Source: an uncultured Verrucomicrobiae bacterium (GTDB taxonomy: Bacteria; Verrucomicrobiota; Verrucomicrobiia; Chthoniobacterales; JAATET01). Taken from it: a stretch of DNA of 64,000 nt. Below the pieces are notes generated by a model, which saw nothing but the letters and a program-made list of their open reading frames with translations, was not told where the DNA came from and ran no database searches. This document shows positions 1-64,000 of the stretch, piece by piece. The stretch's first letter is position 1. Each line of letters begins with the position of its first letter. The stretch covers positions 211,170 to 275,169 of the forward strand of contig CAWDOJ010000011.1 of NCBI GenBank assembly GCA_963803825.1. Reading direction: 5' to 3'. Made by a program: the position numbers and the translations under genes.

Positions 1-997
1 CGCTGGGGCATCCTCGCCACCGGTAGCATCGCGGCGAAATTTGCGACCGACCTGCGCGCATCCCACTACCGGCGTCCTCCAAGCCGTCGCCTCCCGCACC
101 CCCGACCGCGCCCGATCCTTCGCGACCGAACACGCCGTCTCCGGCCACGTCCCGACCGCCCACGGCGACTACGCCGCCCTCCTCGCCGACCCCGAAGTCG
201 ACGTCGTTTACATCGCCAATCCCCACCCCGGCCACTGCGAGTGGGCTATCCGCACCGCCGAAGCCGGCAAAGCCATCCTCTGCGAGAAGCCCATCGGCAT
301 GACCCACGCCGAAGCGACGCGCATCGCCGCCGCCGCGCGCCACCATGGCGTTTTCCTCATGGAAGCTTTCAAACAGCGTTGCCACCCGCAGACCCACCGC
401 ATCGTCGAGATCGTCCGCTCCGGGCAACTCGGCACCATTCGCTTCATCGAAGCGACCTTCGGCTTCCACACGGAACCCGATCCCGCCAGCCGCTTGTGGA
501 ATGCTGCCCTGGGTGGCGGTGCCATCCTCGACGTCGGCTGCTACCCCTGCGCGATGACGCGCCTCCTCGCCGGGGCCGCCACGGGTCAACCTTTCGCCGA
601 ACCCCTCGCCATCGCGGGCTCCGCCGTCATCTTCCCGGAGACCGGCGTCGACAGCCGCGCCGCCGCCACCCTCACGTTTCCCGACGGTCTGCTCGCGCAG
701 ATCGCCTGCGCCATCGACGCGCAACTTGCCAACTCCGTCACCATCCACGGCACCGAAGCCCGCCTTCACGTCCCCGATCCGTGGGCGATCCCCCACCAAT
801 CACGACTCGAACTCACCCACTTTAACCCCCACCGAACCGAAGAGATCGTCATCACCACCGACCGACCGATCTTCGCTCACGAAGCCGACACCGTCGCCGA
901 GTCCGTCCGAGCCGGCGACCTCGAGTCACCCGCCATGCCCATCGACGATTCTCTCGGCAACGCCGCCCTCCTCGACCGCTGGCTAGCTTCCGTTTGA
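1..997 (+). CDS. Gfo/Idh/MocA family NAD(P)-dependent oxidoreductase; 5' end outside window; apparent frame break near 58-66
   Basis: Frame 1 from base 1 reads RWGILATGSIAAKFATDLR, the family's Rossmann start. Listed ORF 41..997 (frame 2) continues GVLQAVASRTPDRARSFA...VYIANPHPGHCEW...ILCEKP (family EKP motif). The two pieces are offset by +1. Confidence 0.8.
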   Translation, partial: AGASSPPVASRRNLRPTCAHPTTGVLQAVASRTPDRARSFATEHAVSGHVPTAHGDYAALLADPEVDVVYIANPHPGHCEWAIRTAEAGKAILCEKPIGMTHAEATRIAAAARHHGVFLMEAFKQRCHPQTHRIVEIVRSGQLGTIRFIEATFGFHTEPDPASRLWNAALGGGAILDVGCYPCAMTRLLAGAATGQPFAEPLAIAGSAVIFPETGVDSRAAATLTFPDGLLAQIACAIDAQLANSVTIHGTEARLHVPDPWAIPHQSRLELTHFNPHRTEEIVITTDRPIFAHEADTVAESVRAGDLESPAMPIDDSLGNAALLDRWLASV

Positions 998-1549
998 GCC
1001 AACCGTCAATCGATCACTTACCCCATTCTCGTCGACCGTCTTCACCAGATCGTCGTCCACCCGCAGATCCACGAGCTTCCAGTCCCCGTTCCCCGAGTAG
1101 AAATAAAATCTCCACCGCAGCGGCAACACGTCTCCCTTCAGCAGATATGTCCGCCGCTCCAGCGACTCCCCCACTCGCTCCGTCGCCAAGAGCTCATATC
1201 CAAACGTCGGGCCGTAGGCATCCAGCGCAGCCTGAGTCTGATCGCGCAATCTCGCCGCCTCCTCCGGCCGCGTGGCCACCACCGTGCCCAACGTCAATTC
1301 CTCGTAGGCCCGCTCGACCTGATCCGCTTCGATCTTCTCGAAAAAGTCCGCCACCGCTTCGTCTACCGATCTCACCTCAAAAGGCCCCGGTTCCGGGGTC
1401 GGCTCCGGCGTCGGTGTCGCCTCCGCTTCGAGCGTCGTCGGCATTTTCTTCTCGCGCACGACTTCCCTCGCCACCTCGTCCGGAGCCTCCTGGATCCCCT
1501 GACCCCAAGCCGATCCTACCACCGCAAAAACAACCAACCACCGCATCAT
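983..1549 (-). CDS. hypothetical secreted protein
   Basis: ORF 983..1627. The internal ATG ATG at 1549 gives a signal-like N-terminus, MMRWLVVFAVVGSAWGQG, followed by a TPEP-rich linker and a compact C-terminal domain. No family recognised. Confidence 0.5.
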   Translation of the reverse strand: MMRWLVVFAVVGSAWGQGIQEAPDEVAREVVREKKMPTTLEAEATPTPEPTPEPGPFEVRSVDEAVADFFEKIEADQVERAYEELTLGTVVATRPEEAARLRDQTQAALDAYGPTFGYELLATERVGESLERRTYLLKGDVLPLRWRFYFYSGNGDWKLVDLRVDDDLVKTVDENGVSDRLTVGSNGS

Positions 1550-1709
1550 CGACGCAGCATAACCGCCGTCCCAGGGGCAATTCAAGGAGCGGCGGCTTCC
1601 GGTCGCCGAAGTTCGGATTTCACGCAAACTTCACCCCCCGTTCGTCAGGATTTCATCAGCCACCGCAGCCCTCTTCCCCTGGCACCAACGCAACACCCGC
1701 CCGAATCGT

Positions 1710-2189
1710 TCATTTCCCAAATCCCACGCGTGACGGATCGATGTGCAACGTTCCGGCATCCGTTTCACTCGGCGCAAAGCCATCCCGGTAGTTCAGCGAG
1801 ATCAGTTCGTGCTGCCGAAACACCGGCTCGCCCACCGGCAGACGCCCAAACGTCCACCGGTGCCGCACGTCCGCGATGAGATGTTCACTCCCACCGCCAG
1901 ACCGTCGCCGCCACGTCTCCCACACCATCTCCGTCGTCATCACCAAGGGGGGACCCGCCGCCTCGACCTGAAAGTTGTAATAGTAATGACCCTCGTTGAA
2001 AAATTGTGCCTTCAGCCCATCGTGCTCGCGCAGCCCCGCTAATCCCACCAGCACCATGTCCCCGGACCGAATCTCGAAGTCTTCGCCCGAAGTCAGCCCA
2101 AACACAATCTCGGGGGCAGCGTGCGCGTCAAATAACGCCGCCCACTTCCTCACCAACCCCATCCCCTCAAACCGACTCACCGCATCCAT
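1710..2189 (-). CDS. hypothetical protein
   Basis: 159-aa ORF with ordinary, non-shadow amino-acid composition, divergent from serS. No family recognised. Confidence 0.45.
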   Translation of the reverse strand: MDAVSRFEGMGLVRKWAALFDAHAAPEIVFGLTSGEDFEIRSGDMVLVGLAGLREHDGLKAQFFNEGHYYYNFQVEAAGPPLVMTTEMVWETWRRRSGGGSEHLIADVRHRWTFGRLPVGEPVFRQHELISLNYRDGFAPSETDAGTLHIDPSRVGFGK

Positions 2190-2236
2190 CCCTCATTTCT
2201 ACCCACCCCAGCCCATCCCATTAAACCCGAAAATCC

Positions 2237-2244
2237 TGCATAAT
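2237..2244 (+). promoter_or_regulatory. candidate extended -10 element (TGcATAAT) upstream of serS
   Basis: tgcataat lies 43 nt upstream of the serS ATG in an A/T-richer divergent intergenic region. No clear -35. Confidence 0.25.
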
Positions 2245-2286
2245 CCTGTTTAGTTCCCCACCCGACCCGTGCGACAAACCCCAGGC

Positions 2287-3560
2287 ATGCTCGACATCCG
2301 CCAGATCCGCGAGAACCCCGACGCCACCAAAGCCGCGCTCCGTACCCGCGGAGCCGACCACGACGCCGACATCGACACCCTGCTCCGGATCGACGCCGAC
2401 CGCCGCCGCGCCGAGACCGATCTCCAATCCCTCCAAGCCGACCGCAGACGCCTCAGCAAACAGATCGGCAGCCTCCGCGCCCAAGGCCAGGACACCGCCG
2501 ACATCGAAGCCCAGGTCAAAGGCTTCGGCGACCAAATGGCCACCCTCACCGCCGCCGCAGCCGCCAACGATGACCGACAACGCTCCCTCCTCCTCCACCT
2601 CCCGAATCTCCCGCAACCCACCGTCCCCATCGGGAAAACGGAAGCCGACAACCCCGTCCTTCGCCACTGGGGCGAAAAACCCACCACCGCGACCGGCGAA
2701 GACCACCTCGCCATCGGCGCACGCCTCGGCCTCTTCGACTTCGAGCGCGCCGCCAAGCTCAGCGGCAGCGCCTTCGTCTGCTACACCGGCCCCGGTGCCC
2801 GTCTCGAACGCGCGCTCGTCAATTTCCTCCTCGACCTCCACACCACCCAGCACGGCTACACCGAGATCAGCCCCCCGCTCCTCGTCCGCCCCGAGTGCCT
2901 CGTCGGCACCGGCCAGCTGCCGAAATTTGCCGATCAGGTCTACCACAGCCCCGAGGACGACCTTTACCTCATCCCCACCGCCGAGGTCCCCGTCACCAAC
3001 CTCCACCGCGACGAGATCGTCCCGCTCGCCGACCTCCCCCTCACCTACACCGCCTACACCCCCTGCTTCCGCCGCGAAGCCGGAGCCGCCGGCCTCGGCA
3101 CCCGCGGCATCATCCGCCTCCACCAATTCGACAAAGTCGAGCTCGTCCGCATCACCACCGCCGAAGACTCCGCCGCCGCCCTCGACCTCATCACCAGCCA
3201 GGCCGAAAAAGTCCTCCAGCTCCTCGGCCTGCACTACCGCGTGATCGAACTCTGCACCGGCGACCTCGGCTTCGGCTCGGCGAAGACCTACGACATTGAG
3301 GTTTGGGCACCCGGCCAGCAGGCCTACCTTGAAGTCTCGAGCTGCTCGAATTTCGAGGACTACCAAGCGCGCCGAATGAACCTCCGCTTCAAGAACGCCG
3401 AAGGCAAAAACCAATTGTGCCACACCCTCAACGGCTCCGGCACCGCCCTGGCAAGACTCTACGTCGCCCTCCTCGAGACCCACGCCCAACCCGACGGCAC
3501 GATCAACCTCCCCGAGCCCTCCACCCCTACTTCGGCTCGACCAGAATCCCGGCAAGGTAA
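2287..3560 (+). CDS. serS: seryl-tRNA synthetase; -1 frame break at the C run 3517-3519
   Basis: MLDIRQIRENP... coiled-coil N-terminus and class II core (FRREAGAAG, TLNGSGTALARL). The listed ORF runs on as PSTPTSARPESRQGKHRG. The alternate frame from 3519 reads LHPYFGSTRIPAR then TAA at 3558-3560, a typical SerRS C-terminus. Confidence 0.9.
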
Positions 3561-3593
3561 GCACAGGGGGGAACGCACGCCTCCCGGCGTGCG

Positions 3594-3614
3594 AGCAACG
3601 GCGTCCCGCCGTTG
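3594..3614 (+). terminator. candidate stem-loop downstream of serS (no U tract)
   Basis: gcaacggcg tcc cgccgttgc: 9-bp GC-rich stem with a 3-nt loop, 34 nt after the corrected serS stop. Confidence 0.3.
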
Positions 3615-3663
3615 CTTCCCGGCAATGCGCTAGCGAACCGACCGAAGTTCACCTTTCACCCCT

Positions 3664-4629
3664 TTGCGACCTTTGCAACCTTCGGTTCAAAAAGCATTTC
3701 AGGATCTCCCCACCACCCGCCTGATCCTCGCGATCTCCGGCGGCCGCGACTCCCTGGCCCTCCTCCACGCGCTCGTCGCATCAGGTCGCAAAAACCTCGT
3801 CGTCGCCCACCTCGACCACCGCCTCCGTGGCCGCGCCTCCACCGCCGACGCCACTTTCGTCCAAAGACAAGCGACACGCCTCGATCTCCCCATCTTCACC
3901 GGACGCGCCGACACCCGAGCCTACGCCGCCGCCCGCGCCATCTCGCTCGAACTCGCCGCCCGCGAACTCCGCCACACCTTTTTCGCCGCCGCCGCCCGCG
4001 CCCACCGCTGCAACGACATCGTCCTCGCCCACCACGCCGACGACCAGATCGAGACCATCCTCCACAACTTCCTCCGCGGCACCGGCCCCACCGGCCTCAC
4101 CGGCATGAAGACCGCGACCCACCTCCAGATCGACCGCCGCACCCTCACCCTCCACCGCCCGCTCCTCACCGTCCGCCGCGCCGAGATCGACGCCTACGTC
4201 CGCGACCAAAAAATCCCGTTCCACGAAGACACGAGCAACCGCGACCCCGCCCACACCCGCAACCGCCTCCGCCACGATCTCCTCCCCCTCATCGAGCGCA
4301 CCTTCGGCCCGTCCTTCGCCGAAGCCGCCCTCCGCAACGCCGACATCCTCCGCGCCGAGGACGAGCACCTCGCCGCCGAAGCCAACGCCTTCCCGCTCAC
4401 CCCAGAACTCCCCGCCCACGCGCTCCGCGACCTCCCCGTCGCCCTCCAACGCCGGGCCATCCGCCGCTGGCTAAAACATCACGCCATTCCCAACCCCAGC
4501 CTCGCCGAAGTCGACCGAGTGCTAAGCCTCCTCCCTCCGGCCGGTCCGACCAAAATTAATCTCCCCGGCGACACCCACGCCCGCCTCCGCCAAGGCCAAA
4601 TCTTCATCGAGTCCAAATCTGAAATCTGA
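3664..4629 (+). CDS. tilS: tRNA(Ile)-lysidine synthetase
   Basis: PP-loop motif ILAISGGRDSLALLH, then VVAHLDHRLRG and HHADDQIETIL, all typical of TilS. TTG start as listed. Confidence 0.85.
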   Translation: MRPLQPSVQKAFQDLPTTRLILAISGGRDSLALLHALVASGRKNLVVAHLDHRLRGRASTADATFVQRQATRLDLPIFTGRADTRAYAAARAISLELAARELRHTFFAAAARAHRCNDIVLAHHADDQIETILHNFLRGTGPTGLTGMKTATHLQIDRRTLTLHRPLLTVRRAEIDAYVRDQKIPFHEDTSNRDPAHTRNRLRHDLLPLIERTFGPSFAEAALRNADILRAEDEHLAAEANAFPLTPELPAHALRDLPVALQRRAIRRWLKHHAIPNPSLAEVDRVLSLLPPAGPTKINLPGDTHARLRQGQIFIESKSEI

Positions 4630-4650
4630 TATCCGAAATCTGCGATTCCT

Positions 4651-6138
4651 TTACCTCCGCAGGATCCGAAACCGTTCCCGCTTCGACTTCAGCCCCACGC
4701 CGTCGACCGCTCGCAACTTCACGATCACCCGCCCCCGATCCTTCCGGACCCGCAGCACGACCTTGAACTTGTCGCCACCCTTGACCTTCGACTTCGCCAC
4801 CTTCGCACCGCGCGCCCGCACCTCGATCCGCGCGATCCCCGAAGCATCCGCGGCCGTCCCCCGGATCACCACCCGTTTGCGCAACGTCTCGATCGTCTTC
4901 CGACCCCGCACTCGGATCGTCGGCCTCGTCACGTCCGCCACGACCACGGGGTCCCGCGGCCGGGAGAATCGCAGCACCCGGTTGTTACCAGCGTCGGCAA
5001 CCCAAAGATCCCCGTTCGCTTCGACGTGAAGACCACCGTCCGAGAGTCCCCCCAGCGGGCGATCACTACTCAACCGGTTGGCGGCGAGACCGAAGTCATC
5101 CGAATCGAAGTCACTTTGTCCGATCACGGCATCCGCATCGCCCCCGTTCGGCTTGCTCGCAACCGAGTTAAAGCGAAGGACGCGATTATTTTGATCATCC
5201 TTGACCCACAAGGCGCCAAGATCGTCCGTGTAAACGTCCGAGCACAGGCTCATCCCCGAGGCGGACGTGGTTTGCACTCGCACGGTGAACGAAGTCTGAC
5301 CCAACAACCGGGTGGCAACCGTATTCGGCAGCGCACCACTCGCCGTTTCAAAGCCCAGGACGCGGCTATTGAAAATATCGGCAACCCAGAGCGTGCCGTT
5401 CGCATCGCGGTCCAGACCGCGCGGCCCATTCAGCGCCGTAGCTGACCTTCCGGAATCGTCCGTCATGTAATCCGGCTGACCGTAAACGGCGTCAGCCGGG
5501 GCACCGTTCGTTTTGTTCGCCGCATCGGTGAAAGCGAGAATCCGGTTATGACTGGAATCCGAGACGAACAGATTGCCAAAATCATCGACGGTCACACCGC
5601 TCGGCGATCTCATCCCGGTCCGGGTGAGTTGGGACGAATCATCGGTCAAATTGGCCTGACCCAAGACCAAATCAGGTAGGAAAGCGACCCCCGGCACCAC
5701 AACCCGGTTCGCGGCGTTTTCAAACATCAATACGCGATTATGAGAGGTGTCCGCGACCCAAAGCCGTCCGGCCGAGTCCAGGGCAACACTGGAGGGACTG
5801 TTCAACGATCTCTCACGACCTCCCGGCAGCGGGTTCCCGTCGAGGTCCATTCTTCCGAAGACGGCCTCGGCATCGGCGTTGTTCGCCAAGGCATCGTTCG
5901 ACGCAAACCGAAGAATGCGGTCGCGTCGCCGGTCCACCACAAAGACCTTGCCGGTCGCGGGATCGACCACGACATCGCGCGGTTCTTCCAGGGAGCTCGC
6001 ACTCGTCGAGCGGAGGGTGTTGGTCGTAAAATCCGGTTGACCCAACACCAAATCTGCGTTCGCAAAGGTGGGGATCTGCGCCGAAACCGGCACGGCGACA
6101 AAACAGGCGGAGCAAAGTAGAGCCTTCAAGGATTGCAT
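4651..6138 (-). CDS. secreted NHL-repeat beta-propeller protein with C-terminal Ig-like domain
   Basis: The ATG at 6138 gives signal peptide MQSLKALLCSACFVAVPVSAQ. Six NHL-like blades: RDRILRFAS, HNRVLMFEN, HNRILAFTD, NSRVLGFET, NNRVLRFNS, NNRVLRFSR. Confidence 0.8.
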   Translation of the reverse strand: MQSLKALLCSACFVAVPVSAQIPTFANADLVLGQPDFTTNTLRSTSASSLEEPRDVVVDPATGKVFVVDRRRDRILRFASNDALANNADAEAVFGRMDLDGNPLPGGRERSLNSPSSVALDSAGRLWVADTSHNRVLMFENAANRVVVPGVAFLPDLVLGQANLTDDSSQLTRTGMRSPSGVTVDDFGNLFVSDSSHNRILAFTDAANKTNGAPADAVYGQPDYMTDDSGRSATALNGPRGLDRDANGTLWVADIFNSRVLGFETASGALPNTVATRLLGQTSFTVRVQTTSASGMSLCSDVYTDDLGALWVKDDQNNRVLRFNSVASKPNGGDADAVIGQSDFDSDDFGLAANRLSSDRPLGGLSDGGLHVEANGDLWVADAGNNRVLRFSRPRDPVVVADVTRPTIRVRGRKTIETLRKRVVIRGTAADASGIARIEVRARGAKVAKSKVKGGDKFKVVLRVRKDRGRVIVKLRAVDGVGLKSKRERFRILRR

Positions 6139-6312
6139 CGTTAAGGGGTAGCACATCTGGGCAAAAGCGCTTCCGCAATTTTTCGCCCGGACTTCCGCCA
6201 GCTCGATCCGCCGGCCGCTCGATCCGCCGGCCGATCGATCCGAAGCCGAAACGGGATCGGACCGGTTCAAAGGCCGGGGAGGGCTTCCGCTCACGCCGAA
6301 GGTGACTTCACC

Positions 6313-6443
6313 TACCGCCGCAGGATGCGGAACCTCACCCGCTTCGACTTCAGCCCGACACCGTCGACCGCCCGCATCTTCACGATCACGCGCCCGCGGT
6401 CCTTGCGCACCCGCAGCACGACCTTAAACCGGTCGCCGCCCCG
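6313..6443 (-). pseudogene. 3'-terminal fragment of a paralog of the NHL-repeat gene
   Basis: Reads GGDRFKVVLRVRKDRGRVIVKMRAVDGVGLKSKRVRFRILRR then stop. This differs at 3 of 42 residues from the C-terminus of the 4651..6138 gene. Homology ends exactly where the REP-like repeat begins (6444). Confidence 0.75.
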
Positions 6444-6482
6444 GGAATGGGGTCAGGAATGGGGTCAGGCGTCAAATCTTGA
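6444..6482. repeat. REP-like terminal repeat, left end (1.5 tandem copies)
   Basis: ggaatggggtcag gaatggggtcaggcgtcaaatcttga. Its reverse complement matches 8097-8123 at 25 of 27 positions. Confidence 0.8.
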
Positions 6483-6524
6483 ACATTTCCTTCACTCATC
6501 CTTCACACCCTTCCAAAACCACCC

Positions 6525-7218
6525 TCAATTCCTTCGGCACTCGTCGCCGCAAAGCCGGCGATCAACGTACCGCAGGATCTGCGAAACGTTTGCCGCGCTC
6601 TTCATCCCAAGCTGCTCAGCCAGCCACCCCTGCGACACCACCGTCCGCCTCGACCGCAAATCCGCCAGCGCCACCTTCACCGGATCGGGTCCCCTCCTCG
6701 CCCTCCTCCTCCTCCATTGCCCGCCGGTCCGTCCGCTCCACCATCGCCAGCCTTTCCCCGACTGTGTCCTTGGATCCAGAGTTCTCCAGTCCGCTCGCCG
6801 CCGCCAGCCAGTTCGCCCGACGTCCTGGCTCCAGCGCGTAGCATTGGCTCCGACTGCTATAAGGATAATCCAATAGAGTCTCCCGCGCCGAAGGCCGCAC
6901 CAGCCCCGCCCTCACCGGATTTCGGTGCACGCAATCCACCAGCATCTCTTAGTAGTAACGCTCCCGTCCTTCCACCAGCACCGCCTTGTAGCGATCCCCG
7001 AACAGCGGGCCCACTGCCCATGTCGCACGTTCAGCCACCTCGACACCGTATTCTGCAGCCACTTCATTCCCGTCACCAAGTTTGCCTCCGGCGTCTCCAC
7101 CAGCAGATGGTAATGATCCCCCATCAGCACCCACGCGTGACCCCGCCACCCGGTCATCTCACACCCCTCTCCCAGCGTATTGAGAAACGCCCCGAAATCC
7201 TTCCCGTCCTCAGAAACC
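6525..7218 (-). pseudogene. Y1 (HUH) transposase-like gene with C-terminal HTH, copy 1, degenerate
   Basis: HUH motif in GHAWVLMGDHYHLLVETP. In-frame TAA at 6949-6951 after ...VEGRERYY. One-base loss in a C run near 7012 relative to copy 2. The tail reads WLAEQLGMKSAANVSQILR (HTH-like) in another frame. Confidence 0.7.
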
Positions 7219-7288
7219 GGGAATGGGGTCAGGCGTCAAATCTTGAACATCTCTTCCACTCATCCTTCACACCCTTCCAAAAACACCC

Positions 7289-8093
7289 TTAATTCCTTCG
7301 GCACTCGTCGCCGCAAAGCCGGCGATCCACGTTCCGCAGGATCTGCGAAGCGTTTGCCGCGCTCTTCATCCCAAGCTGCTCAGCCAGCCACCCCTGCGAC
7401 ACCACCGTCCGCCTCCACCGCAAATCCGCCAGCGCTACCTTCACCGGATTGGCTTCCCCCCTCGTCCTCCTCCTTCTCCATTGCCCGCCGGTCCGTCCGC
7501 TCCACCATCGCCAGCCTTTCCCCGACTGTGTCCTTGGATCCAGAGTTCTCCAGTCCGCCCGCCGCCGCCAGCCAGTTCGCCCGACGCCCTGGCTCCAGCG
7601 CGTAGCATTGGCTTAGACTGCTCTAGGGATAATCCAATAGAGTCTCCCGCGCAGAAGGCCGCACCAGCCCCGCCCTCACCGGATTTCGATGCACGCAATC
7701 CACCAGCATCTTTTAGTAGTAACGCTCCCGTCCTTCCACCAGCACCGCCTTGTAGCGATCCCCGAACAGCGGGCCCCACTGCCCATGTCGCACGTTCAGC
7801 CACCCCGACACCGTATTCTGCAGCCACTTCATTCCCGTCACCAAGTTTGCCTCCGGCGTCTCCACCATCAGATGGTAATGATCCGCCATCAGCACCCACG
7901 CGTGACCCCGCCACCCGGTCATCTCACACGCCTCTCCCAGCGTATCGAGAAATACCCCGAATTCCTTCCCGTCCTCAGAAACCGGGCCTCGCCGATTCCC
8001 CCGCTCCACCACGTGGAAAAACGCTTCTGGATACTCAATTCGAAGGCTCCTAGCCACCGAAGGCACGCCGTCAAACCTGCCACACCAGGTCAC
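7289..8093 (-). pseudogene. Y1 (HUH) transposase-like gene with C-terminal HTH, copy 2, degenerate
   Basis: YPEAFFHVVERGNRR...GHAWVLMADHYHLMVETP...FGDRYKAVLVEGRERYY. In-frame TAA at 7713-7715, then MLVDCVHRNPVRAGLV. TAG at 7623-7625 (DYP*SS, versus DYPYSS in copy 1). A further frame change precedes the HTH-like tail. Confidence 0.7.
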
Positions 8094-8096
8094 CCC

Positions 8097-8152
8097 TCAA
8101 GATTTGTTGCCTGACCCCATTCCCCTCAAGATTTGTTGCCTGACCCCATTCC
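8097..8152. repeat. REP-like terminal repeat, right end (2 tandem copies, 29-bp period)
   Basis: tcaagatttgttgcctgaccccattcc occurs twice. More degenerate gaatgggg-type remnants continue to about 8175. Confidence 0.8.
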
Positions 8153-8346
8153 CCATTCTTGAACCCATTCCCGGAACGTGCGTCACGATCCCGGCGGACG
8201 ATGATGGGATCAGCGAGGATCGGAATTGCGATTCCCGCGCCGCCTGCGACAAATCCGATATCCAAGTTTCAAAATTCGAAATTCTCACCGCCGGCCTCGC
8301 AGCGGCCCGCGCCAACCTCATTCCTGGACTCATCCTCCAGGCCGTC

Positions 8347-8959
8347 ATGGTCGCGACGCTCGTTTCCTACTACGCGCTCCCGGCGACCCGTCCGTTCTTC
8401 GAGGTCCTCGTCGATCTCAAAGCGGACGGCGGGTACGCCTTCTCGTTCATTGCAACCGCTCTCGCCGGCGGATTTTTCCCGGAATTTCTCCGAATCGCCG
8501 TCTTCCAACGCTTCCGGATCGTTCGGACGAACCTCACCAGTTTTCTCTTCGGTTCGGTCTTCTGGGGCGGCATGGGAGTCCTCATCGACGCCTTCTACCG
8601 ACTGCAGACCCTCGCCTTCGGCAGCGACCCCACTGCGGTCACGGTCATCTCCAAAGGTCCTCGCCGACATGCTCGTCTTCACGCCCTGCGTCGGCGTCCC
8701 GCTCGCCGCCACCGCCTACCTCTGGAAGCAGCGCAATTTCGACAACGCGATCTTCGGCGACGTCCTCAATCTCCGCGGCTACCGCACCCACATCCTCCCC
8801 GTCCTCATTCCCAACTGGGCGGTCTGGGGACCCGTCGTCTGCGTCATCTACGCCCTCCCCGTCGGCCTCCAATTCCCCACCTACGTCCTCGCCCAGGCCT
8901 TCTGGACCCTCGTCCTCACGACCCTCACGGCCACCCAGTCGGTTGATAAATCGGACTAA
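8347..8959 (+). CDS. multi-pass membrane protein, family unknown; +1 frame break near 8656; true start uncertain
   Basis: Frame 1 reads ...LIPGLILQAVMVATLVSYYALP...FWGGMGVLIDAFYRLQTLAFGSDPTAVTVISK. Frame 2 continues VLADMLVFTPCVGVPLAATAYLWKQ...WAVWGPVVCVIYALPVGLQFP. The first canonical in-frame start is the ATG at 8347, yet coding-like sequence extends upstream to the mobile element. Confidence 0.45.
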
Positions 8960-8981
8960 TTTGACTAAATCCAATCTCAAG

Positions 8982-9173
8982 ATGAAAACCGTCGCTACTC
9001 ACGAAGCCAAAACGCACTTGTCCCGCCTCCTCGCGGAGATCGGCAACGGCGAAGAATACGTGATGACCTGCGGACCCGTCCCGGTGGCCCACGTGGTCGA
9101 CCATCCGGGCGAACTTCACCATTCTTTCGCCCGACACCCCCTTTCCAACCTCAGAGCCGCCCGAATCTGGTAG
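8982..9173 (+). CDS. Phd/YefM-type type II antitoxin (orphan)
   Basis: MKTVATHEAKTHLSRLLAEIGNGEEYVMT...PVAHVV matches the characteristic antitoxin N-terminus. Its last codons run into the tandem array and no toxin ORF follows. Confidence 0.65.
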   Translation: MKTVATHEAKTHLSRLLAEIGNGEEYVMTCGPVPVAHVVDHPGELHHSFARHPLSNLRAARIW

Positions 9174-9922
9174 ACCCCAAAGAACGCGAAGATTTCGAAT
9201 GCTTTTGACCGCAGATTACGCGGATTTACGCAGAGAATTCCTGATTAATCCAATCCTCACCCGTATCATCCGCGCAATCTGCGTAATCTGCGGTCCTATT
9301 CCTTCCCGTCCTTGAACATCTCCATCGTCCGCTCTCGCTTCTCCTTGGGCCGCCCGAATCCGGTAGACCGCGAAGAGCGCGGCGAATTCGAATCCTTTTG
9401 ACCGCAGATCGCGCGGATTACGCAGAGAATTCCCGGGAACTCCGGTCCTCACCCGCATCATCCGCGAAATCTGCGCAATCTGCGGTCTTATTCCTTCCCG
9501 TCCTCGAACATCTCCAACGTCCGCTCCCGCTCCTCGTGAGCCGCCCGAATCTGGTAGACCCCAAAGAACGCGAAGATTTCGAATGCTTTTGACCGCAGAT
9601 TACGCGGATTACGCAGAGAATTCCTGATTAATCCAATCCTCACCCGTATCATCCGCGCAATCTGCGTAATCTGCGGTCCTATTCCTTCCCGTCCTTGAAC
9701 ATCTCCAACGTCCGCTCTCGCTTCTCCTTGGGCCGCCCGAATCCGGTAGACCGCGAAGAGCGCGGCGATTTTGAATCCTTTTGACCGCAGATCGCGCGGA
9801 TTACGCAGAGAATTCCCGGGAACTCCGGTCCTCACCCGCATCATCCGCGTAATCTGCGTAATCTGCGGTTTCAATCCTTCCCGTCCTTGAACATCTCCAA
9901 GGTCCGCTCCCGCTCCTCCCTG
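9156..9922. repeat. higher-order tandem repeat, 4 units of 191-193 bp in A-B-A-B order
   Basis: Units start at 9156, 9349, 9540 and 9732 (gccgcccgaatc...). A1 versus A2 and B1 versus B2 are about 95-99% identical. Each unit holds a 27-nt-arm hairpin (for example gaccgcagattacgcggatt... 9207 to ...aatctgcgtaatctgcggtc 9295) plus a copy of the photolyase 3' end with a stop codon. Confidence 0.9.
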
Positions 9923-11269
9923 TGGTCGACCATCGGAGCCGGGTAGCCCTTCGCCAGCCCCTTTCCATCCTCCGGCGGCCCGAAGAAACGTTTTGCATCC
10001 ACGTCTCGCAACTCCGGCACCCATTCCCTCACGTATTCCCCCCGCTTGTCGAAGCGCTCGCCCTGCGTCCACGGATTCTGAATCCGAAAATACGGTGCCG
10101 CGTCCGCGCCCGTCCCCGCGCTCCACTGCCAGCCCCCGTTGTTACTCGCGATCTCGCCGTCGGTGAGTTGCTGCATGAAATAGCTCTCCCCCTTGCGCCA
10201 ATGCACGTGCAGGTCTTTCGTTAAAAACATCGCCGTGATCATCCGGCAGCGGTTGTGCATGAATCCCGTCGCCGCCAACTGCCGCATCGCCGCGTCCACG
10301 ATCGGAAACCCCGTCTCGCCCGCCTTCCATTTCTCGAAATCGGAGTCCGTCCCCGGCCACTTCACCCCGCCGTAACGCGGGTTGAAATCCTCGTCCAAGA
10401 CCTTCGGCCAATGCCAGAGGACCGCCTGATAAAACTCCCGCCAGATCAGCTCGTTCACGTAGGTCTCCGCCCCCTTCCGCCCCGACGCACCCCAGGCTCT
10501 CCGCCCGCTCCGCGCTCCGCTCGTAAACCTCCCGCGCCGACAGCAGCCCCCACCGCAAATCCTGCGACAGCCGCGATGTCGTGTCGCCCGGACGGCGTGT
10601 TCCGCGTCTGATCGTAGTCCCCAATCCCTCCACTCACCCAAGCCGTCAGCCGTCCCCGCGCCGCCTTCTCTCCCGGCTCGATGATGCTCCCGTTCGCCTC
10701 TCAGCCCCCAGTGCGCCAGCGAGGGCAGGTCCAGACTCTTCACGTTGTTCGGCGAATCCAGCTTCCGCAGCCGCCCCGCCGCCTTCCGCTTGTCCAACTT
10801 CCGCCAAGCCTTGGAATAAGGCGTGTAGACCTTATACGGCTCGTCACTCCCGGTCAGCACCTCGTCCCGCTCGTGACAGCAGACATCCTTGAAACAGCTT
10901 CAACTCGATCCCCGCCTCGCCCAAGGCCTTCCCCAGCCGCTCCTCGACGGCCCGCCCAAACGGATCCGGATCGCGGTTCGCGTAGATCGCCGCCGCCCCG
11001 ACCTCCTTCGCCAGCCCGACCAGCTCCCGCACCTGCTCGCCGCACCGCAGCGTCAACGTGCTCCCGATGGACTGCAAATTTCCCGCCAGCGCCTCGAGCG
11101 ACCCGCACAAAAACTCCTGCCGATGCGGCCCCGTCCACCCGTGCGATTTCGTCCATTCGCTCAGCACGTAGACCGCCACCACCGACTCCCCGTCCCCCGA
11201 AGCCGCCGCCAGCGACGTGTTGTCCGTAATCCGCAAATCCCGCCGAAACCAGTGAACAATCGTCTTCAT
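9871..11269 (-). CDS. phr: deoxyribodipyrimidine photo-lyase, disrupted by four +1 frame breaks (possible pseudogene or local indel errors)
   Basis: MKTIVHWFRRDLRITDN (N-terminus); EPYKVYTPYSKAW; EPGEKAARGRLTAWVSGGIGDYDQTRN; TSRLSQDLRWGLLSAREV; ETYVNELIWREFYQ; FMHNRCRMITAMFLTKDL...QWSAGTGADAAPYFRIQNP. These pieces lie in three different frames, with junctions near 10891, 10700, 10588 and 10490. Confidence 0.85.
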
Positions 11270-11281
11270 GCCTCAAATACG

Positions 11282-11375
11282 AACCACGGATCAGGACGGA
11301 TAAACACCGATAAACACGGATATTTCTTCAGGAATCGCATTCCCCATCCGTGTTCATCCGTGTCCATCCGTGGTT
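11282..11375. repeat. twin-10-mer hairpin element in the divergent intergenic region
   Basis: The left arm has four 10-mers (cacggatcag gacggataaa caccgataaa cacggatatt). The right arm has three (atccgtgttc atccgtgtcc atccgtggtt). The arms are mutually complementary with a ~24-nt loop. Confidence 0.7.
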
Positions 11376-11426
11376 AAAAGCATTTCCGCATCGCGTCGCC
11401 CGCCCCCCATCCCCTAACAATCCGTC

Positions 11427-12207
11427 GTGCCCGCGAAGCCCCGAGCCAAAAAGAAACCCGCCCCCAAGCGCCCAGCCCGCAAGACCAAGCTCCGCACCAG
11501 CCTCGCGCCCTCGCTTCCGGACACCGTCCCCACCCGCTGGGTGAAGTTTCTCGTCGGCCTCTTCCTCCTCCCGCCCGCCCTCGTCCTCACCCAGACCTTC
11601 TTCACAGCCTTCGCCCGCGCCACCGTCCACGAAGCCTTCTGGGCCACCGAGGAGTTCTGGTTCTTCGGCCTCGGACTCGTCCTCTGGCTCGTCACCTTCG
11701 TCGCACTCCCCCGCCCCACCCTCGTCTACGTCTTCGGCCACGAACTCACCCACGCCCTCTGGGTCTGGTGCATGGGCGGCCGCGTCAGCGCCTTCCAGGT
11801 GACCGAACGCGGCGGCCACATCCTCTCCGACCGCATCAACACCTGGATCGCCCTCGCCCCCTACTTCTTCCCCATCTACAGCCTCCTCGTCATCGCCATC
11901 TACGGCGCCCTCGGCCTCGCCTTCGACCTCACGCCCTTCCGCCCCGTCCTCTTCATGCTCATCGGAGCCACTTGGGGCTTCCACCTCAGTTTCACCCTCT
12001 GGATGATCCCCAAAGGCCAGTCCGACCTCCACTACGGCGGCACCTTCTTCTCGCTCACGATCATCTACACCCTCAATCTCGCCATCCTCGCCGTCTTTCT
12101 CGTCGTCGCCTCGCCCAACCTCACCCTCGCCGACCTTCGGGCGCGACCTCCTCGACAACGCCGTCACCGCCGCCGTCGCCGCCACCGACCTCGTCCAAAA
12201 CCGCTGA
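11427..12207 (+). CDS. polytopic membrane protein with HExxH motif (putative zinc metalloprotease-like); probable +1 break near 12135
   Basis: Lys/Arg-rich N-terminus, about 6 hydrophobic segments, and FGHELTHALWVW. After ~12135 the listed frame turns Arg/Pro-rich, whereas frame 1 reads FGRDLLDNAVTAAVAATDLVQNR then TGA at 12205-12207. Confidence 0.5.
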
Positions 12208-12236
12208 AACCCGACCGCTCCAATCTGCTCGCCCAC

Positions 12237-13335
12237 TTGGCCGATCTCCAAACCGCCCACGGCGGCACGATCCCGGTCGAATCCTACGTCCGTGAGGCCC
12301 TCTACCACCCCACCTTCGGCTACTACTCGCAAAACATCCGCACCGTCGGCCGCCGCGGCGATTTCTCGACCACCGTCACCCTCGGTGACGCCCTCGCCCG
12401 CGCCCTCGCCCGCTGGCTCGCCATCAACCGCCCCGCCGACAAAGCCCCCTGGCACGTCATCGAGGCCGGACCCGGCACCGGCGAACTCGCCGCCGCCATC
12501 CGCAAGCATCTCGGCTTCTGGACCCGCCGCGCCCTCACCTACCACCTCGTCGAAAGCTCCCCCGTCCTCCGTGCCGAACAAAACCAGCGCCTCCGCGGCA
12601 ACGTCCACTGGCACGACTCGATGACCGACGCCCTCGCCGCCTGCAACGGCCACGCCACCATCTTCTCCAACGAACTCGTCGACGCCTTCCCGCCCCGAGT
12701 TTACGAACTCCGCGCCGGCCGCTGGCACGAAGTCGCCGTCCAGATCCAAGACGGCAAAATCTCCGAACTCCTCCTCCCCGACCGCCCCATCCCCGCCACC
12801 TCCATCTTCGACCAACCCCACCCCGAGGGCCAACGCGTCGAAGTCCACGTCACCGCCGCCGAGTGGCTCGCCAACTGGACGCCCGCCTTCTGCGACGGCC
12901 AGAGTCCTCACCATCGATTACGGCGACACCGCCGACCACCTCTACCACCGACGCCCCCGCGGCACCCTCCGCGCCTACTGCCACCACCAGCGTTTCGAAG
13001 GCCTCGCCGTCTACCACCGCTTCGGCAAACAAGACATCACCGCCGACGTGAACTTCACCGACCTCCAAAACTGGGGCGAGAAGCTCGGCTTAACGACCGA
13101 GACCCTCACCGATCAGACGCACTTCCTAGCCGAACACGGCACAAAACAAAAGACCACCCCCCACGACGCCGCCCTCGCCGACCACACCGGAGCTGGCACC
13201 GCCTTCAAAGTCCTCATCCAAAAGAAGACCACCGGGCAGCCCCCGGGTCTTCGTATCTGGCCGCAAGGCCAGATTCGGGGAGAACAGGGTTGCCTTCGGC
13301 GGTCTCCGCTTCGCTCCGGCTCCAGCCTGTCGTGA
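12237..13335 (+). CDS. MidA/NDUFAF7-like (COG1565) class I SAM-dependent methyltransferase; +1 break near 12900; start uncertain (12204-12237)
   Basis: SYVREALYHPTFGYYS...GDFSTTVTLGDALARAL...VIEAGPGTGELA...FSNELVDAFP, then in the next frame RVLTIDYGD...RAYCHHQRFEG...GKQDITADVNFTDL. No in-frame ATG; candidates are CTG 12204, CTG 12225 and TTG 12237. Confidence 0.7.
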
Positions 13336-13363
13336 CGGGTCCGGCAGCTGCCGGACCCGTCAC
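13332..13363. terminator. 32-bp perfect palindrome between convergent genes (candidate bidirectional terminator)
   Basis: gtgacgggtccggcag|ctgccggacccgtcac. The plus-strand TGA (13333-13335) and the minus-strand TGA (13360-13362) both lie inside the arms. Confidence 0.45.
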
Positions 13364-13942
13364 AATTTCACGCGAGTGCCCCGCGAAGCGGCACGAGTGC
13401 GACGCCGCCGCCACAAGACGACCCCGCCGATCGCAGCCATCATCCATAAGCCTACCGTCCCGGATTCCGGAATTGCGGCGACGGTGATCGGTGAAAAATT
13501 CGTTCCAACCCTAAGCGGAATGCTGCCACCGATCAGCCGCTCCAGCGCAGCCATCTCCCCGGCGGAAGCATCTCTATAAGAATAGACCTCCGAAACCACA
13601 CCACTTAGGGACGCCGGTCCCGCCGGATTCAAGTTGATCGAGAAGCTCCACGTTGCCAGTCTCATGCAACTCGAATCGCGCCGAGAACACGCTCCGATTC
13701 GATTCAAACGCCCCCGTCACGTCCGCCGTGAAGCGACCTCCGGAAATCCCCTCGGGCGTGTCCCAGAACGCTTCCCCGAACCCCCCAAGCGACTGGTCGA
13801 CCGTTGTGCCGCTGTCATTCCCGCCAAACGAAAATTCTTTTGCCATCGTATCCACCCGCAAGACCAACTCCGCCCGGCCCGCAAGCGTGGCACCGACCAT
13901 CAAAGAAATTGCGATCAGAATGGCACGAAACGATGAGATCAT
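13360..13942 (-). CDS. PEP-CTERM-like sorting-signal protein; +1 break near 13645
   Basis: N-terminal signal MISSFRAILIAISLMVGATLAG. The C-terminus, in the second frame, reads ITVAAIPESGTVGLWMMAAIGGVVLWRRRR: a PEP-like motif, a TM helix and an Arg cluster. Confidence 0.55.
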
Positions 13943-14024
13943 GGTTTCGTTTTAGGCAGAATTTCCCACTCGGTCAAGCAACGCCCCGAAGTGCCGATCT
14001 CCAACCCATCGCCCGCATCCCCTC

Positions 14025-16208
14025 TCAACCTTGACCCGCTCCAGACCCTACCCGCCGCCCCAGCAACGCCCGCATCACGTGCAAATGCTCATACGTCACC
14101 GCCTCCCCGCACCGATCCTTCACGTCCCGCAACATCGCCGAAAAATTCCCACCGAACGCCCGCTCGATCTCCGCCCGCAGTTCCACCGGCACCGTCCCCT
14201 CCAGATCGATCTCCTCCCCGTCGCCCCAGGCCGCGATGAGGTGTTTGATCACCGTCCCCACCTTCACCCCGCGTCCGTCTGCGATCTCCGCCACCGTTTC
14301 CCCCCGACCAAACGCTCCGACCACCTCCATCGTCGCATCCCCGACCGACACTCGCGGCGGTCGCGGCGCCACCGCTTGCGGCGCGTCATCCTCAAATTCT
14401 CGCCGCCCATTCTCCCCCACGAACCCCGCGATCCGCTCCAGGAACGTGTCCCCAAATTCAGCCGCCTTCTTCTCCCCCACCCCCGGCACCCCCAAAAAAT
14501 CCCCGCTCGTCGCCGGATACGCCCGCGCCAGATGCCGCAAAGTCAGGTCCGAAAAGATCATGTAAGGCGGGATCCCCCGCTCGCTCGCGATGTCCCGCCG
14601 CAGCCCCCGCAGGTCCTCGAACAATCCCTCGTCGAAGCCAAATTCCTCGGCCCCCTTGCGCCGCACTGCGGTCACCTTCGTCGCTTGCTGCGTCACCCGG
14701 ATCTCGCGCCGATCCTTCAGCGCTGCAATCCCCTCGTCGGTGATGTCCACCGTCGCAAACTTCTCCTCCGACCGCGCCGCCAGGCCCATCCGGATCAGCT
14801 CCCCCGCCAGCCCCTTCCAGTACTCCGCCGGCCGGTCGTTCCCCACGCCGTACACCGTCAACTTTTCGTGCCCGCGCTTGCGCACCCCCGCCGTGTTCGC
14901 CCCGGTGAGCACTTCGACCACGTGATTCAGTCCAAACGCCCACCCGCTCGCTTGCCGGATCCGATACAGCGCCGATAAAAATTTCTGCGCCGCCACCGTC
15001 GCGTCCACCTGCTCCCGCGGCGAGAGACAGTTATCGCAGGCCCCGCAATTCTCCTCCGCCCACTCCTCCCCAAAATACCCCAGCAGCGCCCGCCGCCGAC
15101 ACACCGACCCCTCGGCAAAGTCCACCAGCTGATCCAGCTGCCGCTGCGCCACCCGCGCCTCGTCCGGATCCTTCTCCTCGATGAACCGCTTCTGCTTCAC
15201 GATGTCCCCCCGCCCGTAGAGCAGCACGCATTCGCTCGCCAACCCGTCGCGCCCAGCGCGCCCCGTCTGCTGGTAATACGCCTCGATGCTCCCCGGCAGA
15301 TCGTAGTGCAGCACGAACCGCACGTTCGGCTTATCGATCCCCATCCCGAAGGCAATCGTCGCGCAGATCACCTTCACCTCGTCCCGCACGAATCGCTCCT
15401 GGTTCCGCGACCGCACCGCCGCGTCCAGCCCCGCGTGGTAGGGCAAAGCCGACACCCCATCCCGCTTCAATTTCTCCGCCACCGACTCGCAAGCCTTCCG
15501 CGACGCACAATAGATGATCCCACTCTCCTTCCCCTTCCCGAGCACAAATTCCCGCACCTGCTCGTAGGCCCCCGCCTTCGCCGTCACCCGATACGACAAG
15601 TTCGGCCGATTGAAACTCGCCACGTAAACCGACGGCTCCCGCAGCCCCAGCAGCCGCACGATGTCCGCCCGCACCCGCTCCGTCGCCGTCGCCGTGAGCG
15701 CCATCACCGGCACGTCCGGAAACGAATCCCGCAGCTCCGCCAGCCGCCGATACTCCGGCCGGAAATCGTGCCCCCATTCGCTGATGCAATGCGCCTCGTC
15801 GATCGCGATCAACCGCGGCGACCACGACTTCACGTCCGCCAGGGTCCCCTCCAGCAACAACCGCTCCGGTGCCAGATACAGCAACCGATACTCCCCGTTG
15901 TGCAACCCCCGCAAGCGCCGCCGCGCCTCGTCCGAGTCCAGCGTCGAGTTGAGATAAGTCGCCGCCACCCCATTTGCCACCAGCGCATCGACCTGATCCT
16001 TCATCAGCGCGATCAGTGGCGACACCACCACCGTCAGCCCCTCCTGCATGAGCGCTGGCATCTGGTAACAAAGGGACTTCCCGCCACCCGTCGGTAACAG
16101 TGCGAAGACATCCTTCCCCGCCAGCGCATCGCCCATGATCTCCGCCTGCAATGGCCGAAACGCATCGTACCCAAAGACCTCCTTCAACTTCGCCCGCAAC
16201 GCCTTCAT
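14025..16208 (-). CDS. recQ: ATP-dependent DNA helicase RecQ
   Basis: The ATG at 16208 gives [21 protein letters not shown]. Also [14 protein letters not shown] (Walker A), [15 protein letters not shown] (DEAH box), a Zn-finger region [12 protein letters not shown]...CGACDNC, an HRDC-like region and a C-terminal HTH. Confidence 0.9.
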
Positions 16209-16462
16209 GCCGGGGACCCTATCCAAGGATTTACCCACCAAGCCAGCAAGTTGACTCGCTCGCTCCCGGTCGGCGTTGCGGGCCCAACCGCTCTGCCCCT
16301 CGGACTGCGCTTCTGAGCCGACGCAGCCCGCCGCGAGCCTCCCCAAGCTCCGGTTCTCACGGAGCGGCAAAGTCCAATCGCTGACCCCGCCAGAGGGCGA
16401 AGATTCCAACTGCACTCACAACCACCCACCCCACCCCCGCCGATCCCATCCCAACAGATTCC

Positions 16463-17569
16463 ATGCCCGACGCCACCGCCCCATCTCCCGTAGACCGCGC
16501 CCAGATCGCTCGCTCCGTCGCCGTCACGACCCTCATGGTGCTCGCGGTGCTCTACACCCTCTTTTTCGCCCGCGCTCTCATTCTGCCCGTCGTTCTCGCC
16601 CTTCTCCTCAGCCTCTTGCTGACCCCTATCGTCCGCTTTTTTCACCGAAAACTTCACGTCCCCCCTGCGGTCGGGGCGGGCGTGGTGCTTCTCTCTCTGC
16701 TCGCCTCCATCGGCCTATCTGTCGTCTTCGCCGTGCAACCCGCTGCAGATTGGATTCAGGACCTACCGTCTCGCGTCCCGGACATCCAGCATCGCCTCAA
16801 CGCCCTGCGCGCTCCGTTCGAGAGGTTCAGCGAAGCCTCCGAGCAGGTCCAGGACATCACCTCTTTCGACGAGGAAGAATCCACCCCAGCCGTCACCGTC
16901 GAGGATGAAGGTGCGCTCAGCGGAATCCTCATGTATCGGACCCCCGCCTTCCTCGCGAACATCGTGGTCATGTTCATTCTCCTCTATTTCCTCCTCGCGT
17001 CCGGCGACCAATTTCTTCGGAAGATCGTCCGCATCGTCCCCCGATTTCAAGACAAGCGCCGGGCCGTCGAGATCGCCAACGACATCGAGAAGCGCATCGC
17101 ATCTTACCTCCAGACCATCACCATCATCAACTTAGCCCTCGGTGGTTGTCTGAGTCTTGCCGCGTGGCTCATCGGCCTGCCGAACGCCCCGCTCTGGGGC
17201 ATCCTTGCCTTCTTGCTTAATTTCATTCCGTACCTCGGCCCTCTCCTCGGCACGGCCTTCGCCTTCATCATCAGCCTCCTCACGTTCGAATCCATCGGCC
17301 ACGCTCTAGCTCTCCCCGCCGTCTACATCGCCCTCAACATCGTGGAAGGCAACTTCATCACCCCCCTTATTCTCAGCCGCATTCTCACGCTCAACACCGT
17401 GATCGTTTTCCTTTCCATCATGTTCTGGACTTGGCTGTGGGGTATCCCTGGCGCGCTTCTCGCCGTCCCGATTCTCGCCACTCTCAAGATCGTCAGCGAC
17501 CACATCGACTTCCTCCGACCCGTCGGCGAATTCATCGGCGACGAGTCTTCGTCCGAAAAGTCGTCTTGA
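16463..17569 (+). CDS. AI-2E (PerM/YhhT) family transporter
   Basis: About 8 hydrophobic segments. Conserved C-terminal block: FIPYLGPLLGTAF...EGNFITPLILSRILTLNTVIVFLSIMFWTWLWGIPGALLAVP. Confidence 0.8.
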   Translation: MPDATAPSPVDRAQIARSVAVTTLMVLAVLYTLFFARALILPVVLALLLSLLLTPIVRFFHRKLHVPPAVGAGVVLLSLLASIGLSVVFAVQPAADWIQDLPSRVPDIQHRLNALRAPFERFSEASEQVQDITSFDEEESTPAVTVEDEGALSGILMYRTPAFLANIVVMFILLYFLLASGDQFLRKIVRIVPRFQDKRRAVEIANDIEKRIASYLQTITIINLALGGCLSLAAWLIGLPNAPLWGILAFLLNFIPYLGPLLGTAFAFIISLLTFESIGHALALPAVYIALNIVEGNFITPLILSRILTLNTVIVFLSIMFWTWLWGIPGALLAVPILATLKIVSDHIDFLRPVGEFIGDESSSEKSS

Positions 17570-17654
17570 CGTCCCGCGCCCCTGACCGGTCCGGCCTCAA
17601 TCGCGGTGATCGCCGGCTGTCGGTTTGCGGAGGCGGATTCTCGCTAGCTAGCCT

Positions 17655-17683
17655 TTGACTTACCTGCGACCCGCGGGCATAGT
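17655..17683 (+). promoter_or_regulatory. candidate sigma70-type promoter (TTGACT-17 nt-CATAGT)
   Basis: ttgact at 17655-17660, a 17-nt spacer, and catagt at 17678-17683, which is 11 nt before the ATG at 17694. That would leave a very short leader. Confidence 0.2.
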
Positions 17684-17693
17684 TTAGAACCAA

Positions 17694-19328
17694 ATGGCAA
17701 CGGCACCTCTGCGAGCGGACGAAGGCGAGCGGCTCCGCATCCTTCGCGATCTCAACATTCTAGATACCGATCCCGAAGAACGCTTCGACCGACTCACGCG
17801 CGTCGCTCAAATGGCGACCAATACGCCCACGGCCCTCGTGAGCCTTGTCGATCACGAACGCCAGTGGTTCAAGTCCCACCTCGGGCTGGACGTCTGCCAG
17901 ACCCACCGCTCAGATTCATTCTGCTCCTACGTCGTTCACGACCGACTTCCGGTCGTCATCAACGACGCGACGCTCGACCCCCGCACCGCCGACATGACGA
18001 TCGTCGTCGATGCGCCCCGCATCCGAGCCTACGCCGGCTACCCACTCTTCAGCCCGACCGGGCACTGCCTCGGCTCGCTCTGCGTCATTGACTACAAACC
18101 CCGGGACTTCTCCAAAGCCGAGCTCGCGGTGGTCCGCGACCTCGCTTCGGTCGCCGAATCCGAGATCATCCACCTCGAGACATCCGGCTTGATCGCCGAC
18201 CTTGCCACCGCCCGAGACGCGGCCGAACGCGCGACCAGCGCTCAGCGTCGACTCACCGCCACGGTCGGGCACGAGATCCGCACCGCCCTCAACGGCATCG
18301 TCGGAGTCAGCGAACTCGTCGAGAGCGGGTCGCCCATCAACGATTCCGCCGGTGTCCTCAAGAGCAGCAGCCACTCCTTGCTCCACCTCATCGACGAGCT
18401 ACTCGACTACTCGAAGCTCGCCGATGACCGCCTCCTCCTCGACCCGCAACCGACCGACATCCGCGCGGCGATCAATTGCGTCGTCGACACCATTCGCACC
18501 CACGCCCGACCAGGCGTCGCCGTTCGTTCCGATTGCCATCGCGATGTCCCCCCGTGGGTCCTCTGCGACTCCCTCCGCCTCCGCCAAGTTTTGCTCAACC
18601 TTCTTGGCAACGCCGCCAAATTTACCCGGGTTGGGTCGATCACCGTTTTCGTCCGCCAAGCCGCCGCTCCCGACGGCGCGCTCGAGTTTGAGGTCGCCGA
18701 CACCGGCGAAGGCGTCACCCCTGCAGAAGCGGAACTTCTCTTCGAACCTTTTGCCCAAGCCAATCGTGGGATCGCGAGCCGCTCCGGTGGCACGGGATTG
18801 GGACTCACGATCAGCCGCGATCTCGTCCAACGCATGGGCGGAGCCATCCGCTTCGAAAGCGAAAAAGACGTCGGCTCCACCTTCAACTTCTGGATCACCG
18901 CTCCCGCCACCGAGCAGCCGGAGAGTGCCGCCGCCGCACCCGCCGCGCGCTCAAGCGATCGCAGCCTTCGTCTCCTGGCCGCCGAGGACAACCGAACCAA
19001 TCGCAAGCTGCTCGCTGCGATGCTCACGAAGCTCGGCCACACCGTCGACTTCGTCGAGACGGGCCAGGAAGCGATCGATCACTTAGCGGACCCACCCCGC
19101 TGGGACTCCGTCCTCATGGACATCGGTCTTCGCGATCTCGATGGCCTGACTGCCACCCGCGCCGTCCGCGCCAACGAGCGAGCGGCCTCCCGCTCACCGA
19201 TCCCCATCATCGCCATCACTGCGGACCTGAGCTTCTCCACTCGCGAAGCCTGCTCTCAAGCTGGAATGACGGGGTTTCTGCCCAAGCCCATCACGCTACG
19301 TTCACTCGCAGAAGCCCTGACCGCCTAG
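17694..19328 (+). CDS. GAF-domain hybrid sensor histidine kinase / response regulator
   Basis: N-terminal GAF (ERFDRLTRVA...ALVSLVDHERQWFKS...GSLCVIDYKPR); H-box VGHEIRTALNGI; HATPase (LGNAAKFT, DTGEGV, GGTGLGLTI); C-terminal REC (RLLAAEDNRTNR...VLMDIGLRDLDG...ITAD). Confidence 0.85.
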   Translation: MATAPLRADEGERLRILRDLNILDTDPEERFDRLTRVAQMATNTPTALVSLVDHERQWFKSHLGLDVCQTHRSDSFCSYVVHDRLPVVINDATLDPRTADMTIVVDAPRIRAYAGYPLFSPTGHCLGSLCVIDYKPRDFSKAELAVVRDLASVAESEIIHLETSGLIADLATARDAAERATSAQRRLTATVGHEIRTALNGIVGVSELVESGSPINDSAGVLKSSSHSLLHLIDELLDYSKLADDRLLLDPQPTDIRAAINCVVDTIRTHARPGVAVRSDCHRDVPPWVLCDSLRLRQVLLNLLGNAAKFTRVGSITVFVRQAAAPDGALEFEVADTGEGVTPAEAELLFEPFAQANRGIASRSGGTGLGLTISRDLVQRMGGAIRFESEKDVGSTFNFWITAPATEQPESAAAAPAARSSDRSLRLLAAEDNRTNRKLLAAMLTKLGHTVDFVETGQEAIDHLADPPRWDSVLMDIGLRDLDGLTATRAVRANERAASRSPIPIIAITADLSFSTREACSQAGMTGFLPKPITLRSLAEALTA

Positions 19329-19390
19329 GGACAGGTCGACCTCGGCCGACCCGTTCGGTCGTATCGCCCTGCGGGTAAGCCACCCGTCAG

Positions 19391-20637
19391 CTACCGATCG
19401 CACTCACCCATCACGAAATCCACGCTTCCCAGGATCGACACGCAATCGCTCACCAGATGTCCCGGCAGTAGTTTCGACATGATGCTCAAGTTCACGAACG
19501 ACGGTGCCCGGATCTTCAGCCGGTAAGGCACCCCGCCGCCCTTGCTGAGAATGTAAAAACCAAGTTCGCCCTTCGGATTTTCCGCCCCGAAGTAGATCTC
19601 TCCCTCCGGAGCATCGATCCCTTGCGTCGTCACGATGAAATGGTGGATCAGCTCCTCCATCTTTGTCATCACGTCGATCTTCGGCGGCAACGAACTCTTC
19701 GGGTCGAAGTAATTGATGACCCCAGTCGGAAGATCCGCCAGCACTTGTCGGATGATTTTGCAGCTTTGCCGCATCTCCTCCATCCGCACCAGATACCGGT
19801 CGTAACAATCCCCCACCTCGCCGATCGGAACATCGAAATCGTATTTCTCGTAGTCCAGATAAGGGTTCGCCCGCCGCACATCGTGCTCAACTCCGCTCCC
19901 GCGAAGATTCGGCCCCGAGATGGCATACGCAATCGCGTCTTCCTTCGAGATCACCCCGACGTCCTTCGTGCGATCAACGAAGATACGATTCCGACTGAGC
20001 AGTTTATCCAGCTCGTCCCAGACCGGTAGGAACGAGGCGATGAACGCCTCCGTCTGTGCCGGGAAGGTCTCCGGTAGATCACGCGTCTGGCCGCCCACTC
20101 GGGTGTAACTGGTCGTGAACCGCGCTCCCGTGAGTTGCTCGATCAAGTTATAGATTTTCTCCCGCTCCGTGAAAGTGAACAGGAAGATCGACGTGGCCCC
20201 CAGGTCCAACCCGTAGGCCCCGATCCCCAAGAGATGCGCCGAGATCCGGGCGAGCTCGCACGCAATAACGCGGATCGCCTTCCCCCGAGGCGGAGCTCCC
20301 AGCCCATCAACTTCTCGACCGCCAGCGCGTAAGCCACGTTGTTGGCCAGTGGAGCCAGGTAGTCCAACCGGTCCGTGTAGGGCACGAACTGGTTATACTG
20401 CATGTTCTCCGCGATCTTCTCGTCGCCCCGGTGCAGGTAGCCGCAATCCGGAGTCGCTTTCGTGATGATCTCGCCGTCCATCTCGAGGATCAACCGCAGC
20501 ACCCCGTGCGTGGATGGGTGCGATGGCCCCATGTTAAGAGTCATCGTCTCGCCCAGCAACTCACCGCCCTCCTGCGAACTTTCCAAGTTTTGGAGGCTGC
20601 GCGTCAGCGTGTCGGGTTGCTCGTAGGTCGTGGGCAT
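19391..20637 (-). CDS. nuoD: NADH-quinone oxidoreductase subunit D; -1 break near 20292
   Basis: [16 protein letters not shown]...[12 protein letters not shown]...[11 protein letters not shown], then in the next frame [32 protein letters not shown]...RAPSFVNL...DFVMGECDR. No other nuo gene flanks it. Confidence 0.85.
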
Positions 20638-20687
20638 CTTGGGATCTATTTACGCTCGAAAGTGAAATGCAGTTTGCCATCGTCCGA

Positions 20688-20709
20688 CTTTGTGAAAAAT
20701 TTCACAAAC
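20688..20709. promoter_or_regulatory. perfect CRP/FNR-family-type palindrome TGTGA-N6-TCACA
   Basis: actttgtgaaaaatttcacaaact, with TGTGA at 20691-20695 and TCACA at 20702-20706. It sits in the 76-bp divergent nuoD/ndh intergenic region. Confidence 0.45.
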
Positions 20710-20713
20710 TCCG

Positions 20714-22027
20714 ATGACCGCGAACGCTGCCACTCTGTCGACCGACTCGAAAAAATCAAGCCTACCCGTAGTCGTCATTATCGGAGGTGGATTTGGCGGA
20801 CTCTCCGCCGCTCGCGCACTGAAGGACGCGCCAGTGCAAGTCATCGTCGTCGACCGCACCAATCACCACCTCTTCCAGCCGCTTCTCTACCAAGTGGCCA
20901 CCGCCGGCCTCTCGCCCGCCGACATCGCCAAGCCAATCCGCTCCATCCTTCGCAATCAGCGCAACGTCACTTGCGTCATGGCCGAGGTCACCGAGATCGA
21001 CGTGCAGGCCCGCACCGTCACCAGCGCCCACGGCACCTTTCTCTACGACCACCTCATCCTCGCCACCGGCGCGCGCCATTCCTACTTCGGCCACGACGAA
21101 TGGGCCGACCTCGCCCCCGGCCTGAAGAGCCTCCAGGACGCCACCGAGATCCGCCGCCGCGTCCTCACCGCGTTTGAAGAAGCGGAAAAAATCGACGACC
21201 CAGACGCCCGCAAGGCGCACATGACCTTTATCGTCGTCGGCGGTGGACCGACGGGCGTGGAGATGGCGGGGGCCATCGCCGAACTCGCCCACCGCTCGCT
21301 CAGCCAGGACTTCCGCCGCATCGACCCCCGCCACGCCCGCGTCCTCCTCGTCGAAGCCGCCCCCCGCATCCTCGGAAGCTACGCGGAAGATCTCTCCGCC
21401 AGCGCGGTCAAACAGCTCGAATCCCTCGGCGTTGAGGTCAAACTCGGCGATCCCGTCAAAGACATCGAGCAAGGCAAGGTGACGCTGGCAAGCGGACCCA
21501 TCCGCTGCGGCACCGTCGTCTGGGCCGCCGGAAACCAAGCCTCGAGCTTGGCAAAGAAGATCCCCGTCGACACCGACACACAAGGCCGCGCTTTGGTCAA
21601 CCAGGACCTCACCATCCCCGGCCACCCCGACGTCCAAGTCATCGGCGACATCATCGCGATCAAAGACAAGAAGGGGAACCCCGTCCCCGGCGTCGCCCCC
21701 GCCGCCATGCAAGCCGGCACCCACGCCGGCAAGAATATCGCACGGCAACTCGAGGCCAAGCCCCCGACCGACTTCTGGTATTTTGACAAAGGCAGCCTCG
21801 CCACCATCGGACGCCACCGCGGTATCGGCGACCTGGGATTTGCCAAGGTCACCGGCTTCGTTGCTTGGTTCGCCTGGGCGTTCATCCACCTATTTTTCCT
21901 CATCGGCTTCCGCAACCGAGTCCTGGTTTTTTTCCAGTGGGCCTGGGCCTACTTCAGCTTCGCCCGGGGTGCCCGCCTCATCTCCCAGCCCCCGGAGGGC
22001 CACCACCCTCCGCACCCTCCGAAATAA
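20714..22027 (+). CDS. ndh: type II NADH dehydrogenase (NDH-2) family FAD-dependent oxidoreductase
   Basis: VVVIIGGGFGGLSAARAL and FIVVGGGPTGVEMAGAI dinucleotide folds, VWAAGNQAS, and a C-terminal hydrophobic anchor region. Confidence 0.8.
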   Translation: MTANAATLSTDSKKSSLPVVVIIGGGFGGLSAARALKDAPVQVIVVDRTNHHLFQPLLYQVATAGLSPADIAKPIRSILRNQRNVTCVMAEVTEIDVQARTVTSAHGTFLYDHLILATGARHSYFGHDEWADLAPGLKSLQDATEIRRRVLTAFEEAEKIDDPDARKAHMTFIVVGGGPTGVEMAGAIAELAHRSLSQDFRRIDPRHARVLLVEAAPRILGSYAEDLSASAVKQLESLGVEVKLGDPVKDIEQGKVTLASGPIRCGTVVWAAGNQASSLAKKIPVDTDTQGRALVNQDLTIPGHPDVQVIGDIIAIKDKKGNPVPGVAPAAMQAGTHAGKNIARQLEAKPPTDFWYFDKGSLATIGRHRGIGDLGFAKVTGFVAWFAWAFIHLFFLIGFRNRVLVFFQWAWAYFSFARGARLISQPPEGHHPPHPPK

Positions 22028-22041
22028 AACGCAGCATCCCC

Positions 22042-23004
22042 GTGCGCTGCTTCTACTCGCCCGGCTACCACCTCGAACTCCCCGCCGGGCACCCCTTCCC
22101 GATGCGGAAGTTCCGCGACGCGCACCGTTTCCTCCTCGCCGGAAAAGTCCTCGTGCCCTCCGACGTGACCCTCGTCGACCCGGCCACTCGCCCCACCCTC
22201 GAACGCGTCCACCACCCCGCCTACCTCGACAAACTCATCGCGGGAACCTTCACCGATCGCGAGCGAACCGCTCTGGGTCTCCCTCCCGGCCCCGACCTCT
22301 ACGAGCGCAGTGCCCGGGAGGTCGAAGGCACGCGGCGCGCCGCCCGCACGGCACTCTCAGATGGCATCGCCGCCAACCTCGCCGGCGGCACCCACCACGC
22401 CTTCCCCGACCACGGCGAAGGCTTCTGCGTTCTCAACGACGTCGCCATCGCCATCCGCGATCTCCAAACGGACCACCCCGACCTTCGCGTCTTCGTCTGC
22501 GACACCGACGCCCACCAAGGCAACGGCACCCACGCGATCTTCGCCGGTGAACCCACCGTCTTCACCTACTCGATCCACGTCGGACGCAACTACCCCTCCC
22601 GCAAAGTTCCTGGTTGCCTCGACGTCCCCCTCGACCGCTTCGCTTCGGGGGAAACCTTCCTCGCGGACCTCCGCGCCACCCTCCCCGGCGCCGTCGAACG
22701 CTTCCGGCCCGACCTCACAATCTGGATCTCCGGAGCCGATCCCCACCGCAACGATCGCTTCGGCCAGCTCCAGCTCACCGCCCGCGACATGACCGCCCGA
22801 GACGCCTTCGTAACGAGCTTCTTTCTCGAGCACCAAATCCCCTTGGCGGTCCTCTACGGCGGGGGCTACAACCGCGAAGTGGAAAACACCGCTCGCCTCC
22901 ACCGTAACACCATCGCCACCGCAACTGCCATTTCCAGAACTGGCGAATGGCAATCGCCGACCCGCTTGAAACGCATAGCCTCCGATCCGCAGTCCCTGCC
23001 GTGA
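22042..23004 (+). CDS. histone deacetylase family (arginase-fold) deacetylase
   Basis: The GTG at 22042 gives VRCFYSPGYHL. HDAC signatures: GGTHHAFPDHGEGFCVLNDVAIA, DTDAHQGNGT, GGGY. Confidence 0.8.
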   Translation: MRCFYSPGYHLELPAGHPFPMRKFRDAHRFLLAGKVLVPSDVTLVDPATRPTLERVHHPAYLDKLIAGTFTDRERTALGLPPGPDLYERSAREVEGTRRAARTALSDGIAANLAGGTHHAFPDHGEGFCVLNDVAIAIRDLQTDHPDLRVFVCDTDAHQGNGTHAIFAGEPTVFTYSIHVGRNYPSRKVPGCLDVPLDRFASGETFLADLRATLPGAVERFRPDLTIWISGADPHRNDRFGQLQLTARDMTARDAFVTSFFLEHQIPLAVLYGGGYNREVENTARLHRNTIATATAISRTGEWQSPTRLKRIASDPQSLP

Positions 23005-23918
23005 AGATCGCCATCCTCGGCTCTGGTGCCATCGGCCTCTACTACGGCACCAAGCTCGCCCTCGCCGGCCACGAAGTCCATTTTCACCTCCGCAGCGGCC
23101 TCGACCAAGCGCGCACCGAAGGCATCCACGTCGACAGCGAATCCGACGGCCCTCTGCATCTCCAACCCGTCCGCTCTCACGCCAGCCCCGCCACCATCGG
23201 CCACTGCGACCTCGTCATCGTCGCTCTGAAAACAACGCAGAACGCCGTCCTTCCCGACCTCATTCCTTCCATGCTCTCGGTCAGCACGCAGATTCTTACC
23301 CTTCAAAACGGCCTCGGCAGCGACGATTTTCTCGCCCGTCACTTCGGGCCCCACCGTATCCTCGGCGGCCTCTGCTTCATCTGCCTCACCCGTACTAGCC
23401 CCGCCTCCGTCCGCCACGTTGGCAACAGCTCGCTCTCCATCGGCGAATTCACCGGTCCGCCGAGACCCCGCACCCGCGATATTGTGCGCGCGTTCCAGAC
23501 CGCCGGAGTCCGCACCCGCCTCGCCGACAACCTAGCCGCCGAGCGCTGGCGCAAACTGGTCTGGAACATCCCCTTCAACGGCCTAGCCGTCACTGCGGGC
23601 GGCCTCACCGTCGACCGACTACTCGCTGATCCGACCCTCGCTGTCGAAGTCACGGCCCTCATGCGCGAAGTGATCGCCATCGCCACCGCCCTGGGCCACC
23701 CCATCGACGCGGCTTTCATCACGGACCAGATCGCCCGAACCAAAGAGATGGGCCCATACGTCCCCTCCACCCTCAGCGACCACCGCGCCGGCAGCGAACT
23801 CGAGATCGACGCCATCTGGACCCAACCCCTCAACCAAGCAAAAGCAACGAAGACTCCCACCCCTCACCTCGCCCGGCTGCACCGAGACCTGCTTGCGAAG
23901 AACCAAGCCTCAAAATGA
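23001..23918 (+). CDS. panE: 2-dehydropantoate 2-reductase (ApbA/PanE family)
   Basis: The GTG at 23001 overlaps the upstream stop (GTGA). VKIAILGSGAIGLYYG Rossmann start, LQNGLG, and the C-terminal ApbA-type domain. Confidence 0.75.
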   Translation: MKIAILGSGAIGLYYGTKLALAGHEVHFHLRSGLDQARTEGIHVDSESDGPLHLQPVRSHASPATIGHCDLVIVALKTTQNAVLPDLIPSMLSVSTQILTLQNGLGSDDFLARHFGPHRILGGLCFICLTRTSPASVRHVGNSSLSIGEFTGPPRPRTRDIVRAFQTAGVRTRLADNLAAERWRKLVWNIPFNGLAVTAGGLTVDRLLADPTLAVEVTALMREVIAIATALGHPIDAAFITDQIARTKEMGPYVPSTLSDHRAGSELEIDAIWTQPLNQAKATKTPTPHLARLHRDLLAKNQASK

Positions 23919-24691
23919 ATCCAGCCATCCCACCCGCCCTCACCTCATCACGCGCCAAGACAGCCATCGTCCTCGGCTCCGGACTCAACCCCTTCGTCGA
24001 TGCCCTCACCATCACCGACATCATCCCATTCGCCACCATCCCCGACCACCCGGTCTCCACGGTCCCCGGCCACAAAGGCCAATACGCCACCGGCACGCTC
24101 GACGGCGCGCCCATCATTGTCGTCCAAGGCCGCGTTCACCTCTACGAAGGCTGGTCCGCCGCTGCAGTCGCCTCCTCCGTTCGCCTCCTCCACGCCGCCG
24201 GGATCGAGCGCCTCATCCTCACCAACGCCGCTGGCACGCTGCACCCCGACCACCCCCCCGGATCTTGGATGATGCTCTCCGACCACCTCAATCTCACCGG
24301 CCAATCCCCCCTCACCGGCGGCCCAAATTTCATCGATCTCACCGAGACCTACGACGCCACCATCCGCGCCACGTTTCGCACCGAAGCCACCACCCTCGGG
24401 ATCCCCCTTCACGAGGGAGTCTACGCCAGCCTCCCCGGCCCGCAATACGAGACTCCCGCCGAGATCCGCATGCTCCGCACCCTCGGGGCCGACGCCGTCG
24501 GCATGTCCACCGTCCCCGAAGCCATCCAAGCGCGGGCCCTCGGGCTGAAAGTCGTTGCCTTCTCCTGCCTCACCAACTGGGCCGCCGGCATCACCCCCAA
24601 CGCACTCAATCACGAAGAAGTCACCTCCACCGGCCGCTTCGCTGCCCACACCCTCATCACCCTCCTCCAGCGCACGATCACAAAACTCTGA
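23915..24691 (+). CDS. purine nucleoside phosphorylase (PNP/MTAP family 2)
   Basis: ATGA overlap with panE. GRVHLYEG, LILTNAAG, and GVYASLPGPQYETPAEIRMLRTLGADAVGMSTVPE. Confidence 0.85.
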   Translation: MNPAIPPALTSSRAKTAIVLGSGLNPFVDALTITDIIPFATIPDHPVSTVPGHKGQYATGTLDGAPIIVVQGRVHLYEGWSAAAVASSVRLLHAAGIERLILTNAAGTLHPDHPPGSWMMLSDHLNLTGQSPLTGGPNFIDLTETYDATIRATFRTEATTLGIPLHEGVYASLPGPQYETPAEIRMLRTLGADAVGMSTVPEAIQARALGLKVVAFSCLTNWAAGITPNALNHEEVTSTGRFAAHTLITLLQRTITKL

Positions 24692-24845
24692 CGCCCCCGC
24701 GCCACAGTTCGCACCCCCCCTTCCTGCCAATAAAACCGACGGGCGTCATTTCTACTGGCAAGGCGGATGTGGGCGGTTTGGTGGGGTTTCTGGCATTTGG
24801 CATTCCGAAATGGGCATTTCTCATTTAGGGGTAGCCGCCTTCCCG

Positions 24846-25436
24846 ATGGACGAAACGATCGACGAGACCCCCGACGACGACCTGGTGCGCCGCACCAAAG
24901 AGGGGGATGCCACGGCTTTCGATGTCTTGGTGACGCGTTACAGCCCTCGGCTCTACGGACTCGTTTACAACATGACCTCCAACCACGAGGACACCAACGA
25001 CCTGCTTCAGGACGTCTTCGCGAAAGCGTTTCGCTCCATCAAGGGTTTCCGCCAGCAATCCAGCTTCTACACTTGGATCCACACGATCGGGATGAACATG
25101 ACGATTAACTTCCTCAAGAAGCGCAATCGCCGCCGCGGACCGAGCCTCGACGACGAGGAATCATTCGTCGCCAACCATCCGGACTTCATCGAAGCCACGT
25201 CAAACACCGACCCTCGCCGTGAAGCTGGCCTCTCCGAACTTCAAAAAAGATTGAACGAGTCCCTCAAGAAGCTGTCTCACGATCACAGAGCCGTGGTTAC
25301 GATGTTCGACATCCAGGGAATGCCACACGCCGAAATCGCGAAGATCTTGAAAATTTCCGAAGGCACCGTGCGTTCCCGATTGTTTTACGCCCACCGGCAG
25401 TTGCAAAATTACTTGGAAGAATTTAGAGGAGCTTAG
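24846..25436 (+). CDS. ECF-type RNA polymerase sigma-70 factor
   Basis: The ATG at 24846 gives MDETIDE. Region 2: FDVLVTRYSPRLYGLVYNM...DLLQDVFAKAFR. Region 4: AEIAKILKISEGTVRSRLFYAHRQL. Confidence 0.85.
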   Translation: MDETIDETPDDDLVRRTKEGDATAFDVLVTRYSPRLYGLVYNMTSNHEDTNDLLQDVFAKAFRSIKGFRQQSSFYTWIHTIGMNMTINFLKKRNRRRGPSLDDEESFVANHPDFIEATSNTDPRREAGLSELQKRLNESLKKLSHDHRAVVTMFDIQGMPHAEIAKILKISEGTVRSRLFYAHRQLQNYLEEFRGA

Positions 25437-25442
25437 ACCGAC

Positions 25443-25859
25443 ATGAAGATCGACCCGACCCAAATCCAGAACCTTCTCCGCGAACGTCGTAATCCAGCGC
25501 CACCGACCGAAGACTACTTCGAAGACTTCCTGCTCGACTTCCAGCGCCGCCAGCGGAGTGAGATGCTGCGCCGCCCGACTCGCGAGATCCTCTGGGATCG
25601 GGCGATGTTCTGGCTCGATGGTTTCCGTGTCCCGACGATGGCCTACGCTTCGATTGTTGCTGTCGCCGTAGCCGTGACCGGGGTCATGCTCTCCGGCCCG
25701 CAAGGGATCGATCAAACCTCACCGACGACCGCCGCCAGCTTCACCGCGCCAGCACCTTTGAGCGTGCCTGTGGCGACCGTTTCGACCGGTGGGAATCTTC
25801 CCCCAAGTTACGTCCTCGAGAATCGTCCGGTTTCCAACGACCAACCGTTCAGCTTCTAG
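25443..25859 (+). CDS. putative single-pass anti-sigma factor
   Basis: Starts 7 nt after the sigma stop. 138 aa with one TM segment (MAYASIVAVAVAVTGVML). The call rests on position and topology only. Confidence 0.45.
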   Translation: MKIDPTQIQNLLRERRNPAPPTEDYFEDFLLDFQRRQRSEMLRRPTREILWDRAMFWLDGFRVPTMAYASIVAVAVAVTGVMLSGPQGIDQTSPTTAASFTAPAPLSVPVATVSTGGNLPPSYVLENRPVSNDQPFSF

Positions 25860-25863
25860 GAAT

Positions 25864-26923
25864 TTGCGAAAACGTTGCCCCTGGCTCGAAGCGTTCGCTG
25901 CGGCAGTCATTTTCTTGGCGGCGCTTCCCGGGCATCTTCACGCTGAGGACAGCTCCTTGGCGGATTCGATTTCCGACCGAGTTCAGGATCTTTTCCGGAT
26001 TCACAAAGATGCCGTGGTTCGCGTCGAAGGATCCGACCGACACGGCCGCCTCGAAGGCACTGGATTCTACGCAGATCCGTCTGGCACGATCTACACACTG
26101 ACGGTCGCCATCGGCGATGGCGAGAACATCACGGTTCACCAAGGTCAGCGAAAATTTCCGGCCCGGCTGCTCATATCCGACCCCCGCACGGGCATCGCGA
26201 TCATCAAAGTCGATGCAAATACCCCGTTTCTACCCATCGGTGACTCTTCGGAGGTCGAACTCGCCACTCCCATCGTGTCGATTGGTTATCCGATGGGACT
26301 CCCCGAGACTCCGAATTTCGGGACCGTTGCCGGGTTCGATCGCGAGTATCTCAACCGCTATTTTCGGGTCACTCACATCCGGGCTAACCTACCCGTTCAG
26401 CGCGGAGTTGGCGGGGCACCCGTCATGAATCTCGACGGCAAAGTCGTCGGGATTGTGGTCGCGGGGGTCGACGGAAACGCCGGTTGTTTCATGCTGCCAA
26501 TCAACGCCGCTGAAAAGGCTCGGATGGAATATGAGCGCTTCGGCGAGCTCCGCCCGGGGTGGGCGGGCGTCTCGGTGGAGCGCGCATCGGATCCAGCGCT
26601 ACCCTCCTCCGCTCGCGTTGCGAACCTGCACGTCGATACCCCGGCTTCGGAAAGCGGCCTTCAGGATGGTGACATCGTGACCCGCGTTGGCGACGTCCCG
26701 GTCCGCACGCCCGAGGACTTGATCGACGCCTCTTTCTTCCTCACGGCGGGCGACCAGAAGCTCGATCGTTGTCTATCGCGACGGTCGCGAGCTGACCCTC
26801 GACTTCCACTCCGCTCCTCATCCAGACACCCCCGAACGCGAGGAAGCGTTGACCCCCTTTGTCAACGATCTCCCTCGGCTCCGACTCGATGGGACGGGAT
26901 CCAAGGCACTCACTCGGCCCTAG
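25864..26923 (+). CDS. HtrA/DegS-like trypsin-fold protein with PDZ domain; catalytic triad apparently not conserved; +1 break at 26767
   Basis: The TTG at 25864 follows the anti-sigma stop. GTGFYADPSGTIYTLTVAIG aligns to GSGF...ILTNAHVV (His to Val). GIAIIKV aligns to DLAVLKI (Asp to Gly). RGVGGAPVMNLDGKVVGIV aligns to GNSGGPL (Ser to Val). PDZ-like segment GLQDGDIVTRVGDVPV. After 26767 the next frame reads VVYRDGRELTLDF... and ends at TAG 26921-26923. Confidence 0.65.
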
Positions 26924-26938
26924 ACGTTCGGAGATCGG

Positions 26939-27349
26939 CTACCGACCGAGCTCTACCAACTGGGAGAACTCTGCGGCAACCAGCGGCATCACGCTCAACC
27001 GGGACTGTCGGACCAACGCGATGTCCTGGAGCGACTCCTCCGCCTTCACCGTAGCCAGCGACACTTCCCTCTTCAACCGAGTCGTGGGCACGAGGTCCAC
27101 GCACACCCATTCGCCTTCCGAAGCGGTCGGATCTGGGTAAGCGCCCCGGGCCACCTCGGCGATCCCAATGACCGCGCGCACCTTGCCGCTGTGATAGAAC
27201 AGCACCGCGTCGCCGACGCTCATCGCGCGCAAATTGATCCGGGCTTGAAAGTTCCGCACGCCCGTCCAAGCCGTCCGCCCATCCTTCTCAAAATCATCCC
27301 AAGAGTAGTCGTCCGGCTCCTGCTTCACTAACCAATGCTTTTTTGCCAT
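26939..27349 (-). CDS. EVE (PUA-like) domain protein
   Basis: MAKKHWLVKQEPDDYSWDDFEKDGRTAWTGVRNFQARINLRAMSVGDAVLFYHSG...RLSVMPL, the canonical EVE pattern. Confidence 0.8.
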   Translation of the reverse strand: MAKKHWLVKQEPDDYSWDDFEKDGRTAWTGVRNFQARINLRAMSVGDAVLFYHSGKVRAVIGIAEVARGAYPDPTASEGEWVCVDLVPTTRLKREVSLATVKAEESLQDIALVRQSRLSVMPLVAAEFSQLVELGR

Positions 27350-27373
27350 AAATCCTGCCCCGCCGCTTCGGCG

Positions 27374-27796
27374 CTAATCCACAAATCTCTTCACTGCCGT
27401 CACGACGTTCCGTCCATTGACCCGCTCGTACCGCAGTTCCGACATTGATTTTCTGACGAGGAAGATACCCAGCCCCCCGATCTCGCGATCTTCTGCGGCC
27501 GCGTCCACGTCCGGCTCCGCCTCTGCCAACGGGTCGAACTCGCGGCCTTCATCGCTCACTACGAGAGTCATCGCTTCCCCATCCACCCTCGACGTCACCT
27601 CGATCTCGTGCTCCGCGTCGTCGTCGTACCCGTATTTCAAAGTGTTGGTCACCAGCTCCTCGAGGGCAAGTTCCGCTGCAAAGACCACGCTCGTGGGCAC
27701 CGCGTTTGCCCTTAAGAACTCCGACACCTTTCGACTGAGCGGCACAAACTCTTCAAACGAATTCTTCTGCGTCAGCCGGATCTCTTTCGCCTTCAA
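27374..27796 (-). CDS. RsbW/SpoIIAB-like anti-sigma serine kinase (HATPase_c_2 type)
   Basis: 140 aa. N-box-like ALEELVTNTLKYG and G-box IGGLGIFLVRK. The TTG start overlaps the upstream stop (TTGA). Confidence 0.7.
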   Translation of the reverse strand: MKAKEIRLTQKNSFEEFVPLSRKVSEFLRANAVPTSVVFAAELALEELVTNTLKYGYDDDAEHEIEVTSRVDGEAMTLVVSDEGREFDPLAEAEPDVDAAAEDREIGGLGIFLVRKSMSELRYERVNGRNVVTAVKRFVD

Positions 27797-29214
27797 AATT
27801 CGACCCTCAAAATCGAGAAATCATCCTGCAGCGGCTTCCCCGCCCGCAACTCGTGCACCCAAGCCAGCAGCGCTTCCAACCCGTCCGCGTCCGAGCCTTT
27901 CTTCAACATGAGGTCCTCGAAGTCTTCAAAATCGATCATCGTCCCATCTTCCCGGGTCACCTCGTAAGTCCCGTCGCAAAGCACGACAAGCCGATCTCCG
28001 TCCCGAAGCTCGATCTCCGCATCGGCAAACGTCATGTCCTCCATCGCACCGATCATCATCCCCTGCGTGCGGATCCGCTCGACGCCGCCGTCGCGCAATA
28101 AAAGCGCCGGTGGGTGCCCTCCGCTCGCGTAGCGCAACCGCCGCGTCGGGGCGTGCACGACGCCATACCAGATCGTGAAATACATGTTATTCTGATTCTC
28201 CATCAGAAACGCGTTGTTCAATGCCCCGAGCACCTCGCCAGGATTTCGAAAATCCGTCCGAGCCAGCGAACCCGACCGGATCACGTTGATCGCGGTGACC
28301 GACAACAAAGCCGCCCCCACCCCGTGTCCACACACGTCGAGAAGATAGATCGCGAAATGCTCGTCGTCGATCCAGTGGTAACCAAACGCGTCCCCGCCCA
28401 GCTCTCCGCACGGTTCGTAGCTCCAGTCGATCCGGTAGGGTTCCGCCATCGGTGCCGGGATGATCGACCGCACGTAGTTTGCCGCCTCTTGCAATTCCTC
28501 CGAGAGCCGAGCCTGCGTCCGCTCGATCGTTCGCAGATATTCGCGCTCCTGATCGCGAAAACGCTTCTTCTCCAGGCTAGCTCCGAGCCGCGCCCGTAGC
28601 AGCGTCGGATTGAACGGCTTCGGAAGGTAATCCTCCGCACCCGCCTCGATGCACCGCACCACACTCCCGATCTCGTCCAACGCCGAGATCATGATGACGG
28701 GAATGTGCCGCAGATTATCGTCCGCTTTCATCCGCAGAAGCGCGGTGCTGCCGTCCACGTTCGGCATCATCACATCCAGCAGGACGAGGTCGAATTCCTG
28801 GTCTCTCAGGACGGCTAGCGCCCGCTCGCCGTCCACGGCCTCCACGACAGAATACCCCTCCCGCGCCAATCGCCGCGAGAGCACCTCTCGGTTCTCGGCG
28901 TCGTCGTCCACCACCAGCAGATGGCCTTCGCCCCGCCCAGGTGAGATGGGGTTCACGGGGGCTGCGGTTGTCGGGTCCGCCTCCCCGACGGTCGCGGTCG
29001 GGGCTTGGCTCGCACCCCCCTCCCGCAGATTCACGTCGATCAACTCCAGCAGTCGCCGCGCCGCCGCCCGCACCTTGGCCAGGTCGGAGACGAGGTCTTG
29101 CCGTCCGAGATCGGCCAGCTCTTCGGCGACCATCTCGCCGTAGCCCACGATGTGGTTGATCGGCGTCCTGAGTTCGTGCCGCAACGTTGCTAGACTATCC
29201 TCGTCGCCACTCAT
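27793..29214 (-). CDS. HisKA-like / receiver / PP2C (SpoIIE) serine phosphatase fusion
   Basis: LRHELRTPINHIVGYGEMV (H-box, with no ATPase lobe after it); REC HLLVVDDDAENREV...LVLLDVMMPNVDG...PVIMISA...KP; PP2C-type GELGGDAFGY...YLLDVCGHGVGAALL...GGHP. Confidence 0.8.
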   Translation of the reverse strand: MSGDEDSLATLRHELRTPINHIVGYGEMVAEELADLGRQDLVSDLAKVRAAARRLLELIDVNLREGGASQAPTATVGEADPTTAAPVNPISPGRGEGHLLVVDDDAENREVLSRRLAREGYSVVEAVDGERALAVLRDQEFDLVLLDVMMPNVDGSTALLRMKADDNLRHIPVIMISALDEIGSVVRCIEAGAEDYLPKPFNPTLLRARLGASLEKKRFRDQEREYLRTIERTQARLSEELQEAANYVRSIIPAPMAEPYRIDWSYEPCGELGGDAFGYHWIDDEHFAIYLLDVCGHGVGAALLSVTAINVIRSGSLARTDFRNPGEVLGALNNAFLMENQNNMYFTIWYGVVHAPTRRLRYASGGHPPALLLRDGGVERIRTQGMMIGAMEDMTFADAEIELRDGDRLVVLCDGTYEVTREDGTMIDFEDFEDLMLKKGSDADGLEALLAWVHELRAGKPLQDDFSILRVEF

Positions 29215-29591
29215 CTCTGATCGGCCACTCGAGCCAACTGCGCCGCGATCTTCTCGAGCAATCGGGGCAATTCGATCGGCTTCGTGTCGTAGTCGTCGCA
29301 GCCCGCTTCCAAAGTCTTCTCCCGGTCCCCCGCCATGGCGTGCGCCGTGAGCGCGATGATCGGGATGCCTCGCGTCGCTTCGTCACCCTTCAACCGCCGC
29401 GTTGCTTCCCAACCATCGATCACCGGCAGACTCATGTCCATGAGCACGAGTTCTGGGCGCTCCGACTTCGCCAGATCGACGCCCTGCTGACCGTCGACCG
29501 CGATGATGACGTCGTGATCCCGACGGGCCAGCCGCCGACTCAACATGTCGCGGTTCATTTCATTGTCTTCAACGAGAAGGATCTTGGCCAT
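29211..29591 (-). CDS. single-domain CheY-like response regulator
   Basis: [15 protein letters not shown]...[15 protein letters not shown]...IIALTAHAM...YDTKP. ATGA overlap with the downstream gene. Confidence 0.85.
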
Positions 29592-32319
29592 GGGATGCGG
29601 TCGGGTCGGATGTCTGGGCGAGGAGTTGGCACACGTCCTGGAGAAGTTGGTCGCGATCCATCCCGCTTTTCTGAATCACCGATTGGACGCCTCCATTCAA
29701 ATTTTCGCGGTCGGCGGGCGACAAGTTCTTCGCCGTCACCACCACGACCGGGATCCGTTTTAGCTCCGGGTCGCGTCGAAGGCACGCCAGAAACTCGAAG
29801 CCATTCATCACCGGCATCATCAGATCCAGCAACACGACCCCCGGGCGTTCCCGTCGGGCGACGTCCAGTCCTTCGGCGCCGTTCGCCGCTTCGAAGACGC
29901 GCAGGCCCGCTTTCTCGAGCAATCGTCTGAGCATCTCCCGATTTGCCGCGTCGTCCTCGACGACCAGCGCCGCGTCGACACCTCCATCCAGATACCTCGC
30001 GATGACCGCCCGCAACCGGGCCGCGTCGACGGGCTTGGTGAGATAGTCCGTCGCACCAAGCGAAAAACCCAATTGCTGATCCCGCAACATCGTCGCCATC
30101 AGCACCGGGATGTCCGCCGTCGTTCGATCCGACCGCAGAGCCGACAGCACCGACCAACCGTCCATTCCGGGCATCATCACGTCGAGCGTGATCGCGTCGG
30201 GTCGGCACGACTTCGCTAGCTCGAGACCTTGCTCGCCACCCGCCGCCACGAGCACCCGGTAGCCACTCTTCTCGAGGGTCCGCCGGTAGAGTTCCCGCGC
30301 ATCCGAGTCGTCATCGACGACCAACACCGTCCGACCTGTCGCCACGACTTCGACCACCTCGGCCTCGAGCTCGTCCACCGTCGACTCCCGTTGAACGACC
30401 TCCACCGGCAGATCCACCGTAAAGGTCGAGCCAACTCCAGCCTCGCTTTCTACCGTGATGTCGCCCCCCATCATCCGGCAAAACTCCCGGCTGATCACCA
30501 GGCCCAGACCCGTTCCTCCGTATTTGCGCGTGGTCGATTCGTCGGCTTGGGAGAAAGAGCGAAACAATTTACCGACCTGCTCCGGAGTCATGCCGATCCC
30601 GGTGTCGGTCACCCGCAGGCGGACCCGCCCGTCCACCCGGTCCGCTCGGAGAACGATCGCTCCGTGATCCGTGAACTTCGAGGCGTTGCTGAGCAGGTTG
30701 AAAAGCGTCTGCCGCACCTTCGTCAGGTCAGCCCGCATGCATCCCAGGCCATCTGCGAGTTCTAGTTCGAGGGCGTTTCCGTTCTTCGCGAGCAGCGTCT
30801 GCACCGTCGCCACCACCTCGTTCAACGTCTCCGCGACGTCAAATTCTTCCACGTACAACGTCATCTTCCCGGCCTCGATCTTCGACAGGTCCAGCACGTC
30901 GTTGATCAGCTCCAGCAGGTGTTTGCCCGCACCCTGGATCTTCCGCAAGTCCGGTCCAAAATCGTCTTGCCCGAGCTCCTCGCTCTCCTCGATCAACATC
31001 TCACTGTAACCGATGATTGCGTTCATCGGTGTCCGCAACTCGTGACTCATGTTGGCCAGAAACGCGCTCTTCGTTCGGTTCGCTTCCTCGGCTTGATCAC
31101 GGGCGTCGGCGAGTTCTGCCGTCCGCTGGCGCACCCGTTCCTCCATCGTCTCGACCATGTCTCGAAGTTGCGAAGTCATCCGATTGAAGTCCCGACCGAG
31201 TTGTCCGATCTCATTCTGCGTCACGATGTCGACCGACCGATCCAATTGGCCCCGCGAGACCGCCGACACGGCCCGCGTCAACGCCTCGATCGGCTCGGAA
31301 AAGGATCGCGCCACGAACCAAGCCGCCAGCGCGGCAAGTATCACGGCGATGATCGCCACCGCCGCCGCCAATCGCGCGAGCGAGGCCACGGGCGCAAACG
31401 CCTCGTCCGCGTCGATCTTGACCACGACCCCCCACTGCAGCGCGGGTAGGTATTGCCACACCGCCAGCACGCGCTCTCCCCGGTAGTCCGTCACGATCCC
31501 CGAGCCCCGTTGACCAGAGGCACTCTCGACGATCGCGGCGCCCGCCGGATCGCCGATCATCACCCGCCTCTCGAAGGCTGCGTCAGGATCGTGCCGCGTC
31601 GGCGCGACCAGCAGAGCCGCGTCCCCTTCCAGCGTAGCGACGACCATCTCCCCCGTCTCGCCGAGGCCGACCGTGTCATTCACCACGTCGTTGACCTCGT
31701 CCAGATCCAGGCGCACCGCGAGCACTCCCAGAAAGATCCCGTCGGAAAGAACTGGCGTCGCAAAGAAAGTGGCCGCGCGGTCGTCCGGCTCGAATACCGC
31801 GAGGTCCGATTGCACCGTGCCCAGCGTCATCAGACTGGTGGCCACCGCCCGCCCCAGCCCGGTCTCAGCGAGCGGAGGGCGCAGCACGTTGCCCGTCACG
31901 TCGTCGTTGCCGTCGGCTTTGACCACGATCTCCCCCGCAGGATCGATCAGATAAACTTGCTCCAGATTCATCGCCACGCGGAATCGCTCCAACAATCGGC
32001 CATGACGCGCGACCGCGATCCGGTAGCTGAAGTTCGCCCCTCCACCCGTCGCCTCCACCGCCGCCGCAAACAGGCGCAACGCGTCCGCCGGCGTCCCGCT
32101 GTCGGCCAGAGCCGTGAGACTCTGTTCCTTCGACTGCAGGAACTCTTCGATCTGCCCGCCCTGCCGCATACCGATGGCAGCCAGATTCGTCTTGATCACG
32201 TCGCTCAACAGCTGGCGCGAAGCCGAGTAATTCAACCAAGTCCCGAATCCCAGCGGCACCAGCGCTAAGAGCAAGAACCAGACGATCAGTTCGGTCGAGA
32301 TCCGTCGCTGCGGCTTCAT
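29569..32319 (-). CDS. Cache-HAMP hybrid sensor histidine kinase with two receiver domains
   Basis: A TM segment, a ~300-aa periplasmic Cache-like domain ([31 protein letters not shown]), a second [17 protein letters not shown], HATPase ([15 protein letters not shown]), then two RECs ([13 protein letters not shown]...; [13 protein letters not shown]...). Confidence 0.85.
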
Positions 32320-33569
32320 GGATGACCGCCCTCCGGGTTAGTCCAATCACCTCCCCAATCTTGTCGCAAGTCCTCGAGAGTCCGCTCCCAATCGCGTCGA
32401 GTCCGAAAGATGGGGAACGGCATCGGCCGCACTGGCTTGTCCGATGCCCAGACCAAGTCAAATTGCCCGTCCGCGCGCACCCGTCCGATCCGCACCGATT
32501 TCCAGGTGTGCTGCGTGTCTGCGTCCACGTAGACGAGTCCTTCCGGCGAGTGAAAACCCTGCCCACCGATCACCCGCCGCACCGCGCCGGGATCGGGCGA
32601 TTTTGCCGCCCGCACCGCCCCCGCCCACAGGTTGACCGCCGCGTAGGCCGCCACCATGGGATCCGAAGTCACCGCGTCCGCCCCAAACCGCTCCTTGTAG
32701 GCCGAGATAAAATCTCGATTGAGCTCCGCATCCAAACTTTGGAAATAATTCCACGCCGCGTAGTCGCCCGTCATCGCCTCAGCGTCCATCTGGGCGAGTT
32801 CCGTCTCGGCGATGCTAAACGACATCGTCGGGATTTTGTCGGGCGTCACCCCCGCCGCCCGGAGCGCCGCAAAAAACGCCACGTTGGAGTCGCCATTGAT
32901 CGAGTTGAGAATCACGTCGGGCTCGGCTTCCACAATCGCTTCGACGAGGGGAGCCACGCTCGTCCCGCCCAGCGGCAGATATCGCTCACCGACCACCCGC
33001 CCGCCGAGGGCTTTGACCTGATCCCTGATCACCGCATTCGCCATCCGCGGAAAGACGTAATCGGATCCAACCAGAAACACTCGCGGACCAAACTCCCGGA
33101 GGGCGTAACTGACCGCCGGGACCACCTGCTGATTCGGCGTCGCCCCGGTGTAGACGACATTCGGCGATTGCTCGATCCCTTCGTATTGCAGCGGGTAAAA
33201 AAGGAGCCCATCCGCCGCTTCGACCACCGGGACCACCGCCTTCCGACTCGCCGACGTCCAGCATCCGAAGATTACACTCACTCCCTCTTTCTCGATCAGA
33301 CGCGTAGCCTCCGCAGCGAAGATGCGCGGATCCGATGCGCCGTCGACGACCACGGGCTTGATCTGGCGGCCCAACAATCCACCGCGCGCGTTGATTTCCT
33401 CGATCGCAAGCAGCGTCGCGTTCTCGACGGCCTGCTCGCTCATCGCCATCGTGCCGGACTGCGAATGCAGAACCCCAACGCGAATCGGCTCCACCGACAT
33501 CGGCGAACAACCCGTCCCGAGCCAGAGCAGTCCCGCCGAGCCGACGAGCCGAGCGAACAACGACTTCAC
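32316..33569 (-). CDS. lipoprotein, type I periplasmic binding fold (UrtA/AmiC/Liv-like SBP)
   Basis: The GTG at 33569 gives a signal with lipobox [24 protein letters not shown]...[16 protein letters not shown]...[12 protein letters not shown]...YPLQYEG resembles urea/amide-binding UrtA/AmiC proteins. ATGA overlap with the kinase. Confidence 0.75.
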
Positions 33570-33577
33570 CTAGCGGA

Positions 33578-34675
33578 CTAAGCGCGCACGACGGGGAGCC
33601 GGGCGACAAACTGCATCTCGCCGCTGTTCCCCAGTTGGCAGTCGACCGTCCCCTTGGCGTATTCGGCGATCTTGCGGCACGTCGCCAGCTCAAGTCCCAA
33701 TCCATTCTGCCCCGTGGCACCAGCCGCAGGCTGTTTCGCGCCGAACAGCGCGTTGATTCGGTCCGCATTCCCACCATCGCGACCGTCGTTCACCCGGTCG
33801 ACGACCAACCGCAGCTCTTCCTCTTGCTCGACTTCGTCAATCTGCACGCTGAATCGCACGGAAATCGACCCCCGAGTCGCCATCCTGATCAACTTTCGAG
33901 CCACCATGAGAATGGATCGCTCGGGGCCCAGGTACCGCTGGCCGGTCGGACAGAAATCGTGGAATTCGAGCGTGATCGCTCGTTCGCGAGTCTGCTCGAT
34001 CAATGGCAGGAACACCACCTCGGGGAGAAATGCGCTCTGCACGCCAGCTTCCGCCAGGTGGGAGGCACTCACGTAGTCCACGATCTCCATGAGGATGTCG
34101 TGCAGCTGCCGACCAGAAGTCTGGATTTCTTTGATCCAACCCGCCCGCTCCGCGTCCAGTGGCTCGTGGGCGAGCAAGTCGGAGAACCCGAGCACGATGT
34201 TCAGCGGTGTGTTAAACTCATGGCAGAGGAGGGAAAAAAATGTGTCGTGCACACTCATCAAGCGCGCCTGCATCTCTTGCGTCCGCAGGCTTTCCTGATC
34301 GTAGTCGGCAAACCCGCGCGAGATGACCGCCTTGAGGTGGCTTCGCTCAAAGGGCTTCAGGAGGTAATTAAAAGCACCATAATTCACCGCCGCGATGGCG
34401 CTCTCCGTGCTCTCGTGCGCCGTGAGGATGATGACCTTCTGAAGCTCACGGAGTTGCTTCAAGCGCTTGAGTGTCTCGATACCCGTGAGGCCTTCCATGC
34501 AGAGATCGAGCAAGACCACCGGATAGGATTCTTCCGCTACGGCGAGGAGAGCCTCTTCACCCGACGCGACCGTCCGGACATCGTACTCGTCTCGCAAGCA
34601 CAGGCTGAGAGTCTGCCGAACCAACGGCTCGTCGTCGACGACGAGGACCTTGCGGAGTGGAGGGCCGGCAGTCAT
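33578..34675 (-). CDS. receiver-histidine kinase fusion (REC-HisKA-HATPase)
   Basis: The ATG at 34675 gives MTAGPPLRKVLVVDDEPLV...VVLLDLCMEGLTG...ILTAH...LLKP. Then H-box LLCHEFNTPLNIV and an ATPase lobe (GLGLELATCRKIAEYAKGT). Confidence 0.8.
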   Translation of the reverse strand: MTAGPPLRKVLVVDDEPLVRQTLSLCLRDEYDVRTVASGEEALLAVAEESYPVVLLDLCMEGLTGIETLKRLKQLRELQKVIILTAHESTESAIAAVNYGAFNYLLKPFERSHLKAVISRGFADYDQESLRTQEMQARLMSVHDTFFSLLCHEFNTPLNIVLGFSDLLAHEPLDAERAGWIKEIQTSGRQLHDILMEIVDYVSASHLAEAGVQSAFLPEVVFLPLIEQTRERAITLEFHDFCPTGQRYLGPERSILMVARKLIRMATRGSISVRFSVQIDEVEQEEELRLVVDRVNDGRDGGNADRINALFGAKQPAAGATGQNGLGLELATCRKIAEYAKGTVDCQLGNSGEMQFVARLPVVRA

Positions 34676-34679
34676 GGGT

Positions 34680-35882
34680 TCAGCGCTTGCGGTTCGAGGG
34701 GTTTCCAAGGCTCTTGGTGAGCAACAGGTCCTCGGGACTGGAACTATCGATCTCGATCGGCAAAAATAGCGAGAGGGAAAGTCCACCTTTTTCGTTGATC
34801 CGCGCGGTCAGCGACCCCCCGTGGTGGCGGACGATGAAGTAGCACGACACGAGAAAGACCCCGAATTCGCGCGGATTGGATCCGCGCAAATTGAAGGGAT
34901 GCAGCAGGCTTTCTGGGCAAGTGTGCTGTGCCACCGGGACAAAGTCGTCAAATTCGATGAGCGCTCCGAGCACCTCGCCATCGACCACGTTGGCCCCGAT
35001 GGTGAGGTGGACCACGCTCTCCGCTGGCAGGGAGACGATCTCTTCCGCGATCATGAAGCGGAAAAGTTTCGCCATCTGGTCCGCCGACGCGTAGATCCTG
35101 GGCGTCGCCGGGTCGGTGAGCTTTTGGATCGCGAGCTTTTTCTGGTTGCGGATCACCTCGGTCTCGACCAAAGCCCGCGTCGCGAGCTCGTCCAGATCCA
35201 ACCAACTGAGCTCATCCCTTTTGGCGGGCTGACTCACCTGCTCGAGGTCCTTCAACGTCTGAGCGACGTCGTAGAGGTGGTCGCGAGTGCTGCGAACAAA
35301 GTCGAGGGGAAGGTCCGGAGTGCCGGAGGTGTTTTTCAGCAATTGCTCGATCACGAAAGTCAACGGGCAGAGCGCGTTGTGAATGTAGTGCCCGATTTTT
35401 GCCGACACCATCCCAACGTCCAGGACTCGATCTTCGAGGATCTTCGTCCGCAATTCGTCAAATTTCGTCGCGACGAGCTCGGCCTCCGTGGCTTGCTGTT
35501 CGTGCAATTCGATCGCGTTTTCAATGACGGTCTCCAACTCGCCGAGATCCCACGGCTTCGAGACAAAAGAGTACACTGCGCCCGAATTAATCGCTTCGAC
35601 GAGCACCGATTGTTCGGTGTAGGCGGTCGTCAAGATCCGGACCACCATCGGGTACTCTTCGCGGACTCGCTTGAGCAGATCCAGACCACTGGCGTCGGGC
35701 ATGCGCTGATCCGTCACCAGCACGCCAATCTCCCCCTCGAGCGTCTCGAGCAATCGAAGCGCCTCCGCTGCCGAGCCAACCGAATGAACGGGGAAGCGAT
35801 CTTCGAAAGCTCGCGAGAAATACTTCAAGGCAATCGCCTCGTCGTCCACCACCAGCACGCCTTTGCCTAGGATTCCCTTCAT
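34680..35882 (-). CDS. receiver fused to a divergent histidine-kinase-like domain (PhcR-like architecture)
   Basis: REC of the RpfG/PhcQ type: VLVVDDEAIALKYF...LVTDQRMPDASGLDLL...RILTTAYTEQ...SKPW. Then IGHYIHNALCPL (H-box-like) and a weak ATPase lobe (EFGVFLVSCYFIVRHHGGSL). Confidence 0.7.
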   Translation of the reverse strand: MKGILGKGVLVVDDEAIALKYFSRAFEDRFPVHSVGSAAEALRLLETLEGEIGVLVTDQRMPDASGLDLLKRVREEYPMVVRILTTAYTEQSVLVEAINSGAVYSFVSKPWDLGELETVIENAIELHEQQATEAELVATKFDELRTKILEDRVLDVGMVSAKIGHYIHNALCPLTFVIEQLLKNTSGTPDLPLDFVRSTRDHLYDVAQTLKDLEQVSQPAKRDELSWLDLDELATRALVETEVIRNQKKLAIQKLTDPATPRIYASADQMAKLFRFMIAEEIVSLPAESVVHLTIGANVVDGEVLGALIEFDDFVPVAQHTCPESLLHPFNLRGSNPREFGVFLVSCYFIVRHHGGSLTARINEKGGLSLSLFLPIEIDSSSPEDLLLTKSLGNPSNRKR

Positions 35883-36970
35883 ACGGTTTTTGTGGGAGCA
35901 AGACCCGCGAGGTCCGCCCGGCTGAATTGCTCGCGCAGCGCCTCGATCACCTCATCTGCCGCGACGTCATCGCCGCCGAGGTCAAATTCAAATTTCTCCA
36001 TCTTACCGGAGATCACCAAGCGCCCGCGCACTAGGGCCAGAGCGAACAGCGATCTCAACAGATGCACCGCCGTGGCGCTAGATTCCTTCTCCGCCAAAAC
36101 CCCGCCGAGAGAGCGAGCCAGGACCGCCCGCTCGACGGTCGCTTCCTTGAGCGACACTTCCGCAATCGCGCCGTTGGTCTCGGAACGAATCGAGTTCTTT
36201 TCTAGCCCGAGACTCTCCGCCATCGCGGCAGCCAGATCGCTCACGGCACCCGCAACCCGATCTTCCCCCGAGCCGCCCGCCGTCCGCACGGACTCGATGG
36301 CGTCGAGACAGGTGATCGCATTCGCGTACTCACCGGCAACGAGGCGGTGGATGTCGAAGTCGGCCGCGCTGGTCCCCGCAGCCGTCTTTGATCCCGCTGG
36401 ATTCAATTGGCTCGGGAGCACCTCGATCATCGCCGTCACGGCTCGCCGTAGACCGGCTTGTTCATCGGTCGCCCAACCGCGCGAGGCCAGCAGCAGCCAC
36501 TTCACGCGGTCGCTACAAAGCACCCGCTGCAGCGTGCTCATCTTCACGCCGAGCAGCTCGTCACGCTCCGTCAACACGTGATGATAGTCCGCCGCACGCT
36601 GCAGCACCATGCCGAGGTCCGGGACCTCCCAGGGCTTCACGACGTATTGATAAATGTGGCCCCGGTTGACGGCCTGGATCGCGCTCTCGAGATCGGAATA
36701 CGCCGTGGTGAGAATCCGGACGACGTGCGCGTATTCGTTCCGCACGATCTCGAGCAACTCAGCACCGAGCATTTCCGGCATGCGCTGATCCGAGATGACG
36801 ATGGCGATCTTGTCGGGATCGCGACGCAGTATCTCCAGACCCTCCTGGCCGGAGGTCGCGGTGAAAATCTCGAACTTCGTCGAGAAGGCGAGGCGAAAAT
36901 ATTTCAACGCCTTTTCTTCGTCGTCGATGTAGAGGATGCCGGTTTTGCGGCTGGATGGATTTGTTAGCAT
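35879..36970 (-). CDS. receiver domain protein with uncharacterised ~230-aa C-terminal domain (PhcQ-like architecture)
   Basis: The ATG at 36970 gives MLTNPSSRKTGILYIDDEEKALKYF...VISDQRMPEMLGAELL...RILTTAYSDL...VVKPW. I recognise no motif in the C-terminal half. Confidence 0.7.
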   Translation of the reverse strand: MLTNPSSRKTGILYIDDEEKALKYFRLAFSTKFEIFTATSGQEGLEILRRDPDKIAIVISDQRMPEMLGAELLEIVRNEYAHVVRILTTAYSDLESAIQAVNRGHIYQYVVKPWEVPDLGMVLQRAADYHHVLTERDELLGVKMSTLQRVLCSDRVKWLLLASRGWATDEQAGLRRAVTAMIEVLPSQLNPAGSKTAAGTSAADFDIHRLVAGEYANAITCLDAIESVRTAGGSGEDRVAGAVSDLAAAMAESLGLEKNSIRSETNGAIAEVSLKEATVERAVLARSLGGVLAEKESSATAVHLLRSLFALALVRGRLVISGKMEKFEFDLGGDDVAADEVIEALREQFSRADLAGLAPTKTV

Positions 36971-39582
36971 GAGATTAAGGCCGACTCGGCCAGCGGGAGT
37001 TCGATGGTGAAAAGTGCCCCGCCTTCGGGCGGATTTTCCGCTCGGATCACCCCTCGGTGCGAATGGATAATTGTATGGCAGATACTTAGTCCCATTCCCA
37101 TTCCAGAACCGACGTCCCGGGTCGTGAAAAATGGATCGAAGATTCGGCTGATGATGTCTTTCGGTATACCGGGGCCGCTGTCTCGCACCCGCAGGACCGC
37201 CTGATCGCCGACCGTATCTCCGGAGATCCAAACGACGCGTTCGCCCGGCAGATTGGCTTCGCTCATCGCGCGATTCGCGTTATTGAGCAGATTAATGAAG
37301 ACGTGCATGAGCTGCGTCTTCTGGCCGCGCAGCTGCAAGCCGTCGGGGAGATCGATATCGATCCGCACACCCTCCATTTCGCCGGCGACGATCTTCATTG
37401 CGTTGCGGAGCAATTCCGCCACCGCTACGTCCGACTCCGTCCCGGCCTTCTCGGGGAAAGCAAACGTCTTGAGATCGGTCACCACGTCGCGGATGCGAGT
37501 CATCCCTTCCTCAACGTCGTCAAAAATATCCTGCATTCCTTCGGACAGCGTGTCTCGCGACATCTTTGCGACGCTCATCGCCGTGAGGGTGTAGTTGAGA
37601 GGGTTGTTGATTTCGTGCAGCAACCCAGCCGACATCGAGCCGATTGCGTTCATTTTTTCGCTCTGAATGAGCATCGTCTCCGTATCACGCAGCTTGCCGA
37701 AAGTCGCCGTGAGTTCATCGTTTTTCGTCCGGAGATCGCGTTGCATCTGCCCGGCGCGAAGGAGATTCCGCACCCGGGTCCGCACCTCGATGCTGCTGAA
37801 AGGCTTGGTGAGAAAATCGTCCGCTCCAGCTTGCAGCGCGTCGATCTTCGACTCTTCGTCCGCCCGCGCCGTGAGTAGCACGATCTTCAGATCGCGATTC
37901 GCGTCGTGGGCCCGCAGCGTCTGGCAGAGCTCCAGTCCGTCCTTGCCCGGCATCATCCAATCCAGCACGACGAGATCGGGGCGGTGCTTCGCGACGAGTT
38001 CCTCGACGTTCCCGCCGTGCTGCGTCTGGACAACGCGGTAGTCCTCCGCCAACAGCGACACGACGTAGCGCCGCATGTCGTGCTCGTCGTCGGCGACTAA
38101 CACGACCTGGGAACCCGATCCAACCTCGGGCAGCTCCACGTCCGCCGAGTCGTCGTAGGTCCAACTCCGATCCGCCGACCGAAACGCCTTCTCAAAAGGC
38201 TCCTCGAGATCGTCCAATGCGACGCGATCCATCGGCTCGGACTCGACCGCTGCCGCCCCCGTGGCCGGCAGAGTGACCCGAAATGCGCTCCCCTCGCCGA
38301 CCACGCTCTCGACGCCTAACGTGCCGCCGTGCTGCTCGACCAATTCCTGCGCGAGCGCCAAGCCGATGCCAACCCCTTGATTCTGATTCGCAGCGTTACT
38401 TTTGACTTGGTGGAATCGGTCAAACACGCGCGCAAGGTCCTCCGGCGGAATACCGACGCCGGTGTCCGCTACTTCGAACCAAAAACCGCCCGCCTCAACG
38501 GCACCTGATCGCACGGCGATCGAGCCGCCTGCGGGGGTGTACTTCATCGCGTTCGTCAGCAGGTTGAGTAGCACTTTTTCGATCCGCGCTGGGTCGAAGT
38601 CGGCCCGCAGGTCGCCCGGCCCACTCTCGATTTTGATCCTCAGCCGCTTCGATAACCCCAGGTGGCGCACGGATTCAATGATCCCGCTCAGAAACTCGTC
38701 GACGTCTACCGTCTTTCGGCGCAAGACGTCCACGCCTTGATCCATCCGCGTGAGATCGAGAAGATCGTTGATCAACTTCAGCAACCGCAGCGTATTGCGC
38801 TGAACCACGATCATCGTCCCGTGGATCGCCGGATCGAGTTGATCCGCCCGACGCAACAAATCTGCTACCGGACTCAGAATGAGAGTCAGCGGCGTCCGCA
38901 ACTCGTGGCTGACGTTGGAAAAAAACTGCGTTTTGAGGCGGTCGAGATCGCGCAGCTCCCGGTTGCGTTCGTCGAGCTGATGCCGCAGGCGGAATTCTTC
39001 GAACCTCGTTTTCGAGAGATACCACGTCATGCCGATGCAGACCGCCGTTGTTATCACCAGAAAGAACCCGCCAAATCCCAAGGCTTCGTAGCCCCCGGCG
39101 TCGGCGAAATCCGGATTCAACACGCACGCTACAACGTACGCTGCGAGCGAGACCACGCACATGATGATCGTTTCGAGAACGGTCCACGGCGAGACGATCG
39201 CCCAGCAAGTCAAGATCAAGGTGAGGCCCGCGTGGTAGGGTGAGGTCGCCCCGTCCGTGCGGAAGATCATGAACGTCATCGCGAAGTTGATCGTCAACGC
39301 CGACAGCACACCGAGAGCTTTCACGCCAGCCAACGATCCCCTCCGCCGGGCTAGCAAAAGCAGTGCGCTCAAAACGACGAGCACAAGATCGGCCCCAAAC
39401 CGGAGGGCCAAAAATTCGCCGAAGTGATCGGGATACAGGAAGTAATCGAGCACGAACCCTCCGGGCAGGGCTACCATTGCCACCCCGTTCATCACGAGAA
39501 GGCTCCGTGACAATCGACCGACGCTCTCGCGGCGGTAGGCGCCCCGAAGCTCGGCATTCGATTTTTCGACTTTGGTCGTCAT
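36964..39582 (-). CDS. membrane sensor kinase with HK-REC-HK architecture (N-terminal half PhcS-like)
   Basis: The ATG at 39582 gives MTTKVEKS. About 6 hydrophobic helices; SHELRTPLTLI plus HATPase (DTGVGI, GVGIGLALA); REC (VVLVADDEHDMR...VVLDWMMPGKDG...LLTA...KP); second H-box LLHEINNPLNY plus a second HATPase (DSGPGI, GMGMGLSI). Confidence 0.8.
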   Translation of the reverse strand: MTTKVEKSNAELRGAYRRESVGRLSRSLLVMNGVAMVALPGGFVLDYFLYPDHFGEFLALRFGADLVLVVLSALLLLARRRGSLAGVKALGVLSALTINFAMTFMIFRTDGATSPYHAGLTLILTCWAIVSPWTVLETIIMCVVSLAAYVVACVLNPDFADAGGYEALGFGGFFLVITTAVCIGMTWYLSKTRFEEFRLRHQLDERNRELRDLDRLKTQFFSNVSHELRTPLTLILSPVADLLRRADQLDPAIHGTMIVVQRNTLRLLKLINDLLDLTRMDQGVDVLRRKTVDVDEFLSGIIESVRHLGLSKRLRIKIESGPGDLRADFDPARIEKVLLNLLTNAMKYTPAGGSIAVRSGAVEAGGFWFEVADTGVGIPPEDLARVFDRFHQVKSNAANQNQGVGIGLALAQELVEQHGGTLGVESVVGEGSAFRVTLPATGAAAVESEPMDRVALDDLEEPFEKAFRSADRSWTYDDSADVELPEVGSGSQVVLVADDEHDMRRYVVSLLAEDYRVVQTQHGGNVEELVAKHRPDLVVLDWMMPGKDGLELCQTLRAHDANRDLKIVLLTARADEESKIDALQAGADDFLTKPFSSIEVRTRVRNLLRAGQMQRDLRTKNDELTATFGKLRDTETMLIQSEKMNAIGSMSAGLLHEINNPLNYTLTAMSVAKMSRDTLSEGMQDIFDDVEEGMTRIRDVVTDLKTFAFPEKAGTESDVAVAELLRNAMKIVAGEMEGVRIDIDLPDGLQLRGQKTQLMHVFINLLNNANRAMSEANLPGERVVWISGDTVGDQAVLRVRDSGPGIPKDIISRIFDPFFTTRDVGSGMGMGLSICHTIIHSHRGVIRAENPPEGGALFTIELPLAESALISC

Positions 39583-40977
39583 CCCTCTTTTCGAACCGTC
39601 AGAAATACGTTCACCCCGGTCTCGTCGGGAAAGACCTCGGAGTCTGCTCCCTTCGGCGCGAGGGAGAGGAGGTGGTTTTCGTCCCGGTAGACCAGAAACC
39701 ATTCGAGCAGATGCTCCATCAGGTAGCGTTCGGGGTTGTTCGGATGCACGTTTGTCGCGACGAGTAACCCACCGGGCCGCACCCAATTGTGATAGAGCTG
39801 GAGCAGATTGCGGCAAACGTTGTCCGGGAAATAATCGAACAAGCCCGCGCAATAAATCATGTCGTAGCTCGGCAGAAATCCTTCCTCCTCGAAGTGAATA
39901 TTCTTGAGCAGATCATCGACCGATTTCTGGATGAATTTGATCGTTGGCTTACGCCCACTTTCGTTCGTTGCCGCCTGCATCCGGCTCGTGACGTAGGCCA
40001 GCGTCTCGTCGTTGAAGTCCATGAGGTGCAGCGCACTTTCGTTGGCGAGATCGTTGTTCCGAATGAACCGCTGGATTTCTACCGCGGGTCCGCACGCGAT
40101 CGTCAGCACGGTGAAGATACGCTGCTCCTCGGTGACGCGCTCGGCCTCTTCGCCGAGCAGGCGCTCGAGGATGGTGATGCGGTTGCGATGCGCCACGCAG
40201 GCCGCCACGCTGGACGTGATGTCGTGAAAGATCCGCGCGTAAGTGTTCGTGCCGGTCGTCGCGGACTCCTGCAGCATCATGTTCACCATCTCGTAGTCAC
40301 CCGCGTAACCCAGCGGCTTGAAAAACGTCCGCCACACGAACGGCGCCGCCAGCATGTACGGGTGCATCTCGCGGCGGGCAAACGCCTTGTAGGCACTCGC
40401 GTCCTCTTCCGGCACGTCGGCAGCAGCCTTTTGAAAGAGATCCAACAGATCGCCGACCTTCCGTGTCAGCGGCGCTTCCAACGACTGGCGAAACGCCGAC
40501 GCGCGATCGGAGTCGATCTTCTGGTCGCCGACGATCGCCGTCTCGGCCTCCTCGATCCAGCGACTCGTCTCCGCGAGGAAGTTCGAGAATTTGTTCACCG
40601 CGAGCTGGTAGCCCTCGGCCAGCTCCAGGCCCTCTTCCCAATCCTGAATGAACTTATCCAGCTCCTCGCCGAGCGCTGCGCCTGGCTCGAGGTGGTCGAG
40701 CGCGTTCCACGCGTCGATCAGCGTGACCGACGCGATCACCATGAGGCCCGTCGCGACCAGACTGGTGACCACTCCGCGGCCTCGATAGATCACCCGTTCA
40801 CCCCGCATCACCGAGAAGCTCTTGGAGCACCTCGCTGAGCTGGATGAGCGAATACGGATTGTAGACCTCGAAGACGGCGATCGTCCGCGAGATGTGGACG
40901 AGGGTCCCTCGTCCGTTGAGTCCAGCCGTGTTCGTAAATGCCACGACGCTGTCGATGCCCGCTAATGCCTTTTCCAC
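39579..40977 (-). CDS. PhcB-like class I SAM-dependent methyltransferase; +1 break near 40813 joins an unlisted 59-codon ORF to the listed ORF
   Basis: Listed ORF 39579..40811 contains KPLGYAGDYEMVNMM, motif I VLTIACGPAVE, LHLMDFNDE, YDMIYCAGLFDYF and VRPGGLLVATN. An unlisted ORF, GTG 40977 to TGA 40798, reads VEKALAGIDSVVAFTNTAGLNGRGTLVHISRTIAVFEVYNPYSLIQLSEVLQELLGDAG. It has GC-rich third positions. Removing one G near 40813 fuses it in frame (...ELLVMRGERVIYRGRGVV...). Confidence 0.6.
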
Positions 40978-40995
40978 AATTCGATTTCCGAGGGT

Positions 40996-43900
40996 TTAGT
41001 TTTTCCAGATTTTTTCGGCGGCCATCGCGGCCATTTGCTGAACGTTTGGTCCCTTGAGGAGTTCCATCGCGGAAAAACTCACGCCGATGCGCTCCTTCAC
41101 TCCAAGTCCAAGCTCGAGAACCATGAGCGAATCCACGCCCATTTCGTTCAGCCTCCGATTCACCGGCACGGAGTCCTTCGCCATTCGCAAGGTCTTGGCG
41201 AGCACCTCTTGGAGGTGGTCCTCCATCACCCGCAACCGCCGCTCCGGGGAAGCTCGCGGAGTGTTCCCGCCGGAGTTCCGACGCTACTCCGCCACCGCCC
41301 GCTTCCCCGGCGCCGCGCATCTCCGCAAACCGCGAATCGCCCGCGATTCTCGGATTCGCCTCGCGCCACCGGTCCCAGTCTACGAGAAACGCGCCGACTT
41401 GCGCCGACCCCAGACCAATCGCTTTCTCCAGAGCCGCGAAAGCTTCCGCGTTCGTTAAGCCCGTGATTCCCGCTGCCACCAAGGCCGCTTCGATCCGCTT
41501 GTCCTGCGCGACGATCCCGGACTCGGCCAGCGCGCCAAGATTCAGAGACGTCGCCGGCACTCCGCGACTTCGCAACCAACGCGCGAGCCCGTCCAACGTC
41601 GCGTTTGCCGCGACGTAGTTCGTCTGACCGGCGTTTCCGATGAGCGCCGACACCGACGAATAGAAAACGAAGAAATCCAAACCCGCGTCTTCGCCCAAAG
41701 CCTCGGCTAGGTTCCAAGCCCCCGCTACTTTCGGCAGAAAGACCCGGCGAAACCGCTCTTCCGTCAGGTCTGCGATCCCCACGTCGTCGAGCACGTTGGC
41801 CCCGTGCACGATCCCGCGAAGCCGGAACGGATCGGTCCGCCCGGCCTCGATCAACCCGCGAGCCGCACCCGGGTCCGTCACGTCCGCTGCCAGCACCTCG
41901 ACCTCCGTCCCTTGCGATCTTGCGAATGCCAAAGTCTCCTCCATCCCGGTTGCCGCGGCACCCGACCGACTTGCAAGGATCACCTTCCCTGCCCCCCGCT
42001 CCGCCAACCACCGAGCGGTCGACAACCCGAATCCCGCCGTCCCTCCGGTCACGATGTAACACCCATCCCGCTGGACGACAGGCTCGCCGCCCAGCGGAGC
42101 GATGACCTCGAGTTCGCCATCGGCAAAATCGATCAGCAATTTTCCGACCTGCTCGCTCCGGGCCATCAGCCCGAACGCGTCCGCGATCTCTTTCGCCGGG
42201 AAAACTCGCGGAGCTGAGAATTCGAAATCTCCCTTCGCAAGGTGTGCAAACACGGCCTCCAGCGTCCGGCGGACGACTTCGGGGCGCTCGAGCGCCAGCT
42301 GGTCCATGTCCACCGCCGCGAAGGTGAGGTTGTGACCGAAAGCCCGCATCGGCAGCCCGTTGTCTTCGGCGATGTCCTTCTTCCCAATCTCGACGTAGCG
42401 CCCCCCGTCCGCAACGTTCCCAGCCCCGCGTGCATTGCCGGCCCGGTCTGCGCGCCGATCACCACGTCCACGCCCTGGCCTCCCGTCGCCTCGCGGATCC
42501 CAGTCGCGAAGTCCAAAGTCCGCGACGAAAACACGTGCCGCACACCCGTCTCGCGCAAGGCCAGCCGTTTCTCTTCCGAACCCGCCGTTGCAAAGATCTC
42601 CGCGCCGATCCACCGGGCGATCGCCATCGCCGCCTGCCCCACGCCCCCCGTCGCGTGGTGAATGAGCACCCGCTCGCCCCGCCGCAGCCGCCCGACTTCC
42701 AGTAGGCCGTAATACGCCGCCCCAAAGACGACCGGCACCGCCGCCGCCGCCATTCCCAGACCATCCGGGATGCGAACCACCGATTCCGCGCCGACCGTAG
42801 CGTAGGTGCGAAAGCTGTCCCGCGTCATCACCACGACCTGGTCGCCCTCGACGAACCCGGTCCCGGGTCCAACGCGCACGACCACGCCCGCGCACTCCAT
42901 CCCGATCGCCGACCCGGTCACCGTGCCCTCCAGCGCCAAGGGATGCAGTCGACCCTCGATCTTGAGCAAGTCTTTGTAATTCAGGCCCGCTCGGTGCACC
43001 CGCACCTCGACCTCGCCGTCGCCGGGGGCGATTCGCTCCGTGCTTTGGAAATGAAGCGAGTCCAGTTTGCCCTTCACCCCCACGACCAACCGCACCGCCG
43101 AGTCGACCGACTCCCACCGCCGCTCCGGTTCGACCGGCTTGTCGGCCAGCGCCGCAATCCGCCGCTCGCAGCGCACACCGTCGCGGTAGACGATCTCGCC
43201 GCTCGATCCCGCAGCGAGTTCGGCGGCGACCCACTCCGCTCCGCCGGATGCGGGCAGGCCGATCGACCGAGCCGTGACGTGGTCGAGTTCGTTCTGAGCG
43301 ACCAGCGCGACTGCGGCGAGACCACTGGTCGCCCAACCGCCCGCGTCCCGCGTCACAAAAGTCACGTCCCGCGGGTTGTCCAGAGCGGTGACCAAGCGGA
43401 CGATTTTCTGATTCAGCGCCAACACTTCCGCCACCGGATCGCCCTTCGACCGTCGCGTCCCCCACAAGACCACGAGCCGACCCCGATCCGTCTCCGCGCA
43501 ACCGAGAATCGCGCCCGGCAAAGTCGCTTGAATCTCGTGGCACAACTCGAAGTCAGAATCCTCTTCGTCCGCGAGGATCGCCACATCGCTGCCGTCGATG
43601 GAGCGCTGCACAGGCGGCAACTCGATCGGTCGCATCGCGACTTCGTGCAGCCATCTCTTCCCAGCGTCGACCAACTTGGAATCGATCAACTGCAATGCCA
43701 TCCGGTGCGCGTGCGCCAGCACCTGCCCGTCGCCATCGAGCAACCAAACGTTTGCCGTCAGCCGCGATTCCGATCGCTGCGTCAACACCCCGTAGGCGTA
43801 GACCGCAGGAGACTTCGGCCGTGCGTGATACGTGAACCGCTCGATGGAAAATGGCACGAAGAGCCCCGCCTGCCCGGAACGGTAAAGAATCGGCTGGATC

Positions 43901-46900
43901 GCCGCATCGAAGAGCGTCGGGTGCAGCGGGTGCCCGACCTCCCCCACCACCGCCGCCGCGTCCAATTCGAGCAGATACGTCCCGTCGCCCAGCCGCACCT
44001 CCGTCGTCGGTCGAAACGCCGGTCCGTAGTGCAAGCCCCGCCGCTCCAGGTCGTCGTAGAAAACGTCGACCGCCAACGATTCCCCGCAGCCGCCTCGCAG
44101 CTTTGCCAGGTCCAGCCGCTCCTCCGCCAGCTCCGCTTGCGGCGACATTCGCCCGCGACAATGCCGCGACACGCCGTCCTCCCCCTCGGTCCGGCTGGAG
44201 ATCGTGAACCGCCCGGCCTCCGGATCGTGCTCCGTGAGTAGGTATTGCAGCTTCGCCGGATCGACCACCAGCACTCGCTCGAAGCTCACGCTGTCGAGCA
44301 CGACCGACGCCGTTCCGTTCACCTCCGCGCTCAACGTCAGCGCAGCGTCCACGTAGCCCAATCCCGCAAACACCGTCTGGTTTTGCACGCCGTGGTCCAT
44401 CAGAAACGGGAAATAATTTCGATTCACCTCGACCTCCCAGCACGCCGACGGCCCGACGACCGGCGTGCTCAGATACACCGGTCCGTCCCCGGCACCGAGC
44501 CGCTCGATCTCCGAGCGCTCCGACTCCACCCAGTGCCGCTGGCGCTGCCACGGATACTGAGGCCCGGCCACGAGCAGACCCCGCTCCGGGGCGAAGACCC
44601 GCCAATCCAAAGCCTTCCCCGCGCAGTCCAGCTCCGTCGCCGTCTGCTGCAGCCGCTCGATCTCCCCTTCCTTTCGCCGGAGCGACACGAAGCCCGCGAC
44701 GCGCGCATCCCGCGCCGCCGCGCATTCCTTGATGGAATTTCCCAGCACCGGGTGGGGCCCGATTTCCAGAAATTGCGACCAACCCGCCGCAAACATCGCC
44801 GCCATCGCGTCCGCAAATCGCACCGATTGCCGCACGTTTTTCCACCAATATTCCGCCGTCCATTCCCCGCCCTCCGACGCCTCCCCGCTCACCGTGGAAT
44901 AAAGCGGCAGCCGCGCCGCTTTCGGCGCCAGCGACCGTAGCGCGTCCAGGATCTCCTCCCGGATCGGGTCCATCTGCGGGCTGTGATACGCCACTTCGAC
45001 CCGCAGAAATTTCTGAAAAATCTCCGCCGCCTCGAGTTCCGCCGCCACAGCTTCCAGCTCCGGCCGGTCCCCCGACAACGTCACCGCGCTGAAGCTATTC
45101 ACCGCCGCGACCGACACCCCCGCCCGACCCCGCAGATACGGCGCGACGTCCGCCTCCGACAACCCCACCGCTAGCATCGCCCCCCGACCCGCCGTCGTCT
45201 GCTGCAATCGGCTGCGATGGTAGCTCACCAGCACCGCTTCCTCCATCGTGTACACCCCCGCCGCCCACGCCGCCGACACCTCACCCACGCTGTGACCCAC
45301 CACCGCCGTTGGCCGGATCCCCCAGCTCTCCCACAGCCGGACGAGCCCGACCTGCAGCGCGAAATTCGCCGGCTGCGCCACCTCCGTCCGCTCCATCCGC
45401 GACTCCGCCTCCGGAGCCAACATCGCCTCGCGCACCGACCACCCGGCCAGCTTCTCAAAATATCCGTCCACCTCCGCGACCGCTTCGGCGAACACCGGCT
45501 CGTTCTCGATCAGCTCCCGGCCCATCGCCCACCACTGCGGCCCCATCCCGGTGAAGACAAACGCCAGCCCGCCGCTCCCAGCCACCCCCGTCACGACCCC
45601 CTCGTGCGTCTCGCCCGTCGACGCAGCGATGAGGCGCTCCCGCAACTCCTCCGCGCTCCCCGCCCTCACGACGCAGCGCGTCGCCAAATGACCCCGCCGA
45701 AACGCGAGGGTGTGCGCCAGATCGTCCAGCGCTCCCGTTTTTCCCCGTCCCAGCAAAAACGCCCACTTCCCTGTCAGATCTCGCAACCCCGCCTCGTTTG
45801 CCGCCGAGAAGGGGAACATCTGGACCCCCCCGCGTTCTTCCGTAGGCGGTGCGCCCGCACTCGCCAACCCCGGAGCCGACTCCAGCAGCACGTGCGCATT
45901 CGTCCCGCCGTACCCGAAGCCGTTCACCCCCACGAGCAGCGATGCGCGATCCTCGACCCCCGGCAGATCTGTGACCTCGGTCACGATGCGCAGGTTGTAA
46001 TCCTCCCAAGGGATCTTCGGATTCGGCGTCTTGAAATGCAGATTTCTCGGGATCTGCCGGTGCTTGAGCACGCCGATCGCCTTCAGCATTCCCGCCACGC
46101 CCGCCGCCGCCTCGAGGTGGCCGACGTTCGTCTTGACCGATCCGACCAGCAGCGGCTCCGTCCGCCCAACCGAGAAGTTTTCATCCAGCGCCGCCAGCTC
46201 CGCCGGATCCCCTGCCTGCGTCCCCGTCCCATGCGCCTCGACGTAGTCCACCGTCCCCGGCGCGACGCCGGCCCGCTCGTAAACCTCCCGCACCAACCCG
46301 CTCTGCGCCGATCCACTCGGCAGCGACAAGCCCTCCGTGCGCCCGTCGCTGTTCACGCCCGATCCACGGATCACCGCGTGAATCGGATCCCCGTCCGCCT
46401 GCGCCCTCGCGAGAGATTTGATGAGAAACACTCCCGCGCCCTCGCCCCGCGCGTAGCCCGCCGCCGATTCGTCGAAGGCGTGGCACTCCCCGTGGTGCGA
46501 AAGAAAATGCCCCTTACTCATCAGCACCGGGTACTCGGGCCGGGTCATCACGTTCACCCCACCCGCTAGCGCCATGTCCGCCTCACCCGCCCGCAAGCTC
46601 TGGCAGGCGTAGTGTATCGCCACCAAGGACGACGAACACGCCGTGTCCAGCGTGAGACTCGGCCCCCGCAGGTCGAAGGCGTGCGAGAGCCGATTCGACA
46701 GCACCGTCATCATCACTCCGCCCGGCGCGTGCGCGTCCATCAAGTGCTGATTGCTCGGTTGCGCTCGCAGCAGCAAATGATCCAGGCAAAATCCCCCCAC
46801 GAACACCCCGGTTCGCGACCCGGCCATCCGCTCCACCGGCAATCCCGCATCCTCGAACGCCTCCCACGTCGACTCCAGCAACAGGCGCTGCTGCGGATCC

Positions 46901-47256
46901 ATGCTCGCCGCCTCCCGAGGGGTGATCCCGAAGACCAGGGGGTCAAATTGCCGCACGTCCTGATCCAGCCAGGCGCCCTTCGGTGCGTAAGTTTTCCCGG
47001 GACGCGCCGGATCCTCGTCCCAATACCGCCGCCAATCCCAACGGTCTGACTTGATCGGCTTCAACGCGTTTCCGCCCTTGAGGAGGAAACGCCAGAACGC
47101 CGTGAGCGAATTGCCACTCGGCGGCATCCGGCAGCCGATGCCGATGATGGCAAACCGATCAGACACATCATCATCTTCAACCACGCCGAAGGGGTCTATC
47201 AGGAAACTCTTGTTTTCACCAAGCGCCGATCTGAGAAAACAGCGTCCGGGCAGCAA
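40996..47256 (-). CDS. single-module fully reducing type I polyketide/fatty-acid synthase, KS-AT-DH-(psiKR)-ER-KR-ACP; breaks near 42412 and 41245-41275
   Basis: KS: DTACSSSL (Cys codon 46636-46638), EAHGTGT, NVGH. AT: GHSVGE (Ser codon 45289-45291). DH: LMDHGVQNQTVFAG (His codon 44392-44394). ER: LIHHATGGVGQAA. KR, in the frame of ORF 40808..43543: VTGGTAGFGL...YSSVSALIGNAGQTNYVAAN. ACP, ORF 40996..41235: GVDSLM (Ser codon 41128-41130). The ORF ends 27 codons after the ACP helix region, with no TE domain. Confidence 0.85.
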
Positions 47257-47412
47257 GATCGGGGATCCCCCGATTCCGCTCGGCCACTACCAGCCAGACG
47301 CCGCAACGGTTTTCTCCCCCCAGCACCATGCACGGGTCACCCACGGCAGCCGCAATCGCCCCTTCCCCCCCCGGCCAAAGTCTGATCCAGTCGCAAAGAT
47401 CCAGTCAAAACC

Positions 47413-48564
47413 ATGGAAGACCACCACGTCAGCGGCCAAAATTTCCGCACCGCCTTTGTTCTCATTCTCGTTCTGGGGATCTCGCTTCTCTTCCTGGCAG
47501 TCTGCTGGCCCTTCCTGAAGACGCTGCTCCTCGGAGCGATCCTCGCGGGCCTCCTCAGCCCGGTCTACCGCACCTTCGTCAAACTCTTCCGCGGTCGCCG
47601 CACGATCGCGTCCATTGTCACGCTCGTCATTCTCTTCCTGCTCATCGTCGGCCCGCTCAGCGCCTTCGTTGGACTCGTCGTCAAGCAGGCCTTTGACGTG
47701 AGCGAAACGGCCATCCCATGGGTGCAGAATACCTTCACCGGAGCCAGATCGTTCGACGTGCACGATTGGCTCGTCGAGCGCCTCCCGTCCGTCGCCGACC
47801 TCGTCCCGACGAGCCAGGACATCATGAGCAACGTCGGCACCGCCGTGAAAGCGACGGGGAGCTACCTCATGCTCAGTGCATCCGCGTTGACGACCGGGAC
47901 CGCCCTCCTGCTCCTCAACTTCTTCGTGATGCTCTACGCGATGTTTTTCTTCTTCATCGACGGCCGCCGCATCCTGGAAAAGATCTTCTACTACATGCCA
48001 CTCCGCCACGAGGACGAGGTGCGCATGCTTCACCGCTTCATCTCGGTCACTCGCGCGACCGTCAAGGGCACCCTCGTCATCGGCTTGATCCAGGGTTCCC
48101 TCGCCGCCGCCGCCTTCTGGGTGTGCGGCATCAATGGCGTGGCCTTCTGGGGCACGATCATGGTCATCCTCTCGGTCGTTCCCGGCATCGGCTCGGCGCT
48201 CGTCTGGGTGCCCGCCGTCATCTTCCTCTTCATCTCCGGCGAACCCGTCAAAGCCGTCGGGCTCGCGGTCTGGTGCGCGGCCGTCGTCGGCACGGTCGAC
48301 AACGTCCTGCGCCCCTCTCTGGTCGGCAAGGACGCCGAGATGCCCGACCTACTCATCCTCGTTGGCACTCTCGGCGGCCTGTTCCTCTTCGGTCCCATCG
48401 GCTTCATCGTGGGCCCCGTGATCTGTGGACTCTTCCTCACGGCTTGGGACATCTACGGAGCCGCCTTCAGCGACATTCTCCCGCCCGTCCGTCGGCTGAA
48501 CATGGAACGCCTCCACGATCCGAACAAAACACCTCCGGGGTCCGACCAATCTCCCACCGCCTGA
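47413..48564 (+). CDS. AI-2E (PerM/YhhT) family transporter, divergent from the PKS
   Basis: 383 aa, about 8 hydrophobic segments, family-typical VPGIGSALVWVPAVIFL...VDNVLRPSLVGKDAEMPDLLILVGTLGGLFLFGPIGFIVGPV. Second family member in the window. Confidence 0.8.
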   Translation: MEDHHVSGQNFRTAFVLILVLGISLLFLAVCWPFLKTLLLGAILAGLLSPVYRTFVKLFRGRRTIASIVTLVILFLLIVGPLSAFVGLVVKQAFDVSETAIPWVQNTFTGARSFDVHDWLVERLPSVADLVPTSQDIMSNVGTAVKATGSYLMLSASALTTGTALLLLNFFVMLYAMFFFFIDGRRILEKIFYYMPLRHEDEVRMLHRFISVTRATVKGTLVIGLIQGSLAAAAFWVCGINGVAFWGTIMVILSVVPGIGSALVWVPAVIFLFISGEPVKAVGLAVWCAAVVGTVDNVLRPSLVGKDAEMPDLLILVGTLGGLFLFGPIGFIVGPVICGLFLTAWDIYGAAFSDILPPVRRLNMERLHDPNKTPPGSDQSPTA

Positions 48565-48621
48565 CCTGATCGATCATCCGCTACCGCCGCCGCTCGGAGC
48601 GATGCGGGATTCATTTGGAAC

Positions 48622-48692
48622 CATGAAGGACGTGAAGAGCAGGATGGGGTGATGAATCCCGGTCTCTCTTCAGGAGCTTCATGCCCTTCATG
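48622..48692. repeat. twin-9-mer hairpin element downstream of the transporter
   Basis: Left arm catgaagga cgtgaag (from 48622). Right arm cttcatgcc cttcatg (48677-48692). They are complementary at 14 of 16 positions with a ~40-nt loop. Confidence 0.55.
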
Positions 48693-48813
48693 ACAGAAAA
48701 ATCAGCCTCCTCGCCCGGCTTCTTCGCGACCTTTGAGACGTTTCGAAAACGAATCTGAATCGTATCTGGATTCCCCTTCGTTTCCTTCGTTACCTTTTGT
48801 TCAAACCTCATTC

Positions 48814-50118
48814 ATGCCCGCCACCGTCAACCAGCTCCGCCTCGCATCCCTCTCTCCCGACGACCGCGCTCGTCTCCTCCGCCGCTCCGAGACCGACATC
48901 GCCCGAGCTTCCGAGATTGCGTCCCGCCTCATCGCCGATGTCCGCGCTGACGGAGACGCCGCCCTCTCCCGCCACCTTGCCGACATCGACCAAGTCACCC
49001 TTGCCCCCGACGCCCTCGCCGTGACCGCCGCCGAGTTCGACGCCGCGCAATCCGCCGTCGACCCCGATCTCCGCGCCGCCATCGACCACGCGATTCGCAA
49101 CGTCCGCACTTTTCATCGCGCCCAACTCCCGCCCGAAGTCACGTGGCACGAAGTCGAACCCGGCGTCCACGCCGGCGAGAAGGTCACCCCCATCGACGCG
49201 ATGGGACTCTACGTCCCCCGGGGCAAAGGCGCGTTCCCGTCGGTCCTCATCATGCTCGCCGTCCCCGCCGTTGAGGCGAAAGTGCCGCGCATCGCCGTCT
49301 GCACGCCACCGAACCCCGACGGCACCGTCGACGCGGCCACCCTCTACGCCGCTCGCCAGATCGGCGTCGACCGTATCTACAAGATCGGTGGGGCCTCCGC
49401 CATCGCCGCCCTCGCCTTCGGCACGGCGACCATCCCCCGCGTCGACAAGCTGCTCGGTCCCGGCAACCAATTCTGTTCCGCCGCCAAGCGCCTGCTCTCG
49501 AGCGAAGTCGACGTCGGCCTCCCCGCCGGACCCAGCGAATCCATCATCCTCGCCGACGCGCAAGCCGATCCGCGCATCGTCGCCCTCGACCTCCTCATCG
49601 AAGCCGAGCACGGCCCCGATTCCGCCGCCGTCCTCGTGACCGACTCCGCCAAGCTTGCCACCCAGGTCGCCGACCTGCTCCCCGCCCTCATCGCCGACCT
49701 CCCCGAGCCCCGCCGCACCTTCTGCGGCACCGGCCTCTCGACCTACGGCGGCATCGTCGTCGCCGACACGTTCGACGACGCGGTCGATTTTGTGAACGAG
49801 TACGCCCCCGAGCACATGGAACTCCTCGTGGCGGAACCTTTCGCCGTCCTGCCGCGCATCCGCAACGCCGGCGAGATCCTCCTCGGCTCCCATACCCCCA
49901 TCAGCGCGGGCAACTACTGCATCGGCGTCAATGCCATCCTCCCCACCGGCGGCTTCGCCCGCTCGCACTCCTGCACGACCATTCACTCGTTTCTCAAACG
50001 CACCTCGCTCGCCTATTGCACGCGCGATGGCTTCGAGTCCCTGCGCACCACCGCCGCCACCCTCGCCGACTACGAAGGCTTCCCCGCCCACGCGGCCGCG
50101 CTCAAGCAAAGGCCATGA
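48814..50118 (+). CDS. hisD: histidinol dehydrogenase
   Basis: The ATG at 48814 gives MPATVNQLRL. LYVPRGKGAFPSVLIM, IYKIGGASAIAALAFGT, LLGPGNQFCSAAKR, EAEHGPDS and EHMEL are all typical of HisD. Confidence 0.9.
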   Translation: MPATVNQLRLASLSPDDRARLLRRSETDIARASEIASRLIADVRADGDAALSRHLADIDQVTLAPDALAVTAAEFDAAQSAVDPDLRAAIDHAIRNVRTFHRAQLPPEVTWHEVEPGVHAGEKVTPIDAMGLYVPRGKGAFPSVLIMLAVPAVEAKVPRIAVCTPPNPDGTVDAATLYAARQIGVDRIYKIGGASAIAALAFGTATIPRVDKLLGPGNQFCSAAKRLLSSEVDVGLPAGPSESIILADAQADPRIVALDLLIEAEHGPDSAAVLVTDSAKLATQVADLLPALIADLPEPRRTFCGTGLSTYGGIVVADTFDDAVDFVNEYAPEHMELLVAEPFAVLPRIRNAGEILLGSHTPISAGNYCIGVNAILPTGGFARSHSCTTIHSFLKRTSLAYCTRDGFESLRTTAATLADYEGFPAHAAALKQRP

Positions 50119-51374
50119 CCCCGCTCGCCGATGTCCGCCGCCTCAGCGCCGCGGGCGACCGCCCCGCAGCTGCGGCCATTCTCATTCCGTTTCTCAAGGA
50201 GACGCTCGGCCTCGACGTCACCCGTGCCGACCTCAACGCCGACGGATACAGCCTCAACTCGGTCAACGGCATCCTCACGCTCGGGCGACCCTACGAAGGC
50301 CACGACCGCCTCTTTTTCAAGTTCCACCAGGAGGAAGACGAGGCCAAGGGCGTCGCCGAGTATTACAACAGCAAGCTCCTCGAAGACGCTGGTTGGCCCG
50401 TTGACGTCCCCGTCGCCGCCCGCACCTTCCCCGGCGAAGCCATCCTCCTCTACGCCGTTCGCTCCGACGCCCGCTTGGCCGACGCTTGCCGCGCCGCCGA
50501 AGACGGCGACGTCCACCTGCTCCGACTCCAGCGCGACCTCGACCACCACGTCGCCGAAAGCTACCTCGACACGCTCCACCTCGCCCCGCGAGCTGAAGCC
50601 GCCGCCGAGTCCCTCCACCAACTCTTTTTCCACCGTCTCGTCGACGAGGGAACCACCAACCCCGGCGGTCGCCTCCGCTCGTTTTACCTCAACGCCACCT
50701 TCACTTTCCCCGGACTGGACCGCTCACTCCCCTGGACCGAACTCAGCGGCCTTCGCTGGCGAATCAACGGCCACCTCTACGACAAGACCCTCGGCGGACT
50801 CTTCGCCGAATCCATTGAAGTCCTCAATCCCACCAACCTCCCGGACCCTTGCCCGGCCGTCCTCGGTCACGGCGACGCCCACAACGCGAACGTTTGGCAG
50901 GAACCCGACCGCCTCGTCACCTTCGACCCCGCCTTTGCCGGGTCCCATCTCCCCGCTCTCCTCGCGGAGATCAAGCCCACCTTCCACAACATCCTCGCCC
51001 ACCCCGACTGGCTCTACCACCCCGAGGAAGCGAGGACGCGAGCATCGGCCCAACTCGCCGACGGAGTCCTCGAGGTCACCCACGACTGGTCTCTCATGCC
51101 CCTCCGCCAGCAATTTCTGAAAACCAAAGAAGAAGAAATCTGGAAACCTCTGCTAGAGCAGGTCGCCGCTCATCACCCCAACTGGCAGCACTACGTCCGC
51201 CTCGCCCTCTTCTGTTGCCCGACCTTGGTGATGAACCTCACCGCCGGAGCGGCCCGCCATAACCCGACCACATCGCTCCTCGGTTTTTCCATAGCGATCA
51301 TGTGCGGATCCCCGTGCGAAAAGAACGACGATCTCATCACCGACTTCCTCAACGGCATCTCACCCCATTCGTGA
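50115..51374 (+). CDS. aminoglycoside-phosphotransferase-fold (APH/ChoK-like) kinase, substrate unknown
   Basis: ATGA overlap with hisD. Brenner-type catalytic motif HGDAHNANVW, followed by TFDPAF. Confidence 0.55.
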   Translation: MTPLADVRRLSAAGDRPAAAAILIPFLKETLGLDVTRADLNADGYSLNSVNGILTLGRPYEGHDRLFFKFHQEEDEAKGVAEYYNSKLLEDAGWPVDVPVAARTFPGEAILLYAVRSDARLADACRAAEDGDVHLLRLQRDLDHHVAESYLDTLHLAPRAEAAAESLHQLFFHRLVDEGTTNPGGRLRSFYLNATFTFPGLDRSLPWTELSGLRWRINGHLYDKTLGGLFAESIEVLNPTNLPDPCPAVLGHGDAHNANVWQEPDRLVTFDPAFAGSHLPALLAEIKPTFHNILAHPDWLYHPEEARTRASAQLADGVLEVTHDWSLMPLRQQFLKTKEEEIWKPLLEQVAAHHPNWQHYVRLALFCCPTLVMNLTAGAARHNPTTSLLGFSIAIMCGSPCEKNDDLITDFLNGISPHS

Positions 51375-51390
51375 AACGACTTTCTGAACC

Positions 51391-52374
51391 ATGAAGATCA
51401 TCTTCGATATGGACGGCGTCATCACGTCCGAACGCGGCTACTGGCTCGCGGCCGCCCACACGCTCCAGGATCTCGCCACCTTTCTCGGCGACCGCCGCAA
51501 GCCCGCCCCCATCACCCTCGACCTCGCCGTCATTGCCCGCGCCAAAGCCGCCCGGATCAACACCAATTGGGACCTCACCCACCTCGCCGCCCTGACCCTC
51601 ATCCGCCGCCTCGCCACGCACGATCCGGCCAACGGCCTGCGCATCTCCGCGATTAACTGGGACACCGACGGCCCGCCCACGACCTGCGATTGGCCGCGCG
51701 GCCTCACCGCCAATCTCAACGAACTCCTCGCCGAAGGCCTCGACTTCGCCGACCCCCGCCAGGGTTTCGAACTCCTCGCCCACCTCGCCCCGACCGACCA
51801 ATTCGCGCGCCAAGGCCCCGTCTGGCGTTGGCTCTTCCGTCATTTTCAATCGTGGTTCAACGGCACTCCCGACCGCCCCGGCCTCATCGCCAACGAAGAC
51901 CTCATCCTCCCCCCCGACCGCATCGCCACCACCCTGCGCAAGCTCCAAGCCGCCGGCCACCACCTCGCCATCGCCACCGGTCGCACCCGCGCCGAACTCA
52001 TCCCCACCCTCACCCGCTTCGGTCTCGCCGATTTCTTTTCGCCCATCGTCACCCACGACGACGTCGCCACCGCCGAAGCCGATCACCCCGGCACCCACCT
52101 TTCGAAGCCCCACCCTTACCAATTCCTCCGCGCCATCTTCCCAGACGCAGAGACTTCCACCCTCGTCACGTCCACTGCCCACCCCCAAGCACCGAACGTC
52201 CTTATTGTCGGCGACACCACCGGTGACATCGCCGCCGCTGCCGCCATCGGCTCCCGCCCCATCGCCGTCCTCACCGGTCCCGCCGGAGCAGCCGCCCGCG
52301 ACACCCTCACCGTCGCCGGAGCCGAACACTGCCTCACCGACGTGACCGACCTCCCCGCTTACCTCTCCTCATGA
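51391..52374 (+). CDS. HAD-superfamily hydrolase/phosphatase with large cap insertion
   Basis: Motif I FDMDGVIT, motif III-like SKPHP, motif IV VGDTTGDI. Confidence 0.7.
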   Translation: MKIIFDMDGVITSERGYWLAAAHTLQDLATFLGDRRKPAPITLDLAVIARAKAARINTNWDLTHLAALTLIRRLATHDPANGLRISAINWDTDGPPTTCDWPRGLTANLNELLAEGLDFADPRQGFELLAHLAPTDQFARQGPVWRWLFRHFQSWFNGTPDRPGLIANEDLILPPDRIATTLRKLQAAGHHLAIATGRTRAELIPTLTRFGLADFFSPIVTHDDVATAEADHPGTHLSKPHPYQFLRAIFPDAETSTLVTSTAHPQAPNVLIVGDTTGDIAAAAAIGSRPIAVLTGPAGAAARDTLTVAGAEHCLTDVTDLPAYLSS

Positions 52375-54218
52375 ACCTCGACAAACTCCTCCCTTCCAGC
52401 GCCGAAAACATCCGCGCCCTCCTCGCCGCCACCGATTCGCCGCTTCCCGAGCGAGTCATCACCGAACTCCTCGCTGCCGAGAATTGGACGGAACTCGACG
52501 ACCGCTTCTACCGCCAGCTCGCCTTTGGCACCGGCGGCCTCCGCGGGCGCACCATTGGTCGCACCGTCACGGCCGCCGAGCGTGGCAACGCCGCAGAAGA
52601 CGCGCCGCCCGAGCATCCGTGCATCGGCACGAACGCGATGAATTTCCTCAACGTCAGCCGCGCCACCCAGGGCCTCACCGCCTACGTTCTTGAGCAAGGC
52701 ACGGACCGCCCATCCATCTGCATCGCGCACGACACCCGCCACTTCTCCCGCGCCTTCGCGGAGTTCGCCGCCCGCATCATCACCGAGCTCGGCTGCGACG
52801 CTCACCTCTTCGAAGCCCCCCGCTCGACGCCGCAACTCTCCTTCGCGGTCCGCGAGACCGGCGCGACCGCTGGCATCAATCTCACCGCCAGCCACAACCC
52901 GCCCGCCTATAACGGCTACAAGGTCTACTTCGCCGACGGCGGCCAGATCGTCGAACCCCACGCCACCGCCGTCATCGAGCGCGTCAACGCCGTCACCGGC
53001 GAACAATACGATCCCGTCCCACCCGACCAACGCGGGCAGATCCACGACCTCGGAACCGCCATGGACGAAGCCTACCTCGACCGACTCGAGACCCTCGTCC
53101 TCGACCACGACCTCGTCCGCAATCAGCCGCTCAAGGTCGTCTACTCCGCCCTCCACGGCGTCGGCGGGGCGATCATCGAGCCGCTCCTGACCAGGCTCGG
53201 CTGCGAATTTACCACCGTCGCGGAGCAAGCCCAACCCGACGGCGACTTCCCCACCGTCGCCTCGCCCAATCCGGAAAACGCCGAGTCGCTCTCCCTCGCT
53301 ATCGAACAAGCCGAGCGCGAGCAAGCCGACCTGGTTCTCGCGACCGACCCCGACGACGACCGCATGGGTGCCGCCGCCCGCACCGCCGACGGCACCCTTG
53401 CCCTCCTCACCGGCAACCAACTCGGCTCCCTCATGGCCTGGTATCGCGCCACCAAATTCCTCGAAAGCGGCCGCCTCACCTCGGCCACCGCCAACCGCGG
53501 CGTCATCATCAAGACCTTCGTCACGACCGACCTCCAGGCCGCCATCGCCGCCAAGTTCGGCCTCCGCTGCGTCGAGACACTCACTGGTTTTAAATACATC
53601 GGCGCGAAACTCTCCGCCTACGAGTCGACCGACGCCGTCTTCGTCTTCGGCGGCGAGGAAAGCTACGGCTACAGCGGCGCGACCTTCGTTCGCGACAAAG
53701 ACGGCAACGCCGCCGTCGCGATGATCTGTGAGGTCGCCGCCCACGCCCAATCGCGCGGTCTCACCCTCCACTCACTACTCGACAAACTCTACGCCGAGTT
53801 CGGCTATCACGCCGAACGCAGCGAGTCGCTCACCCTCGAAGGAGCCGAAGGCGCCGCCCAGATTCGCGCCCTCGTCGAGTCCTACACCGCCCACCCTCCG
53901 ACCGAGATCGCCGGCCACCTCGTCACCGCCAACCGCGACTTTGCCCACGAAGACATCGTCGACGCCGACGGCGAGATCCTTCCGAAAGAAGCCATGCTCA
54001 CCTTCACCCTCGGCGACACCCTCCGCGTCGCGATTCGGCCTTCTGGCACCGAGCCGAAGATCAAATATTACCTCTTCGCCCGCTCCGAGCCGGGCCCTGC
54101 CGACGAGCTTCCGGTGACCAAGCTCGCGACGACTCAGACCCTCGCCGATCTGTGGACGGCCCTCCACGCCGACGCGACGGCCCGCATCGACCGCCAGACA
54201 AATCCTTCCCACTCGTAA
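52371..54218 (+). CDS. phospho-sugar mutase (alpha-D-phosphohexomutase family)
   Basis: ATGA overlap with the HAD gene. Active-site loop TASHNPPAYNGYKVY, metal loop TDPDDDRMG, sugar loop GGEESYGY, and C-terminal RPSGTEPKIK. Confidence 0.85.
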   Translation: MNLDKLLPSSAENIRALLAATDSPLPERVITELLAAENWTELDDRFYRQLAFGTGGLRGRTIGRTVTAAERGNAAEDAPPEHPCIGTNAMNFLNVSRATQGLTAYVLEQGTDRPSICIAHDTRHFSRAFAEFAARIITELGCDAHLFEAPRSTPQLSFAVRETGATAGINLTASHNPPAYNGYKVYFADGGQIVEPHATAVIERVNAVTGEQYDPVPPDQRGQIHDLGTAMDEAYLDRLETLVLDHDLVRNQPLKVVYSALHGVGGAIIEPLLTRLGCEFTTVAEQAQPDGDFPTVASPNPENAESLSLAIEQAEREQADLVLATDPDDDRMGAAARTADGTLALLTGNQLGSLMAWYRATKFLESGRLTSATANRGVIIKTFVTTDLQAAIAAKFGLRCVETLTGFKYIGAKLSAYESTDAVFVFGGEESYGYSGATFVRDKDGNAAVAMICEVAAHAQSRGLTLHSLLDKLYAEFGYHAERSESLTLEGAEGAAQIRALVESYTAHPPTEIAGHLVTANRDFAHEDIVDADGEILPKEAMLTFTLGDTLRVAIRPSGTEPKIKYYLFARSEPGPADELPVTKLATTQTLADLWTALHADATARIDRQTNPSHS

Positions 54219-54366
54219 CCGGCGGGAGAGCCAGGCTCAGCATCAGCCTGCGCTCGGGGCGTGGCGCGAGGATCCTCCGAGTTCGCGCGGAAATGCGGCC
54301 GCCCTCGACTTTCCTGGCGATGCCGACTTGCGCCCCACCCCCCAACCCATTTAGGAACGCCGCCAA

Positions 54367-56082
54367 GTGTTTACATTGAACCCTGACAGAAAAATAGCCG
54401 GCGTTCTCGCCCCGGTATTCGCCCTCCGTGGGCCGGACGATCTCGGCATCGGTGACACCGCTGCTTTACTAGAATTTGGCACCTGGGCCGCGACCCAAGG
54501 CCTGCGCATCGTTCAGATTCTCCCCGTGAACGAAAGCGGCGGCGACAATTCTCCCTACAACATCATCAGCTCGATGGCGCTCGACCCGACGACCATCGCG
54601 ACGACGCCCGACGGCATCCCGGAGCTGACGCGTGCCGATTTTGATCGCATCTGCGCCGAGCACGACCTCGCCGCCCTCCGCGTCGGCCCCGTCGACTACG
54701 CCGCCGTTCGCCCACTCAAGCGCGCCCTCCTTGAGGCCGCTCACGACACTTTTCTCGCCGGTGCCAAATCGCCGCGCCGCGCCGAATACGACGCCTTCGT
54801 AGCCGAGCAAGCCGGCTGGCTCCAGCCCTACGCGCTCTACCGCACCCTGGTCGCGCTTCACGACGAATCCGAGGTCATCGATCTCTGGGATGAAGGGCAA
54901 CGCACCCTCGTCGAAGCTAAAAAATGGCTCGCCGATCTCCCCGCAGACGTCCGCTCGAAGATCGACGATCTCGCCGACTTCTACCGCTTCGTCCAGTGGA
55001 TCGCCTACTCGCAATGGCGTGACGTCCGCTCGAAACTCACCGCTCTCGGCGTCTCGATCATGGGCGACGTGCCCGTGGGGGTCAGCATCCACAGCTGCGA
55101 CGTCTGGAGCGAACCGGAAGCTTTCGACCTCACCCGCTCCAGCGGCGCACCTCCCGAGAAGCACTTTCAAAGTGCTCCCTTCGTGATGCAATGGGGTCAG
55201 AACTGGGGCTTCCCGCTCTACGATTGGCAGGCGATGTCCCGCGATAACTTCGCGTGGTGGCGTCGTCGGCTCCGTGGGATGTTCGCCATGTTCGACCTCG
55301 TCCGCGTTGATCACGCGCTCGGATTTTACCGCATCTACACCTTCCCTTGGCGACCGGAGGACAACGACAAGTTCCTCGACCTCTCGGACGAAGAGACGCA
55401 GGCGCTCACCGGCGGACGCCTTCCCGGCTTCATGCCCAACGAGGACGACACCCCCGAGCACCGCGCGATGAACCAACGCCACGGCGAGAATCTCTTCCGC
55501 ATGATGCTCGAAGAGACCGGCGAGCACCGACTCATCGCCGAGGACCTCGGCTCCGTCCCACCCTACTGTCGCCCGTCTCTCATCGACCTCGAGATTCCTG
55601 GTTTCAAGATCCCCCAGTGGGAGCGCCACGAAGAGGACCAATCGATCATCCTGGGCGAGGATTACCAGCGCCTTTCCCTCGCCTGCTACGCCACTCACGA
55701 CCACCCACCTTTCCGCGGCACGTGGACGGAATGGTTCGAAAAATCCCAATCGGACGACGACGCCGTCGCCGAGCACGCCAGGTGGGAGATGTCCGAACTC
55801 ATGCGCTTCGCCGGCCGCCCGGACCTCGCCGACCAGCCGTTCAATCCGGCCGTCCACCAAGCCACGCAGCACGCTCTCCTCGCGTCGAATTCTTGGCTCG
55901 TCATCCCGCTCATCACCGACATCCTCGGCACCGACGAACGGTTCAACGTCCCCGGGGCCATCGGAGCCGAGAACTGGACCCATCGCCTGGGTGGAACCAT
56001 CGCAGAACTGGACAAACGCTTCGCACGCGAACTCGCCACACTCCGCAAGTCTCTCGAAGAAACGGATCGTTTACACGAATGA
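54367..56082 (+). CDS. malQ: 4-alpha-glucanotransferase (amylomaltase, GH77)
   Basis: LPVNESGGDNSPYNIISSMALDP, VRVDHALGFYRIY, IAEDLGSVP and YATHDHPP are GH77 signature blocks. GTG start. Confidence 0.85.
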   Translation: MFTLNPDRKIAGVLAPVFALRGPDDLGIGDTAALLEFGTWAATQGLRIVQILPVNESGGDNSPYNIISSMALDPTTIATTPDGIPELTRADFDRICAEHDLAALRVGPVDYAAVRPLKRALLEAAHDTFLAGAKSPRRAEYDAFVAEQAGWLQPYALYRTLVALHDESEVIDLWDEGQRTLVEAKKWLADLPADVRSKIDDLADFYRFVQWIAYSQWRDVRSKLTALGVSIMGDVPVGVSIHSCDVWSEPEAFDLTRSSGAPPEKHFQSAPFVMQWGQNWGFPLYDWQAMSRDNFAWWRRRLRGMFAMFDLVRVDHALGFYRIYTFPWRPEDNDKFLDLSDEETQALTGGRLPGFMPNEDDTPEHRAMNQRHGENLFRMMLEETGEHRLIAEDLGSVPPYCRPSLIDLEIPGFKIPQWERHEEDQSIILGEDYQRLSLACYATHDHPPFRGTWTEWFEKSQSDDDAVAEHARWEMSELMRFAGRPDLADQPFNPAVHQATQHALLASNSWLVIPLITDILGTDERFNVPGAIGAENWTHRLGGTIAELDKRFARELATLRKSLEETDRLHE

Positions 56083-56138
56083 GAGTGCGGCTCGGTCCGA
56101 AATTTGCTCCCTGATCCCCAACACTTTATCGAGCACCC

Positions 56139-56444
56139 ATGGGAAATCTTACGAAACGCGATCTCGTCATCCGGATCAGCAACGAAACCGGCCAGGTTCA
56201 ACAGGACGTCTTCGCGGTCGTTCAGAGAACACTCGATCACATCACCGACGCCCTCGCGGACGGTCACAACGTCGAACTCCGCAATTTTGGCGTCTTCGAG
56301 GTCAAGCTCACCAAGTCCCGGGTCGGTCGCAACCCGAATAAGCCCGCCGACGACGTCGTCATCCCCGCTCGCGCCACGGTCAAATTCAAGGCCGGCAAAG
56401 TCATGCGCCAACGCGTCCTCATGCTCACCGACACGATGAAGTAG
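56139..56444 (+). CDS. HU/IHF family DNA-binding protein
   Basis: LTKRDLV..IS......Q.DV....... then RNFGVFEVKLTKSRVGRNPNKPADDVVIPARATVKFKAGK, the beta-arm signature. Confidence 0.85.
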   Translation: MGNLTKRDLVIRISNETGQVQQDVFAVVQRTLDHITDALADGHNVELRNFGVFEVKLTKSRVGRNPNKPADDVVIPARATVKFKAGKVMRQRVLMLTDTMK

Positions 56445-56559
56445 CGACTGGCAGTTCGTCCCATGCAGCCCGGCGAAATCAGTCGTCTATCCTCACTCCA
56501 CGTTCCCCAATCCGCATTCACGAAGTCCACGGACTTGCGTAGGCGCGTAGTATCTTCCC

Positions 56560-59500
56560 GTGCCAAAAACCATCCGTATCCGCGGCGCCCGTCAGAATAA
56601 TCTACAGGGCATCGATCTCGACCTTCCGCTCGGTCAATTCATCGTCCTCACCGGACCCAGCGGCAGTGGCAAGAGCTCCCTCGCCTTCGACACCATCTAC
56701 GCCGAAGGCCAGCGCCGCTACGTCGAGACCTTCAGCCCCTACACGAGGCAATTCCTCGACCGGATGGACAAGCCGCAGGCCGATTCCATCGAAGGCATCC
56801 CGCCCGCCATCGCCATCGAGCAAGCCAACCACGTCAAATCGACCCGCTCGACCGTCGGCACGATCACCGAGATCAACGATTACCTGAAACTTTTCTTCGC
56901 CCGCGCGTCCAAGGCCCAATGTCCCGATTGCGCCCGCCCAGTCTCCCCCGAGACTCCGCAATCGATCGCGCGCGCCGTCGCCAAAGATTTTGCCGACCAG
57001 ACGATCCTGATCACCTTCCCCGTCCCGCTCGGCGAAGCCAAGTCGAGTTCCGCCAGGGACTTCTTCGAATTTCTCAATTCCCAAGGCTACCTCCGCGTCT
57101 TCCTCAACGGCGAAACGCACCGCACCGACGAACCCCCATCGAAGAAAAAGCTCCCCCCCATCGTCGACGTCATCCAGGACCGCATCGAAGTCAAAAAGGC
57201 CAACCAGACCCGCCTCTCCGAAGCCATCGAGACCGCCCTGCGCTTCGGAAAAAACCGCCTCACCGTATTTTCTACCACCCCAGAGTCACCCCTAACCACC
57301 CACCCGTATTCATCCACCTGGCACTGCGCCCACTGCGACCTCGACATCCGTCCGCCATCCCCGGGCCTCTTCACCTTCAATAACCCGCTCGGTGCCTGCC
57401 CCGCCTGCCGCGGCTTTGGTCGGGTGATCGGGATCGATCTCAACCGCGTGATGCCCGACCGGTCCCTCAGCCTCGCGCAGGGCGTCATCAAGCCCTTCCA
57501 GACCGGCCATTCCAAAGAATGTCAGGCCGACTTGATTCGCCACGCGTCGCGCAACGACATCGACCTGCACATTCCCTTCGAAGATCTCCCGGAATCGGAC
57601 CAACGCTGGGTGATCGAGGGTGAAGGCGACGCCGACACGACCGCTGACGAGATCTGGGACTCTGGCGCTTGGTACGGGATCAACGGGTTCTTCAAGTGGA
57701 TGGAATCCAAGGCCTACAAGATGCACATCCGCGTCTTCCTGGCTCGCTACCGCAGCTACCAACCTTGCCCGACCTGCGAAGGCGGACGCTTCCAGCCGGA
57801 GACGCTCAATTTCCGTCTCCACCCCACGGGCCTGACCCTCCCGGAAGTCGCCCGCACGTCCGTCGACAAGCTCATCCCGCTGTTTCGAGACGTCACCATG
57901 CCCCCGGGCGATCCTAGCTCGGAAGCTCCTCCGCACCCAGATCTCGTCCCGCCTGGGGTACCTAGCGGAAGTCGGCCTCGGCTACCTTTCCCTCGACCGC
58001 CCGACCAAGTCCCTCTCCGGCGGCGAGATCGAGCGCGTCAATCTCACGACTTGCCTCGGCGCGTCCCTCGTCAACGCCCTCTTCGTCATGGACGAACCCA
58101 GCGTCGGCCTTCACCCGCGCGACACGGGGCGATTGGTCAAGATCATCCACGCCCTCCGCGACAAAGGCAACACGCTGCTCGTCGTCGAGCACGAGGAATC
58201 CATCATCCGTGCCGCCGACCACCTCGTCGACATCGGTCCGGGCCGCGGCAAGGAAGGCGGCAAGCTTGCCTACTCCGGCCCCCTCATCGACATCTCCGAC
58301 CCATCGTTCGACACGTCGACGTCCCTGACCGCCGAATATCTGCAGGGCAAGAAATTCATCCCGGTCCCCGAAGACCGCCGCGAACCCCTCGAGTTTATCG
58401 AGATCGAGGGCATCACCCACCACAACATCAAGAATCTCGATGTCCGTCTTCCGCTCGGCGTTTTTTGTTGCGTCACCGGCGTTTCCGGTAGCGGTAAGTC
58501 CACCCTCATCCACGACGTTTTGTATCGCCAGATCACCGGCGAAGGCGTCGACGATCAGGAGCAGGCCGGACAATGCAAGGGAATCGACGGGGCGGAAGAC
58601 ATCGACGAGATCGTCATGGTCGACCAGTCGCCATTGGCCCGCAGCCCGCGCTCGACGCCCGCCGTCTACCTCGGCGCGTTCGACGCGATCCGCGCGCTCT
58701 TTGGCGGCACTGAGGAAGCCATCCAAGCCGGATTCTCCCCGTCCACTTTCTCGTTTAATTCCGGGAACGGTCGCTGCGAGCGCTGTGCCGGTCTCGGCTT
58801 CGAGAAAGTCGAGATGCAGTTCCTCTCCGACCTCTTCCTCCGCTGCCCCGAGTGCGACGGCAAACGCTACCAACCCCAGGTCCTCAAGATTCACGTCGGC
58901 GGGAAGACGATCATCGAGATTCTGGAAATGACCGTGAAAGAGGCCCTCGCCTTCTTTGCGGAACTCCCCGCCGGCGGCAAGCGCGCTACCCGTGGGCGCG
59001 GCGGCTACGTCGCCCCGCACTCCGCGATCATCGACCCGCTTCAGCTGATGGCGGACGTCGGACTTGACTACCTCTGCCTCGGCCAGCCGCTCAACGTGCT
59101 CTCCGGCGGCGAATCCCAGCGGCTGAAGCTAGTGAAGCACCTCGTCGAGCAACGCGACGAGAGCGCTCTCCTCATCTTTGACGAACCCACCACCGGCCTC
59201 CACATCGACGACGTCGCGGGTCTCCTCGGGGTCTTCCAGCGCCTTGTCGAGGAAGGCAACAGCTTGCTCGTCATCGAGCACAACCTCGACGTGATCAAAT
59301 GCGCTGATTGGGTCGTCGACCTCGGCCCCGAAGGCGGCGACGAAGGCGGTCAACTCGTCGCCGAAGGCACTCCCGAGCAAGTCGCCGAAGTCGAGGCCAG
59401 CCACACCGGACGCTTCCTGAAAGAAATCTTCTCCGGAACGTGCGCCCCGCTTCCAGCCGGCAGCCAACCCAACCGCCCAGCGCAAACTCCCGCCTCCAAC

Positions 59501-62098
59501 TGCATCTCCGTCCGCGGCGCCCGCGAACACAACCTCAAGGACATCTCCATCGACATCCCGCGCGACAAGCTCGTCGTTGTCACCGGCATGTCCGGCTCCG
59601 GGAAGTCGACCCTCGCATTCGACATTCTCTTTGCGGAAGGCCAGCGCCGCTTCCTCGACAGCATGTCGCCCTACGCGCGGCAGTTTGTCGACCAGCTCGA
59701 GAAGCCCGAAGTCGACTCCATCGAAGGCCTCCCACCCTCCGTCGCCATCGAGCAGCGCGTCACCCGTGGCGGCGGCAAGTCCACCGTCGCCACCGTCACC
59801 GAGACCTACCATTTCCTCCGCCTCCTCTTCGCGAAGGTCGGCCTCCAGTATTGCCCCGACTGTCACGTCCCCGTCGCCAACCAGACTCTCAGCGCCATCA
59901 CCACGCAGGTCCGCGAGATGGCGGGCAACGACAATCTGAAGATCTTTGCGCCGCTCGTGAAAGCTCGCAAAGGCTTCCACACCGACGTCGCCAAATGGGC
60001 CGAGAAACAGGGCTTCGCCACCCTCCTCGTCGACGGAAAGATGACCGCAGTCGACGGCTTCGAGAAGCTCGAGCGCTTCAAAGAACACACCATCGACGTC
60101 CTCGTCGGCGAAGTCCCCACCGGCGACGAGAAGAAGGCCGAAGAACTTGTCCGCCGCGCCCTCAAGATCGGCAAAGGCACCGCCCGCATCCTCGATCAAA
60201 GGAAGAAATTCCACCTCCTCAGCACGGAGATGAATTGCCCGAGCTGCTCCCGCTCCTTCGAGCCACTCGATCCCCGCCAATTTTCCTTCAACAGCCCGCA
60301 CGGCTGGTGCGAATTCTGCCGAGGCTTCGGCGAGATCTGGAAATCCAACGTCACCGACAGCAAAGACTTCGATAGCCAACTCGAAGCCGACCTCGCCGAA
60401 GAGCGTTCGTTCGAGCGCGCCGAGTCCGACGAGTCCCGGCCCTGCCCGGAATGCGAAGGCGCGCGCATCAATGACGTCGCCCGCTCGGTCCACGTCGGCA
60501 AGCACACCGTCGCCGATTTTATCAAGGCCCCCGCCGAGGACGCCCTCGTCCTCATCGCGGGCCTCAAGTTCGGCAAGAACGACGGCCGCATCGCCAAGGA
60601 CATCCTCGCCGAGATCTCCCAACGGCTCGAGTTCCTCACCATCGTTGGGCTCGACTACCTGAGCTTGGATCGTAGCGCGAAGACGCTGTCCGGTGGTGAA
60701 TCTCAGCGCATCCGTCTGGCCGCCCAGCTCGGCAGCAACCTTCGTGGCGTCCTCTACGTCCTCGACGAACCCACGATCGGCCTCCACCCCCGCGATAATC
60801 ACAAGCTCCTCGAAGCTCTCGAGCGCCTCTCGGGTAACGGAAATTCCCTCGTCATCGTCGAGCATGACGAGGACACCATGCGCCGCGCCGACCACATCAT
60901 CGACCTTGGTCCCCGCGCCGGTCGCAACGGCGGCCAAGTCATCACCGCCGGCAACATCGATGAGATCATGGCCTGTGCCGACTCGCTGACCGGGCAATTT
61001 CTCCGCGACCCGATCAAGCATCCCATGGTCGGCCCCCGCCGCCCGCTCGAAACGGTCAAAGATTGGATCACCGTCAAAGGAGCCTGCAAAAACAACCTCA
61101 AGGAGATCGACGTCCGCATCCCACTGCACCGCCTCACCGTCGTCTCCGGCATCTCCGGATCCGGGAAATCCACGCTCGTCCGCGGTGTCCTCGTCCCCGC
61201 CGTCCGAGCTGAACTCACCCGTGGCAAACGCAAGCTCCGGTCCGAGGATTGGGACAGCGTGCACGGAGTGGATAAGATCGGTGCCGTCCTCGAAGTCGAC
61301 CAGTCGCCCATCGGAAAGACCTCCCGCTCCACCCCCGCGACCTACATCAAGGTCCTCGACGAGATTCGCAAGGTCTACGCTCAGCTCCCCGACGCCCGGA
61401 TGCGCGGCTACACGGCCTCGCGTTTCTCTTTCAACAACGAAGGCGGCCGCTGCGAAAATTGCCAGGGCCAAGGCGTCATCAAGCTGGAGATGACCTTTCT
61501 CCCCACGACCTACATGCCCTGCGAAGAATGCCACGGCAAACGCTACAACGCCCAGACCCTCGAAGTCCTCTTCGACGGCAAAAGTATCGGCGACGTCATG
61601 GAGATGACCGTCGACCAAGCCGCCGAATTCTTCGCCAGCATCCCGAAGATCAAGCGCTCTCTCGATCTCCTCGTCGAAACTGGTCTTGGCTACCTTCAAC
61701 TTGGCCAAGCTAGCCCCACCCTCTCCGGCGGAGAGGCGCAGCGAATCAAACTCGTCACCCAGCTCGCCCGACGAGCCACCCCCAAGGCCGAAGCCCTCCG
61801 CACCACGCGCATGGGCAAAAGCACGCTCTACGTCCTGGAGGAACCCACCATCGGCCTGCATACCGCCGACGTCGCCAACTTGATCTCGGTCCTTCACCGG
61901 TTAGTCGAAGAAGGCGGCACGGTCGTCGTCATCGAGCACCACATGGACGTCGTCGCCGAGGCCGACTACCTCGTCGACGTCGGACCGGAAGCCGGGGTGA
62001 AAGGCGGCGAAATCCTCGCGGCCGGCACCCCCGAGCAGGTCGCGACAGCCAAACGATCCCGCACGGCTCCGTTCCTTAAGGAAGCTTTGGATAGGTGA
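56560..62098 (+). CDS. uvrA: tandem double UvrA-like ABC ATPase (two complete UvrA units in one reading frame); +1 break at 57913
   Basis: Four Walker A motifs: [66 protein letters not shown]. Four signatures: [36 protein letters not shown]. CxxC zinc modules occur in both units. Unit 2 starts near 59500 ([16 protein letters not shown]). ORFs 56560..58491 and 58088..62098 join at PPGD|[17 protein letters not shown]. Confidence 0.85.
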
Positions 62099-62457
62099 TG
62101 ATCCGAACATAAGGTCCCGAAGGAAACAAGAAGGGGTGAATGCATTCCCCCTCGAAGCCGTATCCTTCGTGACCTGGTGTTTCGACAGACGCGTCCCATT
62201 CACGGCCCCGGCGAAGGCCTGCGAGATCGGCGATCGTGCCGTTCTCCCGGAACACCGACGCCCCCCCGTAGCGGGACAGAGCTTGGCGGATGATGGGGTC
62301 GACGGGCGTGAGGCCTCTCCCATCGACCCACGACCGAAGGGACCTTCAAAATTGGCCACCATCTGGCCGATTTGCTCCCGTATCCAACCAAAGCCACCGC
62401 GCCACGCGATCTCCCTTGAATAAACGATTGCCAAGCACCGCTTTAACAAATCCAAAC

Positions 62458-62892
62458 ATGAAAAATACCACCCTACCACTTCTCGCAGCAGTTTCCGCCG
62501 CAAGCCTCGCCCTCACCGCTTGCGTCACCGAGCGCGTCATCGAGTCGGACCCAATCGATACGTCCGTATCCACCACTCGTTCCGTGACGTATGAGCCCGG
62601 CTACACGACCCAAAGCCTCCCGACGGGCTACACGACCCGCACCGTTTCCGGGAGCCAATATTACGTCGCGGACGACGTGTATTACACGCGCGGAGCGGGC
62701 GGCTACACGGTCGTCACCGCACCCGACATTACGTCCAGTGCTACCGTCGATCCCACCGGTCCCGGCTACATCGACACTCTCCCAGTCGGCTACACAACCC
62801 GCAATTACCAAGGCACCGACTACTACTACTCCGGCGGGCAGTATTACCGGCAGGATCCCCAAGGCTACGTCGTCACGACGAGTCCCTTCTAG
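62458..62892 (+). CDS. Tyr/Thr-rich lipoprotein with an internal duplication
   Basis: The ATG at 62458 gives MKNTTLPLLAAVSAASLALTAC (lipobox). Two modules: LPTGYTTRTVSGSQYYVADDVYYTRGAGGYTVVTAP and LPVGYTTRNYQGTDYYYSGGQYYRQDPQGYVVTTSP. Confidence 0.6.
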   Translation: MKNTTLPLLAAVSAASLALTACVTERVIESDPIDTSVSTTRSVTYEPGYTTQSLPTGYTTRTVSGSQYYVADDVYYTRGAGGYTVVTAPDITSSATVDPTGPGYIDTLPVGYTTRNYQGTDYYYSGGQYYRQDPQGYVVTTSPF

Positions 62893-62920
62893 GTCGCGTC
62901 CACCGGATTCAAGAGCATCT

Positions 62921-62955
62921 AACCCGCGCGGCTGAAACCCGCGCGGGTTTTTCTT
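62921..62955 (+). terminator. rho-independent terminator
   Basis: aacccgcgcgg ctgaaa cccgcgcgggtt, followed by tttttc, 29 nt after the lipoprotein stop. Confidence 0.65.
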
Positions 62956-63002
62956 GTGTCCCCAACTCCGCGACACCCCCGCCCCCCCAGCGCACCTCGC
63001 CA

Positions 63003-63044
63003 AATGGACCATGAAAGTGACGGCCGTCACCTTCATGGTCCATT
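63003..63044. repeat. 42-bp loopless palindrome
   Basis: aatggaccatgaaagtgacgg|ccgtcaccttcatggtccatt. The arms are complementary at 20 of 21 positions. Word content (catgaa, gtgac) resembles the 48622 hairpin. Confidence 0.7.
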
Positions 63045-63136
63045 CGAGGGCTGGGAAGAGGTGCATTTCGGTTTCTTCATGGAGTCACCAATGAAATACG
63101 AGCTAACTCCCTCCTAATTCACAACTTATCCACAAA

Positions 63137-63185
63137 ACCACAACCTGTAGTGGTCGGGCAGATAAAAACCACAACCTATCGCGAT
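63137..63185 (+). promoter_or_regulatory. candidate NrdR-box-like tandem sites upstream of the RNR gene
   Basis: accacaacctgtagtggt (63137-63154) is 14 of 18 self-complementary, with CACAA...TAGTG ends. accacaacct recurs 31 bp downstream (63168), and a third accacaac lies at 63195. Confidence 0.3.
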
Positions 63186-63349
63186 TTTTCGTTGACCACA
63201 ACGGACCTCGTAGTTCATCTTCCTCCCCGACCGCGAGAGGATCGCCCACCTGCTGGTGCCGGGCAAAATCTCACAGAATTGCCTCCCCCAGAGACAGTTT
63301 CAGACCACTTCACAACACCCAAACCGCGCCCAAACCACGTAGAAAAATC

Positions 63350-64000
63350 ATGGCCACCACGACAATCAAACTCGGCGATCGCACTTTCCACCTCGATAGC
63401 TCCAAGGCGGAAGCCGCCTACAACGCCAAGCGCGTCATCAACGGGCGTGAGACTATGTTCTTCAACATCCTCCCGCTCAAATACCAGTGGGCCTACGACC
63501 TCTACAAAAACATGGGTGCCAACCACTGGGAGCCCGAGGATGTCCCGATGCAGCGCGATTGCGAGCAGTGGCGCGACGCCGCGATCCCCGACATCGAGAA
63601 GTGGATCATCAAGATGGGCATCGGCTACTTCTCCGCCGCCGAGGGTATCGTCGGTGACAACGTTCTCCACGTTGTCCGCGAGGTCGTGACCGCTCCCGAG
63701 CTCAAGCTCGTCCTCGGTCGCCACGCCCACGAGGAAAACATCCACGCCGACAGCCTCGTCTACATGATCAGTTCCCTCGGCATCAATCCGCACGATTGCG
63801 AGGCGATGTTCGAAGACGTGGAGACGATCAAGAACAAGACCGATTTCGTCGTGTCGAATAGCCGTGCGCTGCGCCGCGACTCCGACCTCACGATCACCGA
63901 GAACAAGCAGGCCCTCGCGAAGAACATCTTCCTCTTCGGCCAATGCATGGAGGGCACGCAGTTCTACGGCCTCTTCGGCATGATTCTCGCGCTTTACCGG
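63350..64000 (+). CDS. nrdB: ribonucleotide reductase small subunit (R2), 3' end outside window; not in the supplied ORF track
   Basis: My translation of frame 2 from the ATG at 63350: MATTTIKLGD...AKRVINGRETMFFNILPLKYQWAYDLYKNMGANHWEPEDV...GYFSAAEGIVGDNV...GRHAHEENIHADSLVYMI...FLFGQCMEGTQFYGLFG. It stays open to the window end. Confidence 0.85.
   Translation, partial: MATTTIKLGDRTFHLDSSKAEAAYNAKRVINGRETMFFNILPLKYQWAYDLYKNMGANHWEPEDVPMQRDCEQWRDAAIPDIEKWIIKMGIGYFSAAEGIVGDNVLHVVREVVTAPELKLVLGRHAHEENIHADSLVYMISSLGINPHDCEAMFEDVETIKNKTDFVVSNSRALRRDSDLTITENKQALAKNIFLFGQCMEGTQFYGLFGMILALYR

Follow-up and report, generated by a model that had tools for sequence, protein, structure and literature searches.

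How did the last codons of a photolyase gene come to be copied, together with a hairpin, several times in a row just beyond the end of that gene? The locus lies in a 64-kb stretch of DNA, referred to here as the window, and the array of copies occupies 766 bp of it. The likely answer is that a REP/REPIN-like hairpin standing directly after the photolyase stop codon was duplicated head to tail with its flanks, and that this happened several times. Judged from its sequence, the array is a tandem REP/REPIN-like cluster, a known kind of bacterial repeat cluster, with the copy number as in the assembly. The features on which the argument rests are the following.

8984 to 9097, plus strand: remnant of a Phd/YefM-type antitoxin gene, its first ~38 codons; the open reading frame extends to a TAG at 9171-9173.
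9072 to 9165, minus strand: photolyase C-terminal relic, homologous to 9901-9984 (codons FGPPEDGKG...MVDH...RERT) and strongest at 9093-9165.
9154 to 9346, minus strand: unit 1, type A, made of spacer A, hairpin and gene-end copy KEKRERTMEMFKDGKE-TAG (Tandem Repeats Finder, alignment, translation).
9207 to 9295, no strand assigned: hairpin 1, a heptad-type REP-like element with one extra T in an arm.
9347 to 9537, minus strand: unit 2, type B, made of spacer B, hairpin and gene-end copy HEERERTLEMFEDGKE-TAA (Tandem Repeats Finder, alignment, translation).
9400 to 9487, no strand assigned: hairpin 2, with 27-nt arms, 85% complementary, and a 34-nt loop.
9538 to 9729, minus strand: unit 3, type A, with 1 substitution and one 1-nt indel relative to unit 1 (Tandem Repeats Finder, alignment).
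9591 to 9678, no strand assigned: hairpin 3, with 27-nt arms, 89% complementary, and a 34-nt loop; 83.5% identical to the hairpin of locus L016.
9730 to 9920, minus strand: unit 4, type B, whose gene-end part is the real photolyase 3' end, REERERTLEMFKDGKD-TGA (Tandem Repeats Finder, alignment, translation).
9783 to 9870, no strand assigned: hairpin 4, adjoining the photolyase stop codon (TGA, 9871-9873) without a gap.
9871 to 11269, minus strand: deoxyribodipyrimidine photolyase gene (Pfam PF00875 and PF03441; C-termini of homologues), spread over at least three frames.
11282 to 11375, no strand assigned: a second, related hairpin with CACGGAT heptads, 30-nt arms, a 34-nt loop and the tail GGTTAAAAGCATT.

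Tandem Repeats Finder reported the array at two periods, one of 192 bp (4.0 copies, 85% matches, no indels, 9156-9919) and one of 383 bp (2.0 copies, 97%, 9154-9918). The A-B-A-B order of the units is evident from gap-free repeat finding and from a MAFFT alignment. An earlier note on this DNA had described four units of about 192 bp, alternating A-B-A-B in a super-repeat of about 385 bp that is present twice, and both the repeat finder and the alignment agree with it. Besides its spacer, each unit holds a hairpin and the last 16-17 photolyase codons, closed by a stop codon (TGA, TAG or TAA). Between the two super-repeats there are 12 substitutions and 1 indel, unevenly placed: identity is ~99% over the first ~310 nt and ~89% over the last ~70 nt, with the differences concentrated from 9467 onward. 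The extra T at 9225, in the arm of the first hairpin, is a single-base indel and may be a sequencing error. Long spurious open reading frames run across the array and its flanks (9488-10126, minus strand, 212 aa; 8226-9173, plus strand, 315 aa).

The note had given each unit a hairpin with 27-nt arms, and the measured arms are indeed 26-27 nt long and 85-89% complementary around a 34-nt loop. Against dinucleotide shuffles, the array hairpins fold with z = -4.4 to -6.8. A 15-mer from the hairpin core occurs 8 times in the window, where 0.18 occurrences are expected, and all are within the array. The hairpins end in TTTT-RACC ... GGTY-AAAA, and the arms of types A and B are set apart by one compensatory change. 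Folding the whole array as RNA pairs arms across units, which shows nothing beyond high self-complementarity. Besides the four arrayed hairpins, the 64-kb window holds the one related hairpin at 11282-11375, which lies outside the array, upstream of the photolyase start, in the divergent region before the gene at 11427. It has the GGTYAAAAGCATT tail in common with the array hairpin family and suggests that several heptad variants of this family coexist in the genome.

On the minus strand, the photolyase ends in REERERTLEMFKDGKD-TGA, with the stop at 9871-9873. Two of the copies read KEKRERT(L/M)EMFKDGKE-TAG (stops 9679-9681 and 9296-9298) and one reads HEERERTLEMFEDGKE-TAA (stop 9488-9490), so that minus-strand translation upholds the stop codons given earlier, TGA in the gene and TAG or TAA in the copies. 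The copied stretch had been put at ~17-25 codons; 16-17 codons plus the stop are clear, but the extension to ~25 is weak. Homologous photolyases end in ...GYPxPxVDHxxERxxTLxxF followed by 3-8 residues. Because these C-termini match the gene end, the copies derive from the natural gene terminus and not the reverse. All three gene-end copies keep both frame and stop, the sole length difference being an in-frame triplet. One gene-end comparison yields 2 synonymous and 2 non-synonymous changes plus the change of stop, and the internal E-type copy is ~89% identical to the real photolyase end. The copies encode nearly the same peptide, so cassette switching offers nothing.

The photolyase gene itself requires at least three frame changes to be read through, and the membrane-protein gene at 8104-8959 requires one. 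The photolyase genes on two related long-read contigs, L088 and L090, are likewise split. The frameshifts in the photolyase and membrane-protein genes are probably assembly indel errors and not marks of pseudogenes. Two open reading frames of this locus are already deposited as predicted proteins, the 63-aa 'antitoxin' (P0121) and a 329-aa frameshifted photolyase (P0001).

In L090, whose photolyase is ~70% identical, a homologue of the membrane protein and the photolyase lie tail to tail with their stops nearly overlapping (L090 3107-3445). In the window, 910 bp lie between the membrane-protein gene and the photolyase, and this interval holds the antitoxin remnant, the older photolyase C-terminal relic and the array. 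The distance from TilS to the photolyase is ~5 kb in the window, including an NHL gene and transposase copies, compared with well under 1 kb in L090. Past the stop codons of three photolyase relatives (~70% identity), neither the hairpin nor the repeats were found. On this comparison the membrane protein/photolyase junction is taken to be a plasticity hot spot. Around the array lie housekeeping genes; the open reading frames scanned in 1-22 kb include no integrase, reverse transcriptase or cas gene.

The relic at 9093-9165 is a diverged direct copy of photolyase positions 9922-9984, with weaker similarity from 9072. Its local alignment score of 62 stands against a null of 26.5 +/- 5.7, and none of 5000 random windows from the same contig scored as high. 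The relic continues into the first 12 nt of unit 1, and each spacer starts with a dodecamer derived from the FGPP codons. Overlapping it on the other strand is the open reading frame 8984-9173, whose antitoxin identity comes from tblastn matches to annotated Phd/YefM genes; it has no Pfam or NCBIfam match, and no toxin gene lies downstream of the remnant. Its closest homologues (P0122-P0124, 66-69% identical) cover just 60-62% of it, and its C-terminus differs from theirs. The rest of the frame is antisense to the photolyase relic and to the start of unit 1. The earlier note had the array start inside the antitoxin gene. The open reading frame does end inside unit 1, but its likeness to Phd/YefM proteins is limited to ~38 codons. 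The end of the frame was rejected as genuine antitoxin sequence, since the closest homologues match ~38 residues and the DNA beyond aligns as photolyase relic. A distant Rhizobium Phd/YefM alignment reaching 'RAAR' at the end of the frame is regarded as chance.

The degree of divergence among these copies orders them in time. The relic is ~72% identical to the gene, types A and B are 85% identical, and the first ~310 nt of the super-repeats are ~99% identical. Between A and B, identity is 83% in the spacer, 93% in the arms, 76% in the loop and 88% in the gene end. Loop and spacer have diverged in step, which means that the unit was copied as a block and not built by independent hairpin insertions. 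The clustering of super-repeat differences from 9467 places the end of the latest event inside hairpin B, an end point that recombination between hairpin arms would be expected to give. The earlier note had left the origin between unequal recombination and insertion-associated duplication. Recombination or slippage is favoured by the block copying and by at least three age classes, and independent insertions are disfavoured.

The history would begin with a REP/REPIN-like hairpin located immediately past the photolyase stop, at a junction that was originally tail to tail. An old duplication would have left the relic of ~30 photolyase codons, now 72% identical to the gene. A later duplication would have created the 192-bp unit (spacer, hairpin, 16-17 codons and stop), after which A and B split to 85% identity. 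A recent duplication would then have copied ~310 bp, still 99% identical, with an end point in a hairpin. The founding duplications most likely arose through replication slippage or template switching at a stalling-prone hairpin, and the later ones most likely through unequal homologous recombination between units or hairpin arms. The gene-end copies would be passengers, carried along because the hairpin abuts the stop codon. The outcome would be a photolyase 3' region with four strong stem-loops, and a role at the RNA level, in 3' end protection or in insulation of the convergent genes, is possible.

The copies show features that pure passengers need not have: three different stops at one position, a 3-nt indel that stays in frame, and an open frame in every copy. 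These open frames and stops would amount to slightly more conservation than pure passengers should show, in numbers too small to reach significance. On these small counts, they hint at intermittent purifying selection on the gene-end copies, which could act, for example, whenever a deletion in the array joined one of them to the gene again. An explanation built on this would have the array kept for a selected function, as a 3' UTR stabiliser, an insulator of convergent genes or a protein-binding array, with the gene-end copies kept translatable so that any recombination inside the array would leave an intact photolyase. The better conservation of arms and gene-end copies (93% and 88%) than of loop and spacer (76% and 83%), the retention of frame and stop through three different stop codons and the one compensatory change between A and B arms speak for it. 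The same is true of the fold of the minus strand, the mRNA sense, which is more stable (-51 and -55 kcal/mol) than that of the plus strand (-42 and -46 kcal/mol). The counts, however, are tiny, and arm conservation is expected of any member of the hairpin family. The photolyase relatives do without an array, most family members are single, there is no terminator signature with a U-tract, and gene-end variants encoding nearly the same peptide leave nothing to switch. We regard maintenance of the array for such a function as unlikely.

Head-to-tail duplication around a pre-existing hairpin also fits what is found when the hairpin is followed beyond this genome. Contigs from one genome per species were searched with a pattern of 25 bases taken from the outer stem (GACCGCAGATNNCGC, 40-70 nt, GCGNNATCTGCGGT), and 87 stretches fit it. 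Represented among them are Verrucomicrobiota, Acidobacteriota, Planctomycetota, Bacteroidota, Gammaproteobacteria, Armatimonadota and Patescibacteria. The 5' arm runs in the order T run, RACC and three CGCRGAT heptads at 9-10-nt spacing, and a variable loop follows; after the loop come three ATCYGCG heptads, GGTY and an A run. The stem covaries. Across 52 family members, column pair 16/95 is UA in 21 and GC in 15, and column pairs 21/90 and 31/80 are AU or GC. Of 86 elements, 42 have a two-base linker that is fully complementary, where 21.7% would be expected if the arms were independent. At least seven copies matching the strict pattern are present on three contigs of Luteolibacter sp. 5N476.

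By BLAST, homology between the window and the family loci is confined to the hairpin, the best match being 83.5% over 97 nt (L016). The match stops there, and hence the rest of the unit, spacer and gene end, is local sequence. Family copies elsewhere are mostly solitary, without long flanking duplications. They lie within tens of bases of the ends of open reading frames, often between convergent frames and sometimes over the stop codon; in L016, the TTTTGACC of the element provides the TGA of the polymerase I gene. In Rfam, no part of the window matched a family at the gathering threshold and the matches at E <= 10 were at chance level, a full-text literature search found no paper with the arm sequences, and BLAST against phage and plasmid collections gave no match to the hairpin. 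Among 2.9 million viral contigs, there was one pattern match. From its sequence, then, the array hairpin is best read as a member of a dispersed, cross-phylum REP-like family, and this heptad family appears to be undescribed.

Tandem units of a hairpin and its flank, ~184-186 nt long, also occur in three other loci. L023 has two 186-nt units of flank and hairpin that lie in a 5' region and take in no gene end, and in L095 the hairpin is repeated together with both flanks. The metagenome contig L102 (687-1175) carries at least three tandem 184-nt units, each with a family hairpin and a further segment. The minus strands of these units end in ...ALHAQS(G/R)N(R/L)TSE(G/V)-TGA, with the TGA overlapping the start of the hairpin. 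In L102, too, a gene terminus may have been copied, from a gene that lies off the contig.

The family data bear on serial insertion, in which the hairpin or a 192-bp element would have entered repeatedly at the photolyase terminus and made a ~100-nt target duplication or brought its own 3' end, a course of events akin to integrative elements accreting at a gene's 3' end. The hairpin abuts a stop codon in 4 of the 4 units, family members often sit on or beside stop codons (L016 for example), hairpin and spacer lie between the real photolyase end and the relic, which is a direct copy of it, and the junction is prone to insertions, all of which such a process would explain. Against it, spacer and loop diverge in step as in block copying, the leftmost flank copies the inter-hairpin segment only in part, and similarity to other genomes extends no further than the hairpin. 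Moreover, ~25 kb of this DNA contain no integrase, reverse transcriptase or other recombinase except a Y1 transposase with different terminal repeats, and the family is mostly solitary elsewhere, lacking long flanking duplications. We regard serial insertion as improbable.

A related reading, to which we give an equally low chance, makes the heptad hairpin an undescribed cross-phylum mobile element that lands on or near stop codons and whose own machinery makes head-to-tail copies of the gene terminus. Candidates for that machinery would be an HUH/Y1 enzyme acting on single-stranded hairpins, or template switching induced by the hairpin. The copies would stay translatable because recombination in the array repeatedly re-attaches another copy to the gene. 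If this were true, L102, with its units of ...ALHAQSxNxTSEx-TGA over a hairpin, would be the second instance. Expansion of a single hairpin unit by the assembler is the least credible origin and most improbable: the contig is rich in frameshifts typical of long-read indel errors, but the units are non-identical (15% divergence of A from B), the super-repeats are set apart by 12 substitutions and a single indel, unlike the contig's error profile elsewhere, 770 bp is far below long-read length, and comparable arrays stand in independent assemblies (L023, L102).

Duplication of a hairpin with its flanks has counterparts among known systems. In the BIME-2 arrays of Escherichia coli, single REPs alternate in opposite orientations with short linkers between them. 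The present array resembles BIME-2 in being a mosaic of two alternating variants amplified in tandem in extragenic space. It differs in that every unit is a complete hairpin, in one orientation, joined to a ~100-nt flank that includes a gene end. The ICESt/CIME elements at fda in Streptococcus thermophilus are an accretion of integrative elements at a gene 3' end. There, as here, direct 3'-end copies stand in a row and only the first is joined to the gene. Unlike that accretion, this locus has no integrase, its units are 192 bp long, its repeats are not att cores, and its pattern is one of block duplication.

The closest likeness is to the REPIN clusters of Pseudomonas fluorescens SBW25 (Bertels & Rainey 2011, PMC3116915). 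Tandem clusters of REP/REPIN elements with flanking DNA have already been published (PMC3116915, PMC3733652), and the array conforms to the definitions given there in having head-to-tail units of palindrome plus flank. Its hairpins also have the REPIN architecture, two inverted repeats that pair across a short spacer to form a long hairpin. In SBW25, as here, an inverted-repeat hairpin is repeated head to tail with its flank, and the clusters are extragenic and at gene ends. The largest tandem REPIN cluster of SBW25 has four REPINs over >700 bp (PMC3116915), compared with four hairpins over 766 bp here. Unlike SBW25 REPINs, the arms here are three 7-nt heptads at 9-10-nt spacing, the array hairpins are without the GTAG tag, and the copied flank takes in coding sequence. 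The hairpin family spans phyla, whereas REPIN populations have been described as lineage-specific and vertically inherited. No RAYT gene with flanking copies of the array hairpin was found in the available sequence. The label 'REPIN-like' thus describes architecture only.

Tagged REPs have been shown to lie mostly downstream of open reading frames and between convergent ones, and their termini often supply the stop codon (PMC3733652). The array shares with these GTAG/CGTC-tagged REPs (Di Nocera et al. 2013, PMC3733652) a place between convergent frames and a stop codon at the element. Its hairpins differ in lacking a terminal tetranucleotide tag and in having stems of 27 nt, compared with 6-13 bp in the tagged REPs (PMC3733652). 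Membership of the tagged superfamily was rejected on the hairpin termini, TTTT-RACC ... GGTY-AAAA, which contain no tag.

Other classes of repeat were considered and set aside. The array is not a CRISPR array, as the earlier note had also held: the inter-hairpin segments are 83-99% identical and not unique, the would-be spacers are copies of each other, no cas domains occur in the scanned neighbours, and the Rfam CRISPR-DR match scored 15.7 bits against a threshold of 45 bits. A diversity-generating retroelement was rejected because the frames scanned in 1-22 kb contain no reverse transcriptase domain and the differences are not confined to adenines. The copies differ by G/A, C/G, T/A and C/A changes in both directions and by an indel. 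Accretion of integrative elements was rejected as well, with no integrase in the scanned neighbourhood and 192-bp units copied as blocks. Intrinsic terminators were rejected on finding 1 weak site where 1.1 are expected, and the hairpins have their T run upstream and their A run downstream.

The window does encode a Y1/HUH transposase. Its Y1_Tnp gene, at 7713-8093, is a weak match to the REP-associated tyrosine transposase model and is accompanied by a fragment at 6912-7157. The Y1/HUH transposase element forms a ~765-bp tandem duplication, 95-96% identical, at 6456-8162. It is bounded by terminal inverted repeats of 27-37 nt (GGAATGGGGTCAGGCGTCAAATCTTGA), of which the right one is doubled (29 nt x 2, 8093-8150), and these repeats include GGGGWSAS, a motif that has been reported for TIR-associated tyrosine transposases. 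In the 64-kb window, no cognate RAYT with the array hairpin at its flanks was found, the Y1_Tnp gene at 7713-8093 having these different terminal repeats. A tblastn comparison of the window transposase with ~700 kb of hairpin-bearing loci gave no match.

The array changes little by itself, being one more case of REP/REPIN-type tandem amplification with flanks, and it illustrates that, when a hairpin is amplified, the coding end of a gene can be copied along and the gene left unharmed. The heptad family, found in at least six phyla and absent from Rfam, is of more use than the array itself. Annotation pipelines will make spurious open reading frame calls on such arrays, as with the 212-aa frame at 9488-10126 and the extended 'antitoxin' frame here, which knowledge of the hairpin family would prevent.

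Several further observations concern the family and its genomes. In seven loci of Luteolibacter sp. 5N476 (L008, L021, L031, L035, L036, L044 and L079), a CGCAGAT-type hairpin is nested in an outer hairpin with CACGGAT/AACGGAT heptads, and in L057 such a hairpin is nested in an outer one with CGCGAAG heptads. These nested hairpins make up compound elements of ~200 nt. Spacer B of the window (GACCGCGAAGAGCGCGGCGAA) is similar to one arm of the CGCGAAG type. In L099 (3497-3523) and L105 (4014-4049), three or four direct ACCGCAGAT 9-mer repeats stand in a row, which suggests that hairpin arms lengthen or shorten by 9-nt slippage. The strands of the window are very strongly biased in composition: GC skew is -0.216 overall and falls as low as -0.35 per 2 kb, whichever strand the genes of a stretch occupy. 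L016, the locus with the most similar hairpin, has a GC skew of +0.305 over 8 kb, and the other verrucomicrobial loci lie within +/-0.15.

Follow-up and report, generated by a model that had tools for sequence, protein, structure and literature searches.

A polyketide synthase gene linked to a phc-like gene block in an uncultured Verrucomicrobiae bacterium: a candidate lipid-ester signalling operon

The window analysed here, a 64-kb stretch of DNA from an uncultured soil Verrucomicrobiae bacterium, contains an array of 12 genes that runs on the minus strand from 47256 down to 26939 (Table 1). Gene calls were made anew: exact-sequence look-ups of the window's methyltransferase (MT) and receiver (REC) genes matched no indexed contig. 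The frame-corrected gene ends bear out the single-strand arrangement proposed in the initial annotation, and all 11 junctions agree exactly with its list (+18, -4, -7, -4, +4, +8, -4, -23, -4, -4 and +24 nt; gaps positive, overlaps negative). Ten of the 12 ORFs are intact, but those of the polyketide synthase (PKS) and the MT are broken in the raw sequence. Pfam recovers the eight REC domains in seven proteins that had been counted previously, and five HisKA domains; the last of the six H-boxes reported alongside them lies in a 400-aa protein and shows up only in a profile comparison with PhcR. Terminator-like hairpins occur at chance level (16 versus 15.0 +/- 4.5 in shuffled sequences) and every one lies inside coding sequence, in keeping with the earlier statement that the array has no internal hairpin terminator. 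A search of Rfam gave no match, and scanning turned up no sigma-70-like promoter. The array is flanked by plus-strand genes, a divergent AI-2E transporter gene at 47413 and a convergent HtrA-like protease gene ending near 26920. The transporter was considered as a member of the system and rejected, as it is common to only two of the related loci (L003 and L004).

Table 1. Genes and features of the minus-strand array, with positions counted from the first nucleotide of the window.
Feature	Position	Strand	Evidence
PKS, type I iterative, fully reducing, KS-AT-DH-ER-KR-ACP, no TE	40996..47256	-	Pfam
MT, PhcB-family SAM methyltransferase (class I)	39579..40977	-	BLASTP, Pfam
HK1, PhcS-type polytopic sensor, HisKA-HATPase-REC, with PhcS-type HisKA and HATPase	36964..39582	-	Pfam, hhalign
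PhcQ-family protein, 363 aa, REC and C-terminal domain without Pfam match, no DNA-binding domain	35879..36970	-	BLASTP, profile
PhcR-family protein, 400 aa, REC and degenerate histidine-kinase-like domain	34680..35882	-	hhalign, NCBIfam
REC-HisKA-HATPase soluble kinase	33578..34675	-	Pfam
UrtA-like periplasmic binding protein (SBP), first gene of module 2	32316..33569	-	Peripla_BP_5, 9e-158
dCache-HAMP-HisKA-HATPase-REC-REC hybrid kinase, module 2	29569..32319	-	Pfam
Single-domain receiver, module 2	29211..29591	-	Pfam, synteny
HisKA-like-REC-SpoIIE (PP2C) phosphatase, RsbU type, module 2	27793..29214	-	Pfam
RsbW-like serine kinase (HATPase_c_2), module 2	27374..27796	-	Pfam, 1.1e-26
EVE-domain gene, after a 24-nt gap	26939..27349	-	Pfam, 1.8e-42
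Apparently exchanged cassette, ~8 kb: PKS, MT and HK1 membrane-sensor domain	38640..46930 (~46.9-39.0 kb)		Protein tiles, DNA sliding identity

The first gene of the array encodes a PKS of 2,086 aa, read across three frames. Position 47256 is the TTG of its longest ORF, and a GTG at 47184 or 47166 is the more likely start. The complete domain set with its catalytic residues is supported by Pfam, by the PDB match and by the motifs, all of which are conserved or invariant among the 12-15 orthologous loci in which each region could be aligned. Its closest solved structure is mycocerosic acid synthase (MAS; E 3.7e-233), and its best NCBIfam match is Pks2, at a score far under the equivalog cutoffs (941 versus 2400 bits). 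The genes upstream of the PKS vary by lineage (HlyD/FtsX, kinase-like, PAS histidine kinase, integrase, LuxR-type response regulator, WYL and ABC-F); no thioesterase, PPTase, ligase or exporter is conserved there in nine related loci, and no thioesterase is encoded within the block itself.

The MT begins 18 nt after the PKS and shares 42% identity across 460 aa (E 3.5e-127) with PhcB of Ralstonia sp. SET104. Members of this family are 465 aa long; the N-terminus of the window's MT was recovered from another frame, and the public gene call is a truncated 409-aa ORF. Once restored, the protein has the full-length PhcB architecture (~465 aa, an N-terminal domain followed by a class-I methyltransferase domain), the same Pfam signature, and the LGYAGDYE and YCAGLFDY motifs used for scanning. 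Many of its homologues carry the KEGG PhcB description in JGI; NCBIfam has no model that names it. The AF2 model (pLDDT 84.6) comprises a beta-barrel, a helical region and a Rossmann methyltransferase fold. A Foldseek search of this model against the PDB returned generic class-I methyltransferases only (top match 3ocj, TM 0.42/0.63) and nothing that would hint at hydrolase or release activity in the N-terminal domain. The MT thus groups with PhcB and not with another methyltransferase family.

HK1 matches the PhcS family at E 4.6e-75 (hhalign). Its membrane region (residues 31-207) aligns with residues 26-195 of PhcS at 28% identity (E 4e-21) and, as in PhcS-type kinases, is polytopic without a large periplasmic loop. 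The histidine of its H-box (LLHEINNP) corresponds to H230 of PhcS, counted in the PhcS sequence of locus L045 and described in PMC11960443. Residues 486-863 match the PhcR family (E 2.2e-34, hhalign), and HK1 combines in one chain the domains that make up PhcS and PhcR. PhcS and PhcR, which are separate proteins in Burkholderiaceae, may accordingly have a single hybrid kinase as their counterpart elsewhere. A MASE8 assignment in HK1 was left unused (17.9 bits against a threshold of 26.2); that domain is also absent at E<=0.01 from Ralstonia PhcS in Pfam.

The two proteins that follow have the architectures of PhcQ and PhcR, without DNA-binding domains (domain descriptions in PMC8578825), and both profile alignments are full length. 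The PhcQ-like protein shares 43% identity with PhcQ across 155 aa by BLASTP (E 1.5e-39), with a profile-profile E of 1.8e-54 over 322 columns. The PhcR-like protein matches the PhcR family at E 1.4e-35 over 334 columns (hhalign), and its residues 139-377 match an NCBIfam histidine-kinase-like model. The gene sizes agree with those published for PhcB, PhcR and PhcQ (PMC8578825). The REC-HisKA-HATPase gene marks the end of the block conserved in Chthoniobacterales, where L001-L009 and L017 have it behind the PhcR-like gene. Among the window's ORFs scanned there was no PhcA-like LysR regulator or other DNA-binding output; in Ralstonia, phcA lies outside the phcBSRQ operon (PMC8578825). The likeness to phcBSRQ remarked on in the initial annotation therefore reflects true homology of all four components, by BLASTP and profile comparison.

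A search at E<=1e-30 matched 998 protein clusters (50% identity), and MT-kinase-receiver cassettes are found in Planctomycetota, several proteobacterial classes and Verrucomicrobiota. The MT gene adjoins a histidine kinase gene in all 77 related loci compared, and a PhcQ- or PhcR-like gene is present in 62 of 64. In 16 of the 77, all of them Verrucomicrobiota (MT identity 49 to 100%), the gene directly upstream of the MT encodes a MAS-like KS-AT-DH-ER-KR-ACP PKS, and these 16 form one clade in the MT tree, across the whole of which the coupling of PKS and MT noted earlier is conserved. In most phyla the MT-HK-REC cassette occurs without any PKS, which suggests that the MT and kinase are the core and the PKS a precursor-supplying addition.

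Within the window, PKS, MT and the sensor domain of HK1 are closest to the lineage of L001, and everything outside, namely the flanking sequence together with the kinase and regulator genes, is closest to L003 and L004. The breakpoints of this mosaic fall at the start of the PKS (~46.9 kb) and where the sensor domain of HK1 ends (~38.6-39.0 kb). Across 13 loci, which come from different studies, are dominated by two groups and include several MAGs from one sample, identity matrices correlate at 0.87 for MT and the N-terminal part of HK1, 0.83 for MT and PKS, and 0.93 for the C-terminal part of HK1 and the PhcR-like protein; correlations between the two blocks are 0.46-0.67 once the conserved KS tile, which groups with the regulator block, is excluded. 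It thus seems that the synthase genes and the HK1 sensor were exchanged together among lineages, as a single block, and the mosaic looks like a pherotype-type swap of synthase and receptor.

The six genes from 47256 to 33578 probably constitute a phc-type signalling operon of Verrucomicrobiota with its own precursor factory, to which the remaining genes would not belong. With the domain set and catalytic residues described above, the MAS-like iterative type I PKS could build an acyl chain on its own ACP, and the PhcB-family MT, given the known activity of PhcB and the conserved 18-nt linkage, would convert the resulting acid into a methyl ester. By homology with PhcS, the polytopic domain of HK1 would sense this lipid-like ester within the membrane; the joint exchange of sensor and synthase points to the identity of the ligand. 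HK1 would then pass phosphate to the PhcQ-like, PhcR-like and REC-HK proteins. Exchange of PKS, MT and sensor domain as an ~8-kb cassette is the behaviour that would be expected of signal and receptor specificity types (pherotypes). We infer the signal chemistry, the release of the chain from the ACP, and the output. As the DH and ER motifs of the PKS are intact, a product other than a 3-hydroxy ester is conceivable. The output is presumably protein-protein contact, as for PhcQ and PhcA, since the receiver proteins carry no DNA-binding domain.

The methyl ester made by the PKS and MT could instead be a structural or defensive lipid, with HK1 and the receivers only regulating its production or the state of the envelope, or feeding back on them. 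MAS, which the PKS resembles, makes cell-wall lipids, neither an exporter nor a DNA-binding output was found in the block, and a sensor swapped together with its synthase would equally suit product feedback. This reading is nonetheless unlikely, given that all four genes after the PKS are homologous to those of a demonstrated quorum-sensing operon and that the MT-HK-REC cassette exists in most phyla without the PKS.

The five genes next downstream of the putative phc-type operon, termed module 2, include an SBP whose score barely exceeds the cutoff of the UrtA model TIGR03407 (495.6 versus 492.75 bits). It does not belong to a UrtABCDE system: its neighbours are kinases and no transporter genes lie beside it, which makes it a sensor-associated protein. 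The SBP and the dCache hybrid kinase are conserved together in L081, L082 and L084. The HisKA-like-REC-SpoIIE phosphatase belongs to a large family in Chthoniobacterales, some members of which are fused to HATPase_c_2. A partner-switching output had been proposed for the array; the PP2C phosphatase and the RsbW-type kinase are both present, but the STAS antagonist that would complete the set is missing from the 64-kb window by tblastn with the STAS protein of L083 (E up to 10), a single query that could miss a divergent homologue. In L083 itself, a STAS gene follows the RsbW-like gene.

Only the window, L003, L004 and L006 have the five module 2 genes behind the phc-like block; these genes are absent downstream of it in L001, L002, L005, L007-L010 and L017. 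Elsewhere, the SBP-CacheHK-REC-PP2C-RsbW genes occur on their own, as a cassette headed by the SBP in L081 and L082, and no PKS or MT gene lies near them. Module 2 would accordingly be an independent sensory cassette that in this sub-lineage lies 8 nt behind the phc-like block, with which it may be co-transcribed here. The EVE gene follows the cassette in the close relative L084 and is absent from that position in the more distant L081-L083; it is probably a passenger that belongs to neither module. This bears on the view, taken in the initial annotation, that the 12 genes are one coupled system, in which eight receivers would channel polyketide-ester and SBP/Cache inputs into the PP2C/RsbW pair. 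A shared strand, the 8 nt between the blocks, intergenic terminators no more frequent than chance and retention of the arrangement in L003, L004, L006 and L084 all accord with a single integrated operon. Such an operon is nevertheless distinctly improbable: at least nine other Verrucomicrobiota loci have no module 2 behind the phc-like block, the module stands alone elsewhere, no STAS turned up in the window by tblastn, the EVE gene does not accompany module 2 in the more distant relatives L081-L083, and the four genomes with this arrangement are closely related (flanking genes 87-95% identical).

Three indels of 1-2 nt break the PKS and MT genes in this assembly. The PKS frame changes near 42385, where a G run is one base short, and again near 41280; the corresponding frames are intact in L002-L010. 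Near 40818 a 1-nt insertion splits off the N-terminal 55 aa of the MT. The initial annotation touched on frameshifts solely through the phrase 'frame-corrected translations'. The PKS frame changes are probably assembly errors, although three indels in PKS and MT may mean that the locus does not function in this genome. Taken further, the synthase part would be a decaying pseudogene region, and the strain a signal-negative variant that retains the receptor, as the clustering of all three indels inside 1.6 kb and the integrity of the other 10 array genes might suggest. Decay is a distinctly doubtful explanation, however, for the photolyase and HtrA-like genes of the same window are also frameshifted, related long-read MAGs likewise have split genes (the PKS in L001 and the Cache HK in L003), one of the indels falls in a G run, premature stops and large deletions are absent, and the catalytic motifs are all intact; a consensus built from mixed strains would also suffer at a hypervariable cassette. 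That the mosaic is itself an assembly chimera of co-occurring strains is very unlikely: L001, L003, L004 and L006 are bins of a single sample (MFD03250) and the mosaic segment contains all three array indels, but the window's DNA is just ~70-87% identical to either relative in every segment and so is no join of the L001 and L003 genomes, the breakpoints fall where the PKS starts and where the sensor domain stops, and the two-block covariation recurs across the 13 loci from different studies.

In the literature found, phc signalling is described in Ralstonia plant pathogens and in Cupriavidus. The search retrieved no phc-type quorum sensing for Verrucomicrobiota; neither did papers on PhcB with Verrucomicrobia, Planctomycetes or a polyketide synthase describe the arrangement, which agrees with its having been called undescribed, though coverage was incomplete and this is weak evidence of novelty. 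The conserved PKS-PhcB-PhcS block is a testable candidate for a polyketide-derived signal in Verrucomicrobiota, a phylum that is abundant in soil. More broadly, it is plausible, if short of probable on present comparisons, that PhcB/PhcS lipid-ester signalling is widespread and not confined to Ralstonia and Cupriavidus, and that in soil Verrucomicrobiota the signal is PKS-made and diversifying into specificity types, because PKS, MT and the membrane domain of the receptor would be swapped as a unit. Cassette exchange, if true, would amount to pherotype-like diversification with a lipid signal in place of a peptide, and the exchanged cassettes provide natural allele pairs for the study of signal-receptor specificity.

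Several known systems resemble parts of the array. The PKS has the same domain set and order as MAS and Pks2, which likewise lack a thioesterase. MAS is partnered by an acyltransferase and a transporter, whereas the partners of the window's PKS are a methyltransferase and a kinase cascade; its AT motif is an invariant VAYHS, unlike the YASH of methylmalonyl-specific ATs. In module 2, the REC-PP2C phosphatase adjoins an RsbW-like kinase, as in RsbU/RsbW/RsbV partner switching, for which the Pseudomonas HsbR/HsbA system provides an example with receiver input. It differs from RsbU/RsbW/RsbV in that the window has no STAS antagonist or obvious target and the input is a UrtA-like SBP with a Cache hybrid kinase. 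The exchanged cassette recalls agrBDC and comQXP, which are specificity-group (pherotype) loci: production genes covary with the receptor's sensing portion, while the kinase core and flanks follow the genomic background. The presumed signal here is, however, a lipid or polyketide ester and not a peptide, and the comparison draws on only a few MAGs.

The closest parallel is the phcBSRQ operon carried by the Ralstonia solanacearum species complex, whose signals are 3-OH PAME and 3-OH MAME. Both consist of genes on a single strand whose junctions overlap or are short, and in both the receiver proteins all lack DNA-binding domains. The Verrucomicrobiota block differs in its phylum, in the dedicated PKS ahead of the MT (the Ralstonia operon contains no acyl-synthesis gene; PMC8578825), in the additional HisKA-HATPase-REC unit of HK1, in gene order (B-S-Q-R instead of B-S-R-Q), in one additional REC-HK gene, and in that no PhcA-type LysR gene was seen in the window. 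PhcB and PhcS sequences group by signal type and not by lineage (PMC8578825), and the apparent cassette exchange in the window parallels that grouping.

Twelve consecutive minus-strand genes occupy positions 26939-47256 and are bounded on both sides by plus-strand genes (see the table). With frame-corrected gene ends, all 11 junctions match those listed in the initial annotation (+18, -4, -7, -4, +4, +8, -4, -23, -4, -4 and +24 nt; plus, gap; minus, overlap), and its count of eight REC domains over seven proteins is borne out by Pfam and NCBIfam. The absence of an internal hairpin terminator also holds, as terminator-like hairpins occur at chance level (16 vs 15.0 +/- 4.5), every one of them inside genes; Rfam gave no match. 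Farther out lie housekeeping genes, with hisD, HAD hydrolase, PGM, malQ and uvrA on one side and ECF sigma factor, PNP, panE and NDH-2 on the other. The AI-2E family transporter gene beside the PKS is common to two relatives only (L003 and L004) and shows no conserved association with the phc-like block described below. A second such gene elsewhere in the window is followed directly by a hybrid kinase gene. The genes for the ECF sigma factor, a 138-aa ORF and the HtrA-like protease likely form one operon, an arrangement also found in L084, a close relative. Plus-strand GC skew is strongly negative over the window (1-64000; -0.14 to -0.35 in 2-kb windows), which looks large for a bacterial genome, and is weaker (-0.01 to -0.19) over the minus-strand array.

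Coordinates of the array genes and of other features in the window
Feature	Position	Strand	Source or remark
PKS, KS-AT-DH-ER-KR-ACP	40996-47256	-	Pfam/NCBIfam
MT, class-I SAM methyltransferase	39579-40977	-	Pfam/NCBIfam
HK1, membrane domain-HisKA-HATPase-REC-HisKA-HATPase	36964-39582	-	Pfam/NCBIfam
PhcQ-like, REC + unknown domain, 363 aa	35879-36970	-	Pfam/NCBIfam
PhcR-like, REC + kinase-like domain, 400 aa	34680-35882	-	Pfam/NCBIfam
RECHK, REC-HisKA-HATPase, 365 aa	33578-34675	-	Pfam/NCBIfam
SBP, Peripla_BP_5 binding protein	32316-33569	-	barely over UrtA model, 495.6 vs 492.75 bits
Cache HK, dCache-HAMP-HisKA-HATPase-REC-REC	29569-32319	-	Pfam/NCBIfam
Single REC	29211-29591	-	Pfam/NCBIfam
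HisKA-REC-SpoIIE	27793-29214	-	Pfam/NCBIfam
HATPase_c_2, RsbW-like	27374-27796	-	Pfam/NCBIfam
EVE	26939-27349	-	Pfam/NCBIfam
AI-2E family transporter	47413-48564	+	divergent from array
HtrA-like protease	25789-26920	+	convergent on array; corrected end near 26920
ECF sigma factor, 138-aa ORF (no Pfam match), HtrA-like protease	24555-26920	+	convergent on array
Second AI-2E family transporter, GAF-HisKA-HATPase-REC hybrid kinase	16463-19328	+
Photolyase	9871-11269	-	DNA_photolyase ORF 10844-11269, FAD_binding_7 ORF 9871-10860

A frame problem was merely hinted at in the initial annotation, and neither the PKS nor the MT gene is intact in the raw sequence. The PKS frame is lost near 42385, where the window is one G short in a G run compared with five relatives, and is regained near 41280. 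In MT, one extra base near 40818 severs the conserved N-terminal 55 residues of the family, and the public gene call is a truncated 409-aa ORF. Two unrelated genes are also frameshifted, the photolyase gene being split into two ORFs and the HtrA-like gene changing frame near 26760, which suggests that the assembly contains indel errors. Since these genes and conserved genes in related MAGs are split as well, assembly indels are the likeliest cause of the PKS and MT breaks. The three PKS/MT indels notably cluster within 1.6 kb, and genuine decay of the two genes possibly lies behind them.

Proteins of the MT family are about 465 aa long, and the closest ones all come from the Verrucomicrobiota. 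Many of these are labelled by JGI as 'extracellular factor (EF) 3-hydroxypalmitic acid methyl ester biosynthesis protein', which we take to be the KEGG description of PhcB. Among 1.84 billion representatives, profile searching returned 998 clusters at E<=1e-30, and scanning one genome per species yielded 593 relatives. The best 80 of the 593 include Ralstonia, Cupriavidus and Paraburkholderia proteins with 42-45% identity over the whole length. In Candidatus Anammoximicrobium (L038), two PhcB-like genes stand in tandem (8347-9714 and 10001-11365; 31% and 42% identity to the window MT).

The phc locus of Ralstonia sp. SET104 (L045) encodes PhcB, PhcS, PhcR and PhcQ of 470, 442, 368 and 335 aa, the published sizes being 464-468 for PhcB, 368-374 for PhcR and 336-337 for PhcQ (PMC8578825). 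The histidine of its PhcS LLHEINNP box is at position 230, and H230 is the phospho-accepting residue of PhcS (PMC11960443). The PhcB likeness proposed initially for MT was confirmed by BLASTP (42% identity to L045 PhcB over 460 aa, E 3.5e-127). The HK1 membrane domain (31-207) aligns with PhcS 26-195 (28% identity, E 4e-21) and its C-terminal kinase (612-866) with PhcS 186-442 (39% identity, E 1e-56). In profile comparisons, the HK1 family matches the PhcS family at E 4.6e-75, the alignment passing over the internal HisKA-HATPase-REC unit, and HK1 486-863 matches the whole of PhcR (E 2.2e-34). The 363-aa protein matches the PhcQ family (E 1.8e-54) and the 400-aa protein the PhcR family (E 1.4e-35), both over the full length. 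Counterparts of all four components are thus present, and these comparisons make the block almost certainly homologous to the quorum-sensing operon phcBSRQ. Upstream of phcB in L045 lies a 358-aa ORF (8252-9328, +) that weakly resembles REC domains and is probably the PhcX/PrhX regulator (PMC10653808; PMC10788593); beside the Verrucomicrobiota block, no equivalent was seen.

The proposal that all 12 genes form one coupled system was not sustained. The SBP and Cache HK genes follow a phc-like block only in the window, L003, L004 and L006, and are missing behind it in L001, L002, L005, L007-L010 and L017. In another Chthoniobacterales genome (L081/L082), the SBP, Cache HK, REC, HisKA/REC/SpoIIE and HATPase_c_2 genes form a self-contained cassette flanked by a PAS kinase gene on one side and housekeeping genes on the other, without PKS or MT. 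In L083, a more distant relative, the RsbW-like gene is followed by a STAS gene, and phosphatase and kinase are fused in some relatives; a tblastn search with the L083 STAS as single query found none in the window. The EVE gene is present in L084 and does not follow the cassette in L081-L083. The array therefore resolves into a conserved six-gene phc-like block, a predicted five-gene sensory cassette that, from its gene neighbourhoods, is independent and adjoins the block in one sub-lineage, and the EVE gene, probably a passenger. Given the 8-nt gap between them, block and cassette may be co-transcribed here; conservation gives no support for a functional link between them.

The conserved block has the order PKS-MT-HK1-PhcQ-like-PhcR-like-RECHK, and the PKS is its first gene, as no gene further upstream is conserved. 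Among the best 80 MT loci, the PKS lies directly upstream of MT in 16 of 77, all Verrucomicrobiota (Chthoniobacterales, Terrimicrobiaceae, Opitutales and Pelagisphaera). Their MTs (identity from 49 to 100%) form a single clade in a neighbour-joining tree. The neighbourhood, for which a synteny check was suggested initially, is conserved. The MT loci of Pedosphaera-type Verrucomicrobiota, Planctomycetota and Proteobacteria are without the PKS. One Pedosphaera MAG (L050; 14074-19446, -) has an MT-HK pair without an upstream PKS, but immediately downstream, on the other strand, it carries PKS-like KS-AT and KR genes. Mycocerosic acid synthase is the closest match of the PKS (E 3.7e-233). All PKS catalytic motifs are kept across orthologues where alignable: the KS Cys/His/His triad, AT GHSVGE, DH His and Asp, the nucleotide-binding sites of ER and KR, KR Tyr and ACP Ser. 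Neither the block nor its flanks yielded a thioesterase, PPTase or exporter gene. Nothing hydrolase-like is apparent in an AF2 model of MT (pLDDT 84.6), which predicts a beta-barrel, a helical region and a Rossmann domain. From the conserved linkage, the single clade and the intact motifs, it is likely that PKS and MT are functionally coupled. Since each lineage examined has different genes upstream of the PKS, the block may travel as an island; in L014, a phage-type integrase gene (2845-3741, +) is directly upstream.

Within the block, relatedness changes along its length. The flanking AI-2E and hisD products share 87-95% identity with L003/L004 and are absent from L001. The HK1 kinase cores (residues 249-872), PhcQ-like, PhcR-like, RECHK, SBP and Cache HK proteins are also closest to L003/L004 (51-95% identity in protein tiles, mostly 78-95%, vs 41-84% for L001, which is without SBP and Cache HK). 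The PKS from residue ~367 on, MT and the HK1 membrane sensor (residues 1-248) are closest to L001 (59-94% vs 40-82% for L003/L004, one PKS tile being without a match). Sliding DNA identity places the switch points at ~46.9 kb and ~38.6-39.0 kb, so the apparently exchanged segment comprises PKS, MT and sensor domain. A simple chimera of the L001 and L003 genomes was rejected, since identity of the window to each of these two is only ~70-87% in all segments. Pairwise-identity matrices of 13 loci, a sample of few genomes with non-independent pairs and several MAGs from one sample, show two blocks (Pearson r 0.87 for MT with HK1-N, 0.83 for MT with PKS and 0.92 for PKS with KR; 0.93 for HK1-C with PhcR-like), with r 0.46-0.67 across blocks when the conserved KS tile, which groups with block B, is left out. 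A pattern of this kind would be expected if the HK1 membrane domain recognized the PKS/MT product as its ligand and signal and receptor were inherited jointly. In Ralstonia, PhcB and PhcS are reported to group by signal type (PMC8578825). By analogy with PhcB/PhcS function, and given the apparent cassette exchange, we lean towards a diffusible ester that would be sensed by HK1.

A literature search found phc work only for Ralstonia and Cupriavidus, and nothing linking PhcB to PKS, Verrucomicrobia or Planctomycetes. Among the best 80 loci, MT is followed by a histidine kinase gene in all 77 that extend far enough and by a PhcQ/R-like gene in 62 of 64, and a long HK1-type kinase is recovered as one HSP in 46 of 71. 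Such a kinase follows MT in Planctomycetota and in Gamma-, Delta- and Alphaproteobacteria (L016-L039, L040-L079). Unlike phcBSRQ, the window has the gene order B-S-Q-R, and its HK1 carries the domain content of PhcS and PhcR in one chain. Since PhcS and PhcR are separate genes in the Burkholderiaceae, whereas the long HK1-type kinase is found elsewhere, the comparison suggests that genes were split or fused as the phc operon evolved.

Follow-up and report, generated by a model that had tools for sequence, protein, structure and literature searches.

In Ralstonia, the quorum-sensing signals methyl 3-hydroxymyristate and methyl 3-hydroxypalmitate are made by PhcB, a SAM-dependent methyltransferase (PMC8578825, PMC11960443). 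No characterised PhcB-type enzyme from Verrucomicrobiota was found in the literature searched, and queries pairing PhcB with PilZ, Verrucomicrobia or PKS gave nothing relevant. We analysed a 64,000-nt stretch of DNA (the window) whose nearest relatives belong not to the phylum of Ralstonia but to the Verrucomicrobiota, within the Chthoniobacterales / Terrimicrobiaceae group, and which contains a gene cluster resembling the Ralstonia phc genes (Table 1). When a short upstream reading frame, ORF59, is joined to the listed methyltransferase ORF by removal of a single base, the fused protein has 465 aa and aligns with Ralstonia syzygii PhcB at 44% identity (its residues 8-462 vs 7-462 of PhcB, E 6e-132), gapless at the junction. 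The R. syzygii phcB ORF has 464 codons, so that the size of about 465 aa given for PhcB in the first-pass annotation of this DNA was right. Pfam recognises only a generic methyltransferase domain in the Ralstonia protein and in the fused protein, at the same position in both, and leaves residues 1-260 unannotated; neither Pfam nor NCBIfam was found to have a model of PhcB or of the 260 residues at its N-terminus.

The genes downstream of the methyltransferase also follow the Ralstonia order, with a PhcS-like kinase succeeded by PhcQ- and PhcR-like regulators. The window kinase, whose ATG overlaps the methyltransferase stop (ATGA), is 38% identical to PhcS over the kinase core; the value is 27% when all of PhcS, membrane region included, is compared. 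Both the membrane region and the two kinase modules of the window kinase resemble the Ralstonia protein. In contrast to Ralstonia PhcS, which has 442 aa, it is a fusion of PhcS-like, REC and second kinase modules that reaches 872 aa. The first response regulator (RR1) shares 42% identity with PhcQ over the receiver domain, and the third (REC-HisKA) shares 33% with PhcR over 159 aa. Of the 86 loci whose downstream sequence is long enough, nearly all keep this order of methyltransferase, kinase and regulators. Full-length homology, a SAM domain with a glycine-rich motif and phcBSRQ-type linkage are thus all found for the fused protein, which we place in the PhcB type.

A further difference from Ralstonia lies upstream, where a fully reducing type I PKS of ~2090 aa directly precedes the methyltransferase; it is absent from all of the Ralstonia, Cupriavidus and Planctomycetota loci examined. 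In the window this PKS is read in three frames, with shifts at ~42395-42405 (a G run) and at ~41245-41262, a region that contains GAGCTTC at 41249-41255, and the 79-aa 'ACP' ORF is its C-terminus. Both homology to Ralstonia PhcB and the gene order (PKS, methyltransferase, PhcS-like, PhcQ/PhcR-like) suggest, by analogy, that the PhcB-like protein would make a fatty-acyl methyl-ester signal sensed by the adjacent two-component proteins. Given the upstream PKS, the acyl substrate may differ from the one that fatty-acid synthesis supplies in Ralstonia. Rfam and tRNA scans of the window gave no matches.

Table 1. Features of the PKS-methyltransferase-kinase cluster in the window.
Feature	Coordinates	Strand	Remarks
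Type I PKS (KS-AT-DH-ER-KR-ACP)	40996..47256	(-)	Upstream; ~2090 aa single ORF in intact relatives
ORF59	40798..40977	(-)	59 codons, GTG 40977 to TGA 40798-40800
Frameshift site	40815..40818	(-)	One surplus base, CAAGAG-CTTC-TCGGTGATG vs closest relative's CAGGAA-ATC-TCGGTGATG
Reconstructed phcB-like gene	39579..40977	(-)	1399 nt assembled; 1398 nt (465 codons + stop) minus one base
Listed methyltransferase ORF	39579..40811	(-)	410 codons from GTG 40811; residues 56-465 of full protein
Hybrid histidine kinase, 872 aa	36964..39582	(-)	Downstream, intact (single HSP)
Three response-regulator genes	33578..36970	(-)	All intact: RR1, RR2, REC-HisKA

The divided methyltransferase gene

We consider it highly probable that ORF59 and the listed methyltransferase ORF belong to a single gene, encoding a 465-aa PhcB-type SAM-dependent methyltransferase, and that the surplus base after codon 54 is an assembly artefact. 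ORF59 was recovered where the first-pass annotation had placed it, on the minus strand, with 59 codons between its GTG and TGA (translation VEKALAGIDSVVAFTNTAGLNGRGTLVHISRTIAVFEVYNPYSLIQLSEVLQELLGDAG), and the G/C content of its third codon positions, put there at about 75%, was measured at 74.6%. It starts 18 nt past the ACP stop and overlaps the start of the listed ORF by 14 nt at GTG 40811 and by 11 nt at ATG 40808. Its GC content by codon position (64/39/75%) agrees with that of the methyltransferase ORF (63/38/80%), and this stretch, when read in the frame of the methyltransferase, yields 37/80/61% and a nonsense peptide rich in Arg and Ser. ORF59 is not a chance feature: its first 54 residues align at 87% identity (tblastn E = 2e-25) to the N-terminus of an intact orthologue. 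Homologs begin MEK/VEKxLxGIDS at the position of the ORF59 start, so that the start, here a GTG, is common to the family. Codons 1-54 encode the true N-terminal part of the PhcB-type methyltransferase, and the last five codons (…LGDAG) with the TGA are out-of-frame read-through past the surplus base.

The proposal of the first-pass annotation that ORF59 is the missing N-terminus of the methyltransferase is borne out by full-length homologs that align without a gap there. None of the evidence has homologs beginning at MMRGERV: among the 120 best database matches, 103 have lengths of 464-471 aa and span 99% or more of the fused sequence, and all 80 species-representative genome loci (Verrucomicrobiota, Planctomycetota, Proteobacteria) match from query residue 10 or earlier, the Ralstonia and Cupriavidus loci all from residue 8. 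Nor do relatives also show two ORFs, as 19 of 21 related clusters have one uninterrupted gene, and among more than 200 examined we saw no intact orthologue with a separate ~59-aa protein and a methyltransferase starting from MRGERV. Residues invariant in the family alignment occur both before the junction (G24, T25, L26, R31, E37, Y39, N40, P41, Q46, S48 and E49) and past it (R58, G59, Y64, V69, V70, T76 and G77).

Intact orthologues include P0001 (465 aa, from MFD03250.bin.2.59), which is 91% identical to the window's fused protein, and P0009 and P0011 (77-78% identical), which NCBI lists as 'class I SAM-dependent methyltransferase' from Terrimicrobiaceae / Verrucomicrobia bacterium; some family members carry the JGI name 'extracellular factor (EF) 3-hydroxypalmitic acid methyl ester biosynthesis protein'. 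The intact MAG orthologues are collinear with the fused protein over all 465 residues, share its start position (GTG in some) and lie in the same cluster of PKS, methyltransferase, kinase and three regulators. Their frame is uninterrupted, whereas the window has one extra base at the site given in Table 1. The database entry derived from the listed ORF, P0002, starts at ATG 40808 and has 409 aa, with 100% identity and 88% coverage of the fused protein.

A DNA alignment with the closest relative, L001 (91% aa identity), has a single 1-nt gap, at CTTC/ATC, and tblastn against an intact orthologue switches from frame -2 to -3 at 40816/40817; protein alignments with other homologs are gapless at the junction, as with Ralstonia PhcB. 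With the surplus base in CTTC, the repaired junction therefore reads ...QELSVMRGERV, the same as in P0009, and not ...ELLVMRGERV. The first-pass annotation had obtained a protein of about 465 aa by deleting one G near 40813. The length stands, being unaffected by the choice of deleted base, but the base and its place do not. The site falls within a GAGCTTC heptamer (40815-40821), and its CTTCTC context (40813-40818) has no long homopolymer. Compared with L001, the reconstructed gene has zero further indels or stops over 1398 nt, and dN/dS is 0.06 overall and 0.075 over the ORF59 part.

Domain architecture and the PilZ-like barrel

The full-length protein is predicted to begin with a PilZ-like beta-barrel (residues ~10-86), which is followed by a helical domain (~100-283) and then by a Rossmann methyltransferase domain of class I (~288-462). 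The listed ORF spans only the second half of the barrel together with the other two domains. The C-terminal model has a Rossmann fold and its Foldseek matches are class I methyltransferases; Methyltransf_25 (Pfam) matches residues 290-403, and the glycine-rich SAM motif C295-G296-P297-A298 is invariant in the family alignment. In the AlphaFold models the N-terminal barrel has six strands (pLDDT 83), and the junction lies inside the fourth, strand 50-58. A break within a beta-strand of the barrel makes a stand-alone 59-aa protein implausible.

The top 26 Foldseek PDB matches of the barrel are all PilZ domains or PilZ-containing proteins, the best being the PilZ domains of BcsA, MrkH, YcgR and Alg44 (TM 0.65-0.72, rmsd 2.6-3.4 Å). 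The modelled residues ~10-86 have the six-stranded barrel fold in common with PilZ domains, but sequence identity to them is ~12%, and the fused protein gives no match to Pfam PilZ (PF07238) at E <= 0.01. The RxxxR c-di-GMP motif occurs within the first 25 residues in none of 48 family members, and the position of D/NxSxxG in PilZ domains reads HIS/TRS/TxA in the family consensus. With these motifs missing, c-di-GMP binding by the barrel is not expected. As modelled, then, the barrel resembles PilZ in fold only and does not belong to that family by sequence. The barrel, which carries no annotation, is shared across the PhcB family, Ralstonia PhcB included.

Origin of the surplus base

Homology supports at least eight further frameshifts in the window: two in the PKS, four within about 1.4 kb in a photolyase gene, and one each in NuoD and a UvrA-like gene. 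Segmentation by codon usage in sliding windows proved too noisy for general use, above all on the plus strand, and shifts were therefore detected by homology (tblastn, Pfam partial-profile coverage and PDB alignments), which makes the total a lower bound. Most of them lie at short G/C runs. Several escape ORF-overlap checks because the wrong frames stay open in 63%-GC DNA. Repaired NuoD has 415 aa and aligns gapless over its junction to the NuoCD chain of PDB entry 7q5y. For the UvrA-like gene, PDB alignments place the shift at a C5/G3 run near 57899-57910; a GAAGCTC at 57922 had been suspected first and was rejected, as the downstream frame is already right from ...RAILARKLL.

Three of the at least nine shifts in the window sit at the palindrome GAGCT(T)C, which we note only as an association. 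GAGCTC still occurs 18 times in the window (expected 26.6 ± 5.9), and GAGCTTC is mildly enriched (20 vs 11.4, with 20 reached in 2 of 100 shuffles). We rejected a systematic miscall of GAGCTC, for example of a methylated palindrome, as the explanation, since 35 of the 38 motif sites are inside intact ORFs and the shifts in the sister genomes are off the motif.

The cluster is frameshifted in the two closest relatives too (L001 and L086; ENA assembly ERZ25039505), which have 4 and 2 shifts; these likewise fall at short base runs, at positions other than those in the window. One of the two sister clusters has an intact methyltransferase gene, its breaks falling in the PKS and kinase, and in the other the methyltransferase gene is interrupted at a different codon; 19 other assemblies have no frameshift in the PKS-methyltransferase cluster. 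One of the ERZ25039505 relatives was deposited as bin MFD03250.bin.2.59, with Flye-style contig names. By its name, the 'MFD' prefix points to the Microflora Danica project, although MFD03250 is absent from the main text of the project's long-read MAG paper, which describes Nanopore-only metagenome assemblies (Flye) given one round of Medaka polishing (PMC12313526). Four other MAGs with the MFD03250 prefix have zero frameshifts in the cluster; the error rate is therefore genome-specific, which low coverage or real gene decay in the lineage could explain.

Nanopore-only consensus assemblies carry indel errors at homopolymers and methylated motifs (PMC6591954, PMC9262707, PMC12313526). The window likewise has many single-base frameshifts in conserved genes, mostly at short G/C runs, but the methyltransferase site, CTTCTC, differs in lying outside the classic (long homopolymer) error context. 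We favour an artefact because of the many frameshifts in the window, the breaks elsewhere in the sister genomes and the dN/dS of 0.06. Most probably, the surplus base was inserted in error in a long-read (Nanopore-type) consensus, a platform taken from the relatives only, and the methyltransferase gene is probably intact in the cell.

We considered how the same data would look if the extra base were a genuine, very recent frameshift mutation, marking an incipient pseudogene, or else a strain or minority variant picked up by the consensus. In that case the full-length PhcB-type enzyme would be missing from the organism, which would make at most a truncated protein from GTG 40811 or ATG 40808; the public gene call P0002 treats the ORF as truncated. 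The lack of a long homopolymer at the site fits a mutation, and relaxed selection could be reflected in the finding that the window, L001 and L086 are all broken somewhere in the cluster and distant genomes are not. However, the sister-genome breaks lie at different positions and at short base runs, dN/dS is low on both sides of the break with no other lesion in the gene, and housekeeping genes in the same 64 kb (NuoD, the UvrA-like gene and the photolyase) are shifted as well, a frameshift density that is unlikely for a free-living bacterium and typical of a noisy consensus. We regard a recent mutation as unlikely.

It is less likely still, to the point of being a slight chance, that the split is real and expressed either as two polypeptides or through +1 frameshifting. 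The two-polypeptide case is the alternative raised by the first-pass annotation, in which the gene is naturally split and ORF59 encodes a genuine small protein whose translation is coupled to that of a shorter methyltransferase. ORF59 does have its own GTG, and the overlaps of its stop with the downstream GTG and ATG are compatible with coupling; we nevertheless find this alternative unsupported and very hard to credit, as no homolog is split at the boundary of the two ORFs, LGDAG has no counterpart in any homolog where the out-of-frame continuation matches all of them, and, in the models, the split cuts strand 4 of the barrel and leaves two non-autonomous half-domains. A programmed +1 ribosomal frameshift could restore the full-length enzyme by skipping one base at CUU-C-UCG, which recovers the conserved reading, yet every orthologue examined is in frame there and the site is not conserved. 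CUU-CUC-GGU has no in-frame stop, rare codon or known +1 signal, the zero-frame stop lies five codons downstream of the shift site, and like interruptions affect many unrelated genes of the same contig; we give such recoding next to no weight.

Implications for possible Phc-type signalling in Verrucomicrobiota

We regard the split gene as an ordinary annotation artefact and not as a new small gene. The 409-aa protein of the public gene call is truncated because the assembly is frameshifted, and no small gene should be listed for ORF59. Gene-level conclusions from the window require homology-aware frameshift correction or read-level polishing.

PhcB-type synthase and PhcS-type sensor modules are widespread beyond Ralstonia; those of Verrucomicrobiota come hard-wired to a PKS. 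We suggest, tentatively and as a reading that may well prove wrong, that the gene is intact in the organism and encodes the signal synthase of an uncharacterised Verrucomicrobiota Phc-type quorum-sensing circuit that is fed by the PKS. In such a circuit, a dedicated fully reducing type I PKS, rather than fatty-acid synthesis, would supply the acyl chain, the PhcB-like enzyme would methylate this PKS-made chain, and the fused PhcS-like hybrid kinase would sense the product together with the PhcQ/PhcR-like regulators. The PilZ-like barrel could act as a substrate- or carrier-protein-docking domain, or as a regulatory one. The circuit would be conserved across soil and freshwater Verrucomicrobiota (Chthoniobacterales, Opitutales and Puniceicoccaceae). 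The Phc modules and the barrel, although side observations here, may matter more than the finding of the split gene: PKS-linked Phc modules and a PilZ-like barrel would offer leads, open to testing, on how cells of this poorly cultured phylum signal to one another.

A methyltransferase gene in two reading frames

ORF59, a minus-strand ORF of 59 codons, starts 18 nt downstream of the stop codon of the ACP-encoding ORF and shares 14 nt, in another frame, with the methyltransferase (MT) ORF. By codon position, its GC content (64/39/75%) agrees with that of the MT ORF (63/38/80%); when the DNA of ORF59 is read in the MT frame, the values are 37/80/61% and the result is a nonsense peptide rich in Arg and Ser. 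Our recomputed coordinates and codon-position GC agree with the first-pass annotation, including its figure of about 75% GC at third positions. That annotation proposed that ORF59 is the missing N-terminus of the MT, the alternative being a genuine small protein coupled to it.

We searched the 465-aa protein obtained by joining the two ORFs, with one base removed, against a collection of 5.8 billion proteins and assessed the best 120 matches. A length of 464-471 aa with at least 99% coverage of the query was found in 103 of these 120, and the window's own deposited protein (409 aa, 100% identical) spans just 88% of it. The homolog alignment crosses the junction continuously, with invariant residues on either side. 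A scan in which each species was represented by one genome detected 583 relatives; in all of the best 80 of these, which we examined for their start, the match begins at query residue 10 or earlier. These 80 belong to the Verrucomicrobiota, Planctomycetota, Gammaproteobacteria and Betaproteobacteria, including Ralstonia and Cupriavidus. Since homologs match the fused protein from near residue 1, they do not start at MMRGERV, which the first-pass annotation would have taken as contrary evidence, but farther upstream. The phcB ORF of Ralstonia syzygii has 464 codons, about the size given there for PhcB, and its product aligns with fused residues 8-462 (44% identity, E 6e-132) without a gap at the junction. 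Full-length homologs that span the junction thus bear out the proposed N-terminus: ORF59 supplies the opening 54 codons of a gene of known type, cut off by what is most probably a consensus indel, and once the frame is restored the product belongs to the PhcB family over its full length.

The position of the surplus base could be narrowed by comparison with the closest relative (P0001, at locus L001; 91% protein identity). L001 has CAGGAA-ATC-TCGGTGATG at the site of CAAGAG-CTTC-TCGGTGATG in the window, and the alignment of the two DNAs has a lone 1-nt gap between well-aligned flanks. Together with a tblastn frame change at 40816/40817, this gap places the surplus base within 40815-40818. The repaired junction, ...QELSVMRGERV, is identical in a further homolog, P0009. 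Deletion of one base, as first proposed, does yield a 465-aa product, but the G near 40813 chosen for removal (giving ...ELLVMRGERV) lies 2-5 nt from the true site. With one base removed, the window's gene stays in register with that of L001, codon by codon, along 1398 nt with no further lesion, and dN/dS against L001 is 0.06 overall and 0.075 in the ORF59 part; judged from this comparison, strong purifying selection has acted on both halves.

Features of the window, of the two closest related loci and of the modelled protein
Feature	Position	Strand	Remarks
ORF59	GTG 40977 to TGA 40798-40800	minus	59 codons
MT ORF	GTG 40811 / ATG 40808 to 39579	minus
MT shift motif	40815-40821		GAGCT[T]C
Cluster	33578-47256	minus	PKS - PhcB-like MT - PhcS-like hybrid kinase - PhcQ-like RR - RR - PhcR-like REC-HisKA
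Hybrid kinase	36964-39582	minus	872 aa; start overlaps MT stop (ATGA)
Type I PKS (KS-AT-DH-ER-KR-ACP)	40996-47256	minus	three frames; single ~2090-aa ORF in intact relatives
PKS shift 1	about 42395-42405	minus	one base lost at G run
PKS shift 2	about 41245-41262	minus	one extra base; GAGCTTC inside stretch
Second PKS shift motif	41249-41255		GAGCTTC
nuoD (complex I 49-kDa subunit)	19394-20649; junction 20290-20298	minus	one base missing directly after GAGCTC
NuoD shift motif	20293-20298		GAGCTC, then one base missing
UvrA-like gene, double-length	56551-62098; junction ~57899-57910	plus	frame change at C5/G3 run
Photolyase gene	9874-11272; shifts near 10885-10900, ~10690, ~10585, ~10480	minus	four frame changes
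L001 frameshifts	ERZ25039505 contig_15741 ~4277, 5215-5285, 5666-5676, 12109
L086 frameshifts	contig_4168 6013-6056, 8719-8735
Six-strand beta-barrel	residues 10-16, 21-29, 33-38, 50-58, 61-75, 80-86		AlphaFold model
Helical domain	residues about 100-283		AlphaFold model
Rossmann methyltransferase domain	residues 288-462		AlphaFold model

Predicted architecture of the restored protein

AlphaFold models made from the intact 91%-identical orthologue (pLDDT 83.7 for the full-length protein and 83.4 for residues 1-98 alone) predict a beta-barrel, a helical domain and a Rossmann methyltransferase domain, and they place the frameshift, which follows codon 54, in the middle of barrel strand 50-58. 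Every one of the barrel's best PDB matches is a PilZ domain or a protein that contains one (BcsA, MrkH, VCA0042, YcgR and Alg44), with TM values of 0.65-0.72 against the best PilZ structures. Although the fold is similar to that of PilZ domains, the PhcB family is without c-di-GMP-binding motifs; none of 48 family members has the RxxxR motif, and a PilZ domain is not recognised by Pfam. The PilZ likeness of the modelled barrel is one of fold only, and the barrel would not be expected to bind c-di-GMP. Residues 1-260 match no model in Pfam or NCBIfam, and our literature search found no paper on a PilZ-like domain in PhcB. The N-terminal barrel (window 40700-40977, minus strand; residues 1 to about 95) is conserved through the whole PhcB family, including the Ralstonia PhcB locus (L051:7703-9094).

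Frameshifts in the window and the origin of the surplus base

At least nine frameshifts occur in the 64 kb, with housekeeping genes among those affected. We probed the PKS, kinase and regulators by tblastn with the proteins of L002, an intact short-read relative. The kinase and the three regulators each gave a single HSP, and the ORF read as a 79-aa ACP is the C-terminus of the frameshifted PKS. NuoD with one inserted base is 415 aa long and aligns without a gap at the repaired junction with solved NuoD / NuoCD structures, among them the NuoCD chain of PDB 7q5y. The UvrA-like gene is frameshifted at a CCCCCGGG run; by PDB alignments the right frame has been regained by ...RAILARKLL and is kept downstream, and the repaired product, about 1848 aa, consists of two UvrA units in tandem. 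The four photolyase shifts fall in a stretch of about 450 nt (about 10470-10900), most of them at G runs. ORF inspection misses three of them, since in GC-rich DNA the wrong frame remains open, and an indel count for the window that is based on ORF overlaps is therefore too low. An IS200-type Y1 transposase fragment (6619-7235, minus strand) covers just positions 30-88 of a 121-position profile; with an adjacent ORF in another frame, the fragment may be part of one more frameshifted or degraded gene.

Judged indirectly, from the other frameshifts of the window, the related assemblies and the purifying selection on both halves, the surplus base in the MT gene is very probably an assembly or consensus error. 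The two closest related loci, L001 and L086, come from a single source, ENA assembly ERZ25039505, and in these relatives the same cluster carries four and two frameshifts, mostly at short base runs and none at the window's positions; the MT gene of L086 is broken near codon 170, with its gene call shortened to 303 aa. Nineteen other assemblies have no frameshift in the cluster. One of the ERZ25039505 relatives bears the NCBI name 'MFD03250.bin.2.59' and has contig names in the style of Flye. Its prefix, 'MFD', suggests an origin in the Microflora Danica long-read MAG study, whose main text does not name sample MFD03250. The known residual consensus errors of the Nanopore platform used in that study lie at homopolymers and methylation motifs (PMC6591954, PMC9262707). 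Against this background, we consider a genuine, recent frameshift in the MT gene unlikely. Far less probable still, even taken jointly, are a naturally split gene and a programmed +1 frameshift; neither is conserved in any orthologue. As for the coupled small protein offered as an alternative in the first-pass annotation, a stand-alone 59-aa product would amount to half a barrel with five residues unrelated to it, an argument against a genuine small protein.

In three of the nine or more cases, the shift falls within or beside the palindrome GAGCTC. Chance overlap is unlikely (near 1e-4 by a rough, post hoc estimate) because there are only 38 GAGCT(T)C sites in the 64 kb; GAGCTTC itself is mildly over-represented, with 20 observed against 11.4 expected. 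A methylated motif specific to this genome that disturbs Nanopore basecalling is a plausible candidate cause of this overlap. Two findings count against any systematic effect: intact ORFs contain 35 of the 38 sites, and none of the errors in the sister genomes is at GAGCT(T)C.

A Phc-like cluster in Verrucomicrobiota

In Ralstonia, PhcB makes methyl 3-hydroxymyristate or methyl 3-hydroxypalmitate, which serve as quorum-sensing signals (PMC8578825, PMC11960443). The hybrid kinase encoded next to the MT appears to be a PhcS-like protein, with a membrane MASE8-like region and a kinase core, that is fused to a receiver domain and a second PhcS-like core. Both cores and the membrane region resemble PhcS, the C-terminal core best (38% against Ralstonia PhcS). 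The genes that follow encode a PhcQ-like regulator (42% across its receiver domain), another regulator and a PhcR-like REC-HisKA protein.

The order of MT, kinase and regulator is kept in almost all of the 86 loci with enough downstream sequence. The upstream KS-AT-DH-ER-KR-ACP synthase of about 2090 aa is found only in Verrucomicrobiota loci, together with a partial case in one Methylococcales MAG, and the PKS-containing cluster is conserved in MAGs of Chthoniobacterales, Opitutales and Puniceicoccaceae (loci L001-L028). In contrast to the Verrucomicrobiota cluster, the Planctomycetota and Proteobacteria loci retain MT, kinase and RR and have no PKS. Our literature search found no paper on PhcB-type systems in Verrucomicrobiota, nor on PKS-fed Phc-type signalling there.

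The practical lesson is that the window requires frameshift-aware annotation. The split MT gene is in itself ordinary; of more interest are the PKS-Phc-like cluster, with its conservation, and the N-terminal barrel, which carries no annotation. From homology and gene order, the MT cluster would have a role in signalling and the PKS would be the supplier of its acyl substrate. This arrangement suggests that Verrucomicrobiota may have a PKS-fed signalling system of the Phc type.

Follow-up and report, generated by a model that had tools for sequence, protein, structure and literature searches.

Canonical class I UvrA is a protein of about 940 aa that works as a homodimer. The roles of R216/E222, of the DNA-binding arginines and of the insertion domain are known from E. 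coli mutants (PMC3025350), among them the engineered variants UvrA delta290-400 and R216A/E222A (Manelyte et al. 2010, PMC3025350). In class II proteins the insertion domain is kept, but the UvrB-binding domain (and Zn module 1) is missing (PMC3167621; PMC9328131). The canonical UvrA2 dimer takes an asymmetry of "recognition" and "support" only transiently, on damaged DNA (PMC11985968). Two matters are debated for this homodimer: whether the UvrA-UvrB sensor has the stoichiometry A2B2 or A2B1, and the origin of the asymmetry by which one strand is chosen and a single UvrB stays at the lesion (PMC7835731; PMC11985968).

In the searchable literature we found no experiment on any tandem UvrA and no paper on a division of functions between its units. 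Duplicated UvrA as a class is mentioned in older reviews. A long UvrA of the NF001885 type is typical of Chlamydia and annotated there as uvrA; the Chlamydia phylum belongs to the PVC superphylum, as does Verrucomicrobiota.

Here we describe a gene with two UvrA units in the window, that is, in the whole 64,000-nucleotide stretch of verrucomicrobial DNA that was analysed. The features of the locus are the following:

56139..56444, + strand: gene of an HU-family DNA-binding protein, directly upstream of the tandem uvrA and on the same strand
56560..62098, + strand: tandem (double) uvrA gene, 1845 aa after removal of one extra base
56560..59428, + strand: unit 1, residues 1-956, a complete class I UvrA by end-to-end alignment with B. 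stearothermophilus UvrA (2r6f)
56932..57324, + strand: UvrB-binding domain of unit 1, residues 125-255 (Pfam PF17760)
57409..57765, + strand: insertion domain of unit 1, residues 284-402, between the Zn2 CxxC pairs (PF17755 match, alignment with 2r6f)
57923..57925, + strand: frame break by a single surplus base, A or G, in TCG GAA (G) CTC, from the relatives' codons
58691..58747, + strand: signature-domain-II DNA-binding patch of unit 1, residues 711-729, by alignment with the E. coli residues
59429..59503, + strand: inter-unit linker, residues 957-981, Pro/Gln/Ser-rich, in frame and poorly conserved
59498..62095, + strand: unit 2, residues 980-1845, class-I-like UvrA without the insertion domain
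59864..60235, + strand: UvrB-binding-domain fold of unit 2, residues 1102-1225 (PF17760; folded in the AlphaFold model)
60320..60442, + strand: short acidic segment that replaces the insertion domain in unit 2, residues 1254-1294, motif fDSxLEAeLaeER
61367..61423, + strand: DNA-binding arginine patch of unit 2, R1603/R1613/R1615/R1621, corresponding to E. coli R712/R722/R724/R730
61835..61846, + strand: Walker B of the fourth ATP-binding domain, LEEP, with Glu in place of the usual Asp, conserved in the family

Reading frame and relatives of the tandem gene

The original prediction described a single ORF of 1,846 codons. As given, however, 56560-62098 comprises two ORFs in different frames, 56560-58491 (643 aa) and 58088-62098 (1336 aa). 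The codon count is right only once the extra base is deleted (1845 aa plus stop) and is wrong for the sequence as given. The suspected break itself is present, but it lies at 57923-57925 and not at 57913; a single surplus base within TCGGAAGCTCC breaks the uvrA frame there. At this site the relatives read TCC GAG CTC or TCG GAA CTC (S-E-L). Forms of 57920-57929 that carry no frame break are TCGGAACTCC and TCGGAGCTCC. The repaired protein is 94% identical to intact proteins of 1847 aa, and its start codon is GTG, as in the closest relative.

The break probably does not separate independent genes, a case that the prediction had allowed for. In 77 of the 81 related verrucomicrobial loci the gene is one uninterrupted frame of at least 1800 codons, so that one polypeptide is intended, and the linker is in frame. 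Of the other four loci, three run off the end of a contig, and the fourth aligns in one frame despite an interruption. Likewise, no stop or gene boundary lies between the halves near 59470-59500, where the unit junction is in frame. Unit 2 starts at about 59498, close to the expected 59500, after a linker that is 20-65 aa long in the relatives.

All family-wide conservation counts given below were taken over the 77 verrucomicrobial relatives, whose identity to the closest relative is about 54-95%. GTDB genomes contain at least 579 related loci; 80 of these were kept, and the label is verrucomicrobial or unspecific for 79 of them. Homologues that match over the full length, with 1800-1880 aa, number in the hundreds (best identity 94%). 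In more than 95% of cases the best matches among tandem proteins are position-for-position, unit 1 with unit 1 and unit 2 with unit 2. Judging by such sequence comparisons, the fusion is real and under selection, and the same polypeptide is evidently intended here. In general, tandem UvrA is the standard type in Verrucomicrobiota, near-universal in the phylum.

Tandem UvrAs (1550-2340 aa) also predominate among the top 150 cluster representatives, and they occur in several phyla under the plain database label "UvrA". According to an approximate classification by spacer length, 39 of these 150 are of the window type, 37 have two complete units and 19 have two units without a UvrB-binding domain. 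The fusion is thus neither new nor rare, and the window copy is another orthologue with a probable sequencing error.

The neighbourhood is of a housekeeping character (HU, MalQ, ribonucleotide reductase). Adjacency of HU and uvrA is kept in 37 of the 81 related loci; we treat it as context, and a functional link is only putative. Neither uvrB nor uvrC is nearby, as had been noted: none is among the window ORFs of at least 500 aa. This carries no weight, because a location of uvrB and uvrC far from uvrA is normal in bacteria.

Domains and residues of the two units

The whole protein belongs to the UvrA equivalog by whole-protein HMM (NCBIfam NF001503 / TIGR00630), with 2075.9 bits for NF001503 (cut-off 1147) and 2030.7 bits for TIGR00630 (cut-off 729.8), each in two matched stretches. 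Taken alone, the halves score 993 and 1050 bits with TIGR00630; since both are far over its cut-off of 729.8, chance is excluded. Their NF001503 scores, 1004 and 1080 bits, are both below 1147. Matches of the halves to the UvrA structure 2r6f have E = 4e-240 and 4e-252, and the AlphaFold model of unit 2 (pLDDT 79) best matches 3uwx_A, the UvrA of a UvrA-UvrB complex, with a TM of 0.80. The halves are indeed diverged, with 39% identity to each other and 43% and 48% to E. coli UvrA.

Two other assignments were rejected. Class II membership is contradicted by the PF17760 UvrB-binding domain in both halves. The Chlamydia-type model NF001885 gives 1185.9 bits against a cut-off of 3054, and its best stretch aligns residues 5-1041 with positions 6-1000 of the 1809-position model; only the first ~1040 residues are colinear with it.

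After the one-base repair, the predicted four Walker A motifs (residues 32, 640, 1009 and 1530) and four LSGGE signatures (485, 847, 1376 and 1721) are all found, as are zinc-module CxxC pairs in both halves, six in each. Every unit has the two ABC nucleotide-binding domains of class I UvrA with Walker A, Walker B, signature and H-loop. The Walker A lysines, LSGGE motifs, Walker B motifs and H-loop histidines (four each) are at least 90% conserved in the 77 relatives. The three zinc modules of class I are present too, with cysteines conserved at 90% or more in Zn2 and Zn3 and at 60-90% in Zn1.

Whether either half keeps the UvrB-binding domain had been left as a query. We found its fold in both (PF17760, E = 2.3e-14 and 5.3e-21), with the contact residues R216/E222 of class I conserved in unit 1 only. 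There, the equivalents R218/E224 (nt 57211-57231) are invariant in 77/77 relatives. The equivalents in unit 2 are K1192 and R1198 (nt 60134-60154), and they vary across the family. Because the domain of unit 2 is overall as conserved as that of unit 1, a different surface of it may still serve for binding UvrB, Mfd or some other partner.

The insertion domain is present in unit 1 and absent from unit 2. Across the family the Zn2 spacer of unit 1 measures 113-123 aa; that of unit 2 is 38-46 aa in 77/77 relatives, with E. coli residues ~286-402 deleted. The DNA-binding patch follows the opposite pattern. In unit 1, the R712 equivalent is kept and the equivalents of R722/R724/R730 are I, A and T, unconserved in the family, whereas the arginine patch of unit 2 is invariant in 75-77 of the 77 relatives.

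The description of two complete UvrA units therefore goes too far: unit 2 has no insertion domain and its UvrB-contact residues are unconserved, and unit 1 has lost three of the four DNA-binding arginines. By their sequences, the units have degenerated in a complementary way that apparently divides the normal UvrA functions between them.

Frame break, pairing and function

Our main reading, to which we give a probability of roughly 0.7, combines three parts: the gene encodes a tandem UvrA of nucleotide excision repair, its units pair as an asymmetric pseudo-heterodimer, and the frame break is an assembly error. A hard-wired asymmetric covalent UvrA pseudo-dimer in excision repair would be the best reading of the protein, with a mechanism that we infer. 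It would act as the ATP-driven damage sensor of the UvrABC system. Unit 1 would pair with unit 2, in the simplest case that of the same chain, and this pairing would reproduce the canonical UvrA2 dimer, with a single insertion domain and a single canonical surface for UvrB docking. Damaged DNA would then be passed to separately encoded UvrB and UvrC.

The frame break at 57923-57925 is most likely an error of the assembly consensus and not biology, because two conserved genes in the same 64 kb, those of a PKS and a photolyase, carry single-base breaks too. The closest relatives of the gene are MAGs of the MFD series, presumably long-read assemblies. It is unlikely, though well worth keeping in mind, that the frameshift is real and that uvrA in this strain is a recent pseudogene or split gene. 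The products would then be an N-terminal fragment of 454 aa followed by out-of-frame residues and, possibly, a 1336-aa protein; the latter starts inside the first ATP-binding domain, so that no unit with an insertion domain and a conserved surface for UvrB contact would remain. Such a reading takes the two ORFs of the window at face value and fits the position of the extra base outside any long homopolymer. It also agrees with the broken photolyase, which would suit a dark habitat where UV repair is being lost; UV-repair genes are two of the three broken genes (p ~0.04 post hoc, if breaks are random by gene length). However, comparison with the closest relative gives a dN/dS of 0.062 upstream of the break, 0.081 downstream of it and 0.062 for unit 2; values of 0.06-0.08 on both sides, together with 94% aa identity to intact orthologues, mean that any inactivation would be very recent. 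Moreover, the unrelated PKS is broken at a C6 homopolymer run, a typical site of consensus errors, and three breaks within 64 kb are many for true pseudogenes where the gene set is otherwise intact. These indel errors are also the sole point in favour of an artefactual fusion, with two uvrA copies collapsed or joined as a chimera by the assembly; we regard such a join as practically out of the question. Halves that are 39% identical cannot be a mis-assembled repeat, the in-frame fusion recurs in 77 independent assemblies, and RefSeq isolates have it too, among them Verrucomicrobium sp. GAS474 (WP_093288394.1) and Terrimicrobium sacchariphilum; the comparative data refute such a join.

With regard to the protein itself, the units might instead pair like-with-like across two chains, or act independently, giving a higher-order assembly. 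Canonical UvrA homodimerises, and a linker of 20-65 aa permits either geometry. We nevertheless find this improbable: in a unit1:unit1 pair, either side would have only one of the four DNA-binding arginines, a unit2:unit2 pair would have no insertion domain and no conserved UvrB-contact pair at all, and the unit order is conserved across the family. A role outside excision repair, for example protection against DNA-binding drugs of the UvrA2/DrrC/Ecm16 type, is more doubtful still. UvrA paralogues with such roles exist (PMC9328131) and unit 2 is atypical, but class II proteins lack the UvrB-binding domain that both window units have, the UvrB-contact residues of unit 1 are invariant, and the unit 2 model is closer to class I than to class II structures. 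The gene is near-universal in the phylum and stands in a housekeeping context. In V. spinosum, LexA binds the uvrA promoter (PMC4951493), which also argues against such a role, with the caveat that this gene may or may not be of the tandem type.

More tentatively, and with odds that we put somewhat below even, the tandem UvrA may be the sole UvrA of these bacteria and a hard-wired asymmetric sensor that loads a single UvrB (A'A''B1). Unit 1 would then carry the insertion domain and the UvrB docking site, and unit 2 the main clamp on the DNA backbone. If so, the asymmetry of "recognition" and "support" would be fixed in sequence, and the protein would offer a natural single-chain system for telling which protomer does what. 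In such a natural covalent heterodimer, each protomer could be mutated separately, without mixed dimers. As a gene discovery the tandem uvrA is of little weight, being abundant, annotated as an ordinary UvrA and spread over several phyla. What is possibly useful is the split of accessory UvrA functions between the units across 77 verrucomicrobial relatives.

Comparison with known systems

With class I UvrA (E. coli; B. stearothermophilus, 2r6f/3uwx; M. tuberculosis, 3zqj and 9ga3-5) each window unit shares the tandem ABC ATPase core, three Zn modules and the UvrB-binding domain, and unit 1 only also shares the insertion domain. The window protein differs in having two units per chain, in a unit 2 without the insertion domain and the conserved UvrB-contact residues, in a unit 1 without three DNA-binding arginines, and in the EEP of the fourth Walker B. 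The engineered E. coli deletion delta290-400 coincides with the natural deletion in unit 2, and the R216A/E222A interface mutant is mimicked by the loss of R216/E222 there. Unlike in these mutants, the natural defects affect one unit only, and the other keeps the features. Class II proteins (D. radiodurans UvrA2 2vf7, DrrC, Ecm16 7sh1) are UvrA paralogues whose accessory domains are altered, and they have the same ABC core and Zn modules; unit 2 is their converse, with the UvrB-binding-domain fold kept and the insertion domain lost.

The verrucomicrobial tandem orthologues (for example GAS474 WP_093288394.1, Terrimicrobium sacchariphilum and the MAG MFD03250.bin.1.133), at ~1810-1910 aa, resemble the window protein in length, unit order, the missing insertion domain of unit 2 and the complementary residue pattern. 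Their genes are intact, whereas the window copy has one extra base at 57923-57925. The Chlamydia-type long UvrA (NF001885 / PRK00635) is likewise a double-length "excinuclease ABC subunit A", but the window protein lies outside that equivalog (1186 bits against 3054). Other tandem forms comprise two complete units (for example Chloroflexota MCY3937321.1 and bacterium HR30 GBD25426.1), the reversed order (Planctomycetota HET6203847.1) or two class-II-like units of ~1600 aa (Deltaproteobacteria MBW2732108.1). They share head-to-tail fusion, positional orthology and diverged halves, whose identity within a protein has a median of 34-48% across the tandem architecture classes, and they differ in the domain set of each unit.

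Genomic surroundings and reading frame of uvrA

The double uvrA gene lies directly behind an HU-family gene:

56139–56444, plus strand: HU-family gene, separated from uvrA by 115 bp and in the same orientation
56560–62098, plus strand: uvrA, tandem gene for two UvrA units

uvrA follows the HU gene and a 4-alpha-glucanotransferase gene, in the same order as in the closest relatives. HU-uvrA adjacency was found in 37 of the 81 related loci, namely those most similar to the window, and these are mostly labelled Chthoniobacterales, Terrimicrobiaceae or Spartobacteria. In agreement with the original prediction, neither uvrB nor uvrC was found among the ORFs of at least 500 aa in the 64-kb window, which is the usual situation in bacteria. 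The Verrucomicrobia LexA box (TGTTC-N4-GAACA) is absent from the entire window, even with up to 1 mismatch allowed. In V. spinosum, LexA binds the uvrA promoter (PMC4951493).

Several other features of the window were observed. Its strand bias is very strong across 1–64000 (C 38.4% vs G 24.8%, overall GC skew −0.22). Since the third-codon-position skew is −0.49 in the plus-strand uvrA and +0.34 on the coding strand of a minus-strand polyketide synthase (PKS) gene, the bias tracks the DNA strand and not transcription. It is shared by the two closest relatives (−0.16 and −0.18) and absent from more distant ones. Downstream of uvrA, about 1 kb (62100–63100) separates the gene from the next syntenic block, vs 0.3 kb in the related locus L001, the closest relative; this region is partly common to another such locus, L002, and contains an ORF (62290–62892) that matches DUF6515 weakly. 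An intact RecQ helicase gene (14025–16415, minus strand; DEAD, Helicase_C, RecQ_Zn_bind, RQC, HRDC and HTH_40 domains) lies 40 kb from uvrA. A dense series of hybrid histidine kinases and response-regulator proteins (27793–39852, minus strand), including a REC-SpoIIE phosphatase and a periplasmic binding protein, adjoins a methyltransferase and the PKS.

As the sequence stands, uvrA is divided between two ORFs in different frames, 56560–58491 (643 aa) and 58088–62098 (1336 aa), and the frame of the UvrA-like translation changes near 57900–57930. Alignment with the closest relatives, whose uvrA is 87% and 85% identical to that of the window at the nucleotide level, reveals one extra base at 57923–57925: the window reads TCG GAA G CTC, and the relatives TCC GAG CTC or TCG GAA CTC. 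The same alignment displaces the break from position 57913, where it had been predicted, and led us to reject removal of a C from the C5 run at 57901–57905. The Pfam and per-half NCBIfam searches were performed on a translation with the C5-run repair, which differs in only ~8 residues at the junction.

The protein read after deletion of the extra base has 1845 aa. It contains four Walker A motifs and four LSGGE signatures, and each half has six CxxC pairs. Thus, the motif content expected of a single 1,846-codon gene is present, but the frame is open only after a one-base repair. No stop or gene boundary separates the halves, as the inter-unit junction (59429–59503) is in frame and stop-free.

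The frame breaks in uvrA and in two other genes of the window

Two further single-base frame breaks were observed in well-conserved genes of the same 64 kb:

40808–47256, minus strand: type I PKS module (KS-AT-DH-ER-KR), split over two overlapping frames
9871–11269, minus strand: DNA photolyase, with the N-terminal domain (PF00875) in ORF 10844–11269 and the FAD-binding domain (PF03441) in ORF 9871–10860

The PKS frame switches inside the enoyl-reductase domain, between GLGTLRTGG and RYVEIGKKD, at a C6 homopolymer (42400–42405), which indicates a one-base indel. The photolyase ORFs overlap in different frames owing to one extra base, with the break near 10868–10880; this is the second frame-broken UV-repair gene of the window.

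Programmed frameshifting in uvrA was rejected, as none of the relatives has the break and the sequence shows no evident slippery site. A real frameshift, carried by the organism itself, would be in keeping with the position of the uvrA break outside any long homopolymer and with the fact that UV-repair genes account for two of the three broken genes (rough post hoc p ~0.04 by gene length). We nevertheless regard it as rather unlikely. Relative to the closest relative, dN/dS is 0.062 in the part before the break, 0.081 in the rest of unit 1 and 0.062 for unit 2, so purifying selection acted on all of the gene until very recently. Additionally, with a density of three breaks per 64 kb among otherwise intact genes, consensus error fits better than three pseudogenes. 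The frameshift is therefore probably not biology, and uvrA probably carries a one-base assembly error.

The closest relatives are metagenome-assembled genomes (MAGs) of the MFD series, which we take to be long-read assemblies. In L001, a MAG of this series, the gene calls divide an alkaline phosphatase (6321–7632, minus strand) into two adjacent or overlapping genes (324 + 128 aa, both PF00245), which suggests that frame breaks also occur in that assembly series. A search for the same strain returned 0 matches to the uvrA junction pattern in JGI metagenome contigs and no record of the ORF A product or the HU protein in a gene-position index.

Reality and spread of tandem UvrAs

The fused gene is real. 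Among the 120 homologues listed in a search of 5.8 billion proteins, there are full-length proteins of about 1790–1880 aa, and the best of the listed matches are 94%, 93% and 86% identical (1847–1848 aa). The listed matches with names come from Terrimicrobium sacchariphilum, Chthoniobacterales and Terrimicrobiaceae and are annotated as "excinuclease ABC subunit UvrA".

At least 579 related loci were found when one genome per GTDB species was scanned. The 80 that were kept are almost all labelled Verrucomicrobiota (Chthoniobacterales, Terrimicrobiaceae, Verrucomicrobiales, Akkermansiaceae, Roseibacillus, Luteolibacter), together with three labelled unspecifically as "bacterium" and one as Acidobacteria, and in nearly all of them the match covers almost the entire query. 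An uninterrupted frame of at least 1800 codons is present in 77 of 81 loci; of the remaining four, three are cut by contig ends and one is interrupted yet aligns in a single frame. A mis-assembled repeat can be excluded as the source of the fusion because the two halves, predicted to be diverged, are only 39% identical.

In general, the tandem UvrA architecture is common in public data. When 1.84 billion cluster representatives were scanned without a profile, with unit 2 as the query, proteins of 1550–2340 aa took most of the top 150 places; the ranking, by summed score, favours double proteins. A census based on spacer lengths, local HMMs and residue mapping onto E. coli UvrA gave approximate counts of ~39 proteins of the window type, 37 with two complete units and 19 in which neither unit has the UvrB-binding domain (which can mean that it was not detected), as well as some in reversed order. 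A regex-based domain census was dropped as too brittle. Examples, all annotated simply as UvrA, come from Verrucomicrobium sp. GAS474 (RefSeq WP_093288394.1), bacterium HR30, Chloroflexota, Planctomycetota, Fibrobacterales and Deltaproteobacteria; one record is labelled Ca. Kinetoplastibacterium.

Across proteins, unit 1 best matches unit 1 and unit 2 best matches unit 2 in >95% of cases. Within one protein, the median identity of the two units is 34–48% across architecture classes (27–53% in individual proteins). Since the units match by position and their identity within a protein is low, the fusions are old. The searchable literature yielded nothing relevant on fused, class III or duplicated UvrA; an older review reportedly lists a class of duplicated UvrA.

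Single-unit proteins of about 950–1050 aa that resemble unit 2 were also observed (P0232, 944 aa and 54% identical to unit 2; P0268, 957 aa; P0231; P0251). They have the UvrB-binding domain and a short insertion-domain spacer, and may be either pieces of tandem genes that were split or genuine single UvrAs lacking an insertion domain. Some tandem UvrAs (P0123, 2334 aa; P0127, 2343 aa; P0208, 2166 aa) extend 300–500 aa beyond two units, both of which appear complete.

The window gene is an ordinary member of this widespread, already-annotated double-UvrA family, and the complementary division of labour between its units is the only part that a specialist might follow up.

Asymmetry of the two units

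Each half alone scores above the TIGR00630 UvrA cut-off, and the whole protein matches NF001503 in two stretches with 2076 bits (cut-off 1147). By contrast, it fails NF001885, the NCBIfam model for long UvrA (1809 positions), with 1186 bits against a cut-off of 3054.

Unit 1 (residues 1–956) can be aligned over its whole length with B. stearothermophilus UvrA, UvrB-binding and insertion domains included, whereas the alignment of unit 2 (residues 980–1845) falls into two pieces that leave out the insertion domain. Of the two complete units originally predicted, only the first is therefore complete. In a three-way alignment of the halves with E. coli UvrA (from NC_000913), unit 2 lacks residues ~286–402, essentially the deletion of the engineered E. 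coli delta290-400 mutant. Pfam searches likewise place the UvrB-interaction domain (PF17760) in both halves and the insertion/DNA-binding domain (PF17755) in unit 1 only. Class II identity was rejected, as class II UvrAs by definition have no UvrB-binding domain and both halves carry PF17760.

In an AlphaFold model covering unit 2 only (mean pLDDT 79, pTM 0.71), the UvrB-binding domain is folded, with an alpha/beta structure, and a single low-confidence helix occupies the insertion-domain position. The top structural matches of the model are class I UvrAs (3uwx_A, TM 0.80), above class II UvrA2 and Ecm16.

The family alignment comprised 77 verrucomicrobial orthologues with about 54–95% identity to P0001, the closest relative. 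At each of the four ATPase sites, the Walker A lysine, the signature, the Walker B motif and the H-loop histidine are ≥90% conserved, with two lineage-wide peculiarities: EEP in the fourth Walker B, and E or Q at the signature-I glutamine of unit 1. In every sequence the Zn2 spacer measures 113–123 aa in unit 1 vs 38–46 aa in unit 2. Unit 2 has a semi-conserved acidic motif, fDSxLEAeLaeER. Overall, both UvrB-binding domains are equally conserved (18–19% of positions at ≥90%), but the conserved part differs between the units.

Features of E. coli UvrA in the two units
R216/E222, UvrB interaction: unit 1, R218/E224, invariant (77/77); unit 2, variable (E/K/D/A/R/G and R/E/K/Q/A)
R722/R724/R730, DNA-binding arginines: unit 1, unconserved (I, A, T in the window); unit 2, invariant in 75–77 of 77
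R712, G502: unit 1, conserved; unit 2, conserved
Insertion domain: unit 1, present; unit 2, absent

R216 and E222 belong to the UvrB-interaction surface, and mutation of R712, R722, R724 and R730 abolishes DNA binding (Manelyte et al. 2010, PMC3025350). The units have thus sub-functionalised in a complementary way and are not two complete UvrAs. Two lineage-specific insertions were also observed: 18 aa vs E. coli UvrA in signature domain II of unit 1 (residues ~803–825, nt ~58967–59035), Gly/Arg-rich and poorly conserved, and 11 aa immediately N-terminal to the fourth Walker B, in unit 2 (residues ~1743–1753, nt ~61787–61819).

The predicted covalent pseudo-dimer is reasonable, although not as one of two complete units. 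A pair of like units would in either case be missing an essential feature. On the simplest reading, unit 1 and unit 2 are partners, and the most economical arrangement is within one chain, by way of the variable linker of 20–65 aa. Paired in this way, they would re-create the UvrA2 dimer and its four ATP sites, but with only one insertion domain and only one canonical UvrB docking surface. The oligomeric state, UvrB stoichiometry and NER activity of the tandem protein are predictions of this kind, made from sequence.

In E. coli, the insertion domain improves discrimination between damaged and undamaged DNA, and the UvrB-binding domain is essential (PMC3025350). Whether UvrA and UvrB act as A2B1 or A2B2 is still an open question (PMC7835731). 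Cryo-EM of M. tuberculosis UvrA revealed that damage makes the homodimer functionally asymmetric, with "recognition" and "support" insertion domains, and that both A2B1 and A2B2 complexes form (PMC11985968). The tandem protein may have such an asymmetry of the UvrA dimer fixed in its sequence.
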